Source of the DNA: Pocillopora damicornis | Lineage: Eukaryota | NCBI RefSeq assembly: GCF_003704095.1 | Contig: NW_020843886.1 | Location: 1 to 64,000, forward strand | Length of the DNA: 64,000 bases | Direction: 5' to 3' | In this document: one piece after another, positions 1 through 64,000 of the stretch | Layout: the number at the start of each line of letters is the position of its first letter | How positions within the stretch are numbered: the first letter of the stretch is position 1 | The notes under the pieces: model-generated | What the model saw: the letters and a program-made list of their open reading frames with translations, nothing else | What the model was told of the DNA's origin: nothing | Databases searched by the model: none | Made by a program: the position numbers and the translations under genes

Positions 1-754
1 GCCAAACTGCTGTCAAATGAAAACATACTGTACACAAGGTAAAGAATCAGAAGGCTGAATCCTAGGCTAAATGCTTGAGTTGTAATGCTGTCGAGTACCA
101 GGGACAGACCACGTCCATGATGGTCTTCTTGACAAAATATGGCTGAAGACACTGACTTAACCTATAAAAGAGGACTCGACATCAAAATGGTGTACATGTT
201 AGGGAAGAGATAAATGCTGTTTAGGATGTTTAGCTCTAAAAATAATCTTTATATAAATAGAAAGGATTTATTGACCCTTTGGACGACAAAGGCTGTACAT
301 ATGGTATATAAGGGCCAAGAGACAAGTCAAATCAGTGAAAGAAATAATTAAAAAATACAACATGACATGGTTATAAACCATAACTGTTTGAAGGCAGACC
401 CGTTAGCTATTTGCAAGACTCGACCCAGTACATTTAGACCAGGTTGTAAGTGTAGCCTGCCTACAACTCGGCGACGCGTCCTCCTGCTTCCACTCTTACT
501 CCAGATTTTCACCAAAAAATGCAGAAACGTAAACACTCTGCGTGGGTTGGCGGTTAAATTTTGTTCGACTGATCTAGAAGCGTTTAACATCCATAACAGG
601 TAGTACTTTTTAGTTAGTTCGAGCATCATAAGAATCATCGAGGCATCGAATTTACATAGAATTTACCATTGAGGCATCGAATTTTCTAATTTCGCTCGAA
701 ATAACGACTTACCAGTAGGCAGACAACAGCGATCGCAGAGAAAATGTTTCCCAT
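1..754 (-). CDS. TNFR-cluster receptor A, 5' part (signal peptide, CRD1-start remnant, putative TM); runs off the window edge
   Basis: Exon 1 754-713 MGNIFSAIAVVCLL|GTAAGT. Exon 2 starts at 161 after ttttatAG and reads VKSVSSAIFCQEDHHGRGLSLVLDSITTQAFSLGFSLLILYLVYSMFSFDSSL. Exon-1 size and phase, and the CQEDH motif, match receptor C (MEICQLRHYVFFCVL|VNQANAAQVCREDQH). Confidence 0.55.
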
Positions 755-1230
755 TTCAAAGTCTAAATTTTCAGTGCTAAGCGTCCCAGTGACGTGATTG
801 GGTTATACCTGTCACAAAAGCCACAAATTAATGTATAATATCAAAGGAAACTATGTCGTTTTGGTTAAGTACGCAACAGATCTTACTTGTGTCCTTCGGT
901 GTTTGGTTAAATCTAATTCCGTTTAAACTTGCTGACAAAATTTATGCCAAAGAAGAGCAAGCTTTCGAAAGTGAAAGCTATTTCCATGAATTAAAAGGTA
1001 ACAATCCTATTTTAGAAAGGGAAAACCCCGTGTTCTGACATGGGGATTCCCCGAGTCGAACCAATGAAATTGAAATCGTGGGTAAGCGAAAACCAATCAA
1101 AGGGACAAAGAGTAGGTCACGTGAATAAATTTTAGCTTACGTTTTAGTTACTGTGACCCTAAAGGCGAGATATCCTTCAGTTTCTGCTAAGCAGATTAAT
1201 GAATTGTGGTCTTGGAAAGATACTGAAGCA
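755..1230. promoter_or_regulatory. Bidirectional promoter A with NF-kB, IRF and CCAAT motifs
   Basis: GGGAAAACCCC 1019-1029, palindromic GGGGATTCCCC 1042-1052, GAAAGTGAAAG 967-977, CCAAT boxes on both strands; lies between divergent ATGs at 754 and 1231. Confidence 0.65.
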
Positions 1231-3664
1231 ATGGCCGCAGAAAATACAAACAGAGACAATATGGTAAATTCTGAGCACTGATAGCAATTGTCCCTCGCCA
1301 CTTACAATTGTAGCTTTATTTTATCCGCTGTTCTTCACTTCACTTTCGAAACAGTTATCTTATTTGCATCAATATTTTCGTTTTCCATAGCTCTCCATTT
1401 AAATATAAATAGAAGATCGTTTGCCGAAAAATTAAAACAACAATTTTCATTTCATTTTGTAGAGCGATGAAGATGGGGATCGGTCTCTAGAGGGCAGAGA
1501 TAACAACGAGGGGCTCCTTGCCATAGGGAGTGATGCACAGTATAATTCTGACAGCGACTCTGACTTGGAAGAAAATCGGACCAGGACAGCACGTAGAGAC
1601 GACCTTTCGGAACGATTAAGAGAACAAAGTGAATTTTGTTCCTGTAGTTTAGAAGGGCAACCTACTTTAACGTCCAGCAGAACTCCTGAAATGGTCTGTA
1701 GGCTATGCAGTAAAGCGATAATTCGAAACCGCACTCAGCAAGGAAAACCCAATAAATCCAACCTGAATCCAACTACAACGGAAGAAACCTTCTTAACCGT
1801 TGTTCCAGAGTCGTACAAGGGACATTTGCTGTCGCTTTCCAGTTTATCCCTTGAAGATGAGATCTGCAGCAACTCGACAACAGCATCTTTGCCAACAGTG
1901 TCTTCTGAACCTCAGCGGAAGAAAATTCCTGTACCACGTAAGTTCGATAAGTTTGAGCTCTTGTGCTCAAAGACGGTGTGTGTAAACTGTACTGCTCTTT
2001 TCTTTTCATTCGAGAAGTAACGATTTTGATTTCTCTGTTTGAGAGCTATGTTTATCGCATCATTATCCAGCCAGTCAAATTAGTCCTCGACTTAAAACCC
2101 TTTCAAACCCCGCATAATTGTACATGTCCAAATTAACGAATCTCACTCTTCCAAAATAGTCTTCAACTTAAAATCTGCCTTACTTCGTTTACAGCACTGG
2201 GCCACGTAAAACACGATAGAGGAGCTGTTCAGTGTAAAGAAACTCTCACAATCTATATCTGACCACCATTTTCATGAACGTATCTTTGGAAGGACTTATT
2301 TGCATCTACGTACGTTATTTTTATTCCATGTCCTCCGCAGATGTGTGTGACCATTCGGTGCAGCATCCATCGCCTGGTCTAACAGTGGTGCTCTTCCTTT
2401 TTGAAAGGAGCCATCAAGAAAGGAAAGAAAAGTTATTCATACTTTACATGATCCCTGAAAAAGAGCAACAGGTGAGTGTAGGAAATTGAATTCCTTCGCA
2501 ATTCAAAGTTTTCATCGTTGAATAGTAATTGACACTTGGACATCTTTTTTTTTCCTTTAAGGTATATGAGACAATTTTTCAAAGTTACAAAAATGAGGGA
2601 ACCGAGCAAGGTTACTCAACGAGACAAATTTCATTTTGTGTTAACAATGGCAAAAGCCAAGATTTTCATTCTGTATTTGTTCACGAGCAAATTAGAATTT
2701 CATTTGAAATTGAGGATCAACAGCAACAAAACTTCGTCTCTCCTGAGGATGCAAGACGCCGAGAATTTGTAAGTACATTTGAAACACAAAAATTAAATCA
2801 TTCAGTCCGGATTACACCTTTTATGATAGTTCAATGTTTCGTTATTCATCTTTTATTAGCTTTTAATCCAAACATAGTTTTCTATAGATGTCAAGTTCTT
2901 GTTGGACACTCGTGAATTTCTAGGATTAAGAGTGAACAATCACTCTTGTCAGTGAGTCTTCTGATATCAAGCAAAGGATTATATCTCTTCGCACTGTGCT
3001 TTTCGACGGTTATGAATTTCTGATTCTTTAGGTTTTTAGAGTTGCCAAAATTGAATGTGAGAGCAAAAACCGAGTAGCACCAGGAGCCAAGTCCCATTTC
3101 CGACTTCAGTATGTTGGTGAATCCGAAAATCCTTGTCAAGAACAAGGAAAAATCACCTTAGCCATCGATGCAGAGACACAGTGTTCCCTGTACTTTCCCA
3201 TCGCATTTTGGGTAAGTCTCGTTTACTTTCAGAGTAAGTGATAGCAAAAAGAGTTTTAAAGAATAGTACTTTTCTGAGCAAGCATTTGGTAATAGGAATA
3301 CTGACTGTTAGAATTGGTGGGTTTGGCAAAATAAATTTTCCCAATGAACGCCTATCGCCAACATGTACAATACATTTTTTCTATTTTTTTTTTCAAGTCG
3401 TGAGGCCACCTTGTCATCTATTAAAATATTGTTTTTCATAACCTTTGTAAACTTATTTATTTTGTGATGCAAACCTCCTTTCTCTTTATGAATTGTATTG
3501 TAATTTAAGACTTATAGCATGGTCGTGAAGGTAAATTGTGTCATGATTATCGATTGAAATACCAGCTCCAATTATGACATCTCCTAAGTCGCAATTCTAT
3601 TATCTGAGCTCACTTTAATCTTGAACATTTTTCTCAACAGAGCCCAGTGACAGCAGCTGATTAG
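1231..3664 (+). CDS. UPA-like adaptor A: acidic N-terminus, CxC...CxxC motif, C-terminal UPA-like domain
   Basis: Phase-consistent exons 1231-1263, 1463-1937, 2341-2471, 2562-2768, 3032-3211, 3641-3664 with GT-AG sites. Each exon is homologous to the corresponding exon of the paralog at 20647-24464. Confidence 0.8.
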
Positions 3665-3912
3665 AGGTGAAAATAATGGAAATACTCCTGGTATCTACCG
3701 ATTACTTTGCTGAGAACATAACTTCATGAACAATCAGTCACTGTGCCAAATTTAAGTTACACTGTACTCTACAATAGTTTACGTCATTCAATTTTTTTTC
3801 TAAACCTCACCATCTGTTTTCGAGCTAAACTTATGCTTGATGAAGGGAAAATTAAAACTTTGGTTGAGGTTAGCATTGTAACTCTTGATACTCTTGATAC
3901 TTACGAATAGAA

Positions 3913-4066
3913 GGCATGGCGCAGTGGTGAGAGCACTCGCCTCCCACCACTGTGGCCAGGATTCGATTCTAGTACCTGGTGTTGTATGTGGGTTGAGTTT
4001 GTTGTTGGTTCTCGTCCCTGCTCCGAGGGTTTTTCTCCGGGTATTCGGTCTTCCTCTCTGCTAAAT
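3913..4066 (+). mobile_element. tRNA-derived SINE
   Basis: Pol III A box TGGCGCAGTGG and B-box-like GATTCGATTC, followed by GTGGGTTGAGTTTGTTGTTGGTTCTC...TTTTTCTCCGGGTA; an (ATT)n tract follows. Confidence 0.75.
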
Positions 4067-4089
4067 CTTTATTACTATCATTGTTATAA

Positions 4090-4091
<2 letters not shown>

Positions 4092-4127
<36 letters not shown>
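4092..4127. repeat. (ATT)n microsatellite
   Basis: Directly visible; gives the spurious poly-Asn ORF 3969-4190. Confidence 0.95.
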
Positions 4128-6672
4128 GAGTAAGGGAATGATATGGTGGGGTAGTTCATTTTCTGTGGTATGAAGCAACCACAAGCTCATCTACTCATAC
4201 TAGATTGGATGTTAATCCATTAAAGGTAACCCTCACCTTTTTTTCTGGCTTTCCCGACAAATTGGTGGTACTCTTTTTTTTCTTAGAATAAGATGACCTG
4301 GCCAAAGCTTGAAAGTGTACCTCCCAACCCAAGGTTCAGCTCACTTACCGTAGGGCTACCCCATCTCACTAACCGTTTTCATGCTAATGTACAGTGTAAA
4401 TAGCCGAATTCTCCACTGTGCAGGCGCAGGCTTACATTATGCTGCCAGGATAACAAAAATGTAAAATATTTTCCTTTATAACACCTAAATGTATAAGTGT
4501 TTCTGGTAATGTTCTTGGTGTTTGATGTGTCAAGGTAGTTTTTGTTTCGAAGTTAGTGGCTGATATCTGGAAACATACATGACAAGAAATGTCTCATGAT
4601 AGCAAAATACTCCTACATTAAACATTTCATTGACAAAAATTTTACTAAGATATTGGGAACACACCTGGCAGCAGAAATTTTAATATCGAATAATGGGTGA
4701 AATGCCTTGTGAAACTTGTGAGAAAACGTTTTAATTAGATTAGAAATCTCAGATGTTCTCTTTGTTTTTGTTTTGTTTACACCATGAGATCTAGAGATGG
4801 ATTATTTACAGTGCTCAAACTGACTTTTGGCTGAAATTACTTATAAATATTTTGCAATTAGGGAACTATATATGCATTAGTTAATATTTTGTGTGCTTGT
4901 TTTATCTTGTATTTGTCATTTTATTAAAGAGAAAGATTTATGTGTCGCATTTAATGCTTAAAGTGACTAGCTTTGGTTGCCTTCTTATCACTGTATATAC
5001 CACTGGTTGGGAGAGGTCATTAAGGTGGCAGCTAGCTTTAATTGTTTTGGCTTTTTTGTTGTACTTTTCCTATCGGAAAAAGAATTCTAGACACAGTTGC
5101 CTTAATAAATTGCCTTTTTATTCTGTCCTCAGTGAAAATGATGAAATGGTGATGATGAAGGAGACAGAGATGATGATAATTGGTTGATTGAGATTGAAAG
5201 TAGACAAGAAAGCTATGCAATGAAACAGTAAAATATTTAATAGTTCCCCAGTGCTGTAGATTGAAAATGTAGGCAAAGAATAATTCATAAAATAAGAATA
5301 TTTTATTAAAAGTAAACGATATATACACCATCGTTGACTTACACAGATGTGCGAAGTGAACTGACACCAGGTGATAATCTAGTTAAAAAGACTTAAACCG
5401 CTACAAGTCTTCATCTACTTATTTCTACAGGTACATTCGGTGCATGAAAATGGCTGGCTATTAAAGCTATAATGAACGCATAAATACATACAATTTACGG
5501 AGGAATGAATACAAAAGATTGTATTCCTTTAACACCTGATAACCAAAATGTAAAGTTCAATTGAAAACCTGCTACTTTAAAAATTATCTTCAATTAGTAA
5601 AAACGACAAAAATTTGAATATGGTAACATATATATTTACACATTCTAAAACAATACAAAAAATTTTTGGTGTTCTTCACCTTAAAAAAAGATCTAAAAAT
5701 TCTAGGTAAAATAACTTGGCTGTGAGGTTTCTCCATTCTGATGGGAGATTCGAACTTCAAAACCTTCACAGCGTTTGTTTAAAGATTGGACATAAAAGAC
5801 TAAAGTAATAATTAGGCTAAGGTTTTTTCCATAGACAATATCCATAAGATAGGGCACGTTTAATACACTTGACAACATAGACACTTTAAACATGTACAAA
5901 TCTATTCAAGCCTGCATAAAAGATGCACTCTTCAATACCGCAGTGACTGTAAATGGTGCTTGACCTCCAAGATACATAACATAAACAGATCAGATCATAA
6001 ATTTATAATTTAAAAAAATAGAACTAAATTAAGAAATAAAAAAAAATTACTCTTAAAAAATAAATCTTTTAGTATAAAAATAGACCAAAAAGTATTTCCT
6101 TGATATGATGGGAAATTAAAATTTAAAAAATCGTTCCAAAAATTACTGAGTTCGTTATACAAATAGAGCTGTTTTAGCAGTGTACAGAATAGTTTCATCT
6201 CCGTCACTAGATGGACACGTTAATTCATTTCATAACTATGAACGATAATTGTTGCAGCACCAATTACCTCATATCAACAATTACACCTCAGTTAATGGAA
6301 TGAAACTTCAAACAATCGGCGTCACAATAACACAATAACAACAATGAAATTTCTCAAGTGAACAACGTTATGTAACAGTGCTTAAATCTCAGCTGAGTTT
6401 GAAACCAGGCTGAGATTTTTCCTTCAAAATGGAGGCAAATTTTGTTCTGCCTAACAGGCCACTTTGGTAAGTGGGGGCTCGTGTTAAGGGGTCCTGGGGA
6501 AGAGAATCTGAGCACTCTCACATTCTTAGCAAACATACATCTCTGTAGTATATGTTTTTACAGTCACTAAACAATCACATGCACGTTTTCAACTTAATCT
6601 CTACAAAAATCAAATAAAGTTTGTGGTCAACTATTGAGGTGAGTGATGTCAAATAAACACTATATACATATT

Positions 6673-9600
6673 TCACACATCAGTTAATTCTTTGGTGGCC
6701 TTTGCATCAAATATTGCTTTCAACCGATTAGCAACATCAGTTCTCCCAGCTTCTCTCCTCACCACATTAGCAAACTCCCAAACTGTCAGTTCTGGCCTTT
6801 CAGTTGCCAACCATTCAATCACTGCTTTTGATTTTTGATCCTGAAACCTTGCTTTTATTTTGAAGTAATTGGCACCATAAAAACGAGCAATTATCTCATA
6901 GGCCAGTTTTCCACCAATGGGTGTGTCTAAAAGTTCACAAATTGTTTCCAGTTCACTTGAGTCCAATAAGCTTCCTATTGGCTTAGAATCTGAAACACAG
7001 ATTGAACATGACAAAATATATCAGAGAATCCCTGTGTAAAGGTACTGTAATTAGACTATAACACTCAATATACTATTTAAATGATATATTCTTTTCTACT
7101 ACACACACCAAAAATTTTAAAAAAACTTTTTCCCCAAATGAATTAATTTCAATTCATGTTTGGGACAACTAAGGCCTTCAAATTACAAATGAACTTTACA
7201 GTCGGGTACTCTCACTGGAATTTTTACTTTTATAGCAGTAGCATTCAAATTCACTCAGCCCTCAATTTCTGCAAATGTCTTAAATGCATTTTTCCTGTAA
7301 AAATAATCCTCGAATTTTTACCTATTTAGTCCATTTATTTAGCATTTTTCAAACTTGTGAGAAGAGTTCAGATCCACTGTAGGCATGACAAGTATTAATA
7401 ATAATTATACCTGACTTCACCAACTGTTCTGCATTGTGGCAAGCGCTTGTACACAACTTTCCATCACCCTACGATGTAAACCACAATTGATATACATCCT
7501 AAATGGCTCATGCATAGATAATTATATCATGTATAAGCTATCAAAGTGAGTACAACTATACCCATGAAAGGTGAAACCTAAAAAAAGTATAGTTTTGAAG
7601 CAAAAATATTGCCATGCACCCTCACTAGTAGACGCTAATTACAGGCATCCAGACATCATGATAAAATAAACTGGAATTCAGAAACAAAATTAATGAATGG
7701 GTCAGACTGGCCCATTTTACAATTTGCTTGGCTCCTCTTTAACTTTATACCATTTTTTATTTTATCCCTATTGCACCATAAGGCTTGAACAACAAGAGCA
7801 TTATTTCACTTGTGTTTCTATGATACTTATAATTCCTTACTGCACCCCTGACTTACACAACCATTCTGGATAATAAAGGACTTACAGAGCCACATTTCTT
7901 TTATTGTAACTTCAGAACATTTCTGTTTCAAATGGGAGAGATTACCATATATTTTCTCTGTCCAACTGGAATAGAAAGTTAAAAATTAAAGAACTTCATG
8001 TTCACCTACAAGTGGACTGCCTGGGCACTAACTCATACATTCATTACCTCTAACAGTGGTTCACATAATTCAACTGCTGCTAATCCAGAATTATAATGAA
8101 CTTTGGTACTTTTCTTCTTATGTGTTCCCCCATCTGTTGGTAGTATGGTAAAAATTGTTGACTATACATTGAAAGTAATTCGTAATGCATTAAGGACATC
8201 CAAAAATCCCCCAAGTATAATATTAGTGATTGCTTGTAATTAGACAGCACCTAACTTTTGTTACAGAGGGCGAAATTTCTTTTCTCACAAAGTCATAATG
8301 AACATGTAAAGGAGATACTACACAACAACAGTTAATTGTGACAATTTTAGTGGATCAGATTTTGTCACATAAAAATCATACCTTAAATCTTCCCTAATAT
8401 ATTTATTTTGTCTCTGACAACTAGTACACCACATGTAAGATTCTTGACTGAGAATTACCTGGATCAACACAACTATGCATTGGTGACCGTGACTTGCAAA
8501 AGCATGTTAGGTAAATTCCACTCCCAATTACCAGAAGTAGTAGTGCCACAGTGGCTGCAATTGATATACAAGAGTTATTGCAATCCTTGTTTTTAGAAGC
8601 AAACCAACTACCAACCCCAGAATGGGTTATATTTTCTAATCTGTAACCCACATCGGCACTGGTATTAGTTAAGGCTACAGTGACTATGTGACTTGATGTA
8701 GTGGCAGCTGAACTCTGACTTGATTCAGTGGTAACCTGAGGTACAAATTTTGGGGTTGATTTAATATTGCATCTATTGACACTGCTGTGGAAAGAGCAGA
8801 TCATGCTTGATTGAGATCCCAACTTTTCTATACATTCACTCTCCACCACATCTCGATCATCATTGCAGCACTTGGAACATTTAAGACAATCTCCTTTGGA
8901 TTCATCATAATACCTGTTCAAAGGGAAGAGTAAGGAATAAAAAATTATCTTTTTTGGCTGACATATAGAGTAAAACATTAAATGTCAATGTCATCATCAT
9001 TCTTGTTATCATGTCAATGACAGAATTAAAAAAAACTAGAAGCATTGATTTTTCTAAAATTTTTGCCCAACATTTTAAATAAATGGCAATCTAGTAATGG
9101 ACAACCAACTAAGTGGCTCCACTTGCCCACCATTTACAGGTCAATTGGAATTTGAAATGTTGGTTTTTGCAGAGGGAGGAAAACTTAAGGACCCAGAGAA
9201 AAACCTGATGACTGGAGAAAACTCCACTGCACCACCCCTGTGCCATTCCTGCAAGGAAACATTAAATGCCTGAACAATGACAATTAATTTCTATCAGGCT
9301 AGTTTCACTAAAATTTCCTATACCAATAGGCAAATGCCAGGTATTTAAATGTAAATCAAAGCCAAACTAGGAAAATTCTGCAGTTAATCAGATTTTAAGT
9401 TGGAATTATAGTAATTCCAAGCACCCTTTGACACCCTCCCTCCCTTTCACCCCATGGCCACTTCAAGTACAGCTGTTACATGATGTACCTGTCTTTGCTG
9501 TAACATCTCTTTCCACATTCAATGTCTGCTTGACGTGAGCAGTTTTTCATCACCACCTGGTCCTTGGAGCAAGATGAACAAGGAATGCAGACAGATATGC

Positions 9601-9793
9601 TAAATTCATTGGAAAATGACTTTCCCAGTTGGCATGGAACACAGAACACTGTTGCATCAGGTGTTAATGGTTTTGAATTTCCACATTCTGGTGAGATAGT
9701 CTGGCCTGGAGGGCAAGCCTGACAGTCTATACACTGTGGTGGACCATCTGCATTTTCAACCCAGTGTTGGCTTTTCTTGCAAGGATTTGTAGG
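6673..9793 (-). CDS. TNFR-superfamily receptor B: EDAR/TROY-like CRDs, TM, C-terminal death domain
   Basis: Exons 9793-9489 (CKKSQH..CIDCQACPPG..ECG..CVPCQLGKSFS..CIPCSSC..NCS..DIECG), 8913-8459 (YYDESKGDCLKCSKCC, S/T-rich stalk, TM ISIAATVALLLLVIGSGIYLTCFC), 8133-8048, 7468-7411 and 6989-6673 (death domain ICELLDTP..YEIIARFYG..SKAVIEWL..LTVWEF..GRTDVANRL). All phases are compatible; the first exon is uncertain because of the gap at 9832-9930. Confidence 0.88.
9140..9240 (-). mobile_element. Degenerate SINE fragment in an intron of receptor B
   Basis: Reverse-complement similarity to the 3913-4066 SINE (GAGGAAAAC..CCAGAGAAAAACC..CACTGCACCACCCCTG). Confidence 0.55.
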
Positions 9794-10059
9794 CTAAAAG
9801 GTAAATGTTACCTGAACTTCAATTCAGATTTNNNNNNNNNNNNNNNNNNNNNNNNNNNNNNNNNNNNNNNNNNNNNNNNNNNNNNNNNNNNNNNNNNNNN
9901 NNNNNNNNNNNNNNNNNNNNNNNNNNNNNNNACACCGCCGCAAATTTCAACCCAAGCCAATTTTTGCCGAGTGGACTTCAGTTACCCTAATATTCAGAAA
10001 CGCCAATTCGTTATTACACTCTTTGCTCTGAATTTCGCCTGGCGGCGTTAGTGTCTTGT

Positions 10060-10578
10060 ATGATTTTCGTTTCATTTCTCATGTAGAAGGATCGAGGCTG
10101 CTAACATTTTGCAAGGGCTGTCTCAACTTATGCCCTGTCTCAACACACATCAGGTGTGAAATTTTCCTTGGGCACCGTTAGCAGTTGAACAGGAACGGTT
10201 TCATTTTCATTTTGAACGCCGCGCAGAATAATAACGACCTACGCGTTTTCTTTAAATTTAAAGGTACGTGAAGGAATCACAAGAATTCTTGAAGGCAAAG
10301 TGCTGCGTTTGCGGTTGGGAAAATCCCGCCAATATTTTATCGGTTTCTCAGTCACAAGAATATCATGTGATGACAATCACCCTTCAATGAACTGATCGCA
10401 TTTCATTTGATTGGTTGCAGGCGCACGTGAATGAAATCGATGACGTAACGTTTGTAAACAAAACAGCTAGCGTATTTTTAAAGAACCTACGACGAAAGTC
10501 CACCGTCTTTCCTGTTGAAAGTCTACGTATTCACATCGCCGTGAATTTGCGAATTCAGCGGAAGATCTTTTTACAGAA
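10060..10578. promoter_or_regulatory. Bidirectional promoter B with NF-kB, IRF, CCAAT and CRE motifs
   Basis: GGGAAAATCCC 10317-10327, TTTTCGTTTCA near 10064-10074, ATTGG near 10410, TGACGTAA 10441-10448. Confidence 0.55.
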
Positions 10579-12348
10579 ATGCTAAATGGATGTTTCTCAA
10601 GCAAGGCCTTGGAATATCCATTTTTAGCCGTCGCTTCCGTCGAGATTTCGAACTCTCTGAAGAATCATGACGCAATACGAGAAAATGGTACAATTTGTCA
10701 TTTCGTTTGCTTGTTTGTGACGATTTCTCTCGCTTTTGGATTTAGCATGCAAACTTTTGAGCTTAACGCAATATTTTCTTTCCAAACGTCTTCTCCCCGA
10801 TACAGGTGGTTAGCGTTGAGAAGAGATACGTCACAAGACACCGACCGCAACGATCCCTCGAAGAAAGCAATCATTGGTCTTTTTATCGAAAGGTGAGCGA
10901 CTTTTTTTAACTCTTCGGTTCTTAAAGGTCTGATATAGCTGATCTAAACGTTATCTCCTCCATGTTTTGACCGTTTTAAGTCTGCGTAATATTGCATGCC
11001 TTACTTACGTAGGCGTGTCGGAGGCGTATGACGCCATATAAGCGAATGTGCTGTCATAAGCATATTCCTGTCAACAAAAGATTACTCTTCTTCATATGAG
11101 GTTTTACATGATGTAGAGAATGTTTCAAGCGAATGATGTTACGATGAAATAAGCCTAGGCTTTGAAACTACGCATTCGTGTTTCAGAAGAGATTGAAAAT
11201 TTAAAGCAGGTAAGGAAATTGTTTAGGACATAAGTTAATTTTTGACCCATTGTGCTAAAAAGTGCACAGTCATTTAAAGCAAGAATTCGAATTTGACATA
11301 TTCTTAAATTTGCATTTAATTTTGAGTACAACCTACACAATCTTTTCTTGATTTTTAATGGTGTTGTTTAGATTATAGTTAAGGATAGTGGGTCCACAGC
11401 TGTTTATAGTTGCCTATTTTATCAATTTACAAATAATTGTATGTTTGGAGATAAAATGACACAGGGAATATGGTTCATTTTGTACCACAGAGCTGTTAAT
11501 TATTGGACTTACTTCACTAGTTTAAATTCTGGTTACTTTTAATTTTTGCTCTCAAGCTGCATGATATTCTGTATCAGTATAATAAGTTCAATTTCAGTTA
11601 TCAATTGTTCCATCAATATCACTAATAAGTGTTCCTGGTATGCATCATTGTATTGCATCATCTGCATTTAAAGTATTGTTCACAAAGTTAAAGGAATGCC
11701 TTGAAGCATAATTATTGCATCATCTTTACTGTCACTTAAATTGTCTGACATCGCCTTTTTAAGTTAATTCACCTTGAAATGTGTAAACAAAAGATTATTT
11801 TGTTTTATCCAAGGTTTGCATGGTATTGAAAATGCCTGAAGTAAATGTTACATTATAATAAGTCTAGGCTTTGAAATTTCACAGTCATGTTTAAGAAGAG
11901 ATTGGACATTAAAATTAATTTTACTAAAAAGTGCACTGTCATTTGAAGCAACAATTCTAATTTTAGGTATTATGAAATTTACATATGATTTTAAGAAAAA
12001 TCTACTCAATTTTGTTTAATTTCTATTAGTTTTATCTAGATTATAGTTAGGGTTATAATTATAGTTAAGTAGTATTCACAGAGTTGAAGAATGCCTTGAA
12101 CCATAATGCATCATTCTTTCTGTCACTTAAATTGTCTGACATTTTTTGTTGTTGTTCCATCTTGAAATGTGTAAATAGTTAATTTTCTTTAAGTTTATGC
12201 AAAGAAAGTGTTCTATTATTTTGAGTGTTAATAAAGTTAGTNNNNNNNNNNNNNNNNNNNNNNNNNNNNNNNNNNNNNNNNNNNNNNNNNNNNNNNNNNN
12301 NNNNNNNNNNNNNNNNNNNNNNNNNNNNNNNNNNNNNNNNNATTTTAG

Positions 12349-14053
12349 GGGAGTTGAAGTCGAACCATGAATGTCTGTCGTGCTTCATAGCAATATTCAA
12401 GCGAGGAGTTCTCTCTGGAAAAAATCGAAGCCATGTCGTCTATGTTATTCCGAGGGAAAAATTCGATTTGGTAAGATACCGAGCGTCTAGTTAGAAAAAA
12501 TTCAAGGTCTCCTCAAAACCTAAACGAAAAAGGTAACCCTTTTAACCCCCAAGATCTGATTGTCATGTCTCCCTTAGAGCTGCTATACATTTCCTTTCGA
12601 ATTAGTTCGGATAATTTGGTGTTAATTCAAGACAACAACTTCCACATCATACGTTTGAGTATTCTCGTAACCTTTTTGCTGGATGATGTACGGATATTAC
12701 GTGGAAAAGTTACATGTTAATCACTTCTGAGAGTTAAAGGAGTAACGTGAGGTACATTGCTTACTAAATCCAAACTCGCACAGTTGCTTCTCGACACCAC
12801 GACGCCTACAATAGAGTACACTTAATTACATAAATGGAAAATTAATAATACTGGTCAATAGAACCTCACAAGAGTTATCAGATCACAATTAAATATTGGG
12901 TTGAGAACTTGAAAAAAAATTTGATAACGAAAACATAAATTGACACCAACCTTTTGGTGGTTAATGCATTTCATATATGACAACACGTCTTTCGATTTCT
13001 CAGGTGTACGACAAAATCGCTCAAAATGAAGCAGCTGCTTATGAAGGAACTGAGATCGCTGTGATAGATGAGAAAGGATCCTTGTTCGCCTATCATCCTC
13101 AAATGGCAATCCAAAGTGAGGTAAAAATCATCTCTGAAATGGATTGTGGCGAATGTTTTGCCTTGGTCAGTCCTGCGGTAGGTAACACTTTTTCTCCTAA
13201 AAAAATTTTCGGTCTGAGTTATAATATTGCATTCTAATTTACTTTCTAGCATAAATTTGTTTGAATACTCTAGTTAGCAGTAAGTGCTTAACTCCGCATA
13301 GAGAGATGCAGGTTTATCCAGGGCCAGGGGTTGACAACCACAATACATTTAATAGTGGCTTACCCACTGTAATTAACCTGCTCAGTGTTGGGTTTGACTC
13401 TACCATAGAACCTACGGTTTACAACTCTTCTGAAAATAGGTCAGCTGGGCACCCTGTTTGCATTCTGCAATCCGTAAGTGCAAGTTTGGCTGAAAAATCT
13501 GTGAATCGATTCTTTTTTAATAGTCAACCACCATTGGCGTCCAACATCTACTTGCAAAAAGTGAGGAGAGGTTATTTCCTGGCGCTTGTGTCAAGCTGGT
13601 CACCACATATGTTGGAGAGCAAAACACTCTTCGTGAAGACAAAGTCAGGATGGCACTGCTTAGTGGAAAAGCGAGACTGGTCATTCTCATTCCTACCAAG
13701 GTATGGCTTTAGTACTAGTGATGTCTTAATAATAAAACTTCTGTGTTCGTATTGATTGAATCTCCCAAAAAAAAAAATGAAAATTTTTTTCTTCCTCAGT
13801 ACTGAAAACATTCATATAATTTCCTCTCTTCATTCTCAACCTCATTATTAAAAATTGCGAGTGCACTTACCATTCCAATTTGGCTTTACATAACAATATT
13901 TTATTTAATTGCTATTAACAACTGGTTATCAATTAATCAATTAATTGCTTTTATTCATGATCTTCTAATTAGTGTTTTCAGAGTTCCCTACTGACAGCAG
14001 TCTTGCGACTGGAGGCGTTACCTCTTAAGATAGTCAGTTGTTTCAAGTTGTAA
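12349..14053 (+). CDS. UPA-like adaptor B (3' exons; 5' exons probably near 10,600-10,900 and in the gap)
   Basis: Exons 12349-12470 (LSCFIAIFKRGVLSGKNRSHVVYVIPREK), 13004-13177 (VYDKIAQNE..EGTE..LVSPA), 13524-13700 (KSEERLFPGA..YVGE..LIP) and 13982-14053. Phases and motifs match adaptor A exons 3-6. Confidence 0.75.
12534..12746. mobile_element. Short MITE-like element with (T)AACCCTTTAAC...GTTAAAGGGTTAA-type ends (piggyBac-like termini)
   Basis: Inverted termini. Related copies occur near 28310-28510, 28911-29115, 51121-51320, 52082-52285, 52350-52546 and 54750-54940. Confidence 0.6.
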
Positions 14054-14858
14054 ATAACAAAAGAAACCAACATAAAGAACCCAATGATTTTCAGTCGGCA
14101 AAACGTTTTTTAGAATCTTAGAGAGAGCTTCTCTTCCTACAACACGTTGAAGTGCTAACTGCTGCTAGTAGTTGGATTATGACAATCCACGAGAGGTACT
14201 TCCTGGTTAACAATCATATGATTTTAACCTCCCACAATCGCGTGTAAAACCCAGAAAGCACTAATCAATAAAGGTAACTTTCTGTATTCTTAGGTTCATC
14301 ATACGCCAACCGATGGCCTTGAGAATCAAAACTATTCAGGTACAAAACTTAAAATTTAATTCACAAGTCCAGTTGGAATTTTTGTGATACAAGATTACCC
14401 TATGGAGCTTTACCTAGGTCTTAATTACAAGTCAAGTAAGGTTCTGGTGTTTTGACTTGCCAAATATCAAGCACTCAGGTCAGGGAACAGAATAGCTCAA
14501 TTGTTATGTNNNNNNNNNNNNNNNNNNNNNNNNNNNNNNNNNNNNNNNNNNNNNNNNNNNNNNNNNNNNNNNNNNNNNNNNNNNNNNNNNNNNNNNNNNN
14601 NNNNNNNNNNNNNNNNNNNNNNNNNNNNNNNNNNNNNNNNNNNNNNNNNNNNNNNNNNNNNNNNNNNNNNNNNNNNNNNNNNNNNNNNNNNNNNNNNNNN
14701 NNNNNNNNNNNNNNNNNNNNNNNNNNNNNNNNNNNNNNNNNNNNNNNNNNNNNNNNNNNNNNNNNAGAAAGAAAGAAAAATAGATGGCAGGATAGTTGTG
14801 TTTATTTAAAAGAAATTGTTCACTGATCCTTTTCATTTCCCATTTCAAAGTTACGGGT

Positions 14859-15167
14859 ATGCCAAAACTGGACCGAGACGCCCTTCAAAGCTGTCACGTA
14901 GATCTTATTGCCAATATTGGGGACTTTACATCGTTATGTGCCTATCTTTATCAATACAATATCTTGACGGCCGATGATAAGGCATTTCTGCGAAGTTTTC
15001 CACGTCCATCAGATGGCATCGATCACTTGCTAATGATGATACCCAGAAAAGGGAATATTTTAGACATTTTCATACGTATCTTGCAGCAATCACGAGAAAA
15101 TCAAGAAGCTGCCAAACGTTTAGTGTTGAAACGTCTACAGTTACACAGAAAGACAGAGAGTAAATGA
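14859..15167 (+). CDS. CARD-domain protein or exon (RAIDD/caspase-2-type CARD motif), 102 aa
   Basis: MPKLDRDALQSCHVDLIANI..LCAYLYQYNILTADDKAFL..DGIDHLLMMIPRKGNILDIFIRILQQS shows the six-helix CARD pattern with LL..IPRKG..F..L. A splice acceptor lies at 14850. Confidence 0.8.
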   Translation: MPKLDRDALQSCHVDLIANIGDFTSLCAYLYQYNILTADDKAFLRSFPRPSDGIDHLLMMIPRKGNILDIFIRILQQSRENQEAAKRLVLKRLQLHRKTESK

Positions 15168-15687
15168 CTTAATGTGTGATTGAATACATTTTAAAAATTG
15201 GTTGTTCACTACTCGACACAATGTTTCATTACAACTAGTTTTTCACAGGAAACAACACTCTGTCGTTATACACATTAATAACCAAGCAAGAACTCCTGCT
15301 TTGTACACATTGCTTAAACTTTATTAGCTTAAGATGTACAACCTCTGATATCCTCTATTCAGGACTTCAAACGCCTTATCCTGAACACTTTTTAAGATAA
15401 ACTACTACTAACGAAGTAATATGAATTAAAATACCTGGCAAAGAGTTTCATCTAGGGGTGAGAGAATTTCAGATGTTAAGATCCCTTAACGTACCAAATT
15501 ATCTGTGAACTTTTTACTTACCTTTTTGAAAATTTTTGTGAAATATGTCAGCGAGATTCGATCTCTATCTTAGTTTTTTGTCTGACTCAATCGATTAAAT
15601 TAAAACAAAAGGAAATATACACAGTATAATGCCTCTAGTCTATGGACGCTGAAGTTCACTCAATGGAACCTCATCTCTGATGATTAT

Positions 15688-15796
15688 CAGGTTGAGTTCA
15701 GGTTGAGTTCAGGTTGAGTTCAGGTTGAGTTCAGGTTGAGTTCAGGTTGAGTTCAGGTTGAGTTCAGGTTGAGTTCAGGTTGAGTTCAGGTTGAGT
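15688..15796. repeat. 11-bp minisatellite (CAGGTTGAGTT) x about 10
   Basis: Directly visible; overlaps the candidate stop codon of receptor C. Confidence 0.95.
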
Positions 15797-18700
15797 ATAA
15801 AGCTGGCAACTGAATGATGCAGTCAGAAATTTCTTTCTCTTTTCCCTTTCCACTCTTTACAACAGTGATATCTGCGATACTTGTGACTTGGTTTCCTTAT
15901 GAAGGAAGAAAGTAATAGTTGTGATTACTGGGAAGAAAACATCAGTTCCCCTACAGGAACAAAGTTCCTTGCATTTTCAAGTAGTTTTTTACTTCAAAAG
16001 AATAATAACTGACAACTTTACGACTCAATCCAGCTATACTGACCTTCATCCATTTGAAGGCTACTAAAACCTAACACCTCTCAGTAAGTGTAAACAACTC
16101 ACCATTCATGGCATTTGCAATCGAGCTCTGATTCATACACCAGCTTGGATCCTACAATGAAACAAATGGAAAATTAGAACTCTTTCAGTTGTCATATCTC
16201 TCAATCCAAAAAAATCAGAAAAACCCTGTGTTGGCAGTAACTGTACTGCTGGTAAACTCTCATTGGTGTTGTGGATTAAATTTCACAACTTTCATTGACC
16301 CATTCATATCTTCAAATTATTAGTTTCTGGTTCTAAACACAAATATGACCCCAAGCAAGAAGAAGACTAACTATAGGTGATCAAATCCTCATTAAAATAG
16401 ACTACAACAGAGGCCATTGTGTCTCCTGCAGATTAATTCAGTGAAATTTAAAATAAATTTATATTTTGTGCTATAAAATGTGCTACGTAAAATGTACCTC
16501 CTTAATAGCAGTGCTTGCATACATCAAAGTTTGATTGGATGCCTGAGTCAAAATAATAGTAGCAAAGAAGCTGCTTTTCTTTTTAGATGCTGAGCTAAAT
16601 ACCAGATTGCATCTCGGAGTTGTACTGAAAGAGTTCTTCAGTGATGCATAGCTGATTTTCTAAAAAAAAAAGAGAACAAAATGCAAATGTCTTCAAAATC
16701 ATCAAGAGATAGCAAAACTTTTAGGGATCTGAAAAGAAAGTTAATTATCAAGTTCACAATTTTAAGATCTTCAGTGAAGCTTGAAAGTTTCCATTTTTCT
16801 CAGAATCTTGCTCTGTTGTTGCACGACACTCAAACAATGACTGCAAAATACCATTTGGTGACCACTCTTTAGCTTCCAGCCATCAATATCCTTCACACCA
16901 ATTTCTACATCCTCTTCATGAATTACAGAAAAATCAAGAGATTCAACTGATGACATGGGCTTTCCTCCTTCCTTTTTCTCCTCCCTCATAACATTCTGTG
17001 GAGCAAAGGTCACACAATTTTGTTAAAATTCATTACTTACAGAAATAGATCTAACAAAATTATATAACATAAGTAACCATGATTGGAAGTTGGGATTCTT
17101 TATGAACTAGACTGGCACAATTTAAAAATCAAATTACATATACTTGTAAATACCTTAAGAATCCTAGTTAAGACTTCAATTATGTACAAAAACAGATTGC
17201 CACAGCTGGGTAAGATGTCACAAGGTTTGAAACACCTGTCCTCTTACTGAACAATTGAAAAAAAATTTATATATGAAAGAGATCTTTTGGTCTCTTCGAT
17301 GCTGAAACGCAGGGAGAAATTCAATGCCCTTACTATTGTCAATTCAGTCCTATCTAAGGAGAAAATCTGTTTTTTATCCTCAAAAGCTTACCTCAAATGA
17401 CCACTCGCAGTCATCAAAGCAGTACAATCTCACAACAAGGTCTTCTCCAACTCTGGTGTCATTACAAAATGCCATGACCTTCATTCTCTTGAATACTGGT
17501 AAAGATTGCTCTTCACAGTGTCCAACCACTGCAAATGTTGCAAAATAATGTGTTTTAAAGCTAACATGGTTGTTTTTGGGGAGGAATTCTTTTATTCCAC
17601 ATGACTTACTACCCTTCACATAACTTACTACCCATTCATCATTTTTCAACTCCTTCAAAATGATTTTCCACTTATTTGGAGAAAGCACCATGTTTGCACC
17701 ATGAGGTATCTGAAGCTCAAGGGGTTCCAGCAACTGGTTCTTTGAAATAAAAATAAATGCTGGACTTAGTGGAAATTCATCATCCTCAAGAAATCCAGGT
17801 AAATCCAGCCCTTCTGGTGTGGCATGCAGTACCAAATCACGTGGCAAGTGTTGAAGAGTAGACCTGTTGTTATCAAGAGAAACAACCTCAACTCCTGTCT
17901 TTTCAAATACCATATGACCTGGGCTATGTTGTTTTGGACACTCCAACTCTGCCTCCTTACTACCTACGAAATAAAATATGCATATGCAAAAATACGCATA
18001 AAATTTGTATATCGTAAACACAAGGTAGCTTTTTCAGAAAAACAGTATGGGAAGACTCCATTTTCTAGTCCTTTCTACAAAACAAATAAAAAATAGAAAA
18101 CAAAAACAAATAAACAAACAAAAAGTGAAAAGAAGTGAGGTACTCTGTTTTTGTTTAAAACGCTAGGTGTAGTACTCTATACACAAGAGTTTTAAGCCTA
18201 TAGGCACTGAAAACATAAAGCAATGAATACCAATTAGAGATAATAAATGAATGCTTAACTTACCTGCAAGTGAAGAAGTTTTTCTAATTTCAGCACAGTC
18301 CTTCTTTTCCATTAGCTCACAATTGTTTTCTTCATTTGGAAATGGATACTGATAGTTGCCCTCCGATAATGGTACTGAAATGGCAACCCAAATCAGAAAG
18401 AAACATATGCTCAATACAATCAATGTTGTCACCTTGTCAAGTTCGATTGAGTTCACTTTATAGTTTTCTTGTTCTACAGTTTGCAGCTGCCCAAACTGTT
18501 CATTTAAGCCCAAAGATGGAATACGAGGCTTAATAGCGAGCCCCTGAGAGTTCTCTGAAGACGCCATTCCTTCCTTTATACAGTTCACGATACTTTGACT
18601 GTCGCTAAAACCACAACACCAGAAGCACTGTTCACAAGCTTTTGAGTGGTCGTTCAGATAAAACCCTGGCATGCACTCACCACAAATGGTATTTGATTTG

Positions 18701-20225
18701 GTGGAACAGTTGGCTAAAACCTTCTGACCAATCGAACAAATTTTGCAAGACTGTAGAACACCCTGCTGATCGACGAAGGTTTCTCCTAAGATCGGAAGTT
18801 CACACTTAGGTATCGCACCATCAGTTACAACACTTCCACATGGTTTGGTGAGGCCAAATTCGTCTGAACAAACAGGACAGGGTAAACAGATCTGTTTGCC
18901 ATCATGCTTTACAATTGTGATCTCATCATACCAACACTTTGCTAAACAGGGTTTTCTCTTGTGGTAGCTGCACGATTGTGTTCGAGGCATCCCTTGCATG
19001 AGACATTGTGGGACAACTACGTCCAAATCACCCAAACAACATCCTGAGCAAGGGAGACATTTGGACAAAGTTTGGTTCTGGTAATACCCATCTGGGCATG
19101 GCTTGCAACTACATTGAGTGTTTGAGATTTTAGTGCATCGCTTTATAGTTACTTCATCTGGACTACAGGTTGAACAGGGTTTACAACTCTCAGACGAGTA
19201 GGAATCAGAGTAGTAGTCCGAGGCACACTCCTCACACTCAACTTGGGTGCCGATGGTCCTCCTAGTTCCGCAAGGGATTGTAACCTCAGATCCTGGGGGG
19301 CATTTGATGCAATCTGTACAAGCGATATTACCATCTGGTAGTTCTACTGCATGTTGGTCTTCTCTGCAAACCTGAGCTGCATTGGCTTGATTGACCTATT
19401 GAGGAACACAAATTGGATCAAACAAAGGTTTCTCTAAGCTTAAATTTCATTTGATGTAACTTTTTTGTTTTTTGATATTCGCATTGCAGTTTCTTTTCGC
19501 TTGGAAGCATGTTAACAACATGAGTAACTATTGCATCCGTAGCCTGCAGAGCAGGCGTCTCACTAGTGTGAGCTAATGTTGTAAGCTCGCGATCGTTTAT
19601 CCGACCGGTTGTGTTTGACTTGGAGTTAGAGTTTCACTCCCCCACCCCCACCCCTCTCCGTATTTTTGACCGTCGACCGCCCCCTTAGTACAAATTTATT
19701 TCTCTCCCCAGCCTTCCGCTGCCATCAAAGATGGCGGCCATAATTTTCGTTAAGAAATTACTGAGCACTCTCTCGCCAAAATTACGCCTGATCTGCAGGC
19801 TATTACATCAGTGAAACACACCAAAGAATACGGTCATGAAAAGTTCATAGCCTCCAGTGCAGGTGTAATTTTGGCGAGTGAGTGCTCATCCGGATAGACG
19901 ATATATGTAACGTTAACTCGCCCGCACTAAAAGTACACATGGCTAGTGCATCTTGAAAACTTCAGCCTCAGTCTTAACCGAATTGGTACCGATCAAATTT
20001 GACGTCCTCTTGCCATTCAAGGCAACTTCTTTTTCTTTTGGGCCCCTCACACCTAAAATAAGCACGATAAACAATACATAACTAACCCATCTTAACTGTC
20101 TGTTTAGATCAAGAGGTTTTCACTTCCGCTGAACATCTCACCGTTGCAAGACATGAAATGATACAAGACAATAACCTTACCAAGACGCAGAAGAAAACAT
20201 AGTGCCTAAGTTGACAAATTTCCAT
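15786..20225 (-). CDS. TNFR-superfamily receptor C: signal peptide, two tandem EDAR-like CRD modules, TM, cytoplasmic ZU5 + UPA, no death domain
   Basis: Exons 20225-20181, 19395-18264 (open frame checked), 17963-17392 (ZU5: TGVEVV..PLSPAF..PLELQIPHGA..W; UPA start KRMKVMAF..LVVRLYCFDDCEWSFE), 16995-16852 (NVMREEKKEGGK), 16659-16498 and 16151-16081. An alternative terminal exon is possible at 15895-15786. Confidence 0.88.
19540..19802. mobile_element. MITE with TAGCCTGCAGA..CAGGCGT terminal inverted repeats in intron 1 of receptor C
   Basis: Left TAGCCTGCAGAGCAGGCGT, right ACGCCTGATCTGCAGGCTA; flanks TTGCATCCG and TTACATCAG resemble a degenerate TSD. Confidence 0.7.
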
Positions 20226-20646
20226 TTCTTTGACCTCAACGGCTACCTTGATTTTACAAATGCAGAAAATCAGTTGATTAGAAGAGACGCTGTTGACCCT
20301 CTACCAGTAACAAATATATCGACCAAAACCTACAAAAGTGGATATTTGTTTAAACGCCACTGGATGAATATGTTTCGACTGATTGCTAGGTCTCCCTTAT
20401 AAGATGGAAGGAGTTGAACCACTGAAAATTTGTTCTTCTTTGAGGAAGTCAGAATTTTGATTATACTATCCTTTCGTTTTCGAGGGGGTTTCCCCGACCT
20501 TTGTTTCATTCAGCCAATAAGGGAAAGGAAACGACACTTAGCCAATGAAAGGGGGCTTATATAAATAATACAAATTAAGCCTGCTTTCAGTTCCCCTTTT
20601 TCTAGGAACTGACTAGTTGAAGCAAGAAAAAACGAAAGTGCTGAAA
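20226..20646. promoter_or_regulatory. Bidirectional promoter C with NF-kB, IRF, CCAAT and TATA motifs
   Basis: CTTTCGTTTTC 20471-20481 lies next to GGGGTTTCCCC 20485-20495; two CCAAT boxes (near 20514 and 20542); TATATAAA near 20558. Confidence 0.65.
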
Positions 20647-23600
20647 ATGGATTCAGAGGACAGACAAAGCGAGGTAACAAAGGTCCAGTGATGTTAATAT
20701 CGGTTAAACTTTGTTTATGAAGTTTCATTTTCAGTTAAGATCAATTAAGAACCACTGAACTGCGTACTCATAAATAGGAGGAATGAAGCATTTGAAGGAC
20801 ACTTTCACTTCGAAACACTTCTGCACGGAAACTGACTCTAATCTCCCCTTGTTCAACACCTCTCATCCACCCCTTCTAACATAAAAGCCAGTTCATTCTC
20901 CTATCTGTACTATGACCCAGATTGTTCTGTCGTTATAGCCACTGCCTTGAATAAATCAGAGAATGCGGCATATATTTACACGCAGTGGTAAGACTGAGAG
21001 CATAAATGCAATCAAACTGACTTTCATTACAAAAAAAAAAAGAGGAAAAAGTGATTCAAAGTGCTTATTCTCTGACTTAGAGCAACGATGGAGCAAGGAA
21101 TGAAAGAGATGACGACCTTGACGATAGGAGCGAAGTTGTTCAAGATGAAATAACGCCAGACATCGGCGATTCTCCACAACCAGGCGCATCCAGTTTCAGT
21201 CCAACAGAATTTTGTGTCTGCCCTGGAGAAACAACCCTTTTACTTGATATAAATGAAGCCATCTGCCCCCTTTGTGGGAAACTCATCGACAAAACTGTAA
21301 AAGAAGCTACGACTTCAGCGGCTGATGAATCGGGCGCATCAGCAAATGGCCATGTTGACGCATTAATTTCAACTCTGGTACAAGGACTAGTCATTGTTCC
21401 ACCCGAAGCATCTCTCGAAGATGAAATTTTTGCTTCAACACAAGAAAACTGGAGTGTAGACACAGATCTTCCATGTGAGGAGGGACAAGGTGGAATCAAA
21501 ATTCCCGTTGAAAGTAAGTAACACAACACGCGTTGTGAGCCATTATTCACTTGATTTATTACTTTCTCGAAGAAATAAAGAATGCTATTTGCGTAACATT
21601 TCCGAGATTCAAAACACCATTAAACAAAATTAAAAGACTCCGAATACTATTCAATACACTACAATGGACACAAATCATCTACCTACTTTGCTAGCATTAC
21701 TATATGGCTAATCTAATAAAGATGTGAAAGTATAATAGCCTCTAATGCATTTATGGCGTAGTCACCTCCAGAAGCTAATAAGTCTAAACATTTACTGATG
21801 ATTAACTCGCAATTGAGAGTAAACGTCCTTAGAGTGGAGAGTAAAGTTTAAGATGGAAATAATAGCTGTATAGATAACTACAAAATAAAATTTATTTAAT
21901 AGTTCTCTATACTATTTGTGCCAAAAAAATGCCCCTCTAAATCTTGTTTTTTTGTTTGTATTTCACAAGTCAAATTTGACTTAAATCATACTCAGTAGCC
22001 TGAATAAAACACAGCTTAAACTTCCTAAGTAATCGTATAAATTCACACGAGCAGAATTAACACTCTTTTAAAATAGAAGAAAAGCAGTATCCCCGATGTA
22101 CAGTTTAACATCCAAACATCTACAGCTGCAAAGCCCTAATTCCACTTTGAGAAGGTAATAGCAGATGCTTAAGGGGGTTAAGTTGGTTGGTTGAATCAGG
22201 GAAATGCTTCAGCCTCCTCTTGCCTCCGAAATTATACTTAGTTTTTATGCAAGTTTTCAAACTTTTTTGGATTGATCCACACAAAGATCTAAAGAAAAGC
22301 TCCAAAACAGGAGAAATCTATACCAGCTTAATTGATATATCAAAACAACAACATAAACAACAATAATTCACAACACATTAAGACATTGTGTGACAATGCT
22401 GTGAGAGCTTAATAAGGAATTATGAAAACTTTTTGCTTCTATTGTCGTTGTTGATAAACTTGTTATTGAGTTACTTTAGTTCCGAAATAGAGAACGATGC
22501 TATCAATTATCACCTGTAAGATGCGACATTACAATTGTCAAGACCATTTCCTTATGATTGACAAATGTAGTCATGTACCTGTTGTATATAATGTAATCGC
22601 TTAATTGTTCTTTTAGGCATCTCACACCCATCAGTCCAAGTGCCATGTCCACCTCTCCTTCTGAAGTTCTTTGTGCTGAAACAAGATCATATAGATGTTA
22701 ATGAAATGTTATTTTCATTACATTTCATCGAATATTCAGAACAGGTATAGAAAACTGTTAATAAGACACTAACATAGTATAATTGGGCAAAGCCAAAAAA
22801 AATATCTCCATTGCAATCCCAGTGGACTCAAGGAGTCAGTCATCAGAGCCAGTAATTTTTGCTGCCAACTTCTTTAAATGTGAAGCTCACTGAATTATTG
22901 CCCTATAAGGTCAGCCCTCTTAACCCTTACCAGTAAATATGCTGCCAGGTTGATACCATCACTGCATTGTTGAATTTTCTGCCCGTCATTATTAACACTT
23001 GAAACCAATAATTATTTGATGAATGGAGAGATATTGTACTAACCATCAGCTCAATAACCTTACATATTTGACAAATTCTACCAGGAAATGCTCATTCTTT
23101 GATTTGAACTACATGTACTAAATCAACTTCAATGATTTTTCCCCTTTGCTTAGGGGAGGGTAACTTCATCAGTAAGACAGTTGGAGCAACACCTGGGAAT
23201 GAGATTTCAGGTTGTCCCACTTGGCAAGGAACATTCTACCCAAGCAGAGAGTAAGCATCTCCACACCATCAATGTAGACCAACAAATTACAGTTACGTTT
23301 CAATTGCTGGGACAATGTGAAAGAAAATTCTTACTGCATGGGGACACTTTTGAGGTAAAGCAACTATAGTAAAATATTCCATAAGAAAATGTTATGAGCA
23401 GGAAAAAGGACCACTCATTAAGTTGGGTGGTATCTTGATTTTAGGGATCTTGCAAACACTAGAAAAAGGGAAGTAAGTGAATAAAATATTACTGACAAGG
23501 GAAGGGGGCGGTTACCTTGGTTGGCTTAACACATATGAATCATTAATCTAGGATTTTATATACACTTTTTTGGTATATTCAAAATAATCTGTAAAACTAT

Positions 23601-24464
23601 GCAAGACTTGATTCCTTGGGTTGATATGAAACAGTGTCTGACACTTTTTTTTGTGTGTGAAGAGGATAGCAAAAACAAATATTTTGTCTTTAACAAGGTC
23701 AGAGTGTAGAGACCTAAGTTTCCCAAATTTTTCCAGATCCCTGCCCCCCCCCAAAGACTGACCAACAGCTACATCCAAAACAAAGTAGACAGCTGACTAA
23801 TACACTTGTTTCTGTGATTTCAAGAAACACCCCATAAAACAGAGTGGGCATTTGGGAAAAACCTCAATAATTCACTGAAACTATATTTTTTACTTACTTC
23901 TCCTAAACATTCTCAGGTACCTTTGATACGTATAAAGTCCTTGTGCCAGAACAGAATTCCTGGTTCTGTAGCTCAAGTTTGCGTGATGCCTATTTGTGAA
24001 CCTGGGGAAGTTTGTCAGGATCACATTAAGATGACAATCAACACTGGGCATACTATTCACATCATGTTAATTCCTATCTGGGTAATTATAACCATGTTTA
24101 TTAAAGTATATGTATGAATTCACCTCAGCTTTCTCTGCTATTCTGTCACTACTAGACAAAATACCTTTGAAACCTTGTAGAGGGGCTGACAATGACCTTA
24201 CAAAGTTTTCTAAACTATCTACTAGGAAGAGGTCACATAATTATATTACTTTTAATCCCTTTGTAGGAATATTTTGAGAATAATCAACGTTTTAATTATT
24301 GAATAAATTAAAACAAAATTAAGTATCAAGTAAGGGAATTAGTAATTGCTTTTTAATAAAATAGATGGAGTGGACTGAGTAATTTCACATGGAACAGATT
24401 GCTCTGTAATAATTTTTTCTTCTTTCTTCCTTAGTCTTCAAGGCCAGCTGATCAAGGAGAGTAA
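20647..24464 (+). CDS. UPA-like adaptor C: acidic N-terminus, CVC..CPLC motif, UPA-like domain
   Basis: Exons 20647-20673, 21081-21513, 22617-22744, 23154-23354, 23917-24081 and 24435-24464, all phase-consistent. LKFFVL..LFSLHFIEYSEQ|GRVTSSVRQLEQHLG resembles the start of the UNC5 UPA domain. Confidence 0.82.
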
Positions 24465-25542
24465 AAAATGCCTCTGTGCCTGGTGAGTAAACTTAATGAT
24501 TCAGATTAAAACTCAACTCAAATTATTGGATTAAGACTGCACACAATACAATAGTTTTGCTTTGTTTAAATTTGAGTAAACTGTAACCAAACCCTCTTGT
24601 TCAAGCTTTTTCAGCTTATATTCAGGTGTATAGAATGACAATGTAATCAGATAATAAGTTATCTTCCAAAGGACTGATTAGTCATCAGTAACAGAGAACT
24701 GCAACCCCATGATTTCTAGTTTATCATAAAAAACAATAATGTTGCCATGAGTTGCATTTTAGTGATTTTAATTTTCTCTGATTAGCAAGTTCTCACTCTA
24801 ACACATTCACTAAGAATATCCAGATGGAATCTACTTGCTGAAAAAAAAATTTCTTGAATGATATCCGGAGCAATAAGAAAATTTATGCCATTCTTAACCA
24901 GTTTCAGGTTCACTAGTTGCCAAATTCTTGGATGTTATATACTTGATGTACTTTTTTTCCTGTATGTATTTGCAATTTAACTTATGGTAACAAATGAATG
25001 CATGCAAAACTTGCTAAACAAAAAAACACTATGCAAAAAGTCCAATTAATAAACATTGTAACCATGCTGGTTACAATGTTGCAGTAAACAATGCAAACTT
25101 ATGCCCTGAATATGACCCCAGATTTGAAAATTTCCTTATTGCTCCTGGTGCACTCATGGAATCCTTTGTCTAAGCCAGCTCATTTTCATGCAATAGATTT
25201 TTCTACAATTTTCTTCATCTTTCCCTGGGAAGTCCACCAGCAGGTCATAGACTATTAATATTACCACTTAGTATCAATTGCCATTGTGAATTTTTTGTAA
25301 AATATAGCTTAGCATATAAACAGATTACATATAGTCAAAACTTGCAGTAGCAGCCCTCATAATCAAGCATTATTTACACAATGAATGCAAGGTATCAAAA
25401 TGTCAGTTTAAATAATTACATTAACTTTGTAGGTTAGCTGTGATATAATCTAGCAACATTAAATGGATTTCTTAGAACTATGAAATTGGGAAACCCTCCC
25501 AAAAAAAACAAAACAAAACAAAAAAAATTAGCTCTAGAGGTG

Positions 25543-25822
25543 GAGCGATTTTCAATTGAGTGTTGAAAGTAATCCGAGATTGCATTGGTTTTGCTCCTTT
25601 TCTCTGCTGTGATAGGTAAAAAAAACTTGCACCCTTTTTAACAGGTTATTTGCAAAACCAAATCCAGTAATAACTTGGTGACTTGCATTTTTTTGCCCTT
25701 AGGGAGTTTGCTTTGTCTTACTCTAAATTCTCACTGGCTATTTACCATGCTTCCTATTACTCTGCTTGGCCATTGTGATTACTTTAACTTTGGTTTGACG
25801 ACACTCAGGCGAAGAGCCCTCT
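25543..25822. mobile_element. Dispersed MITE-like repeat (GAGCGATTTTCAATTGAGTG...ACACTC..CTCTA)
   Basis: Imperfect inverted ends; a related copy lies near 54360-54640. Confidence 0.55.
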
Positions 25823-26556
25823 ATCACAATTGTTTGCTATATATATATATAATTGTATAAATAACTTATAAATCTTTTTTCATGTTCAACTTATGTAATC
25901 CCATCTTTAAAAGATACCAGAAAACAATTAGTAAAGCACTGCTTAAATCTAGTTTAGAGGGAGATCACTTTTATAGTGACTTACAATACTAGACTACCTC
26001 AGGTACACGAGTTTCACAGAGAAGGCCCTGACATGATTTAGGGCAATAAACAAAACAGGGTGTCTAGTGAAAGGCTAAGTGACATCTATCAAAAGGATGA
26101 ATTCTTCCCCAAACTTCTTTGTTTTGCTTATGAAACAAGGAGTGGGGGTTAATTGTTGATTCACTTTGAGCCTAATCCACATGAACCCCCTCAAAAAGAG
26201 ACAGAGCCTAATGATGCTGAAAAGCAACAGATCTGTTAGAAGTAAACCCACCTTTTTCAGAATTCCACTACTTTCAGTCTTTCCCTTATTTGATTACACA
26301 GCAAAGAATATTCTACATTGGAAATTCAGTTTTTACTTTCAAATTTTTTAAGTGTTCACAGAACAAGCACAAAAGTCCATTGCCTTTTAGGCATCAATGG
26401 ACCTAGACTCTTTAAAATGAAACATAACGCAAAGTGTGGAATTCTTAATAAGGACCTAAAAGTGGCTGCTGACAATTTTATGTTGTTCATGTTTGATGGA
26501 ATATGACACTACCACTCTGACTAAGTTGATATCAGAAATAACTGTTTCATGCATCA

Positions 26557-27652
26557 AATAGGCCATTTTACAATTGTGTTCTTAGTTGCCAAGCCTTTGA
26601 TTTGGAATAAGGCCAAAGTTGACCTTGTTGTGATAGAGATAGCATAACAACTAAGAAATTTACATTTGAAAAGCCTCAATTTTTGTATCATAACAAAGTC
26701 ACCATTAGCCTCACTCCTGTTCAAAGGCTTAGCAAGTAAGCACACAACTGCAAAATGGCTATTTACGGGCATTCTACTCATTTTCTACCTTTTCTTTCAT
26801 CTTGTTTGTAAATGAAGCATACTTTCTTTTAATTTCTGAAAATTTACCTACACATAAGCCTTCTTCAGTAGTTTTTCCATTCTTCTCCACCTAACTCACA
26901 CAATTTCCCACAAGTGTTCTTCATAAAAATGACTTTTTAGTTGTGTTCTTCTGGACATTGTTTATTTCTATCTGTATGATCAAGATAACTTATGCAGAGT
27001 GGTAGTGTCACACATGATCCAAGCATCAAACAACTTTCACATTGTCACCAGCCACATTAAAGTCATTTATACACTACATAAATGCAACCTTCAAAATACG
27101 CTTTCACTGGAAACATATTTTGCTTAACTAATTATGGTCATTGGTAAAAGCTCTCTGAAGTCAAACAGAGAGAAATACCATTACCAGTGAAAGTGGACTT
27201 TGAAGATTACAAAGCTGTTGAGATGACTACGAGCTTTGTGTATTCTAGGGAGTTTTGCCACTCTTAAATAAGGGTGACAAAATTTTCTGGCATACACCAA
27301 GAAAAATGCTGTCAGCAATTACCTAGCCTCCAATTAAAATGTTTATATTATAAATAGATTATTTAGAATATTGATATTATTAGTCCAATTAATACACAGT
27401 CACCTTGAAAAATGTAAAATGCTAAGAATAATAGGCCATTTTACAGTTATGTAATTAGTTTCCAGGCCTTTGATTTGGAGTGAGGCTGAAGGTGACCTTG
27501 TTGTGATAAAGACCAGTATCTAGTTAGCATGATAACAAAGTAAGTAATATAAACTTGAAAAGTAGCAAGGTTTGTATCATAACAAGGTCACCCTTAGCCT
27601 CACTCATGTTAAAAGGCTTGGCAATCAAGCATGCAACTTTAAAATGGACTTT
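26557..27652. mobile_element. Two copies of an AATAGGCCATTTT..AAATGG(C/A)CT MITE (26557-26763 and 27430-27652)
   Basis: Two similar ~210-bp units with inverted ends; they give the similar spurious ORFs 26554-26781 and 27524-27709. Confidence 0.65.
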
Positions 27653-29384
27653 ATTTACTATAATCAAATTTGGTTTTGCTAGTCTGACAGCTACATAAAT
27701 ACATGGCATTCATAACCTCAAAAAATGTAATTTAATTTAATTCCTAATTCTCATCATATTGTACAACAATCCAAGATAAATAATAACTTTAACATTTCTC
27801 GTGAAAAATAGGCACAGTTAAGTCTATACAGTTAGGATTATGAAAACTTGTTGGACATGATCTCCCAACTGCAAAGATATACATATAAATAGAATGAATA
27901 AAATGATAATCCTTTCAAATCAAATCAGCCACCAAAGTCAGAGGTGGAATGTCATGTATTTGTGTCATTTGTACATAATTATATATAATTATATTGGGTA
28001 CAAATACCACTATCAGTAATGTATAAAACATTAGTGGGCCAGTTATTTATAAGTTTTGTCACTGTTTAGCAAATCAACTCCTTAATATTCTTCAAAATAC
28101 CAAACATATTATCTTAATGATGATATCCTTGGACACCTTTAGGACCCATGACTAACACAGGAAAAACATCTGTTCACTTCAAAAAACCCACTCATACAGA
28201 AATCTCAAGATTCCTATAACATCTTAAACTGTAGCAAAACTTAAGATTTCACTGAAATAACTGGCCCTAAAAGTACTTCAGCATGTGTAATAAGCTGACC
28301 TTAGACCTTCCACTTCCAAGATCTCACTAGTTATTCTCCTTACTGTCTGCCATACAATTCCTAAGATGTTAGTTTGAAAGAACCTGGTGTTGAATCAACG
28401 AATAATCATTCAATTGCTCATTTTCTTTACTATCGTCACATATCTGCTTAATTTTGACTTGATATTGTAAGGAGAAATTCTGTCTTGATCATTCATGGGA
28501 AGAGGGTTAAAGAAGCTATAAGTACTGATAATTTTATAATTGTGAATATGTTGTTGTTTACTTGTATTTCTTCCTCTGAAAGCTACCTACATATAGACAA
28601 TTATGAAAATTTGAATAATGCCAAAAGGGGCTGTCACATTTTAAGCATCTTAAATTTTTAGCCCACATTTTTATCAACCTTATCACTTGCACTTGATGTT
28701 GTTCTATCCTTGTTCCCATTTGTTTATTTAAATTTTTCTTGTAATAAATGTCTTACAGGTTATTATTTAAACCTGACAACAATTATTTTAAATATCATTA
28801 TCACTTTCCATGACCTTAAAAATTACTTAAAACATGATGACATAGTTCCCTGCAAACAATGACATGCAAATTACACATCAATAGTACTACTGATGTGTAA
28901 CTTGCATTAACAACCCTTTCAATCCCAAGATCAAATATCAGTTCCCCTGGCTGTCTGCCATACAGTTTTCATAACTTCAACTATTTATTTTGTTAGGATA
29001 AACAATATCATTTGGTTGTTATTTTACTTTCCTTTTCATCACCTTTTTGCAAAACACTATTTTCCTACTGTGAAACAAAATTCCTCTTTGGTCACTCCTT
29101 GGATTGAAAGGGTTCGTGAGATCTAAACAAATATATCGTGGTTTATCTTGTATTATCACATGTAGAAGATATATTGAAGAAGTCAGTATCTTGTTCAACA
29201 TTAGTGTATGTATTGTATTGTAATTGGGAGCGACAAGTTATAAAAAAATATGAGTCACCAGTAGTAATCTTAAATTTGATAACATTGTAGTAAGCATTGG
29301 ATTGTATCGCATGACCCTTGTAAAGTGCTGTAGGGGTAAAGTGTTGTAGGACACTTCTATTGAAAAACATTAGACAAGAACCAC

Positions 29385-29532
29385 TGGCACCAGTTGTTCA
29401 AAGGGTGTATAATGCCATCCACTGGATAAATCGCTATTCTGTGGATAGCACTATATCCTTATTTCACATTCATCCTTTAGATAGCAATTTTTCAGTTGGA
29501 TAGCGTTATCTGCCCATTGAATAACTGGGCCC
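29385..29532. mobile_element. Short MITE (GGC..CAGTTGTTCAA / TTGA(A)TAACTGGGCC)
   Basis: Inverted termini and an internal palindromic TGGATA motif. Confidence 0.55.
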
Positions 29533-30414
29533 TATATACTATGAAAGGAAAGTACAGCTGCACCCAGGAAAGTTTTCTAAATAGTCAACAAACTTTTACT
29601 CACTGAGCAGTACAAATTATGTATTGAGATATCTGTTGTTTATTACCATGTGTTAAAAGAGCTGATGACTACGCATGCAAGACTTAAATCAATTTTTCCA
29701 TGGATTTAAGACCTGTTAATCTGAGCCTTACTATCATCGTAGAATTTTACAATAATTGGAGGGAGGGGACATCAGGACAAATAAGTATTTGAAAATTAAT
29801 CAAACAAGAGAACTTTGTAGGTATTGAATGTTTGCCTGTCCACTTCATCTTACACTAGTGCCTTAATTTCTGATAATCAACTTACAGAGCTTCCTACTGA
29901 GAATTGCCTTTCCATAGTGGTCTTTGCAAATGAGGCTTTCCATAGAACTGTCTTTTCATATTAGCTGATAAAATAAACTCTACTAACTATCCTAATATTT
30001 GAGTGCTTCTCCCTGTGATAGTTGTTTTTGTTTGTTTTTTTTTGGTAAAACTTACTTTAAACAGTCATTCACCTAGTCCCTCTACTCCTTTAACACATGA
30101 TTAAAACAAGTTGTATATTTCTTGATTTGGTTTTTTGATACAATGAATGTGACATAAGCATATATTGTGCAACATTGACAAATAGTAACAGGATTAAATA
30201 AAACATAACAGTGGCTCATCAAAGTTTGTTTGATTGTTTCTACTTGGAATGCAACACTGTGCACTTCTTTGCTTAGGGATCCTAATGCTGCCAGCCCACT
30301 ACAAACATAACATACATCGTATAATAACATTCAGGGGGTAATTGTTTCCTTTATGCTGTTACATAGAAGCACAGATGTGAGTTGCACATACATTGCACAT
30401 TTTAGTCAAGTCAC

Positions 30415-33342
30415 TATTAAAGTAGAAACTCACAATTTAAGAGCTTTCTTTTCAGTAAATTTTGCATTTGTACCCTCTGGATGTGACTCAATGGTTGGTG
30501 ACATGAGCTATACACCATATGGTATTGTAACTCACTTTATCCAGTTTTGTATCATAATAGCGTTCAAGGAACGAAACACCCCAAATGCATCCTTGAGTGG
30601 TTTCAAAAATATCCTGAAAGAACTGCTGTTCTGCCATTTGCTCAGCAATCCAGAAACTTATACCATGAATGTAAGTTGGAGGAAAGAGACTGAATGGAAT
30701 AAACTCTTTTCCCAATGACAACCCATCCACCTAAAATATCAGTAACGAATACAAATTTTACAAAATCACTAGTTATAATAATTAAAAGGATTGTGGGTAC
30801 CAATCAAAGGTAACTTGTGTTGCCAATATTAGAAATTATTTTTTATACAACATGATTCTTTTACAGTATTATATAGCCTTTTTTGAATGAAAAAGAAAGA
30901 GGAAGCATAAAGCACATGTGACTCTTGTAGAATGAAAAATATGACACATGCACCTCACACAAAAATTCAACTGCTGTTGATTATGGTCATATCCTTAGAC
31001 CACAACTATGAAGAACTACAACCACTACCCTATTTCCCTTGACAGGCCAGAGATTAAGATGGCAAAGAATCAAAAGTCTCACACTGACCCTTAGTGCACA
31101 ACTGACAAGTTAATGTAAACACAATGCACACAGATTTTTATCAGAACTACAGCTTGAAACAAAAGACCAAAGAAATAAACATCACAGCAACAAAAGAAGT
31201 ACCATTTGGTATGACTTAGTCAAACACCAAAAAGATGAGTGGTAGTTACCCTATATGTCTTCCATATGGAAATTAGCTGAATCGTAGACAAACACTATCA
31301 GTTCCTTAGAAAAAGCATACATAGCAGGGCGTGAAATTAATTTTTTTTTTCTGATAGCCTCTTGGCTCCTAAATTCTTCAAAGTGGTAGCCAATTCAAAA
31401 GAAGTTGGTCGCTTAGGGTTAGACAAAGACAAACAAACCCTTTTTTTTTACGCTGTCATTGTTCTAGAAATTAAGTTAGGGAAAAGATCTTTAACGTGCT
31501 ACAAAGTGGACACTAGGATAGGTGATCGATCTTGATGCATGTGCTGCGTTTTAGAAACAAATTTAATGAGGAAGTTTGTCGCGGATTTATCTTTGCAAAT
31601 CTTTTTAATTTACTATATCTCTAGGTAAGGTTATGATGAAACATTCTAGTCGTCAATTTGGCGACTAATTTTCAGGATTTGGTTACCAAAGTAAAAACTT
31701 TAGTCGCATTGGCGCCTGTATTAGGCGCAATTTCACGCCCTGCATAGCTGTGTAATGTTAATTACACAAATTCCATTATTGACCAAAATTTTCATATGCC
31801 ATTAGAACAAGGGTGAATAAGAAGCCTTTTACATAAAAATGAATTTAGTCACTCATGAAAGTAATTTCATCTACAACTAGAGGTTTTGCATCCGACCTTG
31901 TTTTAAGGATAAGAATTTTTGAAACTACTGAACTCAACAATTTATAATAAATGGTTCTTACTTGTGTCTGAATCAAAACTATTCTTGAATCTGAATAACA
32001 TGTGTCAGGACAATTTTAATTCCTATACTGTAGATTATAAGTTTAAAAAATTTGCAAAATGGCTTGGAGGACTTACCCATGAGTCACTGACACAGGATTG
32101 AAAGGTCTTAGCTCAAGCCGTTTCCAGGAGTGACAGTTCTTGCATGGTATTTTTGGGCAACCAAATTGAATTTAATGTCTCGCACACTCACATGGGACAC
32201 TGGGCACAAGCAAACTGTTACAGATAACTGAAAATTACTTTAAAGAGGTTGAGCCCATAAGTGATTTGGTTGATATTATGACTTCAATACCAGTTATCAA
32301 AACATAACTTACTGTCCTCACACCATTCCACTTAAAGGGTACGGCGTCACTTCATCTTGACAACCACATCAAAAAATGCCATCCCACATTACATGGACAG
32401 AAGAACCTTCTGTGAGGGTTCAGGGATGATTTCCGTAAAGCTCTATACTTCATCATACACATAGTTCTTGAATAAAGAAAAACGGCGAAAACAATATAAT
32501 GACTTTGGAACCTGGGCTTTGTTTTAAAACAGTATTGGATTTTAAGGAAATCATTCCGAGGTTGACATCATAGAAGGTATTTTGATGGGGCAGGTCAAAT
32601 TGATTGGTTTCGTGATGACAGCAGGCGCTAAGGAAAATTCTCCAGAATTTAAGTCACCGGCCGTTCGCATCTTAACCTTCACAGTGCGTTGATTTATCGC
32701 TAAGAAATAGCACTCTCCTGCGGTAAGTAAGGAGAATCTGGTGAGAAAACGATCAGCTAACCAGCTCATCAATACCAAATAATCTCCAAGTGACAGAGCT
32801 TCTTAAAAGCCGATCGAACTCATCATTTAAAAAAAAAGACAAACAAACAAATACCAACCAGCTCTCGCAGCTCGGTAAACAACCTGCCAAGAGTTTCCAA
32901 GCTCCCTTCTTGGATTGTCTAAGGGCGTTCCTCCCTGACACTGACAGAGGCTTACACAGATATCGCCTTTGAACTGTTCCACGTGGTGCGCGGCGCTTGC
33001 AGAGAACCGCTCACCAGATCTCTCGATTTGGCAATGTTTGATTTGCCGCCAGTGAGTGGAAAATTAAAGATCACCCGATCAAACGTTCTAGAGCCAAATT
33101 TTTGACGAAGATCTACTGCATCTACCTCGTGCATGATCTCAACGCTTTCAAAAGAGGACAGTTTCTCGATGCTTTCCACAGCGAAGTCGTTAGTCACCAA
33201 GGCTGCGCGCGACTCAAACGATGTCCCAACGATTTTCACACGTCTTTGATAACGCTGACGCCAAACAAACTGTGGATGAAAAGTTACCATCTCCGACTAC
33301 TAGCACATTATAAGAATGTGATTTTGGGTCAAGTAACGCCAT
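30415..33342 (-). pseudogene. FDXACB1: FDXACB1 pseudogene (duplicate of 44986-49073)
   Basis: The exon 1 copy (33342 to about 32858) has frameshifts. The terminal FDX-ACB exon copy (30731-30415) is frameshifted (..KVSYNTIWCIAHVTNH*). No counterpart of exons 2-3 is visible. Confidence 0.85.
31325..31742. mobile_element. Non-autonomous hAT-like element with a 5-bp TSD (hAT5-type)
   Basis: 14-bp TIR CAGGGCGTGAAATT / AATTTCACGCCCTG flanked by the direct repeat CATAG. Confidence 0.8.
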
Positions 33343-33478
33343 AGTCGTTAATAAATCGGAAACACAGAGCGTTGAAATCTGAAGCTCAAGAGTACGCTAC
33401 TTAGTTTGCGCGCTCGAACGTGGTTTGTTATTGACGTGGTTTAAGCATCACCAAATAAGAGTCTAGCTTTCTATTAAT

Positions 33479-33645
33479 ATGGCAGTGATGGTTGCGTACA
33501 TGGGCGGCTGTGAATTCTTCTCACAAAGGACAGCAAGGTAGAATAGGAATAATAGGTGGATGTCAGGAGTTTAATGAAGATAATCATAGTCCTGGGCTTC
33601 AGAGATTACTGATTTTGCGTCATTATTGGGAACCTCTTTCAAAAT
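33479..33645 (+). pseudogene. NAXD: NAXD exon 1 and intron 1 remnant
   Basis: Matches 49236-49266 joined directly to 49485-49625 ([15 protein letters not shown]); it has an internal deletion and has lost the GTAAGT donor. Confidence 0.8.
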
Positions 33646-33649
33646 CCTG

Positions 33650-33879
33650 AGCCTATCAACCAATGCAACATCTTGACTGCTAATGATAAGGCATTTCTGA
33701 GAAGTTTTTCTCGCTCATTAGAGGGCATTGATGGATTGCTCATGATAATACCCAGAAAAGGGAATATTCTAGACATTTTCATAGGTATTTTGAAGCAAAA
33801 ACGAGAAAACCAAGAGGCTACTAAACGTCTCGTGTTGAAACGTTTTCAGTTACATGGAAGACAGAGAGTAAATAAGTAA
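33650..33879 (+). pseudogene. 5'-truncated copy of the CARD exon
   Basis: ILTANDKAFLRSFSRSLEGIDGLLMIIPRKGNILDIF matches 14940-15167; the N-terminal helices and the acceptor are missing. Confidence 0.8.
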
Positions 33880-34764
33880 ATGTGAATGTAACCATATTGA
33901 TGTAATTTCAGTTATGGTTAATTACGTCATGCTCGCCAAACAAGAACTCCGTTCTTGAGAATGGATCAGAATAAACATAACAACCTAAAATTACTTTATA
34001 GTGTGAATGAATGGACTCTTCATTGTTCGTTTCACCACTTAGCACAATACTTTATCACACTTGCTTTTGTGGTTATCAAACATTACTCATACAAGAGATC
34101 ACTCCCACTTAATCTATACAATCATTAGCTTTAGATAGATAACGTACAATATCCTATGTTCAGAACCTAATAGGCCATACCCTTTACACTTTTGATGGCA
34201 AACTACTACTACTTAAATATACTTAGTAGGAGTTGAGTTTCAGATCTAAAAGTCTAAGAGTCTCACACTCAATTTTCTGTGTAAAAACTAATCATGTTCA
34301 CTTTTCAAAAACACTCTTTCATCTAATTTCTTAGTTTAAACTAGTTGCACGGTCAAATAGAGACAATATGACACTCAGTGTAATACATCTAGTTCATGAT
34401 GGCTAAAGTTCAAGTTTTGAAACCCATAATTTCTGAAGACCATCAGGTTTAATATGAAGCTTTTTAACTGAACAATACAGTCAGTGAAGTCTTGCTCTTT
34501 TCCCTTTCTACTGTTGCAACAGTGATATCTGCTATATTTGTGACTTGATTTCCTTCTGGAAAAAGGAAGAAAGTAGCAACATGGCCAACATATAAAGACT
34601 TTCTGCATCAGTTAAACTAATATTGTTATCTTTTCTCTATGGAACAAATTCTCTGAAAGTAATTTTTACTCTTAAGTGGATTACTTGGAGGGAAACATTA
34701 ATTCTCCTCAGGCACATAACTCTCTGCACTCTAAGTAGTTTTCAATTCAAAAAGAATGTTCAAC

Positions 34765-35730
34765 AACTATTTACCAAAGTGGAGGTGGTTAGTGGTAGAT
34801 ATTTACTGAGCCACAAAACAATAATGCGAATACATGTATCCACTGCAAGCCACTGACTGAGATGAATAGTTGTTTTAGTGTATACTAAAACACTGTGAAC
34901 ATATAACAATAAATTGTTTTAACTTATTTATTCCTGCAACAATTACGATATTTTCAGGGACAAATCCTGAGCATATTGCTCGGAGGTGAATAACGATGGA
35001 TTTGTGCACTTTGAGTCACCAATCAGCATGCCCCTTCAACACTATCTACTGTTTTAGTTTCCGTATATGCTAATTATTGATACTTTTATTAAAACTCATG
35101 AGGCCAACAGCCTATCAAAACATTACTAAAACATCTTGTGTATGACCCTTGATACCTGGTAATCTATGACCATTCTGAAAAGTCTGGTGGTGGCTTTCAT
35201 TTCAGTCCCAGAGGAGTGCAGGGCTGAATGTGCAAGCAATTCCAATTATTGCTTATTCTGAATTGAAACTATCTTTATATAAAGGTCACCAGTGATCTTT
35301 ATATAAAGCTGTGAACATTGTCCACTTTGACTTTGAATCTTCTTTCCTCAAAGTTGGCGTCCTTATTTCTTCTTGAACTTTGCCACTTGCCAAATATTTT
35401 CTTAAGCCACTTTGTGGCATACCATGTAGATTTTGGAATAGAACTATCCAAGAACTCGCTCCCTTCCTCAGCACTTTTTGGTTTTGGGTGGCATTTCAAA
35501 TAAAAACTCTCTGAACCTTTAACAGCAGCTGAACATGGGGCACTTTCCCTTTCTAAATGTAATTAACCCTTAATACATCACGTCACGTTTATCTAAATCT
35601 CTTGAGAGGCATGGGTTTTGAAGCTGTTAAAAAAACTTGCAGCACGTATTTTATCGGCTCTAAAAACATTAGGCTCTGCCTTGTGTTTTTAAACCCAATA
35701 AAACACTGCTGCTCATTTTTAAAACATTAC
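34765..35730 (-). mobile_element. Degenerate Crypton-like (tyrosine-recombinase element) relic
   Basis: The fragment SSIPKSTWYATKWLKKIFGKWQ resembles the N-terminus of Crypton/DUF3504-associated proteins. An AACAACTATT..AAGTGGAGGTG..TAGTGGT.GATATTTAC end repeat is present, also at 38843-38891 on the reverse strand. The insertion is absent from the equivalent region of receptor C. Confidence 0.5.
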
Positions 35731-35757
35731 ATAAAGCCTAACTGACTTTCATCTATT

Positions 35758-38531
35758 TTACCCCTCAGTAAGTACAAAGAAGTCACCATTCACAGCATTT
35801 GGAAACATGCTCTGGTTTTCATAACGGATTGGATCCTACAATAAAATAAACAAATATTTAAAGCTTTATTCTAAGTTGGTATATCTCTTGATCCAAAAGA
35901 TCAGGAAAGCCCACTGATACTAATATTACACTGCTGGTAAACTCTCTTTGGTGTTGTGGATTTACTTTGACAATTTTAATCAATGCATCTATACCTTTAA
36001 GTTTAAATTATTAGTTTCTGGTGCTAAACACCAAATATGACTCTGGCAAGGAAAAAACTTTTAAAAAAATGACCAGATCCAAATTTAAATATACTAAAAT
36101 GAGACCACTGAGTCACCTGCAAATTCACATCTTGAAATTGATAATCATTTTGTGCCACGGAATGTACCACCTAAAATGTACAGTCACCTACCTTCTTAAT
36201 AGCAGTGATTGCATACACTACAGTTTGAGAGGATGCCTGAGTCAAAACAATGGTGGAAAAAAAGCCGTTTTTCTTTTCACTGGTTGCAGGGCTAAATACC
36301 AGATTGCATCTGGGAGTTGTACTGAAAGAGTTCCTCACTGATGCATAGCTCATTTTCTAGATAAAGCAGAAAAAAATTTAAATATTTTCAAAATCACCCA
36401 GAGATACCAACACTTTCAGGGATCTGAGAAAATTCAATTACTAAGTGTAAAAAATTAAGATCTTTGAATCATCCTTTAAATTTTTCCTCTTTTCTAAATA
36501 ACTTGCACTGTTATTGCATAGTACTCAAACAGAGTCTGCAAAATACCATTGGGCAAGCATTATTTAGCTTCCAGCCATCAACATCCTTTACAACAATTTC
36601 CACATCTTCTCTGTGACTAAGAGAAAAATCAAGAGATTCCACTGATGACATAAACTTTCCTCCTTTCTTCTTCTCCTCCCTCAAAAGATTCTGTGGAGTC
36701 AAGTCAAACAAGTTTTATCAAATTTATTAACACAGAAATAGATCACACTGTTATAAAATAACTAACCATGACTGGAGGTAGGATGTTTGATGAACTAGAC
36801 CAGCACAAATTTAACATCAAAATTATAAATAACTGCAGTTACATGATAGATTCTAACTAGACTTCAGTTATGTGCAAAAAGCTTCTGAGAACTTGGTAAC
36901 ATGTCACATAAATTAAAATACCTAGCCTCTGATTATATCAAGATTTTTACTCCTAATAGAAGGAAATTTTATGACCCAAAGAGATCTTTTTGTAGATTGA
37001 AATAGAATAAATTGAATCATCATCTATTTATTGCTTAATATTAGGTGAGGATCTTTAAACTATATTAGTTATTCCCAAGAGCTTACCTCAAATGACCACT
37101 CACAATCATCAAAGCAATACAGCCTCACAACAAGGTCTTCTCCAACTCTGGTGTCATTACAAAATGCCATGACCTTCATTCTTTTGAGTACTGGTAAGGA
37201 CTGTTCTTCACAGTGTCCAACCACTGCAAATGTTGTAAAATGGTCTGTCTCAAAACTAACATGGTTGCTTTTGGGGAAGAATTCTTTTATTCCACTACCC
37301 TTCACATAGCTTACAACAACCCATTCATTGTTTTTCAACTCCTTCAAAATGATTTTCCACTTATTACAAGATAGCACCATGTTTGCACCATGAGGTATCT
37401 GAAGCTCAAGGGGTCCTGTTAACTTGCTCCTTGTGACAAGATAAAATGCTGGACTTAGTGGAAATTCACCATCCCTAAGTAATCCTGGTAAATTCAGCTT
37501 ATCTGATGTGGCATGTAACACCAAATCGCTTGGCACTTGTTGAAGGGTAGACTTATTACTGTCAAGGATAACAGCCTCAACCCCTGTCTTTTCAAACACC
37601 ACATGACCTGGGCCATATTGGTTTGGATGCTCCCACTCCACTTTCTTAATACCTAAGAAATAGATCCAAAAATAATGATAAATAATAATTAGTTATAAAA
37701 ATCTGCACATGTGCAACTTGAAGGTAGCTTTTTTATATGCACATTTGATCACCAGACTTCATATACTTATGAGGTGCTCTGCCTAAAACAAAAGCAAATA
37801 AGTTAATAAGATACAAAACAAAAAATTAGCGACAAAAGGTGGGCTAGCTACTATCAAAAACGCTTGTAACAATAATTTTGAGATACGAGTGCTGATCGCA
37901 AGTACTTGAGATATATAACAATATATACAAAGGGAAAATAATTAGTTATTTAACTTGCCTGAATGTGCGGATTGAGTGGTTTCTGTACTTTCAGAAGGGT
38001 CCTTCTTTTCCAATGATAAACTGTGTCCTTTTTCAAGATTATTTAAAAATGGGCATCGACCTTTACCTTTCAAAGTTTGCCCTTGTCGTTTAGAGATGTG
38101 ATACACAGTCAGGCCAACACATAGACCTATTATAGAGGCTGTGAAAGCATCAAGTTTGACATATTCCACCAGAGAGCTTTCTTGTTTTGTAGTTTGCAAT
38201 TGACTGTTTAGAGCAAAGGACGAAAAAAGCAGCTGAAGTCCAAGCCCACTAAAAGACTCTTTCAACATCATTACCTCTTTGATACAGTCCATAAAACTCT
38301 TTCTATCGTTATGGTTACAACACCAGAAGCATTCTTCACAAGTATTTGACTTGTCATTCAAATAAAATCCTGGTTCGCACCCACCACATATGGTATCCGA
38401 TTTGGTTGAGCAATTGGCGACAATGTTTTGGCCAATGGCACAGATTTTACATGACTCTAAGGTACCATGTTGATTAACAAATGTTTTCCCTACCATTGGA
38501 CGTTCACACTTGGGTATTGCACCATCAGTCA
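35758..38531 (-). CDS. TNFR-superfamily receptor D (paralog of C): CRDs, TM, ZU5 with HFT motif, UPA, no death domain; 5' part in the gap
   Basis: Exons <38531-37959 (GC donor), 37652-37087, 36690-36547, 36356-36192 and 35835-35758; a possible terminal exon lies near 34556-34465. Each exon is homologous to the corresponding exon of receptor C. Confidence 0.82.
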
Positions 38532-39183
38532 NNNNNNNNNNNNNNNNNNNNNNNNNNNNNNNNNNNNNNNNNNNNNNNNNNNNNNNNNNNNNNNNNNNNN
38601 NNNNNNNNNNNNNNNNNNNNNNNNNNNNNNNGGCTCACCAGCACAAGAAATGGATGCCTACGTTTTTTCTTTCCGATAAAACGCCAGTGTTACGCCGCAA
38701 AATGTAACAATTGTCGCAAAATGTAATCTTTTTAAATACTTTTTGGTACATTGACATGAAAAAACTACCTTTTTTTAGTTTCTGTGTGGTACATATAAAA
38801 TATATTATGAAAGTAATGGAGAATTACCGCGACGCTTGGCGGCACGGTAAATATCCACCGCTATTCATCTCCACTTCAGTGAATAATTGTTGCATAGTAT
38901 TTGGCCAGGTTGTTTAAATGACAATTTGCAGGTACTCACTTAACGTCCTGCGATTACAATTTAATTTGGGTACCAGTAAGATTGTTTCTTCCTTAGCCGG
39001 AAATAAATCAGGTGACAATCAAGGGCTAGACCCTAGTCCTGAAGTCACCACCTTTCAATGGAGTATTGTTATTCAATTGAAACTTTCAAATTTCTGACTG
39101 TCGTGCCAGCTTATTTTCAGATTTCTATGATAACATAGAGTAATTTTTTGAAAATTTTCTATTTGTTTTATCCCCTAATATAG

Positions 39184-40053
39184 GGCAGAGTAGCTTCGAT
39201 TGTAAGCCAGCTACAACGAGACCAATTCTCCAGTATACAAGTTGTTCCATTTGGTAATGAGTACTCCCCCCAACAAGAAAATAGACATTTTCATCTTCTG
39301 AACTTGGAAAATGAAATAATAATAAAATTCGAGTTGCGGAGGGAAGCACAGGGAAGATTCCGACTGCAGGAGGAGCAGAGACCTTTCCAGGTGTGTTAGT
39401 TAAACATGAAAACAACTAGGTGTTCCATAAAGAAAAAAAACACTTAAATCAACTCTAAAATTTTGAACAAAAATATGCTTTTAACTCCATGGAATTGTTT
39501 CTTTTCGTCTGTTGATTTGGCATTCTTTTTCACTCTTTAAACAGGTTCCATTGGTTCACATTATGTCCTTGAGCCAGAACAGAATTCCTAGTCCTCTTGT
39601 GCAGGTACATGTGGAATCTCTTTGTGAACCTGGAGAACTTTGCCAGGACCACTTGAGAATGACACTGGCGTACGGAAGAACTACTCAACGCATGTTGATA
39701 CCAATATGGGTAAATGCTGTACATTTCTGCTTACAGTAATGTAATTAAAATCAATTCAGTTCACAACATTCTCTTGCTGACTGCAGAAATTTACTCGAAA
39801 GTTTCATGATGAGTTATGCTAACCTTTAACATTAATATTCAGTCATGTTTTTGCTAACACACATTGGTTGATCTACGGCCTGTTTTGGTCCCTAAGGATA
39901 ATGCCATACAAATAAATTTTAAAGTTATGATGTAACACCCACTTCAAGAGTTTTAATAAACAGAATAAATGAAGATCATCACACAAATCAAACATCACTC
40001 ATCTCCATTTCCATACTTGCTTTCAGTCTGCCAGACCATCCGAATCCACTTAG
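39184..40053 (+). CDS. UPA-like adaptor D (3' exons; upstream exon appears disrupted, possible pseudogene)
   Basis: Exons 39184-39390 (GRVASIVSQLQRDQFSSIQVVPFGNE), 39545-39709 (QNRIPS..CEPGELCQDH..MLIPIW) and 40027-40053. The candidate exon-3 region near 39012-39139 has stops in all three frames. Confidence 0.7.
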
Positions 40054-42493
40054 AAAGGTTCTCTGCATCTGGTGAGTAAACTGAAGGTTCAGATCTAAAA
40101 TACATTAAATAATTTAATTACATTACAAAATCACTGTAACCTCTAAACCACAGTTTTTAAAGGTTGCTGTTGATTGATTTTATTTATTAGTGCCTTCAGT
40201 TAACTGAGTCAGTGTTTCTTGATTTTTCCTCGTCCCTGTCAGCATCTGCACATTTCAACTGTTCTTTTTAGCTACTGGTAAAAAGATTCGAGTTGCTTGA
40301 CCAGCCATTTGATGAAAATTATAAGTGGATGTAAATTCTGCTTTTGGTTTGAGTCTAATTCGTAAGTATGTTTTGACTTTTTAATTTCTTCCCTTTAGTT
40401 GTCATTGGAGGATTGACCATAAATACCAGTCTACAGCATATTACTTATAATACTTTGAATTTTTTTTTATAATACTCCATCCGTAGTATAGTTCATAATT
40501 AAAAGGAGCTACGTTACATTTCATGCACCTCTAAAAGTTAGCCTTCGACCAACCTTTTAGTGGAGAAATCGTAGCCAGGATTCAGATGTTGTAACAGTCT
40601 TTAGATAAAATGATTTGAAGACAAAAATCAGCTTTTAGAAGCAGGCCACTATGAGAAGCCACTACTTTGAACAAGTTAATTTTTTTCTCGTCTTTTCTTG
40701 CAATCTGTTTAAGTTTTCTTCTGTCTTTTATCCCTTTTTGTTACTTTTCAGCTGACAATTTCAGTTTTGGTCTAGTTACATTTGACTGACTGTTGTTTTT
40801 TTAAACAATGAAAGCAATTTTGCTTATCACAGTAAGCAACTTGAAAGCAGAGTGACGTTGCTCCTTTATAGAGGTCAAGGGACAAACGAAGGATAGAAAA
40901 ATGTCTTAGATTAGGAAATCTATAACCACTCTTGCATGATTACCAAAAAAAGCAAAAAACAAAAAAAAATTAAACAGGATGGAGTGACTTTCGTTAAGTC
41001 TTAATTGTAGATCTTTCACTTCATTAGCGAAAGTGAACAACAGAGAAGAAGTAGAATTAGTATAAGTATGCTGGTCATGACTATTTCAATGTTGTCTGTA
41101 GCCCAGCCTAACACCAAACATTCCATCCTCACGCTCACCTTGAGAAATTGGGTGACAGAGGCTATAGTTCAGTTATTAAATGTAAGGTGTTTTGGCGAAA
41201 AGGCCCAAGTAACTTCTGATGGAATTCTGAAACAGCATCTGGGTTGCATTATATGTGCATGAAATGATCAAAGAAGTTGAATGGAAACAAGGACTCACTT
41301 GGGACCTTTTCTTTTAATCCCTGCAATGATTGTCTGGGTAAAATTGCAATGCTTCATGAAAGCTGAAACTCTTGAAAGCGATTAACACTGGAAAGTAATA
41401 CTAACAGTGTTAGAAAATCCAAATTTGCCTTTTTGAGAATTCCATGACTTCTTTCAGCCCTATGTTTTCACACGCACACAAACAGGTTCATTTATGGTCC
41501 AAAGTTTGTCTGTTTGTTTTTTTTTTAACAAATCAGAAAGGAAATTAAACCTTGTTGAGTGTGTGATATTGCTCCTTTTGTAATAGGCTATATTTGATCA
41601 AAACCTGCAATATATCAGTGTGGAATTCTCAAAAGGGACCTACAGTGGCTGATAACAATTTATCGAAGATCTTTGACAAAAATTGAATATGATACCACCA
41701 CCCATAGAATGGATCAGTAATATAGACTGCAACATAGACTATAACTGCTGTTGTATCAAGGAAGTACTCACCATCATAAAACAAAATAGCTTACCAAAAC
41801 ACACCACAATTTGTCAACAATACTGAGTTAAGAAAATCTATGGACATGTTCTTCCATACAGACCACAATTATTACCTTGAAATACATGTACATGTATCAT
41901 GAACTGAGCAGTGGGTGGTGGTGTCATATGAAATCTAATTATCAAAAGATCTGTAGATTGTTGCAGCCATCATAGAGCCTGGTGTAAACTAAGCAATATT
42001 ATCACCACTTCCAAGTTGTGATAGTATTGCTTTGACTACACAAGGCTGAGAGCTGTCAGCATGATAAGCCTTAATTCAAATTTGCAAGCTAGTTTAATTG
42101 TTATAGGATTGTTATGTATTTAATTAGTACAATAATTATCTCTTTCACGTTAAGTAAACATTTATCATAATTCTTAAGTTTGGCTTTCCATTCTGACAGC
42201 TGCATAAATACATGACATTCATTCATGACCTTAAAATATGATCATGTTCTCTCAAGCCATATCAAAATTTATGTTTGGTGTAACTCTAAAAATTCTTCTT
42301 GTGCATTTAATATCACACTAGATTACAATTCTTGTAGCTGCCCATATTAAGCCTCATAATTTTTTCAAAATGATCTGTCAGTCCTGATTGTTGCCAAATT
42401 ACTTGAAAGTCATCATAAGTAGATAAGGTATTGGCCATGAATGAATGTCATGTATTTGTCACTTGTACATTGTTTTTTAATATAAATAGTCAG

Positions 42494-42721
42494 TATGGTT
42501 AACTATCACATTCAGAAAACTAAGAACATCTGAAATATAACCAAAATGTTTAATGTGTTATGACAAGTTAACGACATTTCTGTCAGAAAGCAGAGAAAAA
42601 CTAGAAAACCACAAGTTATTTACTGTTCAATTTAACAATTTAGTTATCTCACTCAACACAGCTAGAAATACAAGAAATAATTTCAGAGTTCACTGTTTTC
42701 TGAACATGATAGTTAACCATT
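42494..42721. repeat. Inverted repeat / MITE-like element
   Basis: ATGGTTAACTATCACATTCAGAAAAC...GTTTTCTGAACATGATAGTTAACCAT. Confidence 0.65.
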
Positions 42722-43561
42722 AGACAGCCAAGTCTGCAAGACCTAGTAATTGTAACAATTCTTTATCTAAGTTTATTTGCTGACCTTGAAGTTAGATCAT
42801 TTTTATGTCAAGTGGGAATGTGGTTTTGATTTTTCTATTTTGGCTTGATCATTTATAGTAGTGTTAATGTTACTTCATAGCACAATGTTTTTGTGAATTG
42901 GTTTTACAAGTAACTCACAATGCAGCTTATGAATGTTTATTTTGTTATTTTTTGGGGTGAACCAAGACAAGTTTTGATTAATTAAGTAAATTTGCTGTGT
43001 GCTTAATTATTTCTATCTTAGATCATGAATAAGTAATAAATAAATAAGTAATTAACACTTTCTTTCATTCTTCAGACTTGGCTGTTGTATATAAAACTAA
43101 AGAGCATGACAGGGTCACATGGGATCACAAAATTTATCTTCTTAATTAGATGTTTCCCATTTCTTTCTTTCATATACTCAAGAAAATAAGAATTTGTACT
43201 CCCAAGTGACCAATATCACACAGGCATTGATGAATTAGCTAATGGTGACAATGTGTTTCAAAGAAAATCTGGGTGGTAGTCTCATTACATTTTTAATTTA
43301 CCTTTGTTAATTGTGGAGAAAGCAAACACAAAAATACTTATATCTACTTTTCATTTTTCAATGTCATTTAGAAGTAACAGGAGAAATCCCTGCAGTTCAT
43401 CAATATCTGTGCAATATTCATGTTCTTGCGTGAAACTTTTTGTAAGGTTTTAAGTATACTGTAAATGAAGGATATGCACACAACAGATATGTAGTAATAA
43501 CCCCTGCTATAAGAACATCTGGCTCTTTCATTTTCCCTACCCTTTTTGAAAAACACAGTTG

Positions 43562-44005
43562 TCCTAAGCTCACATTTCAAGAAAAAGCAAACAATCAATT
43601 CATGAAAGCATCACAAGCTGTGTGATGCAGTGTTAAGTTATGCAAGGAACGGTTGAGAATTTGTATGCATCACATGGAATGGTAAGGACAAAGATATATG
43701 GCTGATTAAAACGCTAAATATTCCAAACTAGGCATATTCTGCATACAAGATTAATACAACTACTCACTCCTCATGTGACCACAACAGACACACAAGGAGT
43801 GAGTAATTTTCATTGATCTTACACATTGAATGTTTATATTTCTGTATATTTGGCATTGTTAATCAACTATATTTCTTTCTCTTTACTATTCCTTGTAAAG
43901 CATTCAAACTCTCAATGGTTCCTTGTGTAACTTAACACTGTGTCACACAGCATGTGATGCTTTCATGAATTAATCTTTTGCTTTTTCTGGAGATGTGAGC
44001 TAGGG
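43562..44005. repeat. Long imperfect inverted repeat (~110-bp arms), foldback-like
   Basis: ATTCATGAAAGCATCACA..GTGTTAAGTTA..CAAGGAAC is mirrored at 43918-43970, and the pairing extends outward. Confidence 0.7.
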
Positions 44006-44985
44006 ATGCTAGTGCAACAACATGCAAACTATAGAGTTGGAGATGGATAACTGCATATCTGTTTCACGCTGCCAACTATATGTCTCATGTTGCAGACTTC
44101 TTGGTAGACAGGTGTGCCATCATGCAACATGCAAAAGGTCATTTCTTGAGAAAGGATGGGATGGGGGAATAGAAATCTTTAATTCTGGTCAACGATTGAC
44201 AGCAGCATGAATGAAATTGCAAGTCTAGCTCTGAGCCTTAAAGTAAGCATGCTTTTAAAAAGCACAGGAATCAAAACTACATGTAAAAAAGATCTTCAAG
44301 CATGATTGGTCATCAGTCAACCCCTACCTTGACAGGCTAATACCATTTGTAGGTTGTGCATATTCTGTTTCTTCTGTTTTTTTGTTAGCATACACTTTGT
44401 CCCTATATAATCAAACCTATATACCTTTAAGTTAGTGAGAATAAAACTGAAAGCATACTGAAAGTGAAAGTGTCATGCTTAAAACAGAGATGGTAAGAAG
44501 ACAATAAGTTTCGTTTACAACCTGGATGGAATTCCTGGGGGGAATTTTCATACAGTTAACACAGACAATGAATGTCACACACATCATTCAGGTGCACTAT
44601 TAGCATACATCATTATAAACACTTTGTCATGTCAAGAGAGTACATTGTTATGTTTTTTTTAAAATATGAATTTCTTTTTACTTGTTTCCTGCTTACTTAC
44701 AATGTAAGTTGCAAGGCGGCAGAACATATTACAATCACAATTTGACAATGTGTAGGTGACAACCAGTCTTCCCATGTAAAATGAAATGAAATTACAATTG
44801 ATGAAATTCAGGCTTTGATAGGGATTGAAAATGTGGCTCTTGAATAGTCATGAAACATAATATTAGTTTCATAAACACTTCCACTTTCATGTAAATGTGT
44901 CATTTGTTAAAAATGATCAAAGTAAAAGCTGGTCCTACATGAACATCAATTTGAAAAATTACAACACCACAGTAAACCTAAATAC

Positions 44986-47900
44986 CTATTTGAGTGGAAA
45001 GTCACAATTCAAAAGCCTTCTTCTTAACAAGTTCTGCATTTTTACAGTCTCAATATGACTCAATGGTCTGTCACATGAGCTGTACATCATACGGTAATTG
45101 TAACTCACTTTGTCCTGTTCTGTATCATGATAACGTTCAACAAACCAAACATCACAAACACTTCCTTGAGTGACTTCATAAATATCTTGGAAGAACTGCT
45201 GTTCCGTCATTTGCTCCGTAATCCAGAAACTTATGTCATGAATGTATGTCGGAGGAAAGAGACTGATTGGAACAAACTCTTTACCGAGGTTGGGAAACTC
45301 ATCAACCTACATGTAAAGAAGTAGTAAAGGACACTTCTTCAAACTTCAGAGCATCATGCATTACTCTTCTAGCTTTGCTTGCAGCAATAGAATTAAGCAT
45401 TGACAACAGGCAGCTTTTAAACTCTTTACAGTGGCTAATTTTACATTTTCAATTCAGTTGATAATACTAAATTACACTGTTATACTCTTCTGCTGAGCAG
45501 CACCACAGTTTCTGTAAAAACTTACCCCCTTCATTGTTGCGTCAGCGATTTACTTCCTACAAGCACTAACATTGTAAATAGATTACAGAGATGAGAAGAA
45601 TGCATCTAGAAAGATGAACTGCAAGAAACACAAGTCACCATACACAAAAGAAGTGAACTGCTCCTAAGCATTGCCAAATCCCCCAACCGCATCATGAAAG
45701 AACCTGAACCTCTAAAGGAGTCAAACATTGAACCCAATAACAGAATCACAGATATTCAAACAAATGCTAAGGCATCAGACTGTAAGCAGAGAAACAACAC
45801 CATGGCAGAGGAGCATGATCAGCTACAGGTATGACTGACACAGCATTCTCCTTACACTTAGGTCCATTTAAGTTCCACATATGGTCAAACTCAACATCAC
45901 AAATTGACCCATTCAATTAAGAGTTCCCAAGGGTAAGTCCAAAAATAACTATTTTTCTTCTCAAGAAAACAATGCTGACTTTTCAAAGAAAACATTTTAC
46001 CCGTGACCTCCTTCAGAGGGCGAACCACAGAAATGGCCATAATGGCTGATTGAATACAGTGTAAAAATTAATAATAATACCCAACATTCATAACCACCAA
46101 ATTTCCTATGCTAGCCTACAAAGCTTCCAGTTTTTGTGCACTCAAAAGGCACATAGAACCGTCACTCACTTGGGTTCCTCTTATGTTTGAACGTAAATAA
46201 CTGATCAAAAAATGACAGAGAATTTCTGTACACTAATTAAATTAAACAATTTGTTACATGAATTGATAACAACCCTTACCTCTTGGCTTGAAAACTGTTC
46301 TTGAATCCTTGGATCATTTGACCAAAGCAGTCGTATGTCAGGAATGTTGCACAAAGCTAAAGCCAAGCTGTCAATATTAACTTCCATGAGCCACCCACAA
46401 CAAACTTTTGGGAACTTGCTAATATCTAAAATACCACAAGATACTAACAGCATGTCTTTATGATATAGTGTAGTCTTTGGTGAGGGTTGTATAAGGTCAT
46501 TGATGCAAACTTGTGGAGAGATATCATGTCCTAAATAATGCTTTTCCATCCTGCAAAAAATGCACTTCTTTCGGCCATCTTGGTTTCTACAATGACATCC
46601 AATGCTTGCAGCACCTGCACACCTGACATCTAGAAATCTTGTTTGTACTCCATTTTTTAACTGGGTTGTCTCTGACTCTACTGAACTTGAAGTAGAGAGG
46701 GGATTTGTCTGTGATACACCTTGACAACTACTCTCTCTTCTTAAGTCTTTGATGTGAGAGCAAATATCTTCAACAAATGTTTCTAGCACACTGTTCACAA
46801 CACTCTGAAGTTTTAATGGTGTTATGAGTTCTGTGAAAGTCTGTACTGCAACCAGTTTGTGGCTGACAGGGTGTGTGCGAGATGATGGAGGGAGAAAGAA
46901 GTCAATCTCAGTGCCACTTAAGATAAAGGAATGACAGTTTTTTTGAAGCTTCTCAACAACTCTGGTTGCAAAAGAGATCTTCGAATATTCCAGCGTCAAC
47001 CCTGTGGCCTCTTCTCTGACATTCAATTTCTTTGCTTCCTCAGTCAAATCACTTACATATTCTGATTGGCAGCAATCTTGCCAGGATTCATCAGTCAGGT
47101 CACAAATATTGTAATTTCCAAAGAAACTTTCAAGTTTTTTGACCAAGTTACCAACAGGATTATTAGGAACACCAATGAGACCACCCACTGAGTAAAGACT
47201 GTCCACAATGCTACTGTAATTTGAGATGAAAGACCTTGATGCAAGAGAGAAACCAAAATAAAACCAAAAATATAATACATGTGCAGAAAAAAAATTGGTT
47301 TGAGAGACATTTTGAGGTCTGAAACTTTTTTCTTATCAAGAGATGAGATAGCCATACAAGTATGGGTGACACTATCAAATATATAAATGGTTTGTGGAAC
47401 ATTAGAAAAAAGACACCAAGTGTGGCTTTTAAATCAGTAAGCATGCTGTATTGCACTTAAAGCTATAAAATCTAACTTTTTGAATTGCAATTAATGCAAA
47501 ATGATTTATTTTACTGACCGAGTGGAAATTTGATTTGGCCAATACTATTCATGTCATAAACAAAGCTAAAAATTAAAGAATGACCATGATCTTTGGTGAG
47601 ATACCAGGATGCTTTTTGTGGTTAATAGTATTATGAGGGAGCTTACTCTAGGTCTGGAATTGGTTCCAGTGGCACTCCATGGACAAACACATGAGTGAGC
47701 CCATTTACAGTATGAAAACCTTTCCCAAGCTGTCCACGAAAGCCTGCACTTCTGTAAGAGGTATAATCTTCACTTTTGAATGGATACACATCATTCAAAA
47801 TCAGACCTAGTTGTGGGTAAACAAGATGATACAGATTAAAGTGTGGATATTGGAAAGAGCGATGGTTAGAGTCACTGACACAGGTTGAAAGGTCTTAGCT

Positions 47901-49073
47901 CAAGCCACCTCCAGGAGTGATGGTTATTGCATGATATTTTTGGGCAACCAAATTGAACCTTAATGCCTTGTCCACTCACATGTGACACAAGGCACCAGCA
48001 AATTGTCAAGGATAACTGAAAAAATACCTCTAATACAGTAAAGAGGTTGGGCCTACAAGTGATTCTGGTTGATATCATGACTTTAATACTGGTTATCAAA
48101 ACATAACTTACTGCCCTCACAACACTCCACTTTAAGGGTATGGTGTAACTTCATCCCGACAACCACATCGAAAGATACCCTCCCGTTGACAGAACCTTTC
48201 TGGGAGGTTCATGGAAGATTTCCATAAAGCCCTATACCTCATCATACACACAGTTCTTGGATGAAGAAAAATGGCGAAAATATTACAATGACTTTGGGAC
48301 CAGGGCTTTGTTTTAGAATAGTAATGGGTTTTACGGAAATATTTTTGAGGTTGACATTACAGAAGGTATTTTGATGGGGCAGGTCAAATTGATTGGCTTC
48401 GTGGTGGCAGCTGGCACTAAAGAAAAATCTCCAGGTTTGAAGTCACCGGCGGTTCGCATCTTAATCTTTACAATTCGATCAGCTAGCTAGCTCATCAATT
48501 TTAAATAATCTCCAAATGACAGAGCTTCTTAAAAGCTGATCGAACTCGTCAATAAAAAACAACAACAACAACAACAAAATACCAACCAGCTTTCGCAGCT
48601 CGGTAAACAACTTGCCAAGAGTTTCCAAGCTCCCTTCTTGGATTGTCCAAGGGCGTTCCTCCCTGACCCTGACAAAGGCTTACACAGATATCGCCTTTGA
48701 ACCGTTCCACGTGGTGCGCAGCGCTTGCAAAGAACCGCTCCAACAGATCTCTCGATTTGGCAATGTTTGATTTGCCACCAGTGTGTGGAAAATTAAAGAT
48801 CACCCGATCAAACGTTCTAGAGCCAAATTTTTGACAAAGATCTGTTGCATCTACCTCGTGCAAGATCTCGACATTTTCAAAAGAGGACAGTTTTGCGATG
48901 TTTCCCAGAGCGAAGTCGTTACTTGCCAAAGCTGCGCGCGAGTCTAACGATGTCGCTACGATCTTCACAGATGTCTTTGATAACGCTGACGCCAAACAAA
49001 CCGTGAATGAAAAGTTACCATCTCCGACTACTAGCACATTATTAGAATATGATTTTGGGTCAAGTAATGCCAT
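44986..49073 (-). CDS. FDXACB1: Ferredoxin-fold anticodon-binding domain-containing protein 1 (BMT5/DUF2431-like methyltransferase + PheRS-like region + FDX-ACB)
   Basis: Exons 49073-48587 (VLVVGDGNFSF, VIFNFPHTGG, SLCQGQGGTP, NSWQVV), 47806-47647, 47234-46280 (IPDIRLLWSNDPR) and 45306-44986 (SLFPPTYIHDISFW, YRMMYSSCDRPLS). Phases are consistent. Confidence 0.92.
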
Positions 49074-49235
49074 AGCCGTTCATAAAGCGGAAACATAGAG
49101 CGTTGAGATCTAGAAGCTCAAGTGTGCGCCATTTTGTTTGCGCGGACTTGGATGGTTATTGCTGTGGTATAAGCATCACCAAAGTAGACTAATTGATATT
49201 AGTACCCAGCTGTTTCTCTGTCAATAACATTGCCC

Positions 49236-52200
49236 ATGTCAGTGCTGGCTTCGTACAAGAGCGGCTCTCTGGGAAGCTTAAACTCATATGTAGCGAGGAG
49301 ACACTCAAGGTTTGCTGAGGTTGTTAAATTTCGATTTGTCATGTCAGGAAGGCGGAGTACCTTTGCTGGAGGAGAAACCCAGCCGAACAATCGTTTCAGA
49401 TCGGCAACAGATGCCTCTCACATCAAAGCCCCAAAGAGACAATGTAGTTGCCTGGAGGTTGTTCGGGAAACTATCCCTGCTCTGGTGAATTCCTCTCACA
49501 AAGGACACTTGGGTAGAATAGGGATAATAGGCGGATGTCAGGAGTAAGTAGTTTGATGAAGATGATCATAATCCTGGGCTTCAGAGATTACTGATTTTGC
49601 GTCATTATTGAGAACTTTTCTTAAATCCGGTACTATGTTGTTCGAGCTTTTAATCTTTCCCTACCACCTTTACAGCTTGAGGGGGTGACTGAGATTAGTT
49701 TTGAGCTCGGGGTGTGCCCTGAGGCCTGAAATCTCTAGCTCTGTCCGAGTAAAATTCCGTTCCTTTTATTACCGAATTAAGTCCTTTTTTCATGACCCAG
49801 CTGCTCGAGTATGTCCACCTTCTGTGAAAATTCAAGATCTCCAAGAGGGTAGCATAGGAAAGGAGGAGGGGAGGGGGAGTGTTTTAATCCCATTTCTCGC
49901 CCAAATTATAGAAAAATTCCAGGTGTTACATGTACTCGAAACAGTATTTCATGCAGTAGAATTTTAAAGGGAAAACTACAAATCTCATCTTACCTTGACT
50001 CTGTAACATTTGTGCATTGCATATTAAGTTTGGGTTTAGTCTCAAATTTTAAACAAACCTTTTACCACACTCCTCAAACACCAAACCATGCTAAGCAGCA
50101 GATAATCAACTGGAGAAATAAGTGAGTGCCCTCTAGTTTACTACTTGTGGTAGCTCTTTGAAAAATAACATCTCATTCCTAGAAGTTTCCAAATGAAGAT
50201 TAACGACTAACCCATGGATTTGTTGTGAAGTTACTCATTAGATTAATACTTGAATGTTTTGTAATCATGTTGCAGGTATACAGGTGCACCTTACTTTGCA
50301 GCAATATCAGCTTTGAAAGCTGTGAGTCTTAATTTTGAAAACTTCAACCTTTGATAGAGATATGTCCACAAAGGGGGTTGTTCTTGATAGGTTGTTCAAA
50401 CTGCAGGGTAATAGTCTTAAATTTGCAAAATCTAGGTCACTAAGCAATCAAGGATAAACTCTAAGCATAAAAAAAAAAAAAACACAAGCATCTGGAGAAA
50501 AAAACTCCCAAGTAAAATCTAATGTCTTAATTTTTTGACATTCCAGTCTTTCTTTTGAGTTCCTTAACAGTTTAAAATCATTGTAATGAATACTCTGATA
50601 TATAATTAATTTAAAAATTGTATTTTTTATATTAATCAATATTAGCCAAAGTCCCCCAGAACTCAACCTCTTGAAAAGCTATAAGGAGGTTTTCAAGAGA
50701 GAAATGAAATTTAATGGCATTTAATTTACATTACCAGTGTAAGCCGCTGAAATACTTGAAAAACATGTGCCCAGCATCTGTCATTACCATATGAATCCTG
50801 TATTTTTCTCTCATACTACAAAAAATATCAAGCATCCATTGTTCAATTTGTAGGGTGCAGATTTGTCCCATGTGTTCTGTACAAGTGATGCTTCTGTGGT
50901 TATTAAGTCATACAGCCCTGAACTTATTGTCCATCCTGTTTTGTAAGTATTGTCAGTAATGCTTTCACTAAACAACCTCCACTCAATGGCTCCCCTTTCC
51001 TATAAAGAAACTTTTATTGAATAATGTTCTACTTTTCAGTGTTCAAAAGCTTCTTACCCATTCCAACAAGTGCCCCTACAAATACAATTGAAAATTTTTC
51101 TTCCAGATCTTTTATCAGTTTTAAACCTTTAACTCCTACGAGTGACCCAAACAGAATTTCTTGTTAAAAATTATTAGGCAGACAAGTGGTGAGAATGGAG
51201 ATTACCAGTGGGGAACCATTAGTTGATCCAATTGCCAAATTCTCCAAACTAACACCACAAGAATTGTATAGCAGACAGTAAGGAGAATTGCTAATAAGAT
51301 CTTGGCAGTGAAAACTGACATTAGAATTTCTGTTTGCCAAATGTATATATTCAGGGACAGAAAAACAGCTGTAAAAGAAGTGAAAGATTGGCTTCCAAGA
51401 CTTCACTGCATTGTAGTTGGCCCAGGAATGGGTAGAAATCCAACCATCATTGAAAATGTCAAGGTAAGTCCATGATCAGTTTCTAAGCCAGTGGAATCAT
51501 GCAAACTCCAAGTTTTTGACACAGTAGCATTCTTGTTTGATTTAATTAAGAAAGATTGCACCAGATTTCCATCCACAGATAATTAATCAGTGGTACAGCC
51601 CGATGTTGAATGGAAACGAAGTTGGAGCTTTCTAATGATATAGTTTTCAAGGCTCATTATGATTATATTTAGTCTAGAAAGAATCCTTCTGGTAATTGAC
51701 TTACTGGTATTTCAATTATTTTGTCCTTATTGTCTCTTTACAGGGAGTTCTTGAGCTTGCAAAGGAGCAGCAAAAACTTCTAGTGATAGATGCAGTTGAG
51801 TATACTGTTTCAATACATCTGTGCAGTAAACTCCTAAATCACCAACCCTAGATCAGCATAATGCTTTGACAACCTCCACAGTACATCTACTTCTTATGTT
51901 TAGAGTAGAGACAAATTAATTTTTATCCATTTTTATTTGCATTAGGATGGGCTTTACATGGTTACATCCTATCCAGACATAATCAAGAATTATACCAAAG
52001 CAATACTCACACCAAATGCTATGGAATTCACAAGACTATACAGCACATTGGTGAGTTGTTTTTTTTTTAAATTGAGATCCCATTAATCCTTTACACCCTA
52101 ACATCAGTATGCATATTCTCCATACTGTTCTCTATACATTTCCTAAGGTGCTGACAAGGAGAATTTGTTGAACAATCTAGAGCATTTTTAGTGGGTGATC

Positions 52201-54232
52201 TTATTCTCATGACCTATATGTATGATTTGGGGGGTGATATTGAAATGAGAAAATAGATGCTAATCACTCTAAGGGGTCAAGGTGTCAATCATTTGTTGTG
52301 AGAAGTATTTTTGATTGGTCAGGAAGGGGGACTTTCTACTGATTAAGTCCCACTTGTGACATAGACAGAATTTCTCCTTACGCCATCAGTACAATAGCAA
52401 GCAGACAAGTAATGAGAAGAAAGAAAAATATCAATTAGGGGATTATTGGTTGATCCAACTCCAAATTCTCCAAAATAACATCATATGAATTGTATAGCAG
52501 ACATTAAGGAGAATTACTCAGGAGATCTTGGGAGTTAAAGGGTTAACTTTGAAGTACCTTTATATTTCATTTCCACTCCTTGATTTAATTATTCCAATTT
52601 GGCAGTTTGGCCGTGAACCTGACCCATCTATAGACTGTTCCAATCATGTGACACAGTTATGCCGCGAGTTAGGCGGAGTTACCATATGCCGCAAAGGGCA
52701 AGAAGATATCATTGCAGATGGGAAAGATGGTAAGTGTAGATCCCATAAGTCCTGCGTTCATTTTTCATTACAATTTTGCATGTATCTGTGAAAAGTTTTG
52801 TTTATAGGGTCGTGGACCTCCCATTTGCAGTCTCCACTTGGACCTTTGACAATTTGAAGAAGAACGATTAATGCACTTTCAAGCGCATCTGTATTTACCC
52901 ATCTAAAAAATTATACATTGATGTAAAGACACCTCTTTAAACTTTCTTCTCCAGCCACCTATTAACTATACTATCAAATACAAACTTTTTCCAGTGTGAA
53001 TTACATCAACCTTCTGTATTGTTTTAGTGAAGCATGGCAGGGGGAATTCTCAACATTTTTTCCCCATTGAAACCTTTGACTTTTTTGTGTGATTTGCATG
53101 TATCTTCTCCTTATAATTGCCATGCTTCATCTTGCAGTCAGGTGTTGAGAATATGCAAACCTATCAGGTGGAGGTTGACATAACATTAATAAAAGTCTTT
53201 TTTTCTTAGTAATCTGCAATAAACTAAATGGATTGAACATCAAGTAGAACTGCTCCTATTATCTTTGGAGTTAAGGGGATGTGTTTAAAATGCTAGTTTG
53301 ATGAATGAAGTAAAGAAAGTAAACCATGGGAGTTTCCAGAATTTCTTTGTTAATAACTTTAAAAATAATTCTGTATTTATATTATCCTTATTTTTTGTTT
53401 TAAAAAGTTTAAAATAATTCATTTTGCATGTTTTTTTTTATGACTAAATAGTTGTAAACTGCAGAACAGAAGGTAGCAACAGACGTTGTGGAGGTCAGGG
53501 TGACCTCCTATCTGGCTCCATGGGTGTGTTCTTCCATTGGACAGATATGGCATTCAAAAAAATGAGCAAAGAGGAAAGGTACAGTTTACTTGAATTCAGT
53601 CTGCTTCAAAGCACCGACAGCCAATGATAGGCGAGTAGGTTTCCTTGATATGATTTCCCCAGGAATGGTTGTCTTTGAGAATGTTATTTGAAAATGTGAC
53701 TAGTTTTTGCCATGAAAACCCGTTGTTGTTCAAAATATTTTCATGGAAGGTTTTGAACAAGGAGACTTTGCAATGGAAATATGGTACACCAGAATCAATG
53801 TCAGTTGTTAGCGACTGCGTTCCTAACCCTACCCTAACTCAGCAACAGTCAACTGATAACAAGTTGGGATTAATGTTGGGCCAGGGTATGGTTTGCTCAG
53901 GTACTGACTTTGATCCGTACACTCTAACTAGAGGCCATCTTGAAAAAATGGTGATAGTGGTAAATGGTAAGTCTCCGGTAACTAAGACTGTTAACAAAAT
54001 AAGAAGTTGTCTTTTCCTTTCTTCTCTCAGAGCATGTTCGTATGGTCGATCTCTGGTAGCAGCATATGGGGCCTGTGCACTAACAAGGACCTGCAACAGA
54101 CTGGCATTTGCTAAGTACCGGCGGAATATGACGACAACCGATATGATACCAGAAATTCACGATGCCTTTGAACTGTTATTTCCCGAGAAAAAGTCAGACG
54201 AACCAGTTATAAGACAGGAACACACCGTATAG
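49236..54232 (+). CDS. NAXD: ATP-dependent (S)-NAD(P)H-hydrate dehydratase (CARKD)
   Basis: Exons 49236/49341-49543 ([16 protein letters not shown]), 50276-50321 ([14 protein letters not shown]), 50854-50942 ([19 protein letters not shown]), 51355-51463 (VVGPGMGR), 51744-51794 (VIDA), 51946-52050 (LTPN), 52606-52729, 53452-53578 ([12 protein letters not shown]) and 54031-54232. Confidence 0.95.
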
Positions 54233-56339
54233 AGTTCTCAAGTTCGATAAAGATGGTATTTTGGCCGAATTACTTCCTAATTAAGGACTAGCAAGCAAAC
54301 AAAGTCTGCAAGGTGCTCAATTGAACTTTGTTCTTTGGAAGCGGTTTTCTAATTCTTAATAGAGCGCCTTCGGTGGAGTGTCCTAAAACCAATCGGTGGA
54401 GTCTTAACAACCAATCAGAGCGAAGAAAATATCACAAGGAACCAATGAGAACAAAAAGCAAAGACAAGCAAACTTCATGAATTAAAAGCGCGGTAAAACT
54501 GGGATGACCAAGTCGCGATTGGATGTAGTTTTTTGATTGGTTGAGAGAGTGGCGCGTGTTTTCTGGACCAATCACAGATAGAAAGTAAACCAAAACTAAT
54601 GTAATTTCGGTGTACATTCGACGATGAATTGAAAATTGCTACAGCGCGGTTTTCTAAGAAGTTAAGTTGCAAATGAGTATTTGGTCATTGACCGCATTTC
54701 CTATATACGACTGAGTCTTACTGTGGAGTAAATCCATCTCAAGCTGGCTTTAGCCCTTTCATTCCCATGAGTGACCAAGAAATAATTTCTGCTTAAATTA
54801 TTAATCCAAAATCAAGCAAACAGATGATAAGAGTTTAGAAAAATATCAAGAAAGGAATCATCATTTGATTCAACACCGAATTCCTAGAAGTATCATAATG
54901 AGTAAAGTGCTGCAATCAATTAGGAGAATTACTACTGGCATCGTGGTAGCCTGAGTGGACGGTTGAAACTCAAGGTTTGTGAGGAACTATGATGTATGAA
55001 CTGCGTGTGGTGCTTGAGTGACTTGGTAGAAAACTAGTTACTGTAGACGCCGCGTGGGATGTCCACGTCAGTAAAATTCGTGACATAGAATTGGATAATA
55101 TTGGTTAGATCGAAGTAAGTACACTGCTGCAATAGAATTTATGTTGTTGGTTATAGATATGTTTTGGGCCCGACTCAGAGTCATTTTTATCACTCGCATT
55201 TCGCTATACTTACAATTAAAGATTTCAGGGTTATTCAGGGTAGTAAAGTCATTAATTGCTAGAGAAAGATCCCCTTTATTGTGTCAGTTTGTAATTAATT
55301 GTTACACTTTATAATACCTGTCTTCTGTATGGAATTGTCGCTCTTTGTAATACCTGTCGCACGTTGCAATAAAAGAGCTATCGCACTTTGTAATAATAAC
55401 AGACCGTTGTGCATTTTAATAAAGTAAGCTGTCGCACTTTGTGACAAAACTTGTCGCACAGTGTAATGAATTTTGTGTAGATAGTCGAGGGACAAGTTAG
55501 CAGTTATTGCAAAATGCGACAATTTTATTGCAGAGTGTGACAGTTGTTAAAAAGTGTGACAATTACTCTATTCAAAGTGCGACAGAACACCTTTCATCTA
55601 CGGAGTTTGTTTTCCTCAATTCAGCCTCAAAGGATTTCTCAGACCTATTTTCCTAGAGATCAGGGTGAGTTGTTCCAATCCATTTAAGTTTTTCACGCAT
55701 TCCCTCCATGTTGTGTCTGAGAAAGGGGTCACTCTAAGTCTCTCTTTTCGTAAAGTATCTAGGAACCCTCATAATATAAGAGAGATTATTTAGGGAATAG
55801 GATCTTTATGGGATATTCAGTCTTGTCTTTTGATCCTCTTTGTGTGGTACTCAGGACCTGAAGCAAACTAATGCTGTGAGCAGAGGAATAGCTCTGTGTG
55901 TGATTTTTAAAACTTCATACTTTTCCATACCGTCCTCGTAAAACAACGTGAAATCACCCACATTTGTGTACTCTGAGAATGGGAACCCCGACGGCAAATA
56001 ATTTTCCTGCAGGGGCCCATTGCTTGTTTCCTTCTTATTTGAAACTCAACGCCGCTCAGGTACGTTTAGCTAAAATTTAGGTCTGCGCGAAGTTCTAAAA
56101 AAAGAAATTGATGTTCAATATAATGGAAGTTTCCCTTAGTTTTGCCGCCCTAGTATTAACTTGCGGGCAGATGTTCCCTTAGTTAATTGCAGATCTTTAC
56201 ATATACGGCTCGTGATGATTTCAGTTGAAAGGAGAACGTTTAATTACTAGTGGAGGATAACGCAAATTAAAACAGTAAGCTTCCATATCAGGATGTGAGG
56301 GTATAATCACTTGCACAAAGGAATTAAGTTTCTAAAGAA

Positions 56340-56505
56340 ACTGGTGCTGCGTCGGTGGGAAAGTATAACAGGGTAATTTCGTATTATCAACTGAGTTGAT
56401 AGTCAGTCGCTCTGACGAAGGGTTAGCATTCAAAACGTCAGCTTTAAAACTCTTACGGAGGCTAATTTACGTTATCAACTCGGTTGATAATACTAACTTG
56501 CCCTC
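56340..56505 (+). mobile_element. Penelope-like retroelement terminal repeat fragment with a degenerate hammerhead core
   Basis: CGCTCTGACGAAGGGTTAGCATTCAAAACGTCAGCT at 56408-56443; CTGACGA is intact but GAAA is changed to AAAA. Confidence 0.55.
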
Positions 56506-56834
56506 TTACAATCACATATATGCAGTTCTAAATATTTATAAAGGTTTCATTGCTTCCTCTTCCAATATCGGAGAGCACTCCTTCCTGTCGACCAAATGTG
56601 TCTGTGTCTACGACAGTTAAGATCTTCTTCTCTCGAACACGTAAACTTGGTCAGAGGATAAATTCAGCAACGACTGATAACGTTCTTTTTTCAACTAAGA
56701 AGAAGGAACACATTGATCAGATGCGTAACTACAGTTTAAAAGCGAATTTCTTTGTCTTCGGGAAGCGGCAAAAAGCGCCAAGTTTTTGTTCAGGAATTAT
56801 GATACGAGTCACTTTCCTTTATATGTATTACAAC

Positions 56835-58349
56835 GGTAACCGGTCAAGTCGCCCGAGGTCATGTCGCCCGAAAACTGAGTCATGTTGCCCGAAATTTTAG
56901 TAATGTCGCCCAAAAAAAAAGTCAAGTCGCCTAAAGAAACAAATACTAAAAAGATCAGAATTTCAGACTGTAAATAGGCAATAACGTTGAGAAATTTTTA
57001 TCACTGAAGTGCTCTTTGTTTCCGACAACACCATGAAGATTCTTAAAGCGTTGTTCGTTCCTAACAACAAAGGGAACGCTGTTCGTTTCCAACAATGGTA
57101 TCTATCTAACAATACCATGAAGACTTTGGCTACAAAGAAATCGATCATATGCTCGGAATTGACATATGTTTGAGTAACGATTCTAAAAGCGTTGTTCGTT
57201 TCTAACTACAAAGGGAAGCGTTCTCCGTTTCTGACAGAAAAATGAAGCGTTGTTCGTTTGGTATGTACTCGTTTCTTATTCTCGGACATTCGTAAACTTG
57301 AAAAACCCTTCTTTGTTTCTTAAAATGCCATGAAGACTTGACTACAAAGAAATCGATTGTGTGGTCAGAATTGAAAGTAACGACTCTAAAAGCGTTTTTC
57401 GTTTCTAACAACAGAGGGAAGCGTTGTTCGTTTCTATAACAACAAATGCATCGATGCAGCGTAACATACAAGTAAAGTTCTGTTGTGTCTATTTGTGACT
57501 TTCTTAACAATAACAGATGAAAACACCTGGTAAACGAATGTCGATTGTCGCGTTCGACAAGTCGGTAAAAGGTAAAGCAAGTAACATACAAATAAAATTA
57601 ACTTGTCGCCTTGTGTAAGGTAAGTGTGATATTTTTAAGATGACAGTCTGTTGTTTATGCTTGTTACTTTTTTCACAGTAGCAGTCTGATAGCATCATTT
57701 CCCTTAGGCTCAGAATAGGCAAAAATTATGTAGTTGTGCTCTGTTTCCTCTGGCGGTCGCATGTATATTTTGATCCGATAAAAGGATATATGAAGGGAGT
57801 AAAGCCAGCTACAATACGAATACGAACTGATCACAATGAGCATTCATCCTTGCATTGACTGTGATGATGAAATTAGACCACGTCAACAAGCCCTACAGTG
57901 CGACGATTACGGTCGACCATATGGCCTTTCTGACCATATGATCGAATTTTGTGTAGTTCATGTAGTTTGTGTTCATGGCTTTGTTAGAAACCAAGAAAAA
58001 GTTTCTCAAGCTTACGAAACTTCCGTGAGTAAGAAACGATTACATATCAAACCAACAACGCTGCATTTTGTTGTTGGAAACGAACAACGTTTCCCTTTGT
58101 TGTTAGGAACGAACAACGCTTTGAGAATCTTTGTGGTGTTGTCGGAAACAAAGAGCGCTTTAGTGCTAAAAATTTCTCAACGTTATTGCCTATTAACAGT
58201 CTGAAATTCTGATCTTTTTAGTATTTGTTTCTTGGGGCGACTTGACTTTTTTTTTCGGGCGACATAACTAAAATTTCGGGCAACACGACTCAGGTTTCGG
58301 GCGACATGACTTCGGACGAGATGACTCTCAGGTGACTTGACTGTAAACC
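56835..58349. mobile_element. Internally deleted Mutator/MuDR-like DNA transposon with long TIRs
   Basis: TIRs of more than 250 bp start GGT...ACC and contain TCGCCC subrepeats. The flanks ATTACAAC and ATTATAAC form an 8-bp TSD with one mismatch. An internal PHD-finger remnant CIDCDDEIRPRQQALQCD is present. Confidence 0.8.
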
Positions 58350-60520
58350 ATTATAACTGTTGGAATGCTTTGGATCATAAGTTTTCTTTATAAAAACTTT
58401 TGGGGGCCAAAATGCAGAAGTTTTAATCGGAAGAAAAATGACAGTTTTGTGAAGTGTCTGAATTAGGATTGCCATTTCTATATGAAAGGGATAGCAAATA
58501 CTCTCTTCAAATTTTCGATAGCTATAAGCGGGAGAGATAATTTACGTCTTAAAAATATTCTGAAAGGCGGAGTAGAAGCAGCTCATCCCTCCAAGGGATT
58601 CAGAGGGAACACTTCGTTGTCGTGCTAACACTAAGAGCAAATTTTCTCTTTTCTCGTCTATCTTTTTTTTTCCATGATTAAGAAGGGGACCACGAATGTT
58701 TCTTTTGAATCTCGCGACAGACGAAGCTGAGAAAGACGGACTGGAGAGAGGGCCTATCCTTTCAGTGTATTCATGAGAAAATGATTTAAGATTACTAACC
58801 AGAGAAGGGAATCAAGATCCTCATCAAGTGATACGATTTTGCTGCTACAGCGAGTGATAGGTGCCTTGCTAGATCGTGAGTGACGGGAATAAGGAAGCTA
58901 TTTTAAGACCGCAAACGAATTTGCCAAAAAAGACAAAAAGTTACACGCAATATGTGCACCAAATAAATTTGAAAGGACCTTTGTTTCACGTTGTTTTCTG
59001 GCTTATTTTCCTTGTGAACTAAAACTCTATGATCAACACAATCCAGCGATGATGTTCAAATGCATATCTCATTTAGAATCAGTACCCCTGCCGTTTCAAA
59101 ATGATTGCCAGCTGTTTTGAATTAAAAGCACTCTACATCAGTCCAGGCCACATACAGCTTTCAGAGATAAACAGTTCGCTTCAGGCAGTAAGGATAAATT
59201 TATAACTGGCAAATAGCCCGGAACCTAAGATTTTGTGAGTCATAACATTTTCTCTGGCCAGCCATAAGGGTTAATAGGAATAATGATAATCAACAAGAGC
59301 GTCATTTTGCAGTGTAGTTCTTCATGTTCAAATTAATGTAAATAAAATAATAGTAGTAAAATAATAGTAATAAAACAAAAAAACTCCCCCCTTGCCAAGA
59401 CAAGTTAGTAGTTGTAAAAGTCGCCAGAAAGTCTCCTTTGAAAAAGTGAATTTGCTGAGGGAGGCGCATATGTAACAGCGTATCTCGCCGCTATAGAGCT
59501 GTCAGTTGACCAGCCGTTTTTCGAAGCAATTAATCTTTGATAATGTGGCCTTTTTTGACCTATGTAAGCCGGCGGTGATTAATTCACAATAGCAATAATT
59601 TACAACATTCTTACTCCTGTTGCATGTATAAATGAGTTTCTGCGTTATCGAAATTTAATTTGATTTCTGTTTCCCCGAAAAACACTAACCTCAATAAAGA
59701 AAACATTTATCTTCAACCACGCGCGTTCTGCTTGTCACATGGCACACACGATCTACATTTAGACGTGTGTCAGAAGACGTAAACATAGTTGAAGTATTTT
59801 TTGCTGTTATAAAGTAATGATATTGAATTGATCTTGAATGCGCGTTTGTATTGGACGTTTCAGAGTGGAAATGTTTCAAAAATAGCGTCGAAGTCAAAAC
59901 CGCAAAATGTTAGAACTTTCGATTCTCGACACCTAGACGCGATCGCGAATATATCAGATCCATTTCGACTGTTTGGTATGCAATTAGTCATTTCACTCTG
60001 AGAAGAATTTGTATACAACTCCTTTCAACACGCTTCCGTTGTGTGACATTCATTGTCTGTGTTAATTGTATTAAAATTCCCTCAGGGAATTGTTTGATGA
60101 TTGACTGGTCAACACCTCTTCAACGACGACAGAAGGAAAAGGGTACTTTACATGAGTAATAGCTCCTGTTAATGCGGTAGACAGGAAAAGAAACGGTCAG
60201 TTTACCGTCAGAAATGTCCATGCACTTGACAAGACCAAAATAACGGGATTGAAGTCAAGCCAGAGAAAAACAATAACGAGGGGCGTTCGTTTAAAGATGT
60301 TAAGTGGTTGAAGTATACACAAGCGTTGAGCGCCGGTTCGTTTGCAATCACGATTTCTTCTCACGCCTCTCTGACGGTCCTGAGGCTAGTTCCTTTGTTC
60401 ACACGGCCACATACTTCAAATATTTACGTGGATGCACGAATGAAACTGAATTTTCTTTCATCGGCGTCATCATTAATCGAGGTGTCTTCCTAATTTTGGT
60501 TTATTTTATCGAGAAGCGTC

Positions 60521-61540
60521 ATGGAGGGAGGACTACGTTTGCGGCCCGTAATCATATTTTCACTGCTAACGTTTTGCGCGTCCACCGACGTAATGAAATT
60601 TCAAGTTTTTGAAGAACAAGACGAAGGAACTTTCGTGGGAGACATGTCTGAGAGTCGCATGGTCAGAACATTGTCCGAGAATAAAAACTTAAAAGGAGAG
60701 CTTCGATTCCAGTTTCAAGGATCTCTACAAACGTCATTTAAAATCGACGAAACCACAGGAATTATTCGAACTGCTGCTAAGTTAGACCGCGAAAACTTGT
60801 CTCTTGAGAATGACGATGATACATTTCAGATTCAAGTGAAGGTTTCAAAAGGAGCTGTAATGCTACCTCTACCGACAGAAATAAAAGTATTAGACGTCAA
60901 CGATCACAGCCCTATTTTTGCGGGGAAGATTGAAAATATATCGGTTTCCGAGTCTGCTCCGTTGGGTGCCGAATTCCCCGTGACAGTGGCAGAAGATACC
61001 GACATTGGCAACTATTCCGTTGAAAGCTACGAGATTGTGAAGAGAAATGACAGTGACACTTTTGATCTAGTACTCTCGAAACCGACTTCAGAGATCACGA
61101 AGCTTAAACTCGTGGTTTCGAAAAGGCTTGACCGAGAAATTAATGAAAGCTTTTTCTTGGAGATCGAAGCAAGAGATGGAGGAAGCCCGCGCAAAGTTGG
61201 TCGCAAAGGAATACGAATTACAGTCTTGGATTCGAACGATCATATCCCGAAGTTTAGCCAGAATCTCTATGTCGGGGAAGTGAGAGAAAATTCTCCCGCA
61301 GGAACGTTGGTGTTAAATGTGACCGCGACAGACAAAGACATCGGCACCAACGGAGAGATTTCCTATTCTCTTAATTCTCGACCTCAATATAAAGACTTAT
61401 TCAGTTTAGATGCACGAACTGGCGAGTTACGAACAAAAGCTATTTTGGATTATGAGCGCTTTAAGGATTACCAATTGGAAGTGACAGCAAGAGACAGAGG
61501 GCCGGATTCAATTCCAACAACTTCTTATGTCAACGTGAAG
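60521..61540 (+). CDS. First coding exon of a large cadherin (protocadherin/Fat4/Dachsous-like): signal peptide + three cadherin repeats
   Basis: Motifs EEQDEGTFVG, LDRE, DVNDHSPIF, AEDTDIG, LDRE, ARDGG, DSNDHIPKF, ATDKDIG, LDYE and ARDRG; donor AAG|GTTAGT at 61540. Confidence 0.9.
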
Positions 61541-64000
61541 GTTAGTGCATGTGCATTAAGTTGAATTAAATTTTTCCTTCAAGGAGCTCCCTATCATGAA
61601 AGCCAACGGTCTTTCATTTTATCCATAACTCCATAATGTCGTGATAAAGTTAATAGCGCGGAGATAAATAGCTACTTCGAAATTTATTGTGTATCATTAT
61701 GGTAGTATAAATACCAGTTTGACTTCTAGGGCTTGGTGAGTCCATGATGAAATTTACACATGGATTTGCACTTGAACTCAACACCTATTGACAAGCAAAC
61801 CACAGAGCTAATGAAAGCTAAGAAAGACGCGCGGAAAGTGCTTTCATCGTTCCTAAACCGCAGAATGGAAAGAAATATTTATTGCTTGGCTTCAATTAAA
61901 TACGGATTTTTTAATTCTATCTCTTTTCTAATTTTTAATACACTACACGGCTTTGGGAGCCGAAATTAATTAAGGTTCCTTGTTAAAACTGCGAAGCAAC
62001 TTTACCGAGACAAACAATGAGCTCTATAGTTTTCTAGAAATCTGCCACAAAAAAGCTTGCCGCCTTCGCGTGAAATGTGGCACTTAGCGCTATTAACTCT
62101 TCGCTGCGATATGGCAAAGATTATTGCTTTTTCAAATTACATCATATTATATTTTCAATTCTGTTATCGTTCACAGACAACTCAGAATATTTTTAGGCAA
62201 TATTTGTATTGAAATCTTGACTTTCTGTATTGCTTTTATCGAGTGTTACAGTTCGATCCCTTTGTTAGACTTTTTTAAACACCTTTGTGGTTAGCGAGTA
62301 TACTATTTCTAAATGCTTTGATTCAGGAGAAAAATAATTAGTTTTGTTTTTCATTGATGGAGATAAACATCAGTCGCTGATGAACCCTTATCATATAAGT
62401 CCCTATTATTCCCTGCTGTGAATTCAATGATGTGAACTTGTTAGCCACAATACAGTTTTGTGCCCACCCAGACAAGCCTTGTCACGCCGATTAAGGACTA
62501 ATGCCTTGACGTAGGAAGTATCTCTTAGCTTAAACGCTCAAAAGGTTTAAAGAATCAGCAATCGTTTTTATCGCTTTGTGTTTATTCCGTAGAAAGACTT
62601 CTATACTGTAATGGATCGCGGTTTTCGGATGAAAACTGTCGTGGTTGCTTCACGCTTCGCTTCCGTTTTCACAAAGGTCCACTATCGTTTCTTCTGTGAT
62701 TGACACTACTGTTTCCAAAGGCTTTACCACGGCGCTTTAATCCTAAGTGACAGCCTACTTCGGATTTGCATATGTTCTAAAAAGACCCATTCAGTTCGTC
62801 GTGTTTTTATTTGCAAATAATTTAAAACAAAGTAAATATTCCCAACCGGGGAACTCACGTCTTTGTTCAATATTTGCAAGGCGTTTTCCTGTACTAAAAG
62901 CCTCTGAAATTGGAACCATTTTATGTAAAAAGGGTAGCATTCACTTTGTGCTCGTTAGTGTACTTTTCAGATGTGATCGTGGACGGCAGCTGCCACGTTA
63001 TCTTTCGATCAATCTTTCCTCGTGTGAGGCCCTCCACGCATGCATTCCAGCTAGGATCTGGTAGCGGGCAGTTGGGCGAAGGCGCAAAACATCCGCGCCA
63101 ACTTGAAGTGGGTTAAATAAATTTCACCAGTATATTCAAATTTGCTAGGACGTAATTAAAAACTAGCATGCTTTTCCGGAAATCGAGGATGTTTCTTAAT
63201 CCTCTTGTTTCGTGGGGGTATTTGATGTGTAGACCAAAATCCTTCAAATGTTGTCAGCACAAAAATGCTTGTTTACATTTTAGGGAAAAGTGGAGTAACC
63301 TTCAAGGACTCCAGCGTTGTTCGGGCCGTCTTCAATGAAGTATTTATTTTGTGGCTTTGAAAAGATGTCAGCTGTTTATGTCAAAAAGTGTGTACTTTGT
63401 GGGGTGTCTTTTTGTCTAAGAATTGTCAAACTCCAAACTAAAAGAAAGACATGAAAGAAGTTGCGACAGTGGGGGCCATTTTTCACGCTCGCACTTTTCT
63501 TTTTCATGGAATTTTCGTTTTGATTTTAACTCAATATCAATATGTGTTATTTTTTCAGAGAAGTATATTTGTATTTTTGTTTTGCAAAACCGCGTGCGGA
63601 TTTGCCGATGTATTTAATCCATGTTGATTTCATTCACCTCCTCATGTTTAAAATTCAATGATGTAAACAGCATGTGATCCTTAAATTTTGAAAACTTTTT
63701 GTCGCATTTATGTATTGGGTTTACCAAATGTCTCCCTAAGTTCTATGTTTACTGTTGAGAATGCACTGGAAAAAGGGTGGGAAAGTTCAGAGATATCTAG
63801 ACGAGTTTATGTTTGTAATGGATTGATCGTCGACGGCTGTCAAAGGAATGAAATTAGTATATTGCAGATGAGTGAAACCTGCACACGATCGCCCGCCAAA
63901 ACGGAAGTGAAGTCAAATTTCTGCAACAAAAAAATGTCAGGCGTCAAATTCAAGCCCTGTATGCGTTGTATGTTGCGCGTGGAAAAAATCCTTATTTTTT

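Follow-up and report, generated by a model that had tools for sequence, protein, structure and literature searches.

ZU5-UPA modules are central to UNC5, PIDD1, NLRP1 and CARD8. To our knowledge, the UPA domain and the death-fold effector always belong to one polypeptide in the known cases, and a free fragment arises only through autoproteolysis; UNC5, PIDD1 and ankyrin are not known to have a stand-alone UPA partner, and full-text literature searches on the topic brought up none. Mammalian cells restrain a free UPA-CARD fragment by means of a ZU5-UPA molecule (PMC8081665). For NLRP1 and CARD8, contact between UPA domains reduces the threshold at which CARD filaments form, and ZU5 blocks oligomerisation (PMC7794386, PMC8081665).

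The window considered here, a stretch of 64,000 nucleotides from scaffold C521 of Pocillopora damicornis, holds a repeated head-to-head cassette in which a minus-strand receptor gene is joined to a plus-strand gene for a partner protein (pairs A to D). The cassette is real, though only partly as first described. We lean slightly towards reading it as an ancient, tandemly duplicated two-gene unit specific to stony corals, whose ZU5-UPA receptor and free UPA-fold partner would serve one pathway. The pair looks like an undescribed two-part unit of innate-immune or cell-death signalling, and it is likely that receptor and partner are co-regulated and share a pathway.

Comparison with known systems

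The original prediction suggested a split PIDDosome/UNC5-like kit; the FIIND-CARD proteins NLRP1 and CARD8 are a closer analogue than PIDD1 with RAIDD. The coral pair employs the same vocabulary of ZU5, UPA and CARD, the predicted order of partner B (UPA, short linker, CARD) is that of the active C-terminal fragment, and the partner models match CARD8 UPA at Z 9.1-10.3 and NLRP1 UPA at Z 8.5-10.0. In contrast to NLRP1 and CARD8, however, the coral ZU5-UPA and predicted UPA-CARD come from two genes rather than from autoproteolysis, the ZU5-UPA lies on a TNFR-type membrane receptor rather than an NLR, 160-190 residues of separate N-terminal extension precede the domain in the free UPA protein, and the CARD is missing in three of the four coral paralogs.

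The likeness to UNC5 is seen in the coral type B receptor (Stylophora L011, and C4113:1-4573 on another contig of the P. damicornis genome), where ZU5, UPA and a death-like last exon lie behind the transmembrane (TM) segment, and in the partner, whose best structural match is UNC5b residues 688-828; the coral ectodomain, however, has TNFR repeats rather than Ig/TSP domains. Unlike UNC5, PIDD1 and ankyrins, coral receptors A, C and D end directly after UPA, without a death domain. TNFR1/Fas with TRADD/FADD, and PIDD1 with RAIDD, resemble the coral locus in that a receptor with a TNFR ectodomain is matched with a small soluble protein, a possible bridge to CARD/caspase, but the proposed coral contact would be UPA-UPA or ZU5-UPA rather than death domain-death domain, and the coral receptor and adaptor genes adjoin and use one promoter. 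Plant paired NLRs (RGA4/RGA5, RRS1/RPS4) share the divergent pair, the common promoter and the duplicated copies; their proteins are unrelated, and the analogy is one of genome layout only.

Organisation of pairs C, D and A

In place of joined exon models, database proteins identical or orthologous to the window's products (P0092, P0039, P0041 and P0084) were used for searches and folding; joined exon translations served for frame checks and trees only. Four divergent receptor/partner pairs had been proposed. Pair C is established to the base and pair A is divergent, pair D is split by a gap, and pair B is unverified as a pair. The proposed ATG spacings hold, at 754(-)/1231(+) in A and 20225(-)/20647(+), or 422 bp, in C. 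The proposal that the partners form one uncharacterised multi-exon family is likewise upheld; annotation in Pocillopora, Stylophora, Orbicella, Montipora and Desmophyllum is 'uncharacterized protein' only. The features of pair C are as follows.

15786..20370, minus strand: receptor C, four TNFR repeats, TM, ZU5 and UPA, without a death-fold domain
20179-20370, minus strand: receptor C exon 1, ATG at 20225, RNA joint 19393 to 20179
end at 19393, minus strand: receptor C ectodomain-TM exon, RNA joint
~17384-17965, minus strand: receptor C ZU5 exon; Pfam ZU5 and UPA are above cut-off in the orthologs P0026 and P0027
~16819-17019 and 16492-16656, minus strand: receptor C UPA exons
near 15785-15925, minus strand: receptor C last exon
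20226..20646: pair C shared promoter, NF-kB consensus site at 20484-20494 and two CCAAT boxes at ~20513-20550
20647..24464, plus strand: partner C coding region, six exons, 327 aa, with RNA joints and an open spliced frame
..20671, 21079-21513, 22617-22742, 23152-23352, 23915-24080, 24434-, plus strand: partner C exons (RNA contigs)

RNA-seq, which had been suggested as a check of the gene models, gives splice sites for this pair, and the annotated partner protein agrees with them. The introns of partner C are GT..AG (RNA contigs from four runs and three studies), and the spliced model is identical to P0092 (RMX53346.1 / pdam_00018688). The same four runs show the receptor C intron 19394-20178; spliced contigs for both genes thus occur within the same runs, contigs being a record of occurrence and not of co-variation. 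The four TNFR repeats of receptor C (Pfam PF00020 / TNFR_c6) score 75 bits, E 5.8e-21. Within 20308-20370 the two transcripts meet or overlap at their 5' ends. Pair C is a bidirectional gene pair, with divergent transcripts off one short promoter.

Pair D contains the following features.

34443..38531, minus strand: receptor D, paralog of C; ectodomain-TM exon open from ~37903 into the gap at 38532
37079-37636, minus strand: receptor D ZU5 exon
36514-36714 and 36189-36353, minus strand: receptor D UPA exons
38532-38631: gap that splits pair D
39184..39709, plus strand: partner D, exons 4 (39184-39396) and 5 (39545-39709) only, exons 1-3 lying within or before the gap

Judged against C, ~3.7 kb of pair D content is missing; the last TNFR repeats of receptor D before the gap are 47% identical to receptor C. 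(Receptor D was considered as a pseudogene and this was rejected, the apparently absent exon being an open exon that enters the gap.) L014, the Stylophora ortholog of the pair, has no gap, and its two genes lie head-to-head at a distance of 300 bp; its receptor has 746 aa with TNFR and UPA, and P0100, of 345 aa, is the full-length Stylophora partner. Pfam scans bear out the earlier description of receptors C and D as TNFR-TM-ZU5-UPA proteins without a death domain.

Pair A lies at the contig end.

1..754, minus strand: receptor A, 5' end only, ATG 754, donor near 712, the rest lost at the contig end
3-161, minus strand: fragment of the receptor A second exon (translation)
755..1230: pair A shared promoter, NF-kB consensus sites at 1020-1052
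1231..3223, plus strand: partner A; P0041 (ortholog from an RNA contig) matches at 66-89% identity by tblastn, with a family profile match
1463-1933, plus strand: partner A exon with acidic N-terminus and Cys motif
2340-2771 and 3032-3223, plus strand: partner A exons of the predicted UPA fold

In the orthologous pair, both ORFs lie on one RNA contig (L010), 254 nt apart. The receptor ORF of 386 aa runs from a signal peptide through a short stalk and a TM segment to ZU5-UPA. Receptor A had been called a TNFR-family gene, but in the L010 ortholog TNFR repeats (Pfam PF00020) are absent, ~25 residues separate signal peptide from TM, and Pfam finds ZU5 and UPA only; because its ortholog has no TNFR repeat, receptor A belongs to the TNFR family by descent only.

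The window's ZU5 and UPA exons taken alone fall below the Pfam cut-offs (PF00791, PF17217), at 13.4 and 14.6 bits; receptor orthologs exceed them (P0026, ZU5 28.1 and UPA 29.2; L010, ZU5 21.6 and UPA 35.6). By these sequence matches, receptors A, C and D carry a ZU5-UPA module. The residues at the ZU5/UPA border are YFA in C, HFT in D, HLS in the A ortholog and Desmophyllum, RLS in Montipora and HFA in Stylophora P0008; the canonical FIIND autoproteolysis motif, (H/S)-F|S, is found as HFS or SFS in none of the receptor borders read.

Pair B and the UPA-CARD partner

The region of pair B is interrupted by gaps.

6676..9793, minus strand: receptor B of the original prediction; TNFR repeats 9479-9793, repeat and TM exon 8424-8984, death-like exon 6676-7020
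9794..12347: stretch between the B genes, with gaps 9832-9931 and 12242-12341; 5' exons of both flanking genes absent
12348..15167, plus strand: partner B, predicted to be a UPA-CARD protein; 64-87% identity in alignment with Stylophora P0084
12348-12473, ~12968-13177, ~13527-13700, 14294-14339 (mini-exon) and 14851-15167 (CARD exon), plus strand: partner B exons
14510-14765: gap within the last intron of partner B
33648..33884, plus strand: CARD exon relic (3' two-thirds), 82% nucleotide identity to 14937-15176, at the left end of the C-to-D duplication

The gene first taken as receptor B matches Pfam TNFR_c6 at 40.6 bits, and its death-like exon has an ESM-Atlas feature match of 0.91 to Death clusters; that exon has no Pfam (including PF00531) or PDB sequence match. 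ZU5-UPA was not found in this gene by genome Pfam ZU5/UPA scans, which also miss the window's known divergent exons. Its closest paralog is C4113:13515-16369. Two gaps separate its exon 9479-9793 from the first visible partner B exon, at 12348, and the window lacks partner B's large N-terminal exon. The gap-free loci L001, L002 and L011 contain the missing partner B exon and a different receptor at this place. In Stylophora, Desmophyllum and L002, the gene facing partner B is a TNFR-ZU5-UPA receptor with a death-like last exon, and its P. damicornis ortholog is C4113:1-4573, at the start of that contig. It had been claimed that the pairing persists although receptors have either death-domain or ZU5-UPA tails. 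All verified pairings have a ZU5-UPA receptor, and the basis of the contrast is pair B, which is unverified.

The CARD, in turn, had been counted among the parts spread over co-regulated genes. The CARD exon scores 27.4 bits against Pfam CARD (PF00619, cut-off 23.9); the relic gives no Pfam CARD match. A CARD-only gene was rejected, since the CARD exon has a phase 1 acceptor, into which a conserved mini-exon upstream leads, passing from phase 0 to phase 1. The splice phase is 0 at the end of partner B exon 5, 1 at the end of the mini-exon (46, 46 and 43 nt) and 1 at the start of the CARD exon, an order (0 to 1 to 1) conserved in the window, L002 and L001 (three species). A Desmophyllum gene model of 418 aa terminates with the stop codon of the CARD exon. 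The CARD is missing from Stylophora isoform X1 (P0084), and no RNA read spanning the exon 5, mini-exon and CARD joints was seen. Judged by these phases, partner B most likely has the CARD exon as its last, and would then be a germline-encoded UPA-CARD protein with 15 residues of linker between the two domains.

The fold of the partner proteins

The partners had been described as stand-alone UPA proteins. This stands at the level of the predicted structure and finds no sequence support in Pfam, hhalign or PDB profile searches. AF2 models of two partners (types C and B), built on shallow alignments of 21-22 rows, have pLDDT 80-93 within the domain, which in type C comprises residues 165-320. Each model was searched against 48,161 chains, with a background of Z 7-8 quoted by the tool. 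Against the UPA of UNC5b (residues 688-828), the type C model gives VIA Z 11.3, with 2.7 A over 135 residues, and the type B model (P0084) gives VIA Z 12.4, with 2.5 A over 136 residues. The matches of type C at Z >= 8 are the UPA domains of UNC5b, NLRP1 (rat, human) and CARD8 (Z 11.3/9.4/9.1/8.5); type B returns the same set (Z 12.4/10.3/10.0/8.7) plus one BBSome chain at Z 9.1. In sequence, the partners match no Pfam family, as exons or as full proteins (E<=1). Local hhalign of the partner domain with the receptors' own UPA gives a probability of 0.1%, and nothing is found with ZU5; partner profile searches of PDB sequences yield no UPA, only insignificant eL37 zinc-ribbon matches to the Cys motif.

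Shallow alignments, together with the lack of Pfam and profile matches, would be understandable if the domain were a generic beta-sandwich that AlphaFold draws UPA-like, in a family unrelated to ZU5-UPA signalling; other sandwiches do reach Z 6-9. This we regard as very improbable, however, given that the UPA domains of four proteins make up nearly all matches at Z >= 8 in both independent wide searches, and that their alignments, of 118-136 residues at 2.5-3.8 A, exceed the background of Z 7-8. The C-terminal domain of the partners is thus predicted to have a UPA fold. In partner C it would follow a disordered acidic N-terminus and a CxC..CxxC motif; in partners A, C and D, no effector domain comes after the UPA.

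Shared promoters and conservation of the cassette

The shared promoters measure ~0.3-0.8 kb, and up to ~1.2 kb in L002. The NF-kB consensus (GGGRNWYYCC; 181 kb scanned) occurs in 11 of the 11 unambiguous shared promoters, A and C in the window and nine at other loci. Head-to-head intergenic stretches, ~5% of the 181 kb, contain 12 of the 17 site clusters, and sites of this type are present in the shared promoters of five coral genera. The orthologous pair A contig L010 has a consensus site at 1302, and another lies at 10318, in the gapped stretch between the B genes.

A partner-family profile run over the genome (234 Mb) finds five loci, the four in the window and one broken copy on C4113 with an in-frame stop, located among TNFR genes; all five adjoin TNFR or ZU5-UPA receptors. 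In the C2974 array of this genome, a search at E<=0.1 gives no partner-family exon. The partner family is coral-only. As far as synteny in other corals is concerned, Stylophora, Orbicella and Desmophyllum keep the head-to-head order, as does one more coral contig (L001, L002, L010, L011, L012/L013 and L014); the order is conserved across five genera. Gene trees, which had also been proposed, agree with each other: receptor tree and partner tree each put B as the deepest, long-branched clade. Pairs C and D stem from a single segmental duplication (74-82% nucleotide identity), whose left edge cuts the CARD exon, and the independent cases are therefore fewer than four.

This duplication, with its edge through the CARD exon, fits an account in which the linkage is historical only: an ancestral divergent pair with a bidirectional promoter would have been block-copied, the shared promoter being hard to split, and the role of the partner would be unrelated. 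Block duplication predicts the concordant trees, tandem copying of a two-gene unit accounts for the repeated adjacency without a functional link, and the UPA modules of receptor and partner have no sequence similarity. Such an account is nevertheless rather unlikely in our judgement. The same rare fold is predicted in both neighbours, a receptor adjoins the partner at every partner-family locus examined in five genera, and one partner appears to have a CARD, which as a death-fold signalling domain resembles the domains found after ZU5-UPA in known proteins.

A model for the receptor/partner unit

In the reading that we favour, a two-gene unit acting in one pathway, gene 1 would encode a type-I membrane protein with a cytoplasmic ZU5-UPA. 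Its TNFR ectodomain would be retained by types B, C and D and lost in A, and type B alone would have a death-like tail. The product of gene 2 would be soluble and would combine a disordered acidic N-terminus and a Cys4 zinc-ribbon-like motif with a UPA fold at the C-terminal end, to which B adds a CARD. The two products would be produced together for the same pathway. By analogy with NLRP1 and CARD8, the receptor ZU5-UPA may dock the free UPA protein. (A prediction of the cognate pair A complex, with the L010 receptor tail (residues 95-386) and P0041 residues 160-356, gave a score of 0.00 with the partner poorly folded without an alignment, and speaks neither for nor against binding.) Clustering of the receptor by ligand, or its processing, could then lead the UPA domains to oligomerise; in type B, UPA oligomers might nucleate CARD filaments and so recruit CARD caspases, and the CARD-less partners A, C and D might tune or cap the assemblies.

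A more specific form of this model, a 'split FIIND', is possible but doubtful. Here TNFR-type ZU5-UPA receptors would hold free UPA or UPA-CARD in trans, so that a surface ligand directly gates a CARD platform resembling an inflammasome or PIDDosome; the UPA proteins that lack a CARD would be dedicated, co-induced regulators, and the system would be induced by NF-kB and date back at least as far as the stony corals.

CARD-only and pyrin-only proteins are known to cap inflammasomes. By analogy, the CARD-less UPA proteins A, C and D could be decoys or inhibitors rather than adaptors, co-induced in order to cap UPA assemblies, and their lack of an effector domain after UPA and the fast evolution of the partners, with long tree branches, are consistent with this. 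So is the finding that UPA-UPA contacts drive oligomerisation of NLRP1 and CARD8, which ZU5 blocks (PMC7794386, PMC8081665). The conserved N-terminal Cys4 motif and acidic region, however, could recruit other factors, and we consider the decoy role unlikely.

If the paired-unit reading is true, a free UPA-CARD encoded in the germline would offer a natural experiment, both on the restraint of CARD assembly driven by UPA and on the origin of the 'function-to-find' domain. The three UPA-only paralogs, each tied to a ZU5-UPA membrane receptor through a shared NF-kB-type promoter, would offer another. The model would give a testable role to gene families so far called 'uncharacterized protein', and it would link the already known expansion of coral TNFRs to a possible caspase-activating output.

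Organization of the receptor/partner pairs

The original prediction placed the start codons of pair C, a minus-strand TNFR-type receptor gene and a plus-strand partner, at 20225 (-) and 20647 (+), and both gene models are now backed by RNA splice joints. These come from contigs of four poly(A) RNA runs (three studies), in which GT..AG joints connect the partner exons and the receptor intron is present in the same runs:

18166-19395 (-), 410-aa receptor C exon
19394-20178 (-), receptor C intron
..20671, 21079-21513, 22617-22742, 23152-23352, 23915-24080, 24434- (+), partner C exons

The joined partner exons give an open frame of 327 aa that is identical to the Pocillopora damicornis protein RMX53346.1 (pdam_00018688; P0092). 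The 410-aa receptor exon contains four TNFR repeats (Pfam, E 5.8e-21) and the next exon has a weak Pfam match to ZU5; full-length Montipora orthologs pass Pfam for TNFR, ZU5, and UPA, and have their C-terminus directly after UPA. Since receptor exon 1 extends to 20370 and partner contigs start at 20308-20330, the 5' ends of the two genes abut or overlap. (It should be noted that contigs in poly(A) RNA-seq assemblies cover whole introns of partner C, including 21524-22646, so these libraries carry pre-mRNA or DNA; contig presence without splicing is weak evidence of transcription, and spliced joints alone were counted.)

The start codons of pair A also lie where they had been placed, at 754 (-) and 1231 (+), and the body of receptor A is missing at the contig end. 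In a close relative, an RNA contig of 2.5 kb (L010) encodes a 356-aa ortholog of partner A (P0041) and, on the opposite strand 254 nt away, a 386-aa ORF composed of a signal peptide, a stalk of ~25 residues, a TM segment, ZU5, and UPA (Pfam, 21.6 and 35.6 bits, respectively). A TNFR repeat is absent from this ORF by Pfam, which argues that receptor A has lost the ectodomain; thus the divergent pairing proposed for A stands, but its receptor lacks the repeats of the TNFR family to which it had been assigned. In Orbicella faveolata (MZGG01000860.1) pair A is found twice, ~20 kb apart and inverted, with up to 98.8% identity; as the region is gap-rich, the second copy may have arisen either by recent duplication or as an artefact of assembly.

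The remaining pairs are affected by gaps in the assembly (234.35 Mb, 4,393 contigs), which fall in the window as follows:

9832-9931, gap
12242-12341, gap
14510-14765, gap
38532-38631, gap

The ectodomain-TM exon of receptor D is open from ~37903 to 38531 and continues into the last gap, an interruption that had been anticipated; beyond it partner D shows exons 4 and 5 only, and pair C content amounting to ~3.7 kb is absent. In Stylophora (L014) pair D is contiguous, with 300 bp between a 746-aa TNFR/UPA gene and its 345-aa partner (P0100); a BMT5-like gene comes next, as it does in the window. Self-comparison of the window shows that 14937-24036 recurs at 33648-39664 with 74-82% nucleotide identity, so C and D represent a single block duplication and not independent events. 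The left edge of the duplication interrupts the CARD exon, leaving a relic at 33648-33884. The segment 30414-33633 also recurs, at 44986-49615. An FDXACB1-like gene (BMT5-like methyltransferase plus FDX-ACB domain), which is also the gene after partner D in Stylophora, occupies 44989-49079 (-), and 30414-33633 is a partial, apparently degraded copy of it (82-89% nucleotide identity). Unrelated to the cassette, a large exon at 60494-61561 (+) encodes at least three cadherin repeats together with an N-terminal cadherin domain of the FAT4-like type (Pfam E 5e-39).

Pair B as originally drawn is only putative. The receptor at 6676-9793 combines TNFR repeats with a TM segment and a last exon that is possibly death-like (no Pfam match; ESM-Atlas feature score 0.91 to Death clusters), and the first partner B exon to be seen, at 12348, lies beyond two gaps and 2.5 kb. 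Between these gaps, much of the sequence consists of diverged tandem repeats (11069-12175, 66-79% identity). The N-terminal partner B exon of ~150 residues, missing in the window, is present in three gap-free coral loci, in Desmophyllum (L001), a further coral contig (L002), and Stylophora (L011). In all three, partner B faces another receptor with TNFR, ZU5, UPA, and a death-like last exon (815 aa in Stylophora; 61-65% identity among the three). The P. damicornis ortholog of this type B receptor lies at the very start of another contig (C4113:1-4573, +); its ZU5 exon is 69% identical, and it clusters with the Stylophora gene with 100/100 support. This suggests that the scaffold holding the window is incomplete or misjoined at the gaps between 9.8 and 12.3 kb. 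Of the four divergent pairs proposed, A and C are seen in the window, D is intact in Stylophora, and B stays a putative pair.

Partner B and the CARD exon

Partner B exon 5 ends AAG^GTATGG at 13700 in phase 0, and the exon starting at 14851 in phase 1 encodes a CARD (Pfam, 27.4 bits). Joining them directly shifts the frame, which is kept by way of a mini-exon at 14294-14339 (46 nt in the window and L002, 43 nt in L001), an intron block conserved in three species that is bordered by AG and GT and closes in phase 1. The Stylophora isoform X1 includes the mini-exon, reads through its donor, and stops without the CARD; a Desmophyllum gene model (418 aa) spans the partner ATG to the CARD exon stop, and exon chains of such length exist. 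As no RNA joint linking partner B exons to the CARD exon was found, that partner B is a UPA-CARD protein is a strong prediction rather than a fact. In Desmophyllum (L001:17921-18258, -) the 3' third of the CARD exon aligns to the window in a shifted frame only, through either a true frameshift or a sequencing error in the assembly.

Predicted fold of the partner family

A profile of the last shared partner exon matches 45 proteins among 1.84 billion representatives; all traceable ones are from corals, and the named members (Pocillopora, Stylophora, Orbicella, Montipora foliosa) are all annotated 'uncharacterized'. Orthologous partner exons are present at a Desmophyllum locus. The proteins match no Pfam family, and profile comparison showed no relation to the UPA of the receptors themselves or to PDB sequences, so that their assignment as UPA is a matter of predicted structure. 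For type C the AlphaFold2 model is that of P0039, which differs at 7 positions from partner C of the window; its N-terminal half is disordered and residues 165-320 form a confident domain (pLDDT 80-93). Foldseek's top matches to this domain are UNC5b, NLRP1-FIIND, and ankyrin-B. By VIA-align it superimposes on UNC5b 688-828 with Z 11.3 (2.7 A, 135 residues), and on the UPA of rat NLRP1 (9.4), CARD8 321-444 (9.2), human NLRP1 1222-1350 (8.5), and the ankyrin-B UPA (7.6); in a Foldseek-independent search of 48,161 chains, the UPA domains of UNC5b, rat and human NLRP1, and CARD8 were the sole matches with Z of at least 8. The model of the Stylophora type B partner (P0084) likewise matches UNC5b (12.4), CARD8 (10.3), and NLRP1 (10.0 and 8.7); a BBSome chain (9.1) is the one further match with Z of at least 8. 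The models thus agree with the proposal of a stand-alone UPA. An N-terminal CxC/CxxC..CxxC motif resembles a zinc ribbon, at a sub-threshold score.

Conservation of the pairing

Across the P. damicornis genome, the family profile matches the four partners in the window and C4113:7770-8081, and no others. This fifth copy (C4113:7770-9096, -) has the type B receptor on one side and a TNFR-death paralog on the other and is probably a pseudogene: exon 5 contains an in-frame stop, exon 3 is represented by a similar piece, and exon 4 went undetected. Its head-to-head neighbour is a TNFR-TM-death-like gene (13515-16369). Genome-wide, 41 TNFR repeat matches are spread over more than a dozen contigs, and C4113 carries seven additional TNFR genes without a partner. 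A separate array of four weak Pfam UPA matches, ~12-14 kb apart (G000:C2974:22842-60698, +), is not detectably homologous to the partner family.

In other corals a ZU5-UPA receptor lies opposite every readable partner locus (L001, L002, and L011, two each; L010; L012/L013; L014). Both families are present in Montipora, a complex coral, and the Stylophora genome preprint puts the robust/complex split at 245 My or more (10.1101/197830). Trees of the receptors (ZU5 exon) and of the partners (UPA region) agree in that type B branches deeply with full support and C groups with D. This concordance fits co-duplication of receptor and partner, but block duplication alone gives the same result.

The residues at the ZU5/UPA border, the self-cleavage site of PIDD1, NLRP1, and CARD8, differ among paralogs and species (YFA, HFT, HLS, RLS, HFA), and HLS resembles the GPS motif HL^S/T:

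17400-17440 and 37100-37140 (-), ZU5/UPA border in the window (also L010; P0016, P0026, P0008)

The shared promoter

The window contains 10 matches to the NF-kB consensus GGGRNWYYCC, against 2.7 expected, at five places; three of these five are in promoter A, the gapped B stretch, and promoter C. Every head-to-head spacer of the other loci holds a site, and elsewhere in those loci there are only four:

1020-1052, promoter A
10318, gapped B stretch
20484-20494, promoter C
L001 9687, 22508
L002 9487, 19016
L010 1302
L011 9961, 16362
L012 9986
L014 9837

Because the promoters share a common origin, the number of sites cannot be read as a probability; nevertheless, the motif has persisted amid flanks that diverged. 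Two CCAAT boxes are found in promoter C as well.

Possible mechanism

No paper was found on TNFR-ZU5-UPA receptors, on free UPA or UPA-CARD genes, or on these gene identifiers, in literature that included a P. damicornis TNFR preprint and a survey of death-like domains; full-text coverage was incomplete, making this lack of reports an absence of evidence. The UPA-CARD fragment of NLRP1 and CARD8 assembles with itself, its UPA reducing the threshold for CARD filaments (PMC7794386), and the free fragment is held inactive by ZU5 and a neighbouring full-length molecule (PMC8081665). The coral unit has the same parts, but divides them over two genes, and we therefore favour a model in which receptor and UPA proteins would be made together and make contact through UPA-UPA or ZU5-UPA. 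By this analogy we infer that type B would link to CARD caspases, and that the CARD-less types would serve as modulators.

What the first reader, a model, noticed from the sequence alone, without database searches (positions are those of the whole stretch)
967..20495. NF-kB plus IRF motif module kept in all three visible bidirectional promoters
Seen: A has GAAAGTGAAAG (967), GGGAAAACCCC (1019) and GGGGATTCCCC (1042). B has GGGAAAATCCC (10317) and TTTTCGTTTCA. C has CTTTCGTTTTC (20471) next to GGGGTTTCCCC (20485). The promoters otherwise do not align by eye, and such GC-rich 11-mers are rare in this AT-rich DNA. Established knowledge: cnidarian NF-kB is p50/p52-like and prefers 11-12-bp G-rich sites, and GAAANNGAAA is the IRF element. 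Inference: both genes of each pair are co-induced in a feedback loop, possibly antiviral.
Basis: partly seen in the sequence, partly recalled or inferred. Interest (0 to 1): 0.7.

Follow-up and report, generated by a model that had tools for sequence, protein, structure and literature searches.

The report
Coral TNFR–UPA pairs share NF-kB promoters
In a reef coral, three pairs of genes (a TNF-receptor-family gene and an unstudied adaptor-like gene) sit back to back around short shared promoters that carry NF-kB and IRF binding motifs far more often than chance, so each pair is likely switched on together during immune or stress signalling.

Summary
All listed motifs are at the stated places. 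The kB 11-mers are not chance: 4 sites, all in the three promoters, against about one match per 200 kb genome-wide. Each promoter also has a canonical IRF element within 120 bp of kB (3 of 3, against 3 of 60 unselected kB sites). Each promoter separates a TNF-receptor-family gene from a partner with a predicted UPA domain, stand-alone in A and C and UPA-CARD in B. RNA confirms divergent splicing for A and B and indicates that B is assembled inverted. kB sites also precede unpaired TNFR genes (9 of 31 against 3 of 120), so kB marks the receptor family, while kB plus IRF marks these pairs. A paralogous pair on another contig lacks both motifs. Binding, co-induction and orthologue conservation are untested; 'antiviral' and 'feedback' are unsupported. 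Verdict: real, a new variant of known inducible bidirectional promoters.

The parts
1..754 (-). Gene A-left: TNFR-C-like gene lacking cysteine-rich repeats (signal-peptide-like exon 713-754, then a short ectodomain and a hydrophobic stretch in 1-161; runs off the contig)
   Evidence: RNA joint 159-711 CT..AC in 3 of 3 RNA runs; open frame and likeness to TNFR-C exons 1-2 by eye
967..977 (+). Promoter A IRF element GAAAGTGAAAG (inside CTTTCGAAAGTGAAAG, 962-977)
   Evidence: the same 16-mer lies upstream of a TNFR on C2200; the same 11-mer lies 174 bp upstream of an IRF gene's DNA-binding exon
1019..1029 (+). Promoter A kB site 1, GGGAAAACCCC
1042..1052 (+). Promoter A kB site 2, GGGGATTCCCC
1231..3664 (+). 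Partner A: acidic N-terminal part plus stand-alone UPA-family domain
   Evidence: RNA joints 2469-2560, 2768-3032, 3210-3640; UPA-family profile hits; relative P0006
6673..9793 (-). TNFR-B body: cysteine-rich exons, transmembrane stretch, death-domain-like last exon
   Evidence: Pfam TNFR_c6 E 4e-10; four RNA joints; hhalign 95% to a Pfam-confirmed death domain, no direct Pfam hit
9932..10106 (-).
   Evidence: RNA contigs of two studies cover 9932-10106 and stop at 10106 while DNA goes on; the link to partner B is inferred, not bridged
10107..10530 (.). RNA-free core of bidirectional promoter B
   Evidence: zero RNA depth 10135-10449 in 2 of 2 RNA runs, DNA cover in 2 of 2 other runs; a weak hint by the tool's own note
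10198..10208 (-).
10317..10327 (+). Promoter B kB site GGGAAAATCCC
   Evidence: a 12-bp form stands at a similar distance from the paralogous exon on C4113, at 6373
10579..10892 (+). 5' exons 1-2 of TNFR-B (assembled inverted), with a conserved 38-codon upstream ORF that overlaps the receptor start at 10667
   Evidence: RNA joint 10686-10805 and overlapping loose ends at 10894 and 9795; same exon order on one strand in the C4113 paralog
12349..15167 (+). Partner B: UPA-family domain followed by a CARD (5' exons not visible)
   Evidence: open 278-codon frame, all AG/GT; RNA joints to 14292; UPA exon E 2e-9; Pfam CARD 27.8 bits, cut-off 23.9; the splice into the CARD exon is predicted only
16074..20225 (-). 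TNFR-C: signal exon 20181-20225, long cysteine-rich exon, transmembrane stretch, ZU5-UPA tail; no death domain found
20471..20481 (-). Promoter C IRF element GAAAACGAAAG
20485..20495 (-). Promoter C kB site GGGGAAACCCC, 3 bp from the IRF element
20647..24464 (+). Partner C: 327-aa protein, disordered N-half plus stand-alone UPA fold
   Evidence: P0001 maps to six exons; model pLDDT mostly 70-94 over 161-320; UNC5B UPA Z 11.7, CARD8/NLRP1 UPA Z 9.3
35761..40073 (.). Fourth pair D (TNFR-D minus, partner D plus), tandem copy of pair C; promoter not visible
   Evidence: duplication 14937-33633 / 33648-49615; exon hits

Best explanation
Three short bidirectional promoters each separate a TNF-receptor-family gene from a gene for a predicted UPA-domain protein and each carry a kB 11-mer with an IRF element within 120 bp, so NF-kB, likely helped by an IRF, probably turns on receptor and partner together. 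Shown: the motifs, their rarity, the head-to-head layout, splicing in both directions for A and B, and the domains. Inferred: the single coral NF-kB binds the kB sites after immune or stress signalling; an IRF binds the neighbouring element and adds a second input; both 5' ends, a few hundred bases apart, respond; the UPA partner then tunes signalling of its receptor (receptors C and D carry their own ZU5-UPA tail; partner B adds a CARD). The kB input is shared with much of the TNFR family, and the kB plus IRF combination is what sets these pairs apart.
For: kB: 5 strand matches against 0.3 expected; 3 of 757 background windows, 1 of 167 CpG-rich ones. kB with IRF element within 120 bp: 3 of 3 promoters against 3 of 60 (strict) or 8 of 60 (loose) unselected kB sites, Fisher p 5e-4 and 4e-3; in dinucleotide shuffles the loose pair arose in 66 of 152,444, 24 of 198,576 and 149 of 188,383. 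The promoters do not align and receptors B and C are distant paralogs, so the motifs are not leftovers of a recent copy. Out-of-window test: strict kB within 3 kb upstream of 9 of 31 TNFR exons, downstream of 2 of 32, in 3 of 120 background windows. Positive controls: one RHD locus and four IRF genes; two kB sites 2.9-3.0 kb upstream of the RHD exon, IRF elements 143 and 174 bp upstream in 2 of 4 IRF genes, kB 11-mers upstream in the other 2. Negative controls: both FDXACB1-like/NAXD-like promoters lack the motifs. All 5 UPA-family genes found lie divergent to a TNFR-family gene. Nematostella NF-kB binds like p50/p52 (PMC3630861, passages) and shifts a probe containing GGGAAACCCCC, which also stands at 20484-20494 minus (10.1101/2022.06.09.495518, passages).
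Against: No binding, induction or co-expression data. No orthologous promoter from another coral could be fetched. The paralogous pair on C4113 (receptor 10668-16369, partner 7932-9096) has neither motif, though its partner has an in-frame stop; a second paralogous promoter (C4113:6373) has kB but no IRF element within 7 kb. IRF elements alone are not enriched upstream of TNFR exons (12 of 31 against 29 of 120, p 0.12), and TCGAAANNGAAAS is no commoner than its control genome-wide (682 against 838). The strict patterns were fixed after seeing the window's sites. Background loci came from four large contigs only. Nematostella IRF knockdowns showed no effect (PMC8713801).
Confidence: 0.6

Rival explanations
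1. The kB sites serve the TNFR genes only, as in the rest of the family; the UPA partners are long-linked neighbours that are expressed independently or only passively.
For: kB precedes 9 of 31 other TNFR exons, most with no UPA partner; the kB label is scattered over the receptor tree (10 changes, shuffled mean 10.0).
Against: All 5 UPA-family genes stay head-to-head with a receptor across distant receptor subfamilies; the sites lie between 5' ends under 500 bp apart; the pair that lost kB has a partner with an in-frame stop.
Confidence: 0.2
2. NF-kB drives both genes, but the GAAANNGAAA elements are chance matches or sites for another factor, so there is no IRF input.
For: GAAANNGAAA is common (84 of 757 windows); no family-wide enrichment; only 2 of 18 kB sites in other TNFR regions have an element within 150 bp; IRF knockdowns were silent in Nematostella.
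Against: 3 of 3 against 3 of 60 proximity; the same elements stand right upstream of 2 of 4 IRF genes; a TNFR on C2200 has an overlapping IRF-kB composite at 56715-56735.
Confidence: 0.14
3. The GC-rich palindromes are bound by another factor or are non-functional promoter composition, and the promoters are ordinary constitutive CCAAT-box bidirectional promoters.
For: All three promoters have CCAAT boxes and A and B have a CACGTG box; the C4113:6373 site overlaps an E2F-like TTTCCCGC (motif label recalled); spliced transcripts are present in runs not chosen for stimulation.
Against: Shuffles that keep composition give a strict kB site in 0.07-0.4% of cases; the housekeeping-type head-to-head promoters lack it; the sites fit the tested cnidarian NF-kB preference.
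Confidence: 0.06

Closest known systems
Mammalian inducible bidirectional promoters: DTX3L/PARP9 (PMC4070648, passages) and TAP1/PSMB9 (recalled, no call)
   Same: Two immune genes head-to-head on one short promoter with cytokine-responsive elements; TAP1/PSMB9 is recalled to use a kB site and an IRF element.
   Different: Here the genes are a TNFR-family receptor and a UPA-domain protein, the unit is repeated 4 times in the window, the animal has no known interferon, and inducibility is untested.
Cnidarian NF-kB and IRF target promoters (Nematostella TRAF3, 10.1101/2022.06.09.495518; poly(I:C)-induced promoters, PMC8476169; Pocillopora promoter scan, 10.1101/640177; passages)
   Same: Same p50/p52-type 11-mers; IRF, NF-kB, STAT and ETS motifs are enriched upstream of poly(I:C)-induced anemone genes.
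   Different: The passages read do not treat TNFR genes or bidirectional pairs; supplements were not read and may list these genes.
NLRP1/CARD8 C-terminal UPA-CARD fragment and UNC5/ankyrin ZU5-UPA-death-domain modules (PMC11258412, passages; folds)
   Same: Partner C has the UPA fold; partner B reads as UPA followed by CARD; receptors C and D have a ZU5-UPA tail like UNC5B.
   Different: The partners are separate genes with no ZU5 in the visible exons, so they are not released by self-cleavage as far as can be seen; identity to the solved UPA domains is 6-12%.

Membership tests
NF-kB (p50/p52-type) binding site | Symmetric GGG-N5-CCC 11-mer with A/T-rich core | tested here: met
   4 of 4 sites; consensus recalled, in line with PMC3630861 passages
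NF-kB (p50/p52-type) binding site | Above background and placed at gene 5' ends | tested here: met
NF-kB (p50/p52-type) binding site | Conserved in orthologous promoters | tested here: inconclusive
   no orthologous DNA found; none of the 5 listed variants in 10106-10479 falls in B's sites, too few to tell; kept in 1 of 2 paralogous B-type promoters
NF-kB (p50/p52-type) binding site | Bound by NF-kB and needed for induction | not testable with these tools
   needs EMSA, ChIP or reporter
IRF element / ISRE | Two GAAA half-sites with a 2-nt spacer (967, 10198, 20471) | tested here: met
   consensus recalled
   1-nt spacer; lies in RNA-covered sequence
IRF element / ISRE | Enrichment beyond chance | tested here: inconclusive
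   enriched next to kB in these promoters, not upstream of TNFR exons in general nor genome-wide
IRF element / ISRE | Bound by an IRF | not testable with these tools
   four IRF genes exist; binding untested
Bidirectional promoter | Divergent 5' ends within 1 kb, both genes spliced | tested here: met
   A and B by RNA contigs; C by gene models and spliced database proteins only
Bidirectional promoter | Shared elements control both directions | not testable with these tools
   contigs give no level or induction
TNF receptor superfamily | Cysteine-rich TNFR repeats (genes B, C, D) | tested here: met
   Pfam TNFR_c6 over the cut-off for B and C, below it (E 2e-4) for the cut exon of D
TNF receptor superfamily | Cysteine-rich TNFR repeats (gene A-left) | tested here: not met
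   signal exon is spliced to a short ectodomain and hydrophobic stretch with no repeat; a derived relative, not a full member
FIIND proteins (NLRP1, CARD8) | UPA fold | tested here: met
   partner C model: UNC5B Z 11.7, rmsd 2.6, 135 aligned; CARD8 Z 9.3; A, B, D by profile
FIIND proteins (NLRP1, CARD8) | ZU5 before UPA with a self-cleavage site (partner C) | tested here: not met
   the N-half of P0001 is unfolded in the model and has no Pfam hit
FIIND proteins (NLRP1, CARD8) | ZU5 before UPA-CARD (partner B) | tested here: inconclusive
   the 5' exons are not visible in the window

The most novel reading that the evidence does not exclude
Stony corals keep a two-gene signalling cassette: a TNF-family receptor and a free UPA or UPA-CARD adaptor (the part that NLRP1 and CARD8 release by self-cleavage) are wired to one NF-kB/IRF switch, so induction supplies receptor and adaptor together; in pair B a conserved upstream peptide overlapping the receptor start adds a translational gate.
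Probability: 0.2. Interest if true: 0.78.

Novelty: new variant of a known kind. Interest (0 to 1): 0.5.

Why it matters
Direct NF-kB and IRF targets in corals are mostly unknown, and IRF function in cnidarians is unproven. These 400-500-bp promoters, with two outputs each and rare, mutable sites, are small test objects for whether kB-IRF cooperation predates interferon. They also point to an uncharacterised coral family of UPA and UPA-CARD proteins (relatives in Pocillopora, Stylophora and Montipora, all unnamed) that may couple the expanded TNF receptors to cell death, a pathway tied to heat stress in corals (10.1101/2024.07.27.603686, passages).

Tried and rejected
Orthologous promoters: a metagenome scan with the upstream-peptide alignment gave 207 pattern matches and no confirmed relative; the sequencing runs found were near-identical holders. 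Homology search with 13306-13701 found nothing; most of that frame proved to be intron or off-frame. Pfam and PDB sequence searches of partner C were empty; the Atlas gave no usable hit for the Stylophora relative. A weak partner hit on C3168 lies in a PARP cluster and was rejected. Rfam found nothing in 1-25000. The ZU5 exon folded poorly (pLDDT 48). Complex prediction of receptor-C ZU5 with partner-C UPA gave no verdict (0.19, mark 0.34), which is no evidence either way. Rejected: the plus-strand exons at 10579-10892 as the start of the partner gene (RNA links them to the receptor); GAAATGGAAA at 20219 as an IRF site (it overlaps the receptor start codon); the motifs as repeat remnants (of 22 windows of 600 bp around kB sites only 4 pairs of recent duplicates align, none with the window's). 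Literature searches for a description of these pairs (listings and abstracts' starts only) showed none; the library lacks most subscription papers.
Full report
Setting. The window is the first 64 kb of contig C521 of a 234-Mb genome. Proteins at 90% identity or more to partner C are labelled Pocillopora damicornis, and relatives are labelled P. meandrina, Stylophora pistillata and Montipora foliosa.

Observation. The strict form GGGRAWWYCCC has 562 + 547 strand matches genome-wide against 331 + 354 for the backwards control. The window has 5 strand matches where 0.3 are expected (Poisson p 1.6e-5). In 40 background stretches (392,753 bases from four large contigs, spaced by hand, not random) 3 of 757 windows of 500 bp had the strict form, 7 the loose form, 31 GAAANNGAAAS and 84 GAAANNGAAA; among 167 CpG-rich windows the counts were 1, 4, 4 and 12. 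So kB is rare and the IRF element alone is common. The strict patterns were set after seeing the sites; the loose ones are consensus forms recalled from memory.

kB next to IRF. The nearest GAAANNGAAAS lies 52 and 75 bp (A), 119 bp (B) and 14 bp (C) from the kB starts. Of the first 60 other strict kB sites listed, 3 have this element within 120 bp and 8 have the loose form (Fisher p 5e-4 and 4e-3). In dinucleotide shuffles the loose pair arose in 66 of 152,444 (A), 24 of 198,576 (B) and 149 of 188,383 (C). Against this, the extended form TCGAAANNGAAAS shared by A and C is not enriched genome-wide (682 against 838), and 2 of 30 such sites had a strict or 12-bp kB within 250 bp.

Are they bidirectional promoters? 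For A, RNA contigs show a minus-strand intron (159-711) in 3 of 3 RNA runs and plus-strand introns at 2469-2560, 2768-3032 and 3210-3640; the minus transcript reaches at least 891. For B, RNA contigs of two studies cover 9932-10106 and stop there, RNA starts again at 10531 or 10580, and 10135-10449 has no RNA while DNA runs cover it. Contigs show no strand, start site or level.

B is assembled inverted. The plus-strand exons 10579-10687 and 10806-10892 are spliced in RNA. The RNA that leaves 10894 and the RNA that enters the receptor exon at 9795 overlap in reverse complement (8 letters visible; lengths of 52 and 28 letters fit a 30-letter contig overlap). The closest paralog of receptor B (C4113:13515; 98/94 support) has the same two exons upstream on its own strand. 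The piece 9932-12241 therefore likely points the other way in the genome. B stays head-to-head, with the sides swapped. No DNA contig bridged the joins.

The genes. Receptors B, C and D have TNFR cysteine-rich repeats. B ends in a death-domain-like exon. C and D have a ZU5-UPA tail like UNC5B and no death domain was found behind it. Gene A-left resembles receptor C at both ends of its ectodomain but lacks the repeats. Partner C folds with confidence over about 161-320 and matches UPA domains: UNC5B (Foldseek E 7e-4; Z 11.7, rmsd 2.6, 135 aligned), CARD8 and NLRP1 (Z 9.3), ankyrin-B. A profile of the family finds A, B, C, D and one gene on C4113; genome searches with three single proteins found no further credible member, which is a lower bound. 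Partner B reads as UPA then CARD in an open frame with AG/GT ends; the last splice is not RNA-confirmed and spans an N stretch. All 5 family genes lie divergent to a TNFR-family gene, B after undoing the inversion. C and D come from a tandem duplication of about 19 kb; promoter D is not visible.

Beyond the window. Of 33 TNFR exon hits outside the window, 2 were dropped upstream and 1 downstream for having under 2.5 kb. Strict kB lies within 3 kb upstream in 9 of 31, downstream in 2 of 32 and in 3 of 120 background windows (p 3e-5; 7 of 29 after removing two shared or duplicate cases, p 4e-4). IRF elements: 12 of 31 against 29 of 120 (p 0.12). Of 18 kB sites in these regions 2 have an IRF element within 150 bp. 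On a tree of 34 receptor exons (the C4113:155935 hit and receptor D were left out) the kB label needs 10 changes, the same as shuffled labels. So kB is a loose family-wide trait, gained or lost often, and kB plus IRF is typical of the window's pairs. The fifth pair (C4113) has neither motif and its partner has an in-frame stop; a second B-type promoter there keeps a 12-bp kB site without an IRF element. Among visible UPA-TNFR promoters the module is thus in 3 of 4.

Controls. The two FDXACB1-like/NAXD-like head-to-head promoters have neither motif (the NAXD label is recalled from the sequence, FDX-ACB and BMT5 domains are). The genome has one RHD locus and four IRF genes. Upstream of the RHD exon lie two kB sites at 2.9-3.0 kb; two IRF genes have an IRF element at 143 and 174 bp, one identical to A's; the other two have kB 11-mers at 195 and 1,228 bp.

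Literature (passages only; no supplements opened, and those of bioRxiv preprints are closed, so target lists there may include these genes). Nematostella has one NF-kB whose binding correlates 0.95 with p52, 0.88 with p50 and 0.65 with RelA (PMC3630861); a sponge study agrees (10.1101/691097). It binds and activates through such sites in the TRAF3 promoter (10.1101/2022.06.09.495518). IRF and NF-kB motifs are enriched upstream of poly(I:C)-induced genes (PMC8476169), and genes labelled EDAR and IRF2 rise with poly(I:C) in Nematostella and Stylophora (PMC13319465). But NF-kB knockdown hit antibacterial, not antiviral, genes and IRF knockdowns were silent (PMC8713801). kB scans of Pocillopora promoters exist (10.1101/640177). 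Head-to-head inducible pairs are known in mammals (PMC4070648). Passages of PMC8195603, PMC11251625, PMC11258412 and 10.1101/2024.07.27.603686 did not describe these pairs, nor did the listings of ten searches. Earlier notes of this scan report similar motif grammar at other coral immune genes; they are leads, not support.

Mechanism and verdict. Most likely (0.6) NF-kB, with an IRF as second input, induces receptor and UPA partner together from one short promoter, and the partner modulates or relays the receptor's signal. The layout, motifs and domains are shown; binding, co-induction, feedback and partner function are inferred. The main rival (0.2) is that kB serves the receptor alone. The promoter logic is of a known kind; the repeated TNFR-UPA(-CARD) pairing and the conserved upstream peptide in receptor B were not found in print. 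Interest 0.5.

Noticed in passing
window 10579-10813 (+); L001:6682-6789; L002:668-775: A 38-codon upstream ORF overlaps the TNFR-B start in another frame. It has 3 copies in the genome with the stop at the same place; over its last 16 codons the copies differ by 8:1, 9:2 and 5:1 silent to replacing codons. A likely conserved-peptide uORF; one literature search showed nothing on it.
   Followed up: partly
window 9932-12241: Piece between two 100-N runs is probably assembled inverted; annotation of TNFR-B and partner B from this assembly would be wrong at their 5' ends.
   Followed up: partly
window 12349-15167 (+): UPA followed by CARD, the layout of the NLRP1/CARD8 active fragment, as a gene of its own in a coral.
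   Followed up: partly
window 1-754 (-): Spliced TNFR-C relative without cysteine-rich repeats; could be a ligand-blind or decoy form. Its 3' part is off the contig.
   Followed up: partly
window 16074-20225 and 35761-38529 (-); L001:19-4580 (+): TNF receptors with an UNC5-like ZU5-UPA tail; the C4113 copy ends in a death domain, the two window copies seem not to.
   Followed up: partly
window 14937-33633 and 33648-49615: Tandem duplication of about 19 kb whose junction cuts the CARD exon and the NAXD-like gene; the first FDXACB1-like copy looks broken into several frames.
   Followed up: no
G000 C2200:56672-56735; C2200:33432-33447; C4113:115756; C2200:35120: An overlapping IRF-kB composite upstream of a C2200 TNFR, the same 16-mer as promoter A upstream of its paralog, and kB sites lying between head-to-head TNFR-TNFR pairs.
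   Followed up: partly
window 15687-15796: Perfect tandem array of an 11-bp unit, about 10 copies, at the 3' end of TNFR-C.
   Followed up: no
window 60494-61564 (+): Protocadherin-like long exon with three cadherin domains.
   Followed up: no
G000 C3168:199000-223000 (L109-L112): Cluster of PARP12-like genes, seen while checking a spurious hit (label from the look of the frames).
   Followed up: no

Follow-up and report, generated by a model that had tools for sequence, protein, structure and literature searches.

A coral TNF receptor-type gene with a ZU5-UPA tail and no terminal death domain

The locus described here raises the question of how a receptor that joins a TNFR-type ectodomain to a cytoplasmic ZU5-UPA module came to end without a death domain (DD), and how such a receptor might then signal. 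Here we describe this gene, receptor C, and its neighbors in a window comprising the first 64,000 nucleotides of Pocillopora damicornis contig NW_020843886.1. The reading that we favor, with a probability of roughly 0.55, is that receptor C belongs to a coral family of DD-less TNFR-ZU5-UPA proteins in which the DD was lost once, and in which the tail would act as a non-cleaving docking platform that recruits a partner in trans.

Gene model, transcript and neighboring genes

Receptor C is a real, expressed P. damicornis gene, encoded by seven exons on the minus strand (Table 1). The 737 codons form a spliced CDS of 2214 nt with one stop, which is terminal, and every intron is GT-AG. The exon borders are fixed by CT..AC joints in RNA contigs of runs X1, X2, X5 and X9 (three independent studies, polyA libraries). 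The exon 1 donor is defined by the joint 19393->20179 (cut +2) in 4/4 runs; an exon 1 end at 20142, proposed in a hand model, is ruled out by the RNA joints, which put the donor at 20180. Exon 2 is spanned by a single contig (X2 record 10, 18261-19396). The exon 5/6 joint (16150->16497) is complete in X5, and loose ends in X1 and X9 agree with it; the exon 6/7 joint (15894->16102) is present in X1, X5 and X9. Since exons 1 to 3 are joined in contig X5 record 16, the CRD and ZU5 exons belong to one transcript and not to separate ones. In the 3' UTR, the X1, X2 and X5 contigs stop at 15690-15716, and X9 record 18 extends from 15877 to 15381 and differs in length by 88 nt within the microsatellite. 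The original prediction, made from the sequence, had placed the gene between 15786 and 20225, and the RNA joints together with the reading frame give the same end points.

Table 1. Coordinates of receptor C and neighboring features in the window
Feature	Coordinates	Strand	Description
Receptor C exon 1	20225-20181	-	ATG at 20225 and 15 signal-peptide codons (MEICQLRHYVFFCVL); donor GT at 20180
Receptor C exon 2	19395-18264	-	Signal-peptide end, CRD ectodomain, TM helix, juxtamembrane linker; ends phase 1
Receptor C exon 3	17963-17392	-	ZU5 and first UPA strands; RNA joints 17960->18261, 16995->17392
Receptor C exon 4	16995-16852	-	UPA middle, 48 codons; RNA joint 16659->16852 in 4/4 runs
Receptor C exon 5	16659-16498	-	UPA end, 54 codons, ...YASTAIKE
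Receptor C exon 6	16151-16103	-	Short linker (DPSWCMNQSSIANAMN); ends phase 1
Receptor C exon 7, coding part	15895-15786	-	36-codon tail (GNQVTSIADITVV...DCIIQLPALYST); stop TGA 15786-15788
Receptor C 3' UTR	15381-15785	-	11-nt microsatellite ~15688-15793; overlaps 3' end of convergent CARD-only transcript
CARD-only gene	14859-15167	+	Convergent, single exon, 102 aa; Pfam CARD 27.4 bits
Orphan partner, first exons	20179-21518	+	Divergent, head-to-head with receptor C; intron 20672-21078
Paralog D	34459-39610	-	Same architecture, without DD; assembly gap 38532-38631; self-comparison, tblastn
Receptor B, probable divergent DD exon	6676-7020	-	Part of the neighboring receptor B

Immune-type genes (CARD, TNFR, DD) abound around receptor C. 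The CARD-only gene is covered by a contiguous RNA contig, and its homologs (99-136 aa, 70-97% identity) also carry a CARD; this neighbor is decayed beside paralog D and in the Stylophora locus. A complex prediction for the CARD-only protein with the ZU5-UPA of a Stylophora relative (P0073 residues 398-700) gave a score of 0.00, which counts neither way. On the other side, the orphan gene shares its promoter region with receptor C. Its GT..AG joint 20671->21079 is present in 4/4 runs, with contigs traversing both first exons, and the head-to-head arrangement is kept in Stylophora and at both receptor C and paralog D. Comparison of two orphan exons with the family profile (hhalign), an insensitive single-sequence test, gave no UPA-like signal (probability <1%). 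Paralog D matches the GenBank partial model pdam_00018690 (P0134) at 100%. The probable DD exon of receptor B lies 9 kb from receptor C, beyond two other genes; its Foldseek matches are weak (E >=0.57), and the top ten are all death domains.

Domain architecture of receptor C

From its N-terminus, receptor C consists of a signal peptide, some six TNFR-type CRDs, a TM helix, a linker of ~50 residues, ZU5-UPA and a 52-residue tail followed by the stop, which bears out, on the minus strand, the arrangement originally read from the sequence. The N-terminus is hydrophobic, then reads ANA|AQ, and is kept in Desmophyllum P0074. The exon 2 ectodomain (315 aa, 37 Cys) matches Pfam TNFR_c6 in five stretches (74.6 bits, cut-off 29.4, E 7.8e-21). 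Its best sequence matches among solved structures are p75NTR, OX40, OPG and CD40 (E ~1e-5), and the fold matches for the TNFR part include DcR3, CD40, TNFR2 and p75NTR (Foldseek), in keeping with CRDs of the TNFR superfamily. The TM helix (residues 337-356, 18373-18432) is the highest and only hydropathy peak, and a helix is placed at 336-355 in the model of P0073; by hydropathy and by this modeled relative, receptor C is a type-I membrane protein. Purifying selection acts on the ectodomain (dN/dS 0.25). Nine candidate TNF-family ligands are listed for P. damicornis in a preprint (10.1101/2024.07.27.603686).

For the cytoplasmic module, searches used the receptor C exons singly, and P0073 served as the stand-in for the structure model. 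Pfam ZU5 scores 13.8 bits on receptor C exon 3, under the cut-off of 21, and relatives at ~50% identity clear it with 28.1 bits. Pfam UPA reaches 29.3-40.5 bits in relatives P0002, P0004 and P0005, and the exon 4 counterpart in P0002 and P0004 falls within such an above-threshold match; the short UPA and tail exons of receptor C itself gave no useful Pfam match. The family profile matches UNC5B (3G5B) with E 6.3e-13, and the P0073 model matches the same structure over 300 aligned columns (Foldseek E 1e-13), with further Foldseek matches to ankyrin-B, ankyrin-G and the NLRP1/CARD8 FIIND. The ZU5 of receptor C is secure because relatives clear the cut-offs and both profile and fold match UNC5B. 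A UPA follows directly after it, as indicated by profile, relatives and model, and the model contains a full-length UPA beta domain (residues 556-688). The ZU5-UPA is under purifying selection (dN/dS ~0.24), the ZU5 exon having a dN/dS of 0.24 and a dN half that of the ectodomain, which suggests that the tail module retains a function. Also pointing to a retained function, some family members have almost no ectodomain and retain the TM helix and ZU5-UPA, the DD-less TNFR-ZU5-UPA architecture is found in both main stony-coral lineages, and the head-to-head partner is conserved.

At the self-cleavage position in exon 3, receptor C reads H-Y-F-A-T-F, with Y-F-A in place of the H-L-S of the family consensus; paralog D has H-F-T, and the short-ectodomain form H-L-S. 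The consensus H-L-S occupies the H-F-S cleavage position of PIDD1 and UNC5CL, and D-H-L-S aligns with D-Q-L-G of UNC5B, whose Leu-677 is the counterpart of the essential Phe in the CARD8 SF/S motif (PMC3210808). Replacement of Ser by Ala in CARD8 (S297A) abolishes cleavage (PMC3210808). The H/S-F-S motif with its nucleophilic Ser at the ZU5-UPA junction is absent from receptor C, which is predicted to be unable to cut itself because Ala replaces the nucleophile Ser and Tyr replaces the His.

Several known systems share part of this architecture. UNC5A-D (3G5B) share with receptor C a type-I, single-pass topology and a ZU5-UPA on the cytoplasmic side, and in UNC5B, the best match by profile and fold, Ser is likewise missing from the self-cleavage position. 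However, the UNC5 ectodomain consists of Ig and thrombospondin repeats instead of TNFR CRDs, and the UNC5 supramodule is closed by a DD that receptor C lacks. In the FIIND of NLRP1 and CARD8 (target TM-scores 0.58-0.62), as in receptor C, no DD follows ZU5-UPA, but the CARD is in cis after the module, whereas beside receptor C it is a separate adjoining gene. FIIND proteins are cytosolic and self-cut at SF/S, in contrast to the membrane-bound and predicted non-cleaving receptor C. In PIDD1 and UNC5CL, ZU5-UPA serves death or NF-kB signaling; unlike receptor C, they end in a DD, self-cleave and have no TNFR ectodomain. A TNFR-type ectodomain is found in TNFR1, Fas, p75NTR, DR6 and TRAIL-R3/R4. 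In vertebrate death receptors the DD directly follows the membrane, and to our knowledge no vertebrate death receptor or decoy carries ZU5-UPA. That vertebrate TNFRs lack ZU5-UPA had also been stated in the original prediction, and no vertebrate-type counterpart was met in the papers or structures searched. No paper describing the TNFR-ZU5-UPA architecture without DD was found, and databases call the proteins uncharacterised.

Absence and probable loss of the death domain

The stop of receptor C lies 52 residues past UPA, and the C-terminal DD of the ZU5-UPA-DD supramodule is absent. Disorder is predicted for the tail (pLDDT <50, P0073 model), which contains a motif common to three Stylophora paralogs and shows no resemblance to the DD profile. 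Similarity of exon 7 to DD helix 1 ('EISDCIIQL' versus 'EVLEALCVKL') is suggestive only, and we do not claim exon 7 as its remnant. Between the stop and the convergent CARD ORF (~620 bp), minus-strand ORFs are at most 39 aa and encode no DD. A whole-genome Death scan gave no match on the receptor C contig, and an HMM trained on 20 DD exons from the same genome returned no match anywhere in the window (best E 0.64). Downstream of paralog D there is likewise no DD-like ORF or DD exon, nor is a DD exon present in the Stylophora, Montipora and Desmophyllum relatives. ORF, Death-scan and HMM tests thus agree with the earlier claim that no DD exon lies between the UPA exons and the convergent CARD gene, for receptor C or for paralog D.

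It is highly improbable that a DD was simply missed, whether on an alternative 3' exon located past the CARD gene or inside an assembly gap. Assembled RNA contigs do drop rare isoforms, and gaps are present at 14510-14765 and elsewhere. Against this, the stop is within exon 7, no RNA joint leaves this exon, and the contigs continue from the stop into the 3' UTR. In addition, 3/3 RefSeq isoforms of Stylophora LOC111318904 lack a DD, two further retrieved Stylophora paralogs end in the same DD-less tail, Montipora proteins stop directly after UPA, and the only DD signal in the window is in the receptor B exon.

A DD-bearing sister gene is present on contig C4113 of the same genome (L022), where the TNFR_c6, ZU5, UPA and Death exons follow one another on a single strand, and two other assemblies (L026, L027) show the same single-strand succession. 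This gene has the ectodomain type and domain order of receptor C and also identical exon borders and splice phases, including a phase-1 'DPS...' exon (L022 2922-2961) homologous to receptor C exon 6. Unlike receptor C, it still ends in a Death exon (Pfam 30.6 bits), in the place that exon 7 holds in receptor C. The DD-bearing gene model is built on phase-compatible exons and conservation in three genomes; when its exons were used to seed a protein search, no annotated full-length TNFR-ZU5-UPA-DD protein came back. Between the two types, the ZU5 exons share only ~30% identity, and outside the DD-less family a whole-library search with exon 3 recovered only the C4113-type ZU5. The tree unites the DD-less genes in one derived clade (100/100) that has a long stem and adjoins the DD-bearing genes. 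A Death exon lies 1-5 kb downstream of at least five other ZU5 loci in the genome, and among the relatives found, the DD-less family is present in stony corals only. Because the DD-bearing sister has the same exon phases and the DD-less genes are a derived clade, the ancestral receptor was most likely TNFR-ZU5-UPA-DD, with secondary loss of the DD exon. The chimeric origin first proposed for receptor C holds insofar as a TNFR ectodomain is joined to a DD-less ZU5-UPA in one transcript, but the C4113 paralog and the tree indicate that the DD-less state was most likely not that of the original fusion.

Possible functions of the DD-less receptors

In the mechanism that we favor, the terminal DD exon would have been lost once, on the family stem, with a short tail exon in its place. 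Binding of a TNF-family ligand by the ectodomain would cluster the receptor. The clustered ZU5-UPA of receptor C, predicted to be non-cleaving, would stay uncut and could therefore serve as an intact docking platform for a cytoplasmic partner in trans, instead of signaling through a DD of its own. Output through such a partner is plausible. The best candidate would be the orphan gene found head-to-head with every copy; a second would be the DD of the DD-bearing paralog, which might occupy the docking site used by the cis DD in UNC5B. Reading of the receptor C sequence found no conserved TRAF-type motif, and a PNEE in the linker was dropped as a candidate since it is not conserved in Stylophora. 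A more specific version, which we consider unlikely, is that the DD-less receptor and the head-to-head orphan constitute a new coral two-gene signaling cassette, in which the exposed ZU5-UPA recruits the orphan as output, or else captures and silences paralog DDs. Were such capture to occur, UNC5 autoinhibition would be working between molecules and not within one.

The DD-less proteins could instead act as a brake, by sharing ligands or mixing with DD-bearing relatives (C4113, receptor B) and so lowering death signaling in a dominant-negative manner; ZU5-UPA would then be kept only to allow folding, trafficking or such mixing. Vertebrate decoy receptors offer a precedent: death receptors coexist there with DD-less decoys (TRAIL-R3/R4), as DD-less and DD-bearing paralogs do in the coral, and the DD-truncated TRAIL-R4 lowers death signaling. 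The DD-bearing sister in the same genome, the adjoining receptor B as a probable TNFR-DD gene, and the purifying selection on the ectodomain also fit this explanation, which is nevertheless tentative and somewhat doubtful. Decoy receptors usually shed their cytoplasmic part, whereas ZU5-UPA is the best-conserved region of receptor C, and the ZU5 exons of the DD-less and DD-bearing types have diverged widely. Moreover, the family members that keep ZU5-UPA but have almost no ectodomain cannot, for that reason, be ligand decoys. A role as a membrane-cytoskeleton anchor, in which ZU5 binds a spectrin-like or other structural partner and links an outside cue to the cell cortex, is quite improbable. 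Among the matches of the P0073 model are ZU5-UPA structures of ankyrin-B and ankyrin-G, some of them in complex with spectrin, but UNC5B and not ankyrin is by far the best match, the second ZU5 that ankyrins use is missing from receptor C, and the gene neighborhood is of immune type.

A single coral genome thus brings together a DD-bearing TNFR-ZU5-UPA gene, derivatives that lack the DD and either have or lack an ectodomain, and copies with different residues at the self-cleavage site, and this natural comparison lends itself to tests by chimeras and add-back constructs. Coral heat tolerance has been linked to TNFR expression (PMC4979521). Receptor C unites in one protein the TNF receptors and the UNC5/PIDD/FIIND module, which in vertebrates belong to separate signaling worlds.

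Gene model, transcripts and domains of receptor C

The window covers the initial 64 kb of contig C521, one of 4,393 contigs in an assembly of 234.35 Mb. Receptor C consists of seven exons on the minus strand (see the table), which were set by GT..AG joints in RNA contigs covering positions 15200-21199 (6,000 letters), assembled from four runs of three studies (coral or marine polyA libraries). The ends of the RNA-defined exons coincide exactly with the gene end points of the original prediction, 15786-20225. A single RNA contig of 2,211 nt (record 16 of run X5) spans exons 1, 2 and 3, which places the cysteine-rich and ZU5 exons in one transcript and excludes the case that they belong to two. 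The CDS computed from the joined exons is 2,214 nt long with one stop, which is terminal, and all introns are GT-AG. Its conceptual translation gives a protein of 737 residues, with an ectodomain of 315 residues containing 37 cysteines and a sole hydropathy peak at residues 337-356.

Features of receptor C, its neighbours and related loci
Feature	Position	Strand	Evidence or content
Receptor C, exon 1	20225-20181	-	RNA joints
Receptor C, exon 2	19395-18264	-	RNA joints
Receptor C, exon 3	17963-17392	-	RNA joints
Receptor C, exon 4	16995-16852	-	RNA joints
Receptor C, exon 5	16659-16498	-	RNA joints
Receptor C, exon 6	16151-16103	-	RNA joints
Receptor C, exon 7 (coding part)	15895 to stop 15788-15786	-	RNA joints
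Receptor B	6676-7020, 8424-8984, 9479-9793	-	TNFR cysteine-rich exons (Pfam 40.6 bits), transmembrane stretch, probable divergent DD exon
CARD-only gene (102 residues)	14859-15167	+	Tail-to-tail with receptor C; expressed, well conserved
CARD copy beside copy D	33613-33876	+	N-terminal third missing
Syntenic Stylophora CARD copy	L021 16026-16331	-	Pseudogene: stops and frameshift
DD-bearing gene on contig C4113 (L022)	G000:C4113:1-4579	+	TNFR + transmembrane exon, ZU5 exon, two UPA exons, short 'DPS...' exon, Death exon

Several minor features accompany this transcript. A 306-nt in-frame splice inside exon 2 (18375-18680, minus strand, donor GTGAGT), present in a single contig from a single run, where one flank is just 29 letters long, would delete the final cysteine-rich domain together with the stalk and almost the whole transmembrane helix. 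Intron 5 is retained in one contig of run X2 (16136-16659, minus strand), and read-through of intron 6 would give the end ...NGELFTLTERC, resembling Stylophora isoform X3 (...NGELSVHIEG); neither brings an extra domain. The stop codon lies within the first unit of an 11-nt microsatellite (15688-15793, ∼9.6 units), which is shorter by 88 nt (8 units) in one RNA run. In intron 1, RNA contig depth rises several-fold at 19560-19800, where loose ends are numerous and odd joints occur; the stretch looks like a repeated or mobile element.

Exon 2 matches Pfam TNFR_c6 in five stretches (74.6 bits), and the solved structures closest to it are p75NTR, OX40, OPG and CD40. Exon 3 alone matches Pfam ZU5 weakly (13.8 bits, cut-off 21). 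It has only 22 relatives among 1.84 billion representative proteins, and those with an organism name are all from stony corals. These relatives are ∼50% identical across the region and exceed the Pfam cut-offs (ZU5 28.1 bits, UPA up to 40.5 bits), and the family profile matches the UNC5B cytoplasmic structure 3G5B (E 6.3e-13). The Stylophora pistillata LOC111318904 protein (P0073, 740 aa), collinear with seven of seven receptor C exons, was modeled as a stand-in for receptor C, giving a pLDDT mostly of 70-90 in ZU5 and UPA, and below 50 in the last 47 residues. Foldseek relates its tail to UNC5B (1e-13), ankyrin-B ZU5-ZU5-UPA-DD and the FIIND domains of NLRP1 and CARD8, and its ectodomain to DcR3, CD40, TNFR2 and p75NTR.

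The missing death domain and a DD-bearing sister gene

As originally predicted, no death domain (DD)-coding exon lies between the UPA exons of receptor C and the convergent CARD gene. The ∼620 bp from the receptor C stop to the CARD ORF contain no minus-strand ORF of more than 39 aa. Scanned in six frames for Death, the whole genome gives 150 matches, with the DD usually within one open exon, and none of them is on contig C521. An HMM built from 20 DD exons of this P. damicornis genome has no hit in either the window (best E 0.64) or the Stylophora locus. RNA contigs of the four runs contain no joints beyond exon 7, and one runs from exon 7 on into the 3' UTR. Relatives in other corals are likewise DD-less: no DD occurs in any of the three RefSeq isoforms of Stylophora LOC111318904, two further Stylophora paralogs end in the same DD-less tail, proteins of two Montipora species terminate right after UPA, and one Desmophyllum protein shares the layout of these relatives.

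A family-profile search of the genome identifies, on contig C4113, a more distantly related copy in which TNFR_c6 (36.5 bits), ZU5 (38.1 bits) and Death (30.6 bits) all exceed the Pfam cut-offs. Its splice phases equal those of receptor C at every junction, and the 36-codon exon 7 of receptor C holds the exact position of its DD exon. This gene model was read from genomic sequence; the contig begins within the cysteine-rich exon, so that the gene lacks its 5' end. A further two public assemblies (L026 and L027) have open frames for TNFR_c6, ZU5, UPA and Death in the same order and on one strand. A maximum-likelihood tree built on the ZU5 region places every DD-less gene in a single clade with a long stem (support 100/100); this clade joins the DD-bearing genes (91/93), and nine further ZU5 exons from the genome fall outside that grouping. 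At least five of these nine loci are followed by a Death exon, 1-5 kb downstream. The simplest interpretation has a TNFR-ZU5-UPA-DD receptor as the ancestral state and a single, later loss of the DD exon. In the same tree, Stylophora LOC111337437 is the partner of copy C, and the two remaining Stylophora genes group with copy D; the C/D duplication is therefore older than the Pocillopora/Stylophora split.

Paralogs and neighboring genes

Copy D is a 100% match to GenBank pdam_00018690 (hypothetical protein, partial, Pocillopora damicornis), a partial and mis-spliced model. In its last exon (34459-34562, minus strand), the Stylophora tail is matched in two frames with the conserved DCI[IV]QL motif out of frame, owing to a frameshift or else to an error in the assembly. 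Receptor A (1-754, minus strand), a family member with a short ectodomain, is represented by its 5' exons, which are 83-93% identical to P0004 and cut by the contig start; the assembly as a whole yielded no ZU5-UPA exons for it. Receptor B probably carries a divergent DD exon. This exon has no Pfam match; 24 of its 30 protein-atlas neighbors are Death clusters, hhalign aligns it in register (E 4e-4), AF2 folds it into a helical bundle (pLDDT 79.5), and its ten best Foldseek matches are all death domains, with weak E-values. No ZU5 was found between the receptor B exons.

Homologs of the CARD-only gene are 70-97% conserved, and its RNA contig depth is above that of receptor C. The two transcripts appear to overlap at their 3' ends over several hundred bases. 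On the other side, an orphan gene lies head-to-head with copy C, copy D and the Stylophora gene, and a relative is also found near the C4113 DD-bearing gene. The gene head-to-head with copy A resembles the orphan by eye in its acidic N-terminus and Cys motif, and has no sequence match to it. The earlier suggestion that the orphan is UPA-like gained no support in a quick profile comparison. BMT5-like rRNA methyltransferase genes, which were duplicated along with the cluster, and a cadherin exon at the window's far end account for 48552-49079 (minus), 32355-33396 (minus) and 60494-61561 (plus). The BMT5-like copy at 33217-33396 (minus) has its start ∼220-280 bp away from copy D's CARD ORF, which is on the opposite strand.

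Constraint on the tail and possible mode of action

Compared with Stylophora, dN/dS is 0.24 in the ZU5 exon (dN 0.11), 0.27 in exon 5, 0.25 in the ectodomain (dN 0.24) and 0.60 in the linker. Pocillopora and Acropora include family members with almost no ectodomain that nevertheless keep the transmembrane helix and ZU5-UPA, and the tail motif of receptor C (...QVT...DCIIQL) is conserved across three Stylophora paralogs. Together with the tail dN/dS, these features argue against receptor C being a mere decoy. The dS against P0073 is 0.96 in the ectodomain exon, about twice the 0.27-0.45 of the ZU5 and UPA exons; paralogy could contribute, P0073 being the tree partner of copy D and not of C, and gene conversion among paralogs or separate histories of the two halves are other possible causes.

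In the family profile, the consensus D-H-L-S is aligned to D-Q-L-G of UNC5B. UNC5B Leu-677 is the counterpart of the essential Phe in the CARD8 SF/S self-cleavage site, and replacement of the Ser after this Phe by Ala abolishes cleavage (PMC3210808). Copy C lacks the cleavage residues, with Y-F-A at this position (H-F-T in copy D), a motif suggesting that it should stay uncleaved as a single chain.

We propose that ligand would cluster receptor C, presenting intact ZU5-UPA modules that may recruit a partner in trans. The first candidate partner is the product of the orphan neighbor gene, and the second is the DD of a paralog, which might dock at the site used by the cis DD of UNC5B. The main rival explanation is that receptor C acts as a brake on its DD-bearing relatives.

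Full-text literature searches returned no paper describing a ZU5 and TNFR combination, neither ZU5 nor UPA is mentioned in a review of TNFR evolution or a recent survey of P. damicornis TNFRs, and public-database entries for these proteins are labeled 'uncharacterized'.

What the first reader, a model, noticed from the sequence alone, without database searches (positions are those of the whole stretch)
37234..37242. Autoproteolysis switch between paralogs: HFT in receptor D versus YFA in receptor C
Seen: at the ZU5/UPA junction D reads FETD-HFT-TFAVVG, while C (17539-17547) reads FKTH-YFA-TFAVVG in an otherwise highly similar exon. Established knowledge: PIDD1 and UNC5CL self-cleave at HF|S motifs at this position, using the His and the hydroxyl nucleophile. 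Inference: D is a self-cleaving receptor able to release a soluble UPA fragment, while C has lost both catalytic residues. This suggests deliberate subfunctionalisation, and the released fragment would resemble the free UPA proteins encoded next door.
Basis: partly seen in the sequence, partly recalled or inferred. Interest (0 to 1): 0.78.

Follow-up and report, generated by a model that had tools for sequence, protein, structure and literature searches.

The report
Recent Ala-to-Thr change at decayed self-cleavage site
Two neighbouring coral (Pocillopora damicornis) TNF-receptor-like genes do differ at the spot where related proteins cut themselves, but the "intact" HFT version in gene D is a one-letter change private to this genome; every sampled relative of D reads HFA and lacks the cutting residue, so this is probably drift, not a designed switch.

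Summary
On the minus strand, receptor D reads SFETD-HFT-TFAVVG (37234-37242) and receptor C reads SFKTH-YFA-TFAVVG (17539-17547).

The position is also right. A family profile aligns the motif to UNC5B "QLG". Its Leu677 is the published equivalent of CARD8 Phe296, the residue before the FIIND cut. An AlphaFold2 model (pLDDT 88.7) puts HFT in the loop before the last ZU5 strand. D is spliced and present in RNA contigs from four studies.

The interpretation mostly fails:
- About 100 coral homologues mostly read H-[L/F]-S.
- All three Stylophora genes read HFA. So do 15 of 15 listed Pocillopora D-orthologue proteins and 10 of 10 Tara Pacific D scaffolds (codon GCA).
- A tree built without the motif columns puts a Stylophora HFA gene on both the C and the D lineage.
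- The nucleophile was therefore lost before C and D diverged.
- D's Thr is a terminal-branch GCA>ACA transition in a fast-evolving exon.
- The same transition occurs in two C alleles that lack the His.

The most likely reading is neutral drift at a decayed site in a non-cleaving, UNC5-like scaffold. A re-gain of self-cleavage in D is possible (about 0.2) but untested.

The parts
37234..37242 (-). His-Phe-Thr tripeptide of receptor D (codons CAT TTT ACA) at the ZU5 C-terminal loop. These are residues 137-139 of the exon translation.
   Evidence: In the AF2 model it lies in the loop between strands 130-135 and 140-146.
17539..17547 (-). Tyr-Phe-Ala tripeptide of receptor C (codons TAT TTT GCA) at the homologous position.
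37087..37652 (-). Receptor D exon that encodes the juxtamembrane end, the ZU5 domain and the first UPA strands.
   Evidence: RNA-contig joints at 36690/37087 and 37651/37958 in 3-4 runs. Profile match to UNC5B 3g5b, E 2.6e-15. Foldseek top hit 3g5b.
37959..38531 (-). Receptor D exon with the last TNFR-type cysteine-rich repeats and the transmembrane helix (about 38101-38148). Upstream it runs into the N gap at 38532-38631, which was left unfilled.
   Evidence: contiguous RNA contigs X1 record 3 and X3 record 22; translation; GC-AG intron 37653-37958
36547..36690 (-). Receptor D UPA exon.
   Evidence: joints in 4 runs; tblastn to Stylophora P0026 residues 588-635; Pfam UPA 32.8 bits in P0032
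36192..36356 (-). Receptor D UPA exon.
   Evidence: joints in 4 runs; tblastn
34294..35835 (-). Receptor D terminal exon. The stop codon is at 35758-35760 and the rest is 3' UTR. There is no death domain. The stretch from Thr139 to the stop is 178 residues.
17392..17963 (-). Receptor C ZU5 exon, the paralogue of the D exon.
   Evidence: It is 100% identical in protein to P0040, from a Tara Pacific scaffold.

Best explanation
Receptors C and D are tandem, expressed Pocillopora damicornis genes. Each encodes a single-pass receptor with TNFR cysteine-rich repeats outside, and a ZU5-UPA module with no death domain inside. The tripeptide sits exactly where PIDD1, UNC5CL, NLRP1 and CARD8 cut themselves.

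The wider coral family keeps His-[Leu/Phe]-Ser there. In the ancestor of the pocilloporid TNFR-ZU5-UPA clade the Ser became Ala (HFA), before C and D separated. Both genes therefore descend from a receptor that could not self-cleave. That receptor presumably uses ZU5-UPA as a non-catalytic docking scaffold, as UNC5A-D and ankyrins do.

Later, C changed His to Tyr in Pocillopora. D in this genome changed Ala to Thr by one G>A transition, the most likely single-base replacement of a GCA codon. This HFT state is private to this lineage. It lies in an exon where most differences from orthologues are non-synonymous, and the same change recurs in C alleles that lack the His. It is therefore most likely neutral drift at a site freed from its old constraint, not an engineered on/off switch.

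Shown here: the motif, its homology to the cleavage site, expression and splicing, the states in orthologues, and the tree. Inferred: that HFA proteins do not cleave (by analogy with the PIDD1 S446A/S588A mutants), and that D cleaves inefficiently or not at all.
For: Site homology. The profile of the family aligns 'DHL.TF' to UNC5B 'DQLGTY' at chain index 135-140, which is Leu677. PMC3210808 states that CARD8 Phe296 corresponds to UNC5b Leu677. The AF2 model has pLDDT 88.7 with the motif in a loop before the last ZU5 strand. Foldseek hits are UNC5b (E 2.9e-6, TMq 0.63), ankyrin ZU5, rat NLRP1 FIIND 7crw (TMq 0.61) and CARD8 7jn7.

Motif survey: HLS 49, RLS 14, HFS 9, HFA 5, HLT 3, HFT only in window D and its own deposited model, YFA only in the C cluster.

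Orthologue states. Stylophora P0026, P0034 and P0035 all read HFA. All 15 listed members of the D-orthologue cluster read HFA. Ten Tara Pacific scaffolds carry GCA where the window has ACA, at 97.2-98.6% nucleotide identity for the five aligned. One of those scaffolds also carries C about 20 kb away, which confirms positional orthology.

Tree without the motif columns: pocilloporid clade 100/100, C lineage with Stylophora P0035 98/89, D lineage with P0026 and P0034 94/90, window D nested among HFA sequences 99/98. The whole tree needs only 4 changes at the nucleophile column.

Other points. dN/dS of the D exon against orthologues is 0.57-1.85. Two C-type Tara scaffolds carry the same ACA codon in a Tyr-Phe-Thr context. 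PIDD1 S446A/S588A is autoproteolysis-defective (PMC7883297). A canonical motif is not sufficient in the analogous GAIN domain: ADGRB2 (HLS) and ADGRG5 (HLT) are not cleaved (bioRxiv 10.1101/2023.03.12.532270).
Against: His and Phe stayed conserved in the D lineage and in Stylophora after the Ser was lost, so the strained loop may still be pre-organised. A hydroxyl residue put back there could then cleave. Ser, Thr or Cys can all serve as nucleophile in this reaction class (PMC3210808, PMC9162469).

A Pocillopora-only C/D duplication is disfavoured but not rejected (AU p = 0.09), although Ala remains ancestral under that topology too.

Only 15 of the 24 members of the D-orthologue cluster could be read. 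No second P. damicornis individual was genotyped base by base. dN/dS rests on 8-16 differences. No biochemical data exist for any member of this family.
Confidence: 0.72

Rival explanations
1. Atavistic re-gain. In the P. damicornis lineage the single Ala>Thr change restored autoproteolysis in a site whose His and buried Phe had been kept. D would then be a self-cleaving TNFR-ZU5-UPA receptor, while its HFA orthologues and paralogue C are not.
For: D has the full H-F-[S/T] triad at the homologous loop. His and Phe are conserved in all HFA relatives. Thr is an accepted nucleophile in cis-autoproteolysis generally. D is expressed. The exon shows an excess of non-synonymous change, which could reflect selection.
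Against: The change is private to one lineage and is the most likely mutation of a GCA codon. The same change occurs in C alleles that lack His. The catalytic environment had been unconstrained since before the Stylophora/Pocillopora split. In GAIN domains a canonical motif is not sufficient for cleavage. There is no effector domain (DD or CARD) on the would-be C-terminal fragment.
Confidence: 0.2
2. D retains the ancestral self-cleaving state and C lost both catalytic residues after the duplication, giving subfunctionalised paralogues.
For: In this genome alone D reads HFT and C reads YFA. The wider family keeps a Ser or Thr at this position.
Against: Every other member of the D lineage sampled reads HFA. 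That covers two Stylophora genes, 15 Pocillopora proteins and 10 scaffolds. The Stylophora co-orthologue of C reads HFA too. Keeping Thr as ancestral would need at least three or four independent Thr>Ala losses, against a single gain.
Confidence: 0.04
3. The ACA codon is an assembly or sequencing error, and D really reads HFA like its orthologues.
For: It is a single base, and the only genomic source read here is this assembly and the protein model derived from it, P0032.
Against: Runs of a 2024 study hold 98-100% of the exon's sampled 31-mers. RNA run X1 shows no T>C at 37236 among its fully listed T>C differences.
Confidence: 0.04

Closest known systems
UNC5A-D netrin receptors (UNC5B cytoplasmic domain, PDB 3g5b)
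   Same: Single-pass receptor with a cytoplasmic ZU5-UPA module. It is the best sequence-profile match (E 2.6e-15) and the best fold match. The site homologous to the cleavage motif is non-catalytic in UNC5B (Gln-Leu-Gly), as it is in the HFA/YFA coral proteins.
   Different: The ectodomain is TNFR cysteine-rich repeats, not Ig/TSP. There is no C-terminal death domain. D carries His-Phe-Thr rather than QLG.
PIDD1 and UNC5CL (HFS autoproteolysis at the end of ZU5)
   Same: The tripeptide sits in the same position: a loop before the last ZU5 strand, at the ZU5/UPA junction. D has His at -2 and Phe at -1, as they do.
   Different: The nucleophile is Thr, not Ser, and it is not conserved in orthologues. 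There is no death domain on the C-terminal part. Cleavage is untested. PIDD1 S>A mutants do not cleave, which is the state of D's orthologues.
NLRP1 / CARD8 FIIND (SF|S)
   Same: ZU5-UPA fold (Foldseek 7crw_A TMq 0.61 and 7jn7_B). A buried Phe precedes the scissile bond. The -2 His is dispensable there, so C's Tyr alone would not abolish cleavage, but its Ala would.
   Different: FIIND releases a UPA-CARD effector after the N-terminal fragment is degraded. D's tail has no CARD or DD. In CARD8 the fragments stay bound after cleavage.
Cleavage-resistant GAIN domains (ADGRB2 HLS, ADGRG5 HLT)
   Same: They are a precedent that an intact H-x-S/T motif at the right place does not guarantee self-cleavage. 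GAIN domains also appeared among the fold hits (4dlo, 8oek).
   Different: They are extracellular, belong to a different domain family, and have a different hydrophobic residue context.

Membership tests
ZU5-UPA supramodule proteins (UNC5 / PIDD / ankyrin / FIIND) | ZU5 beta-sandwich domain | tested here: met
   Family profile against PDB: UNC5B 3g5b E 2.6e-15, ZO-1 ZU5 1.6e-5, ankyrin 5e-4. AF2 model pLDDT 88.7, Foldseek top hits 3g5b and ankyrin ZU5. Pfam ZU5 itself is below threshold for D (14.9 bits against a cut-off of 21).
ZU5-UPA supramodule proteins (UNC5 / PIDD / ankyrin / FIIND) | UPA domain directly after ZU5 | tested here: met
   Pfam PF17217 scores 32.8 bits (cut-off 27) on P0032, D's deposited model, at residues 253-342, starting just after the motif. 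The same hit is found in P0026 and P0114.
ZU5-UPA supramodule proteins (UNC5 / PIDD / ankyrin / FIIND) | C-terminal death-fold domain (DD or CARD) | tested here: not met
   The RNA-supported reading frame stops at 35758-35760, 178 residues after the motif. There is no DD or CARD hit.
Autoproteolytic ZU5 (PIDD1 / UNC5CL / FIIND type) | Ser/Thr/Cys nucleophile at +1 of the scissile bond | tested here: met
   D has Thr139, codon ACA. C does not meet this feature (Ala, GCA).
Autoproteolytic ZU5 (PIDD1 / UNC5CL / FIIND type) | Buried Phe at -1, homologous to CARD8 Phe296 / UNC5b Leu677 | tested here: met
   HMM alignment column combined with PMC3210808. Phe is present in both C and D.
Autoproteolytic ZU5 (PIDD1 / UNC5CL / FIIND type) | His at -2 (PIDD/Nup98 type; not required in FIIND) | tested here: met
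   D has His137. C has Tyr, so C does not meet it.
Autoproteolytic ZU5 (PIDD1 / UNC5CL / FIIND type) | Nucleophile conserved among orthologues, as expected for a functional site | tested here: not met
   HFA is found in 3 of 3 Stylophora genes, 15 of 15 listed D-orthologue proteins and 10 of 10 D-type Tara scaffolds.
Autoproteolytic ZU5 (PIDD1 / UNC5CL / FIIND type) | Observed cleavage into N- and C-terminal fragments | not testable with these tools
   This needs protein expression or proteomics.
TNF receptor superfamily | TNFR_c6 cysteine-rich repeats in an ectodomain followed by a TM helix | tested here: met
   C ectodomain exon: PF00020 E 5.8e-21. Exons of D orthologues carry PF00020. D's visible part scores 20.8 bits, below threshold, and the rest is hidden by the N gap. 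The TM helix lies at 38101-38148.

The most novel reading that the evidence does not exclude
P. damicornis receptor D has re-acquired ZU5 self-cleavage through a single Ala>Thr reversion in a catalytic loop whose His and buried Phe were kept through a long non-cleaving interval. That would create a natural on/off polymorphism of receptor autoproteolysis between closely related reef corals (HFT here, HFA in the Tara Pacific Pocillopora and in Stylophora). It would also be a tractable natural experiment on how easily this chemistry is lost and regained.
Probability: 0.2. Interest if true: 0.6.

Novelty: new member of a known kind. Interest (0 to 1): 0.3.

Why it matters
The proposed "autoproteolysis switch between paralogues" would have been a neat case of subfunctionalisation in a coral cell-death or immune receptor. 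The survey shows instead that the whole pocilloporid TNFR-ZU5-UPA clade had already lost the nucleophile, so the C/D contrast in this genome is a late and probably neutral difference.

Three things remain useful:
1. A clean map of the site, homologous to UNC5b Leu677 and CARD8 Phe296.
2. The observation that most coral relatives keep H-[L/F]-S, including a clade with canonical HFS. Those relatives are the better candidates for self-cleaving TNFR-like receptors.
3. A naturally occurring HFA/HFT allele pair that makes a cheap test of whether one hydroxyl residue is enough to restore ZU5 autoproteolysis.

Tried and rejected
- Pfam on the D and C exons at E<=0.01 gave no ZU5 hit. At E<=1, ZU5 is below threshold. 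Homology was therefore established by profile and by fold instead.
- phmmer of the single exon against PDB found nothing. Only the family profile reached UNC5B.
- Two pattern scans of JGI metagenome contigs for the motif-flanking DNA, with the codon left degenerate, found nothing. Orthologue DNA came from ENA Tara Pacific scaffolds instead.
- The look-up of encoding contigs for P0049, an HFS relative, found no record. I therefore could not check whether the HFS clade is TNFR-linked.
- Rosenblum & Blobel 1999 and Tinel 2007 are not held in the paper library. I have no checked source on Ser>Thr mutants of Nup98 or PIDD, and I make no claim from memory.
- An AU test of a Pocillopora-only C+D clade gave p = 0.09. 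That topology is disfavoured, not rejected, and the conclusion that Ala is ancestral does not depend on it.
- blastp of the neighbouring 'free UPA-like' exons against receptor UPA regions gave no significant hit. Structural similarity was not tested.
- The spliced D model was joined only inside a local script, to read the frame and find the stop. It was not sent to any search or folding tool. Searches used single exons by reference or database proteins.
- The N gap at 38532-38631 was left as it is.
- I could not read the model's coordinates, so the His-Thr geometry was not measured.
Full report
**1. Observation**

Both receptors are encoded on the minus strand. Translation of 37090-37500(-) reads ...SNHVSFETD-HFT-TFAVVGHCEE..., and HFT occupies exactly 37234-37242 with codons CAT TTT ACA. 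The paralogous exon reads ...NNHVSFKTH-YFA-TFAVVGHCEE..., with YFA at 17539-17547 and codons TAT TTT GCA. The C and D loci are paralogous over about 4 kb. The ZU5 exons are 85% identical in DNA and 75-78% in protein.

**2. The genes**

The deposited protein RMX53360.1 (pdam_00018690, Pocillopora damicornis; P0032) matches the D exons at 100%. The genome has 234 Mb in 4393 contigs. The window is therefore P. damicornis.

RNA contigs from four independent studies lie on D with joints that define these minus-strand exons:
- 37959-38531, which runs upstream into the N gap at 38532-38631. The gap was left untouched.
- 37087-37652
- 36547-36690
- 36192-36356
- a terminal exon running down from 35835

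Three introns are GT-AG, and intron 37653-37958 is GC-AG. I joined the exons only in a local script to read the frame.

The frame gives TNFR-type Cys repeats, a TM helix (38101-38148), a linker of about 50 residues, ZU5, UPA, and a stop at 35758-35760. There is no death domain.

Pfam calls were as follows:
- UPA is above threshold in D's deposited model (32.8 bits against 27), starting just after the motif.
- TNFR_c6 is strong in C's ectodomain exon (E 5.8e-21).
- ZU5 is below threshold for D (14.9 bits against 21).

**3. Is this the autoproteolysis position?**

Yes. A profile of 23 relatives hits the UNC5B cytoplasmic domain (3g5b) at E 2.6e-15. It aligns the family's 'D-H-L-x-T-F' to UNC5B 'D-Q-L-G-T-Y', so the middle residue aligns to chain index 137, which is Leu677. 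D'Osualdo et al. state that CARD8 Phe296, the residue before the SF|S cut, corresponds to UNC5b Leu677. They also place the motif on a loop just before a long beta strand at the end of ZU5 (PMC3210808).

An AlphaFold2 model of the D exon, built with 66 aligned homologues, has mean pLDDT 88.7. It places His137-Phe138-Thr139 in the loop between strands 130-135 and 140-146. Foldseek returns UNC5b first (E 2.9e-6, TMq 0.63), then ankyrin ZU5 domains, rat NLRP1 FIIND (7crw_A, TMq 0.61), CARD8 (7jn7_B) and several GAIN domains.

A His-Phe-Ser tripeptide undergoes an N>O acyl shift driven by the Ser hydroxyl, and Ser, Thr or Cys can serve as nucleophile across this class. The -2 His is replaced by Ser in NLRP1 and CARD8 (PMC9162469). 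PIDD1 S446A/S588A does not cleave, and Unc5CL uses the same mechanism (PMC7883297).

**4. The comparative survey reverses the polarity of the story**

Three protein searches gave about 100 coral homologues. The states at the aligned tripeptide were:

| State | Count | Where |
|---|---|---|
| HLS | 49 | widespread |
| RLS | 14 | widespread |
| HFS | 9 | one clade |
| HFA | 5 | pocilloporids |
| HLT | 3 | one clade |
| HFT | 2 | window D and its own deposited model only |
| YFA | 2 | C cluster only |
| other | rest | mostly a distant subgroup with Leu at the last position |

The family as a whole therefore conserves a hydroxyl residue here.

The pocilloporid TNFR-ZU5-UPA genes do not:
- All three Stylophora pistillata genes (LOC111318904, LOC111336429, LOC111337437) read ETD-HFA-TFAVVG.
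- The 90%-identity cluster of D orthologues has 24 members from Tara Pacific coral metagenomes. All 15 readable members read HFA, at 92-95% identity to D.
- Ten Tara scaffolds from ten samples carry GCA where the window has ACA. The five aligned are 97.2-98.6% identical to D across the exon.
- One scaffold (TARA_SAMEA6008964 scaffold_945) carries both a C exon 99% identical to the window's C and, about 20 kb away, the HFA D exon. These are therefore positional orthologues.

A maximum-likelihood tree of 52 sequences was built with the three motif columns removed. It gives these groupings:
- a pocilloporid clade (100/100)
- a C lineage made of Stylophora P0035 (HFA) plus Pocillopora C (98/89)
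- a D lineage made of Stylophora P0026 and P0034 (HFA) plus Pocillopora D (94/90)
- window D nested among HFA sequences (99/98)

Ectodomain identities agree with this. C is closest to P0035 (75% against 57%), and D is closest to P0034 and P0026 (63-65% against 50%).

Only four changes at the nucleophile column are needed on the whole tree. Forcing all Pocillopora C and D sequences into one clade costs 20 log-likelihood units (AU p = 0.09). That is not formally rejected, but Ala is the parsimonious ancestral state under that topology as well.

The inferred sequence of events is:
1. H-[L/F]-S became HFA before the C/D split.
2. His became Tyr in Pocillopora C.
3. Ala became Thr (GCA>ACA, one transition) on the terminal branch leading to this genome's D.

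**5. Is the Thr meaningful?**

Three observations argue for drift.
- The D exon differs from its orthologues mainly by non-synonymous changes: 7 non-synonymous and 1 synonymous against L004, and 11 and 5 against L005-L008. dN/dS is 0.57-1.85. T139 is one of 7-11 replacements.
- G>A is the transition that turns GCA into a Thr codon, so Thr is the replacement most easily produced by mutation.
- Two Tara scaffolds carry a C-type allele reading KTN-YFT with the same ACA codon, in a context without the His. That allele also has a 19-nt gap relative to the window's C, and gene callers split its exon into two ORFs.

In addition, an intact motif is not sufficient in the analogous GAIN domains. ADGRB2 (HLS) and ADGRG5 (HLT) do not cleave.

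Against drift, His and Phe have stayed conserved in all HFA proteins. The strained loop may therefore still exist, and one hydroxyl residue might be enough to restore cleavage. I put re-gained self-cleavage at about 0.2.

**6. Reality of the allele and expression**

Runs of a 2024 study hold 98-100% of the exon's sampled 31-mers, and RNA runs hold 93-95%. For RNA run X1, the summary counts five T>C differences, all five are listed, and none lies at 37236. The depth table indicates that the bin is covered. The Thr allele therefore appears to be transcribed in an independent sample, though I could not inspect that base directly.

**7.

Even if D cleaves, release of a soluble UPA fragment is not automatic. 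In CARD8 both fragments remain associated after processing. D's 178-residue C-terminal part has no DD or CARD. A quick blastp found no significant similarity between the neighbouring 'UPA-like' exons and the receptor UPA regions. Structural similarity was not tested.

**8. Verdict**

The interpretation as an ancestral-activity-kept versus lost switch is not supported.

The most likely picture is a clade of UNC5-like, non-cleaving TNFR-ZU5-UPA receptors, in which one genome's D copy has drifted back to a hydroxyl residue. The residual novelty is the natural HFA/HFT pair, plus the wider family's conserved H-[L/F]-S, which marks other coral relatives as better candidates for self-cleaving TNFR-like receptors.

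No N was filled.

Noticed in passing
window 37087-37652 compared with L004-L008: The D ZU5 exon differs from its Tara Pacific orthologues almost only by non-synonymous changes (7N:1S and 11N:5S; dN/dS 0.57-1.85). C's exon, by contrast, is 99-100% identical in protein to some Tara alleles. D may be under relaxed or diversifying selection.
   Followed up: partly
L009 and L010 (Tara scaffolds), positions about 1600-2261: A C-type allele reads KTN-YFT (same ACA codon as D). It has a 19-nt gap relative to the window's C, and gene callers split its exon into two overlapping ORFs. This may be a frameshifted C allele.
   Followed up: partly
proteins P0045-P0052, P0054, P0085 (HFS); P0056, P0058, P0059 (HLT); P0033 (Desmophyllum, TNFR + HLS): Sister clades of the pocilloporid genes keep a canonical His-Phe-Ser or His-Leu-Ser/Thr at the ZU5 cleavage position. 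They are better candidates for self-cleaving coral ZU5-UPA or TNFR-ZU5-UPA proteins. I could not check whether the HFS clade is TNFR-linked.
   Followed up: partly
window 3-200 (-): The first exon of 'receptor A' matches the N-termini of P0004 and of Stylophora LOC111337448 (P0028) at 83%. Those are short ZU5-UPA proteins without a TNFR ectodomain that read HLS. The rest of A lies off the contig start.
   Followed up: no
L003 = G000:C4113:819-1346 (+): This is the only other ZU5 exon of the family found in the genome's own assembly. It has 32% identity to D and reads D-NLT at the motif position, so it lacks the His.
   Followed up: no
window 37653-37958 (-): The intron between D's TM exon and ZU5 exon is GC-AG rather than GT-AG. 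The joint is supported by RNA contigs in three runs.
   Followed up: partly
window 37959-38531 and 35758-36356; protein P0032 (RMX53360.1): The deposited gene model for D is partial. Compared with the RNA contigs it skips the transmembrane segment and mis-joins the last UPA exons.
   Followed up: partly
window 34459-34562 and 15807-15896 (-): The Stylophora orthologues have a further C-terminal exon that still matches downstream of both C and D. In D the match is split across two reading frames and lies inside what the RNA contigs show as a continuous 3' terminal exon, so D's tail seems shortened.
   Followed up: no
window 37409, run X3 loose end: An RNA contig switches from D sequence to C-like sequence at 37409. 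This is probably an assembly chimera caused by long identical k-mers shared by C and D, and a reminder that contig-level evidence near the motif is fragile.
   Followed up: no
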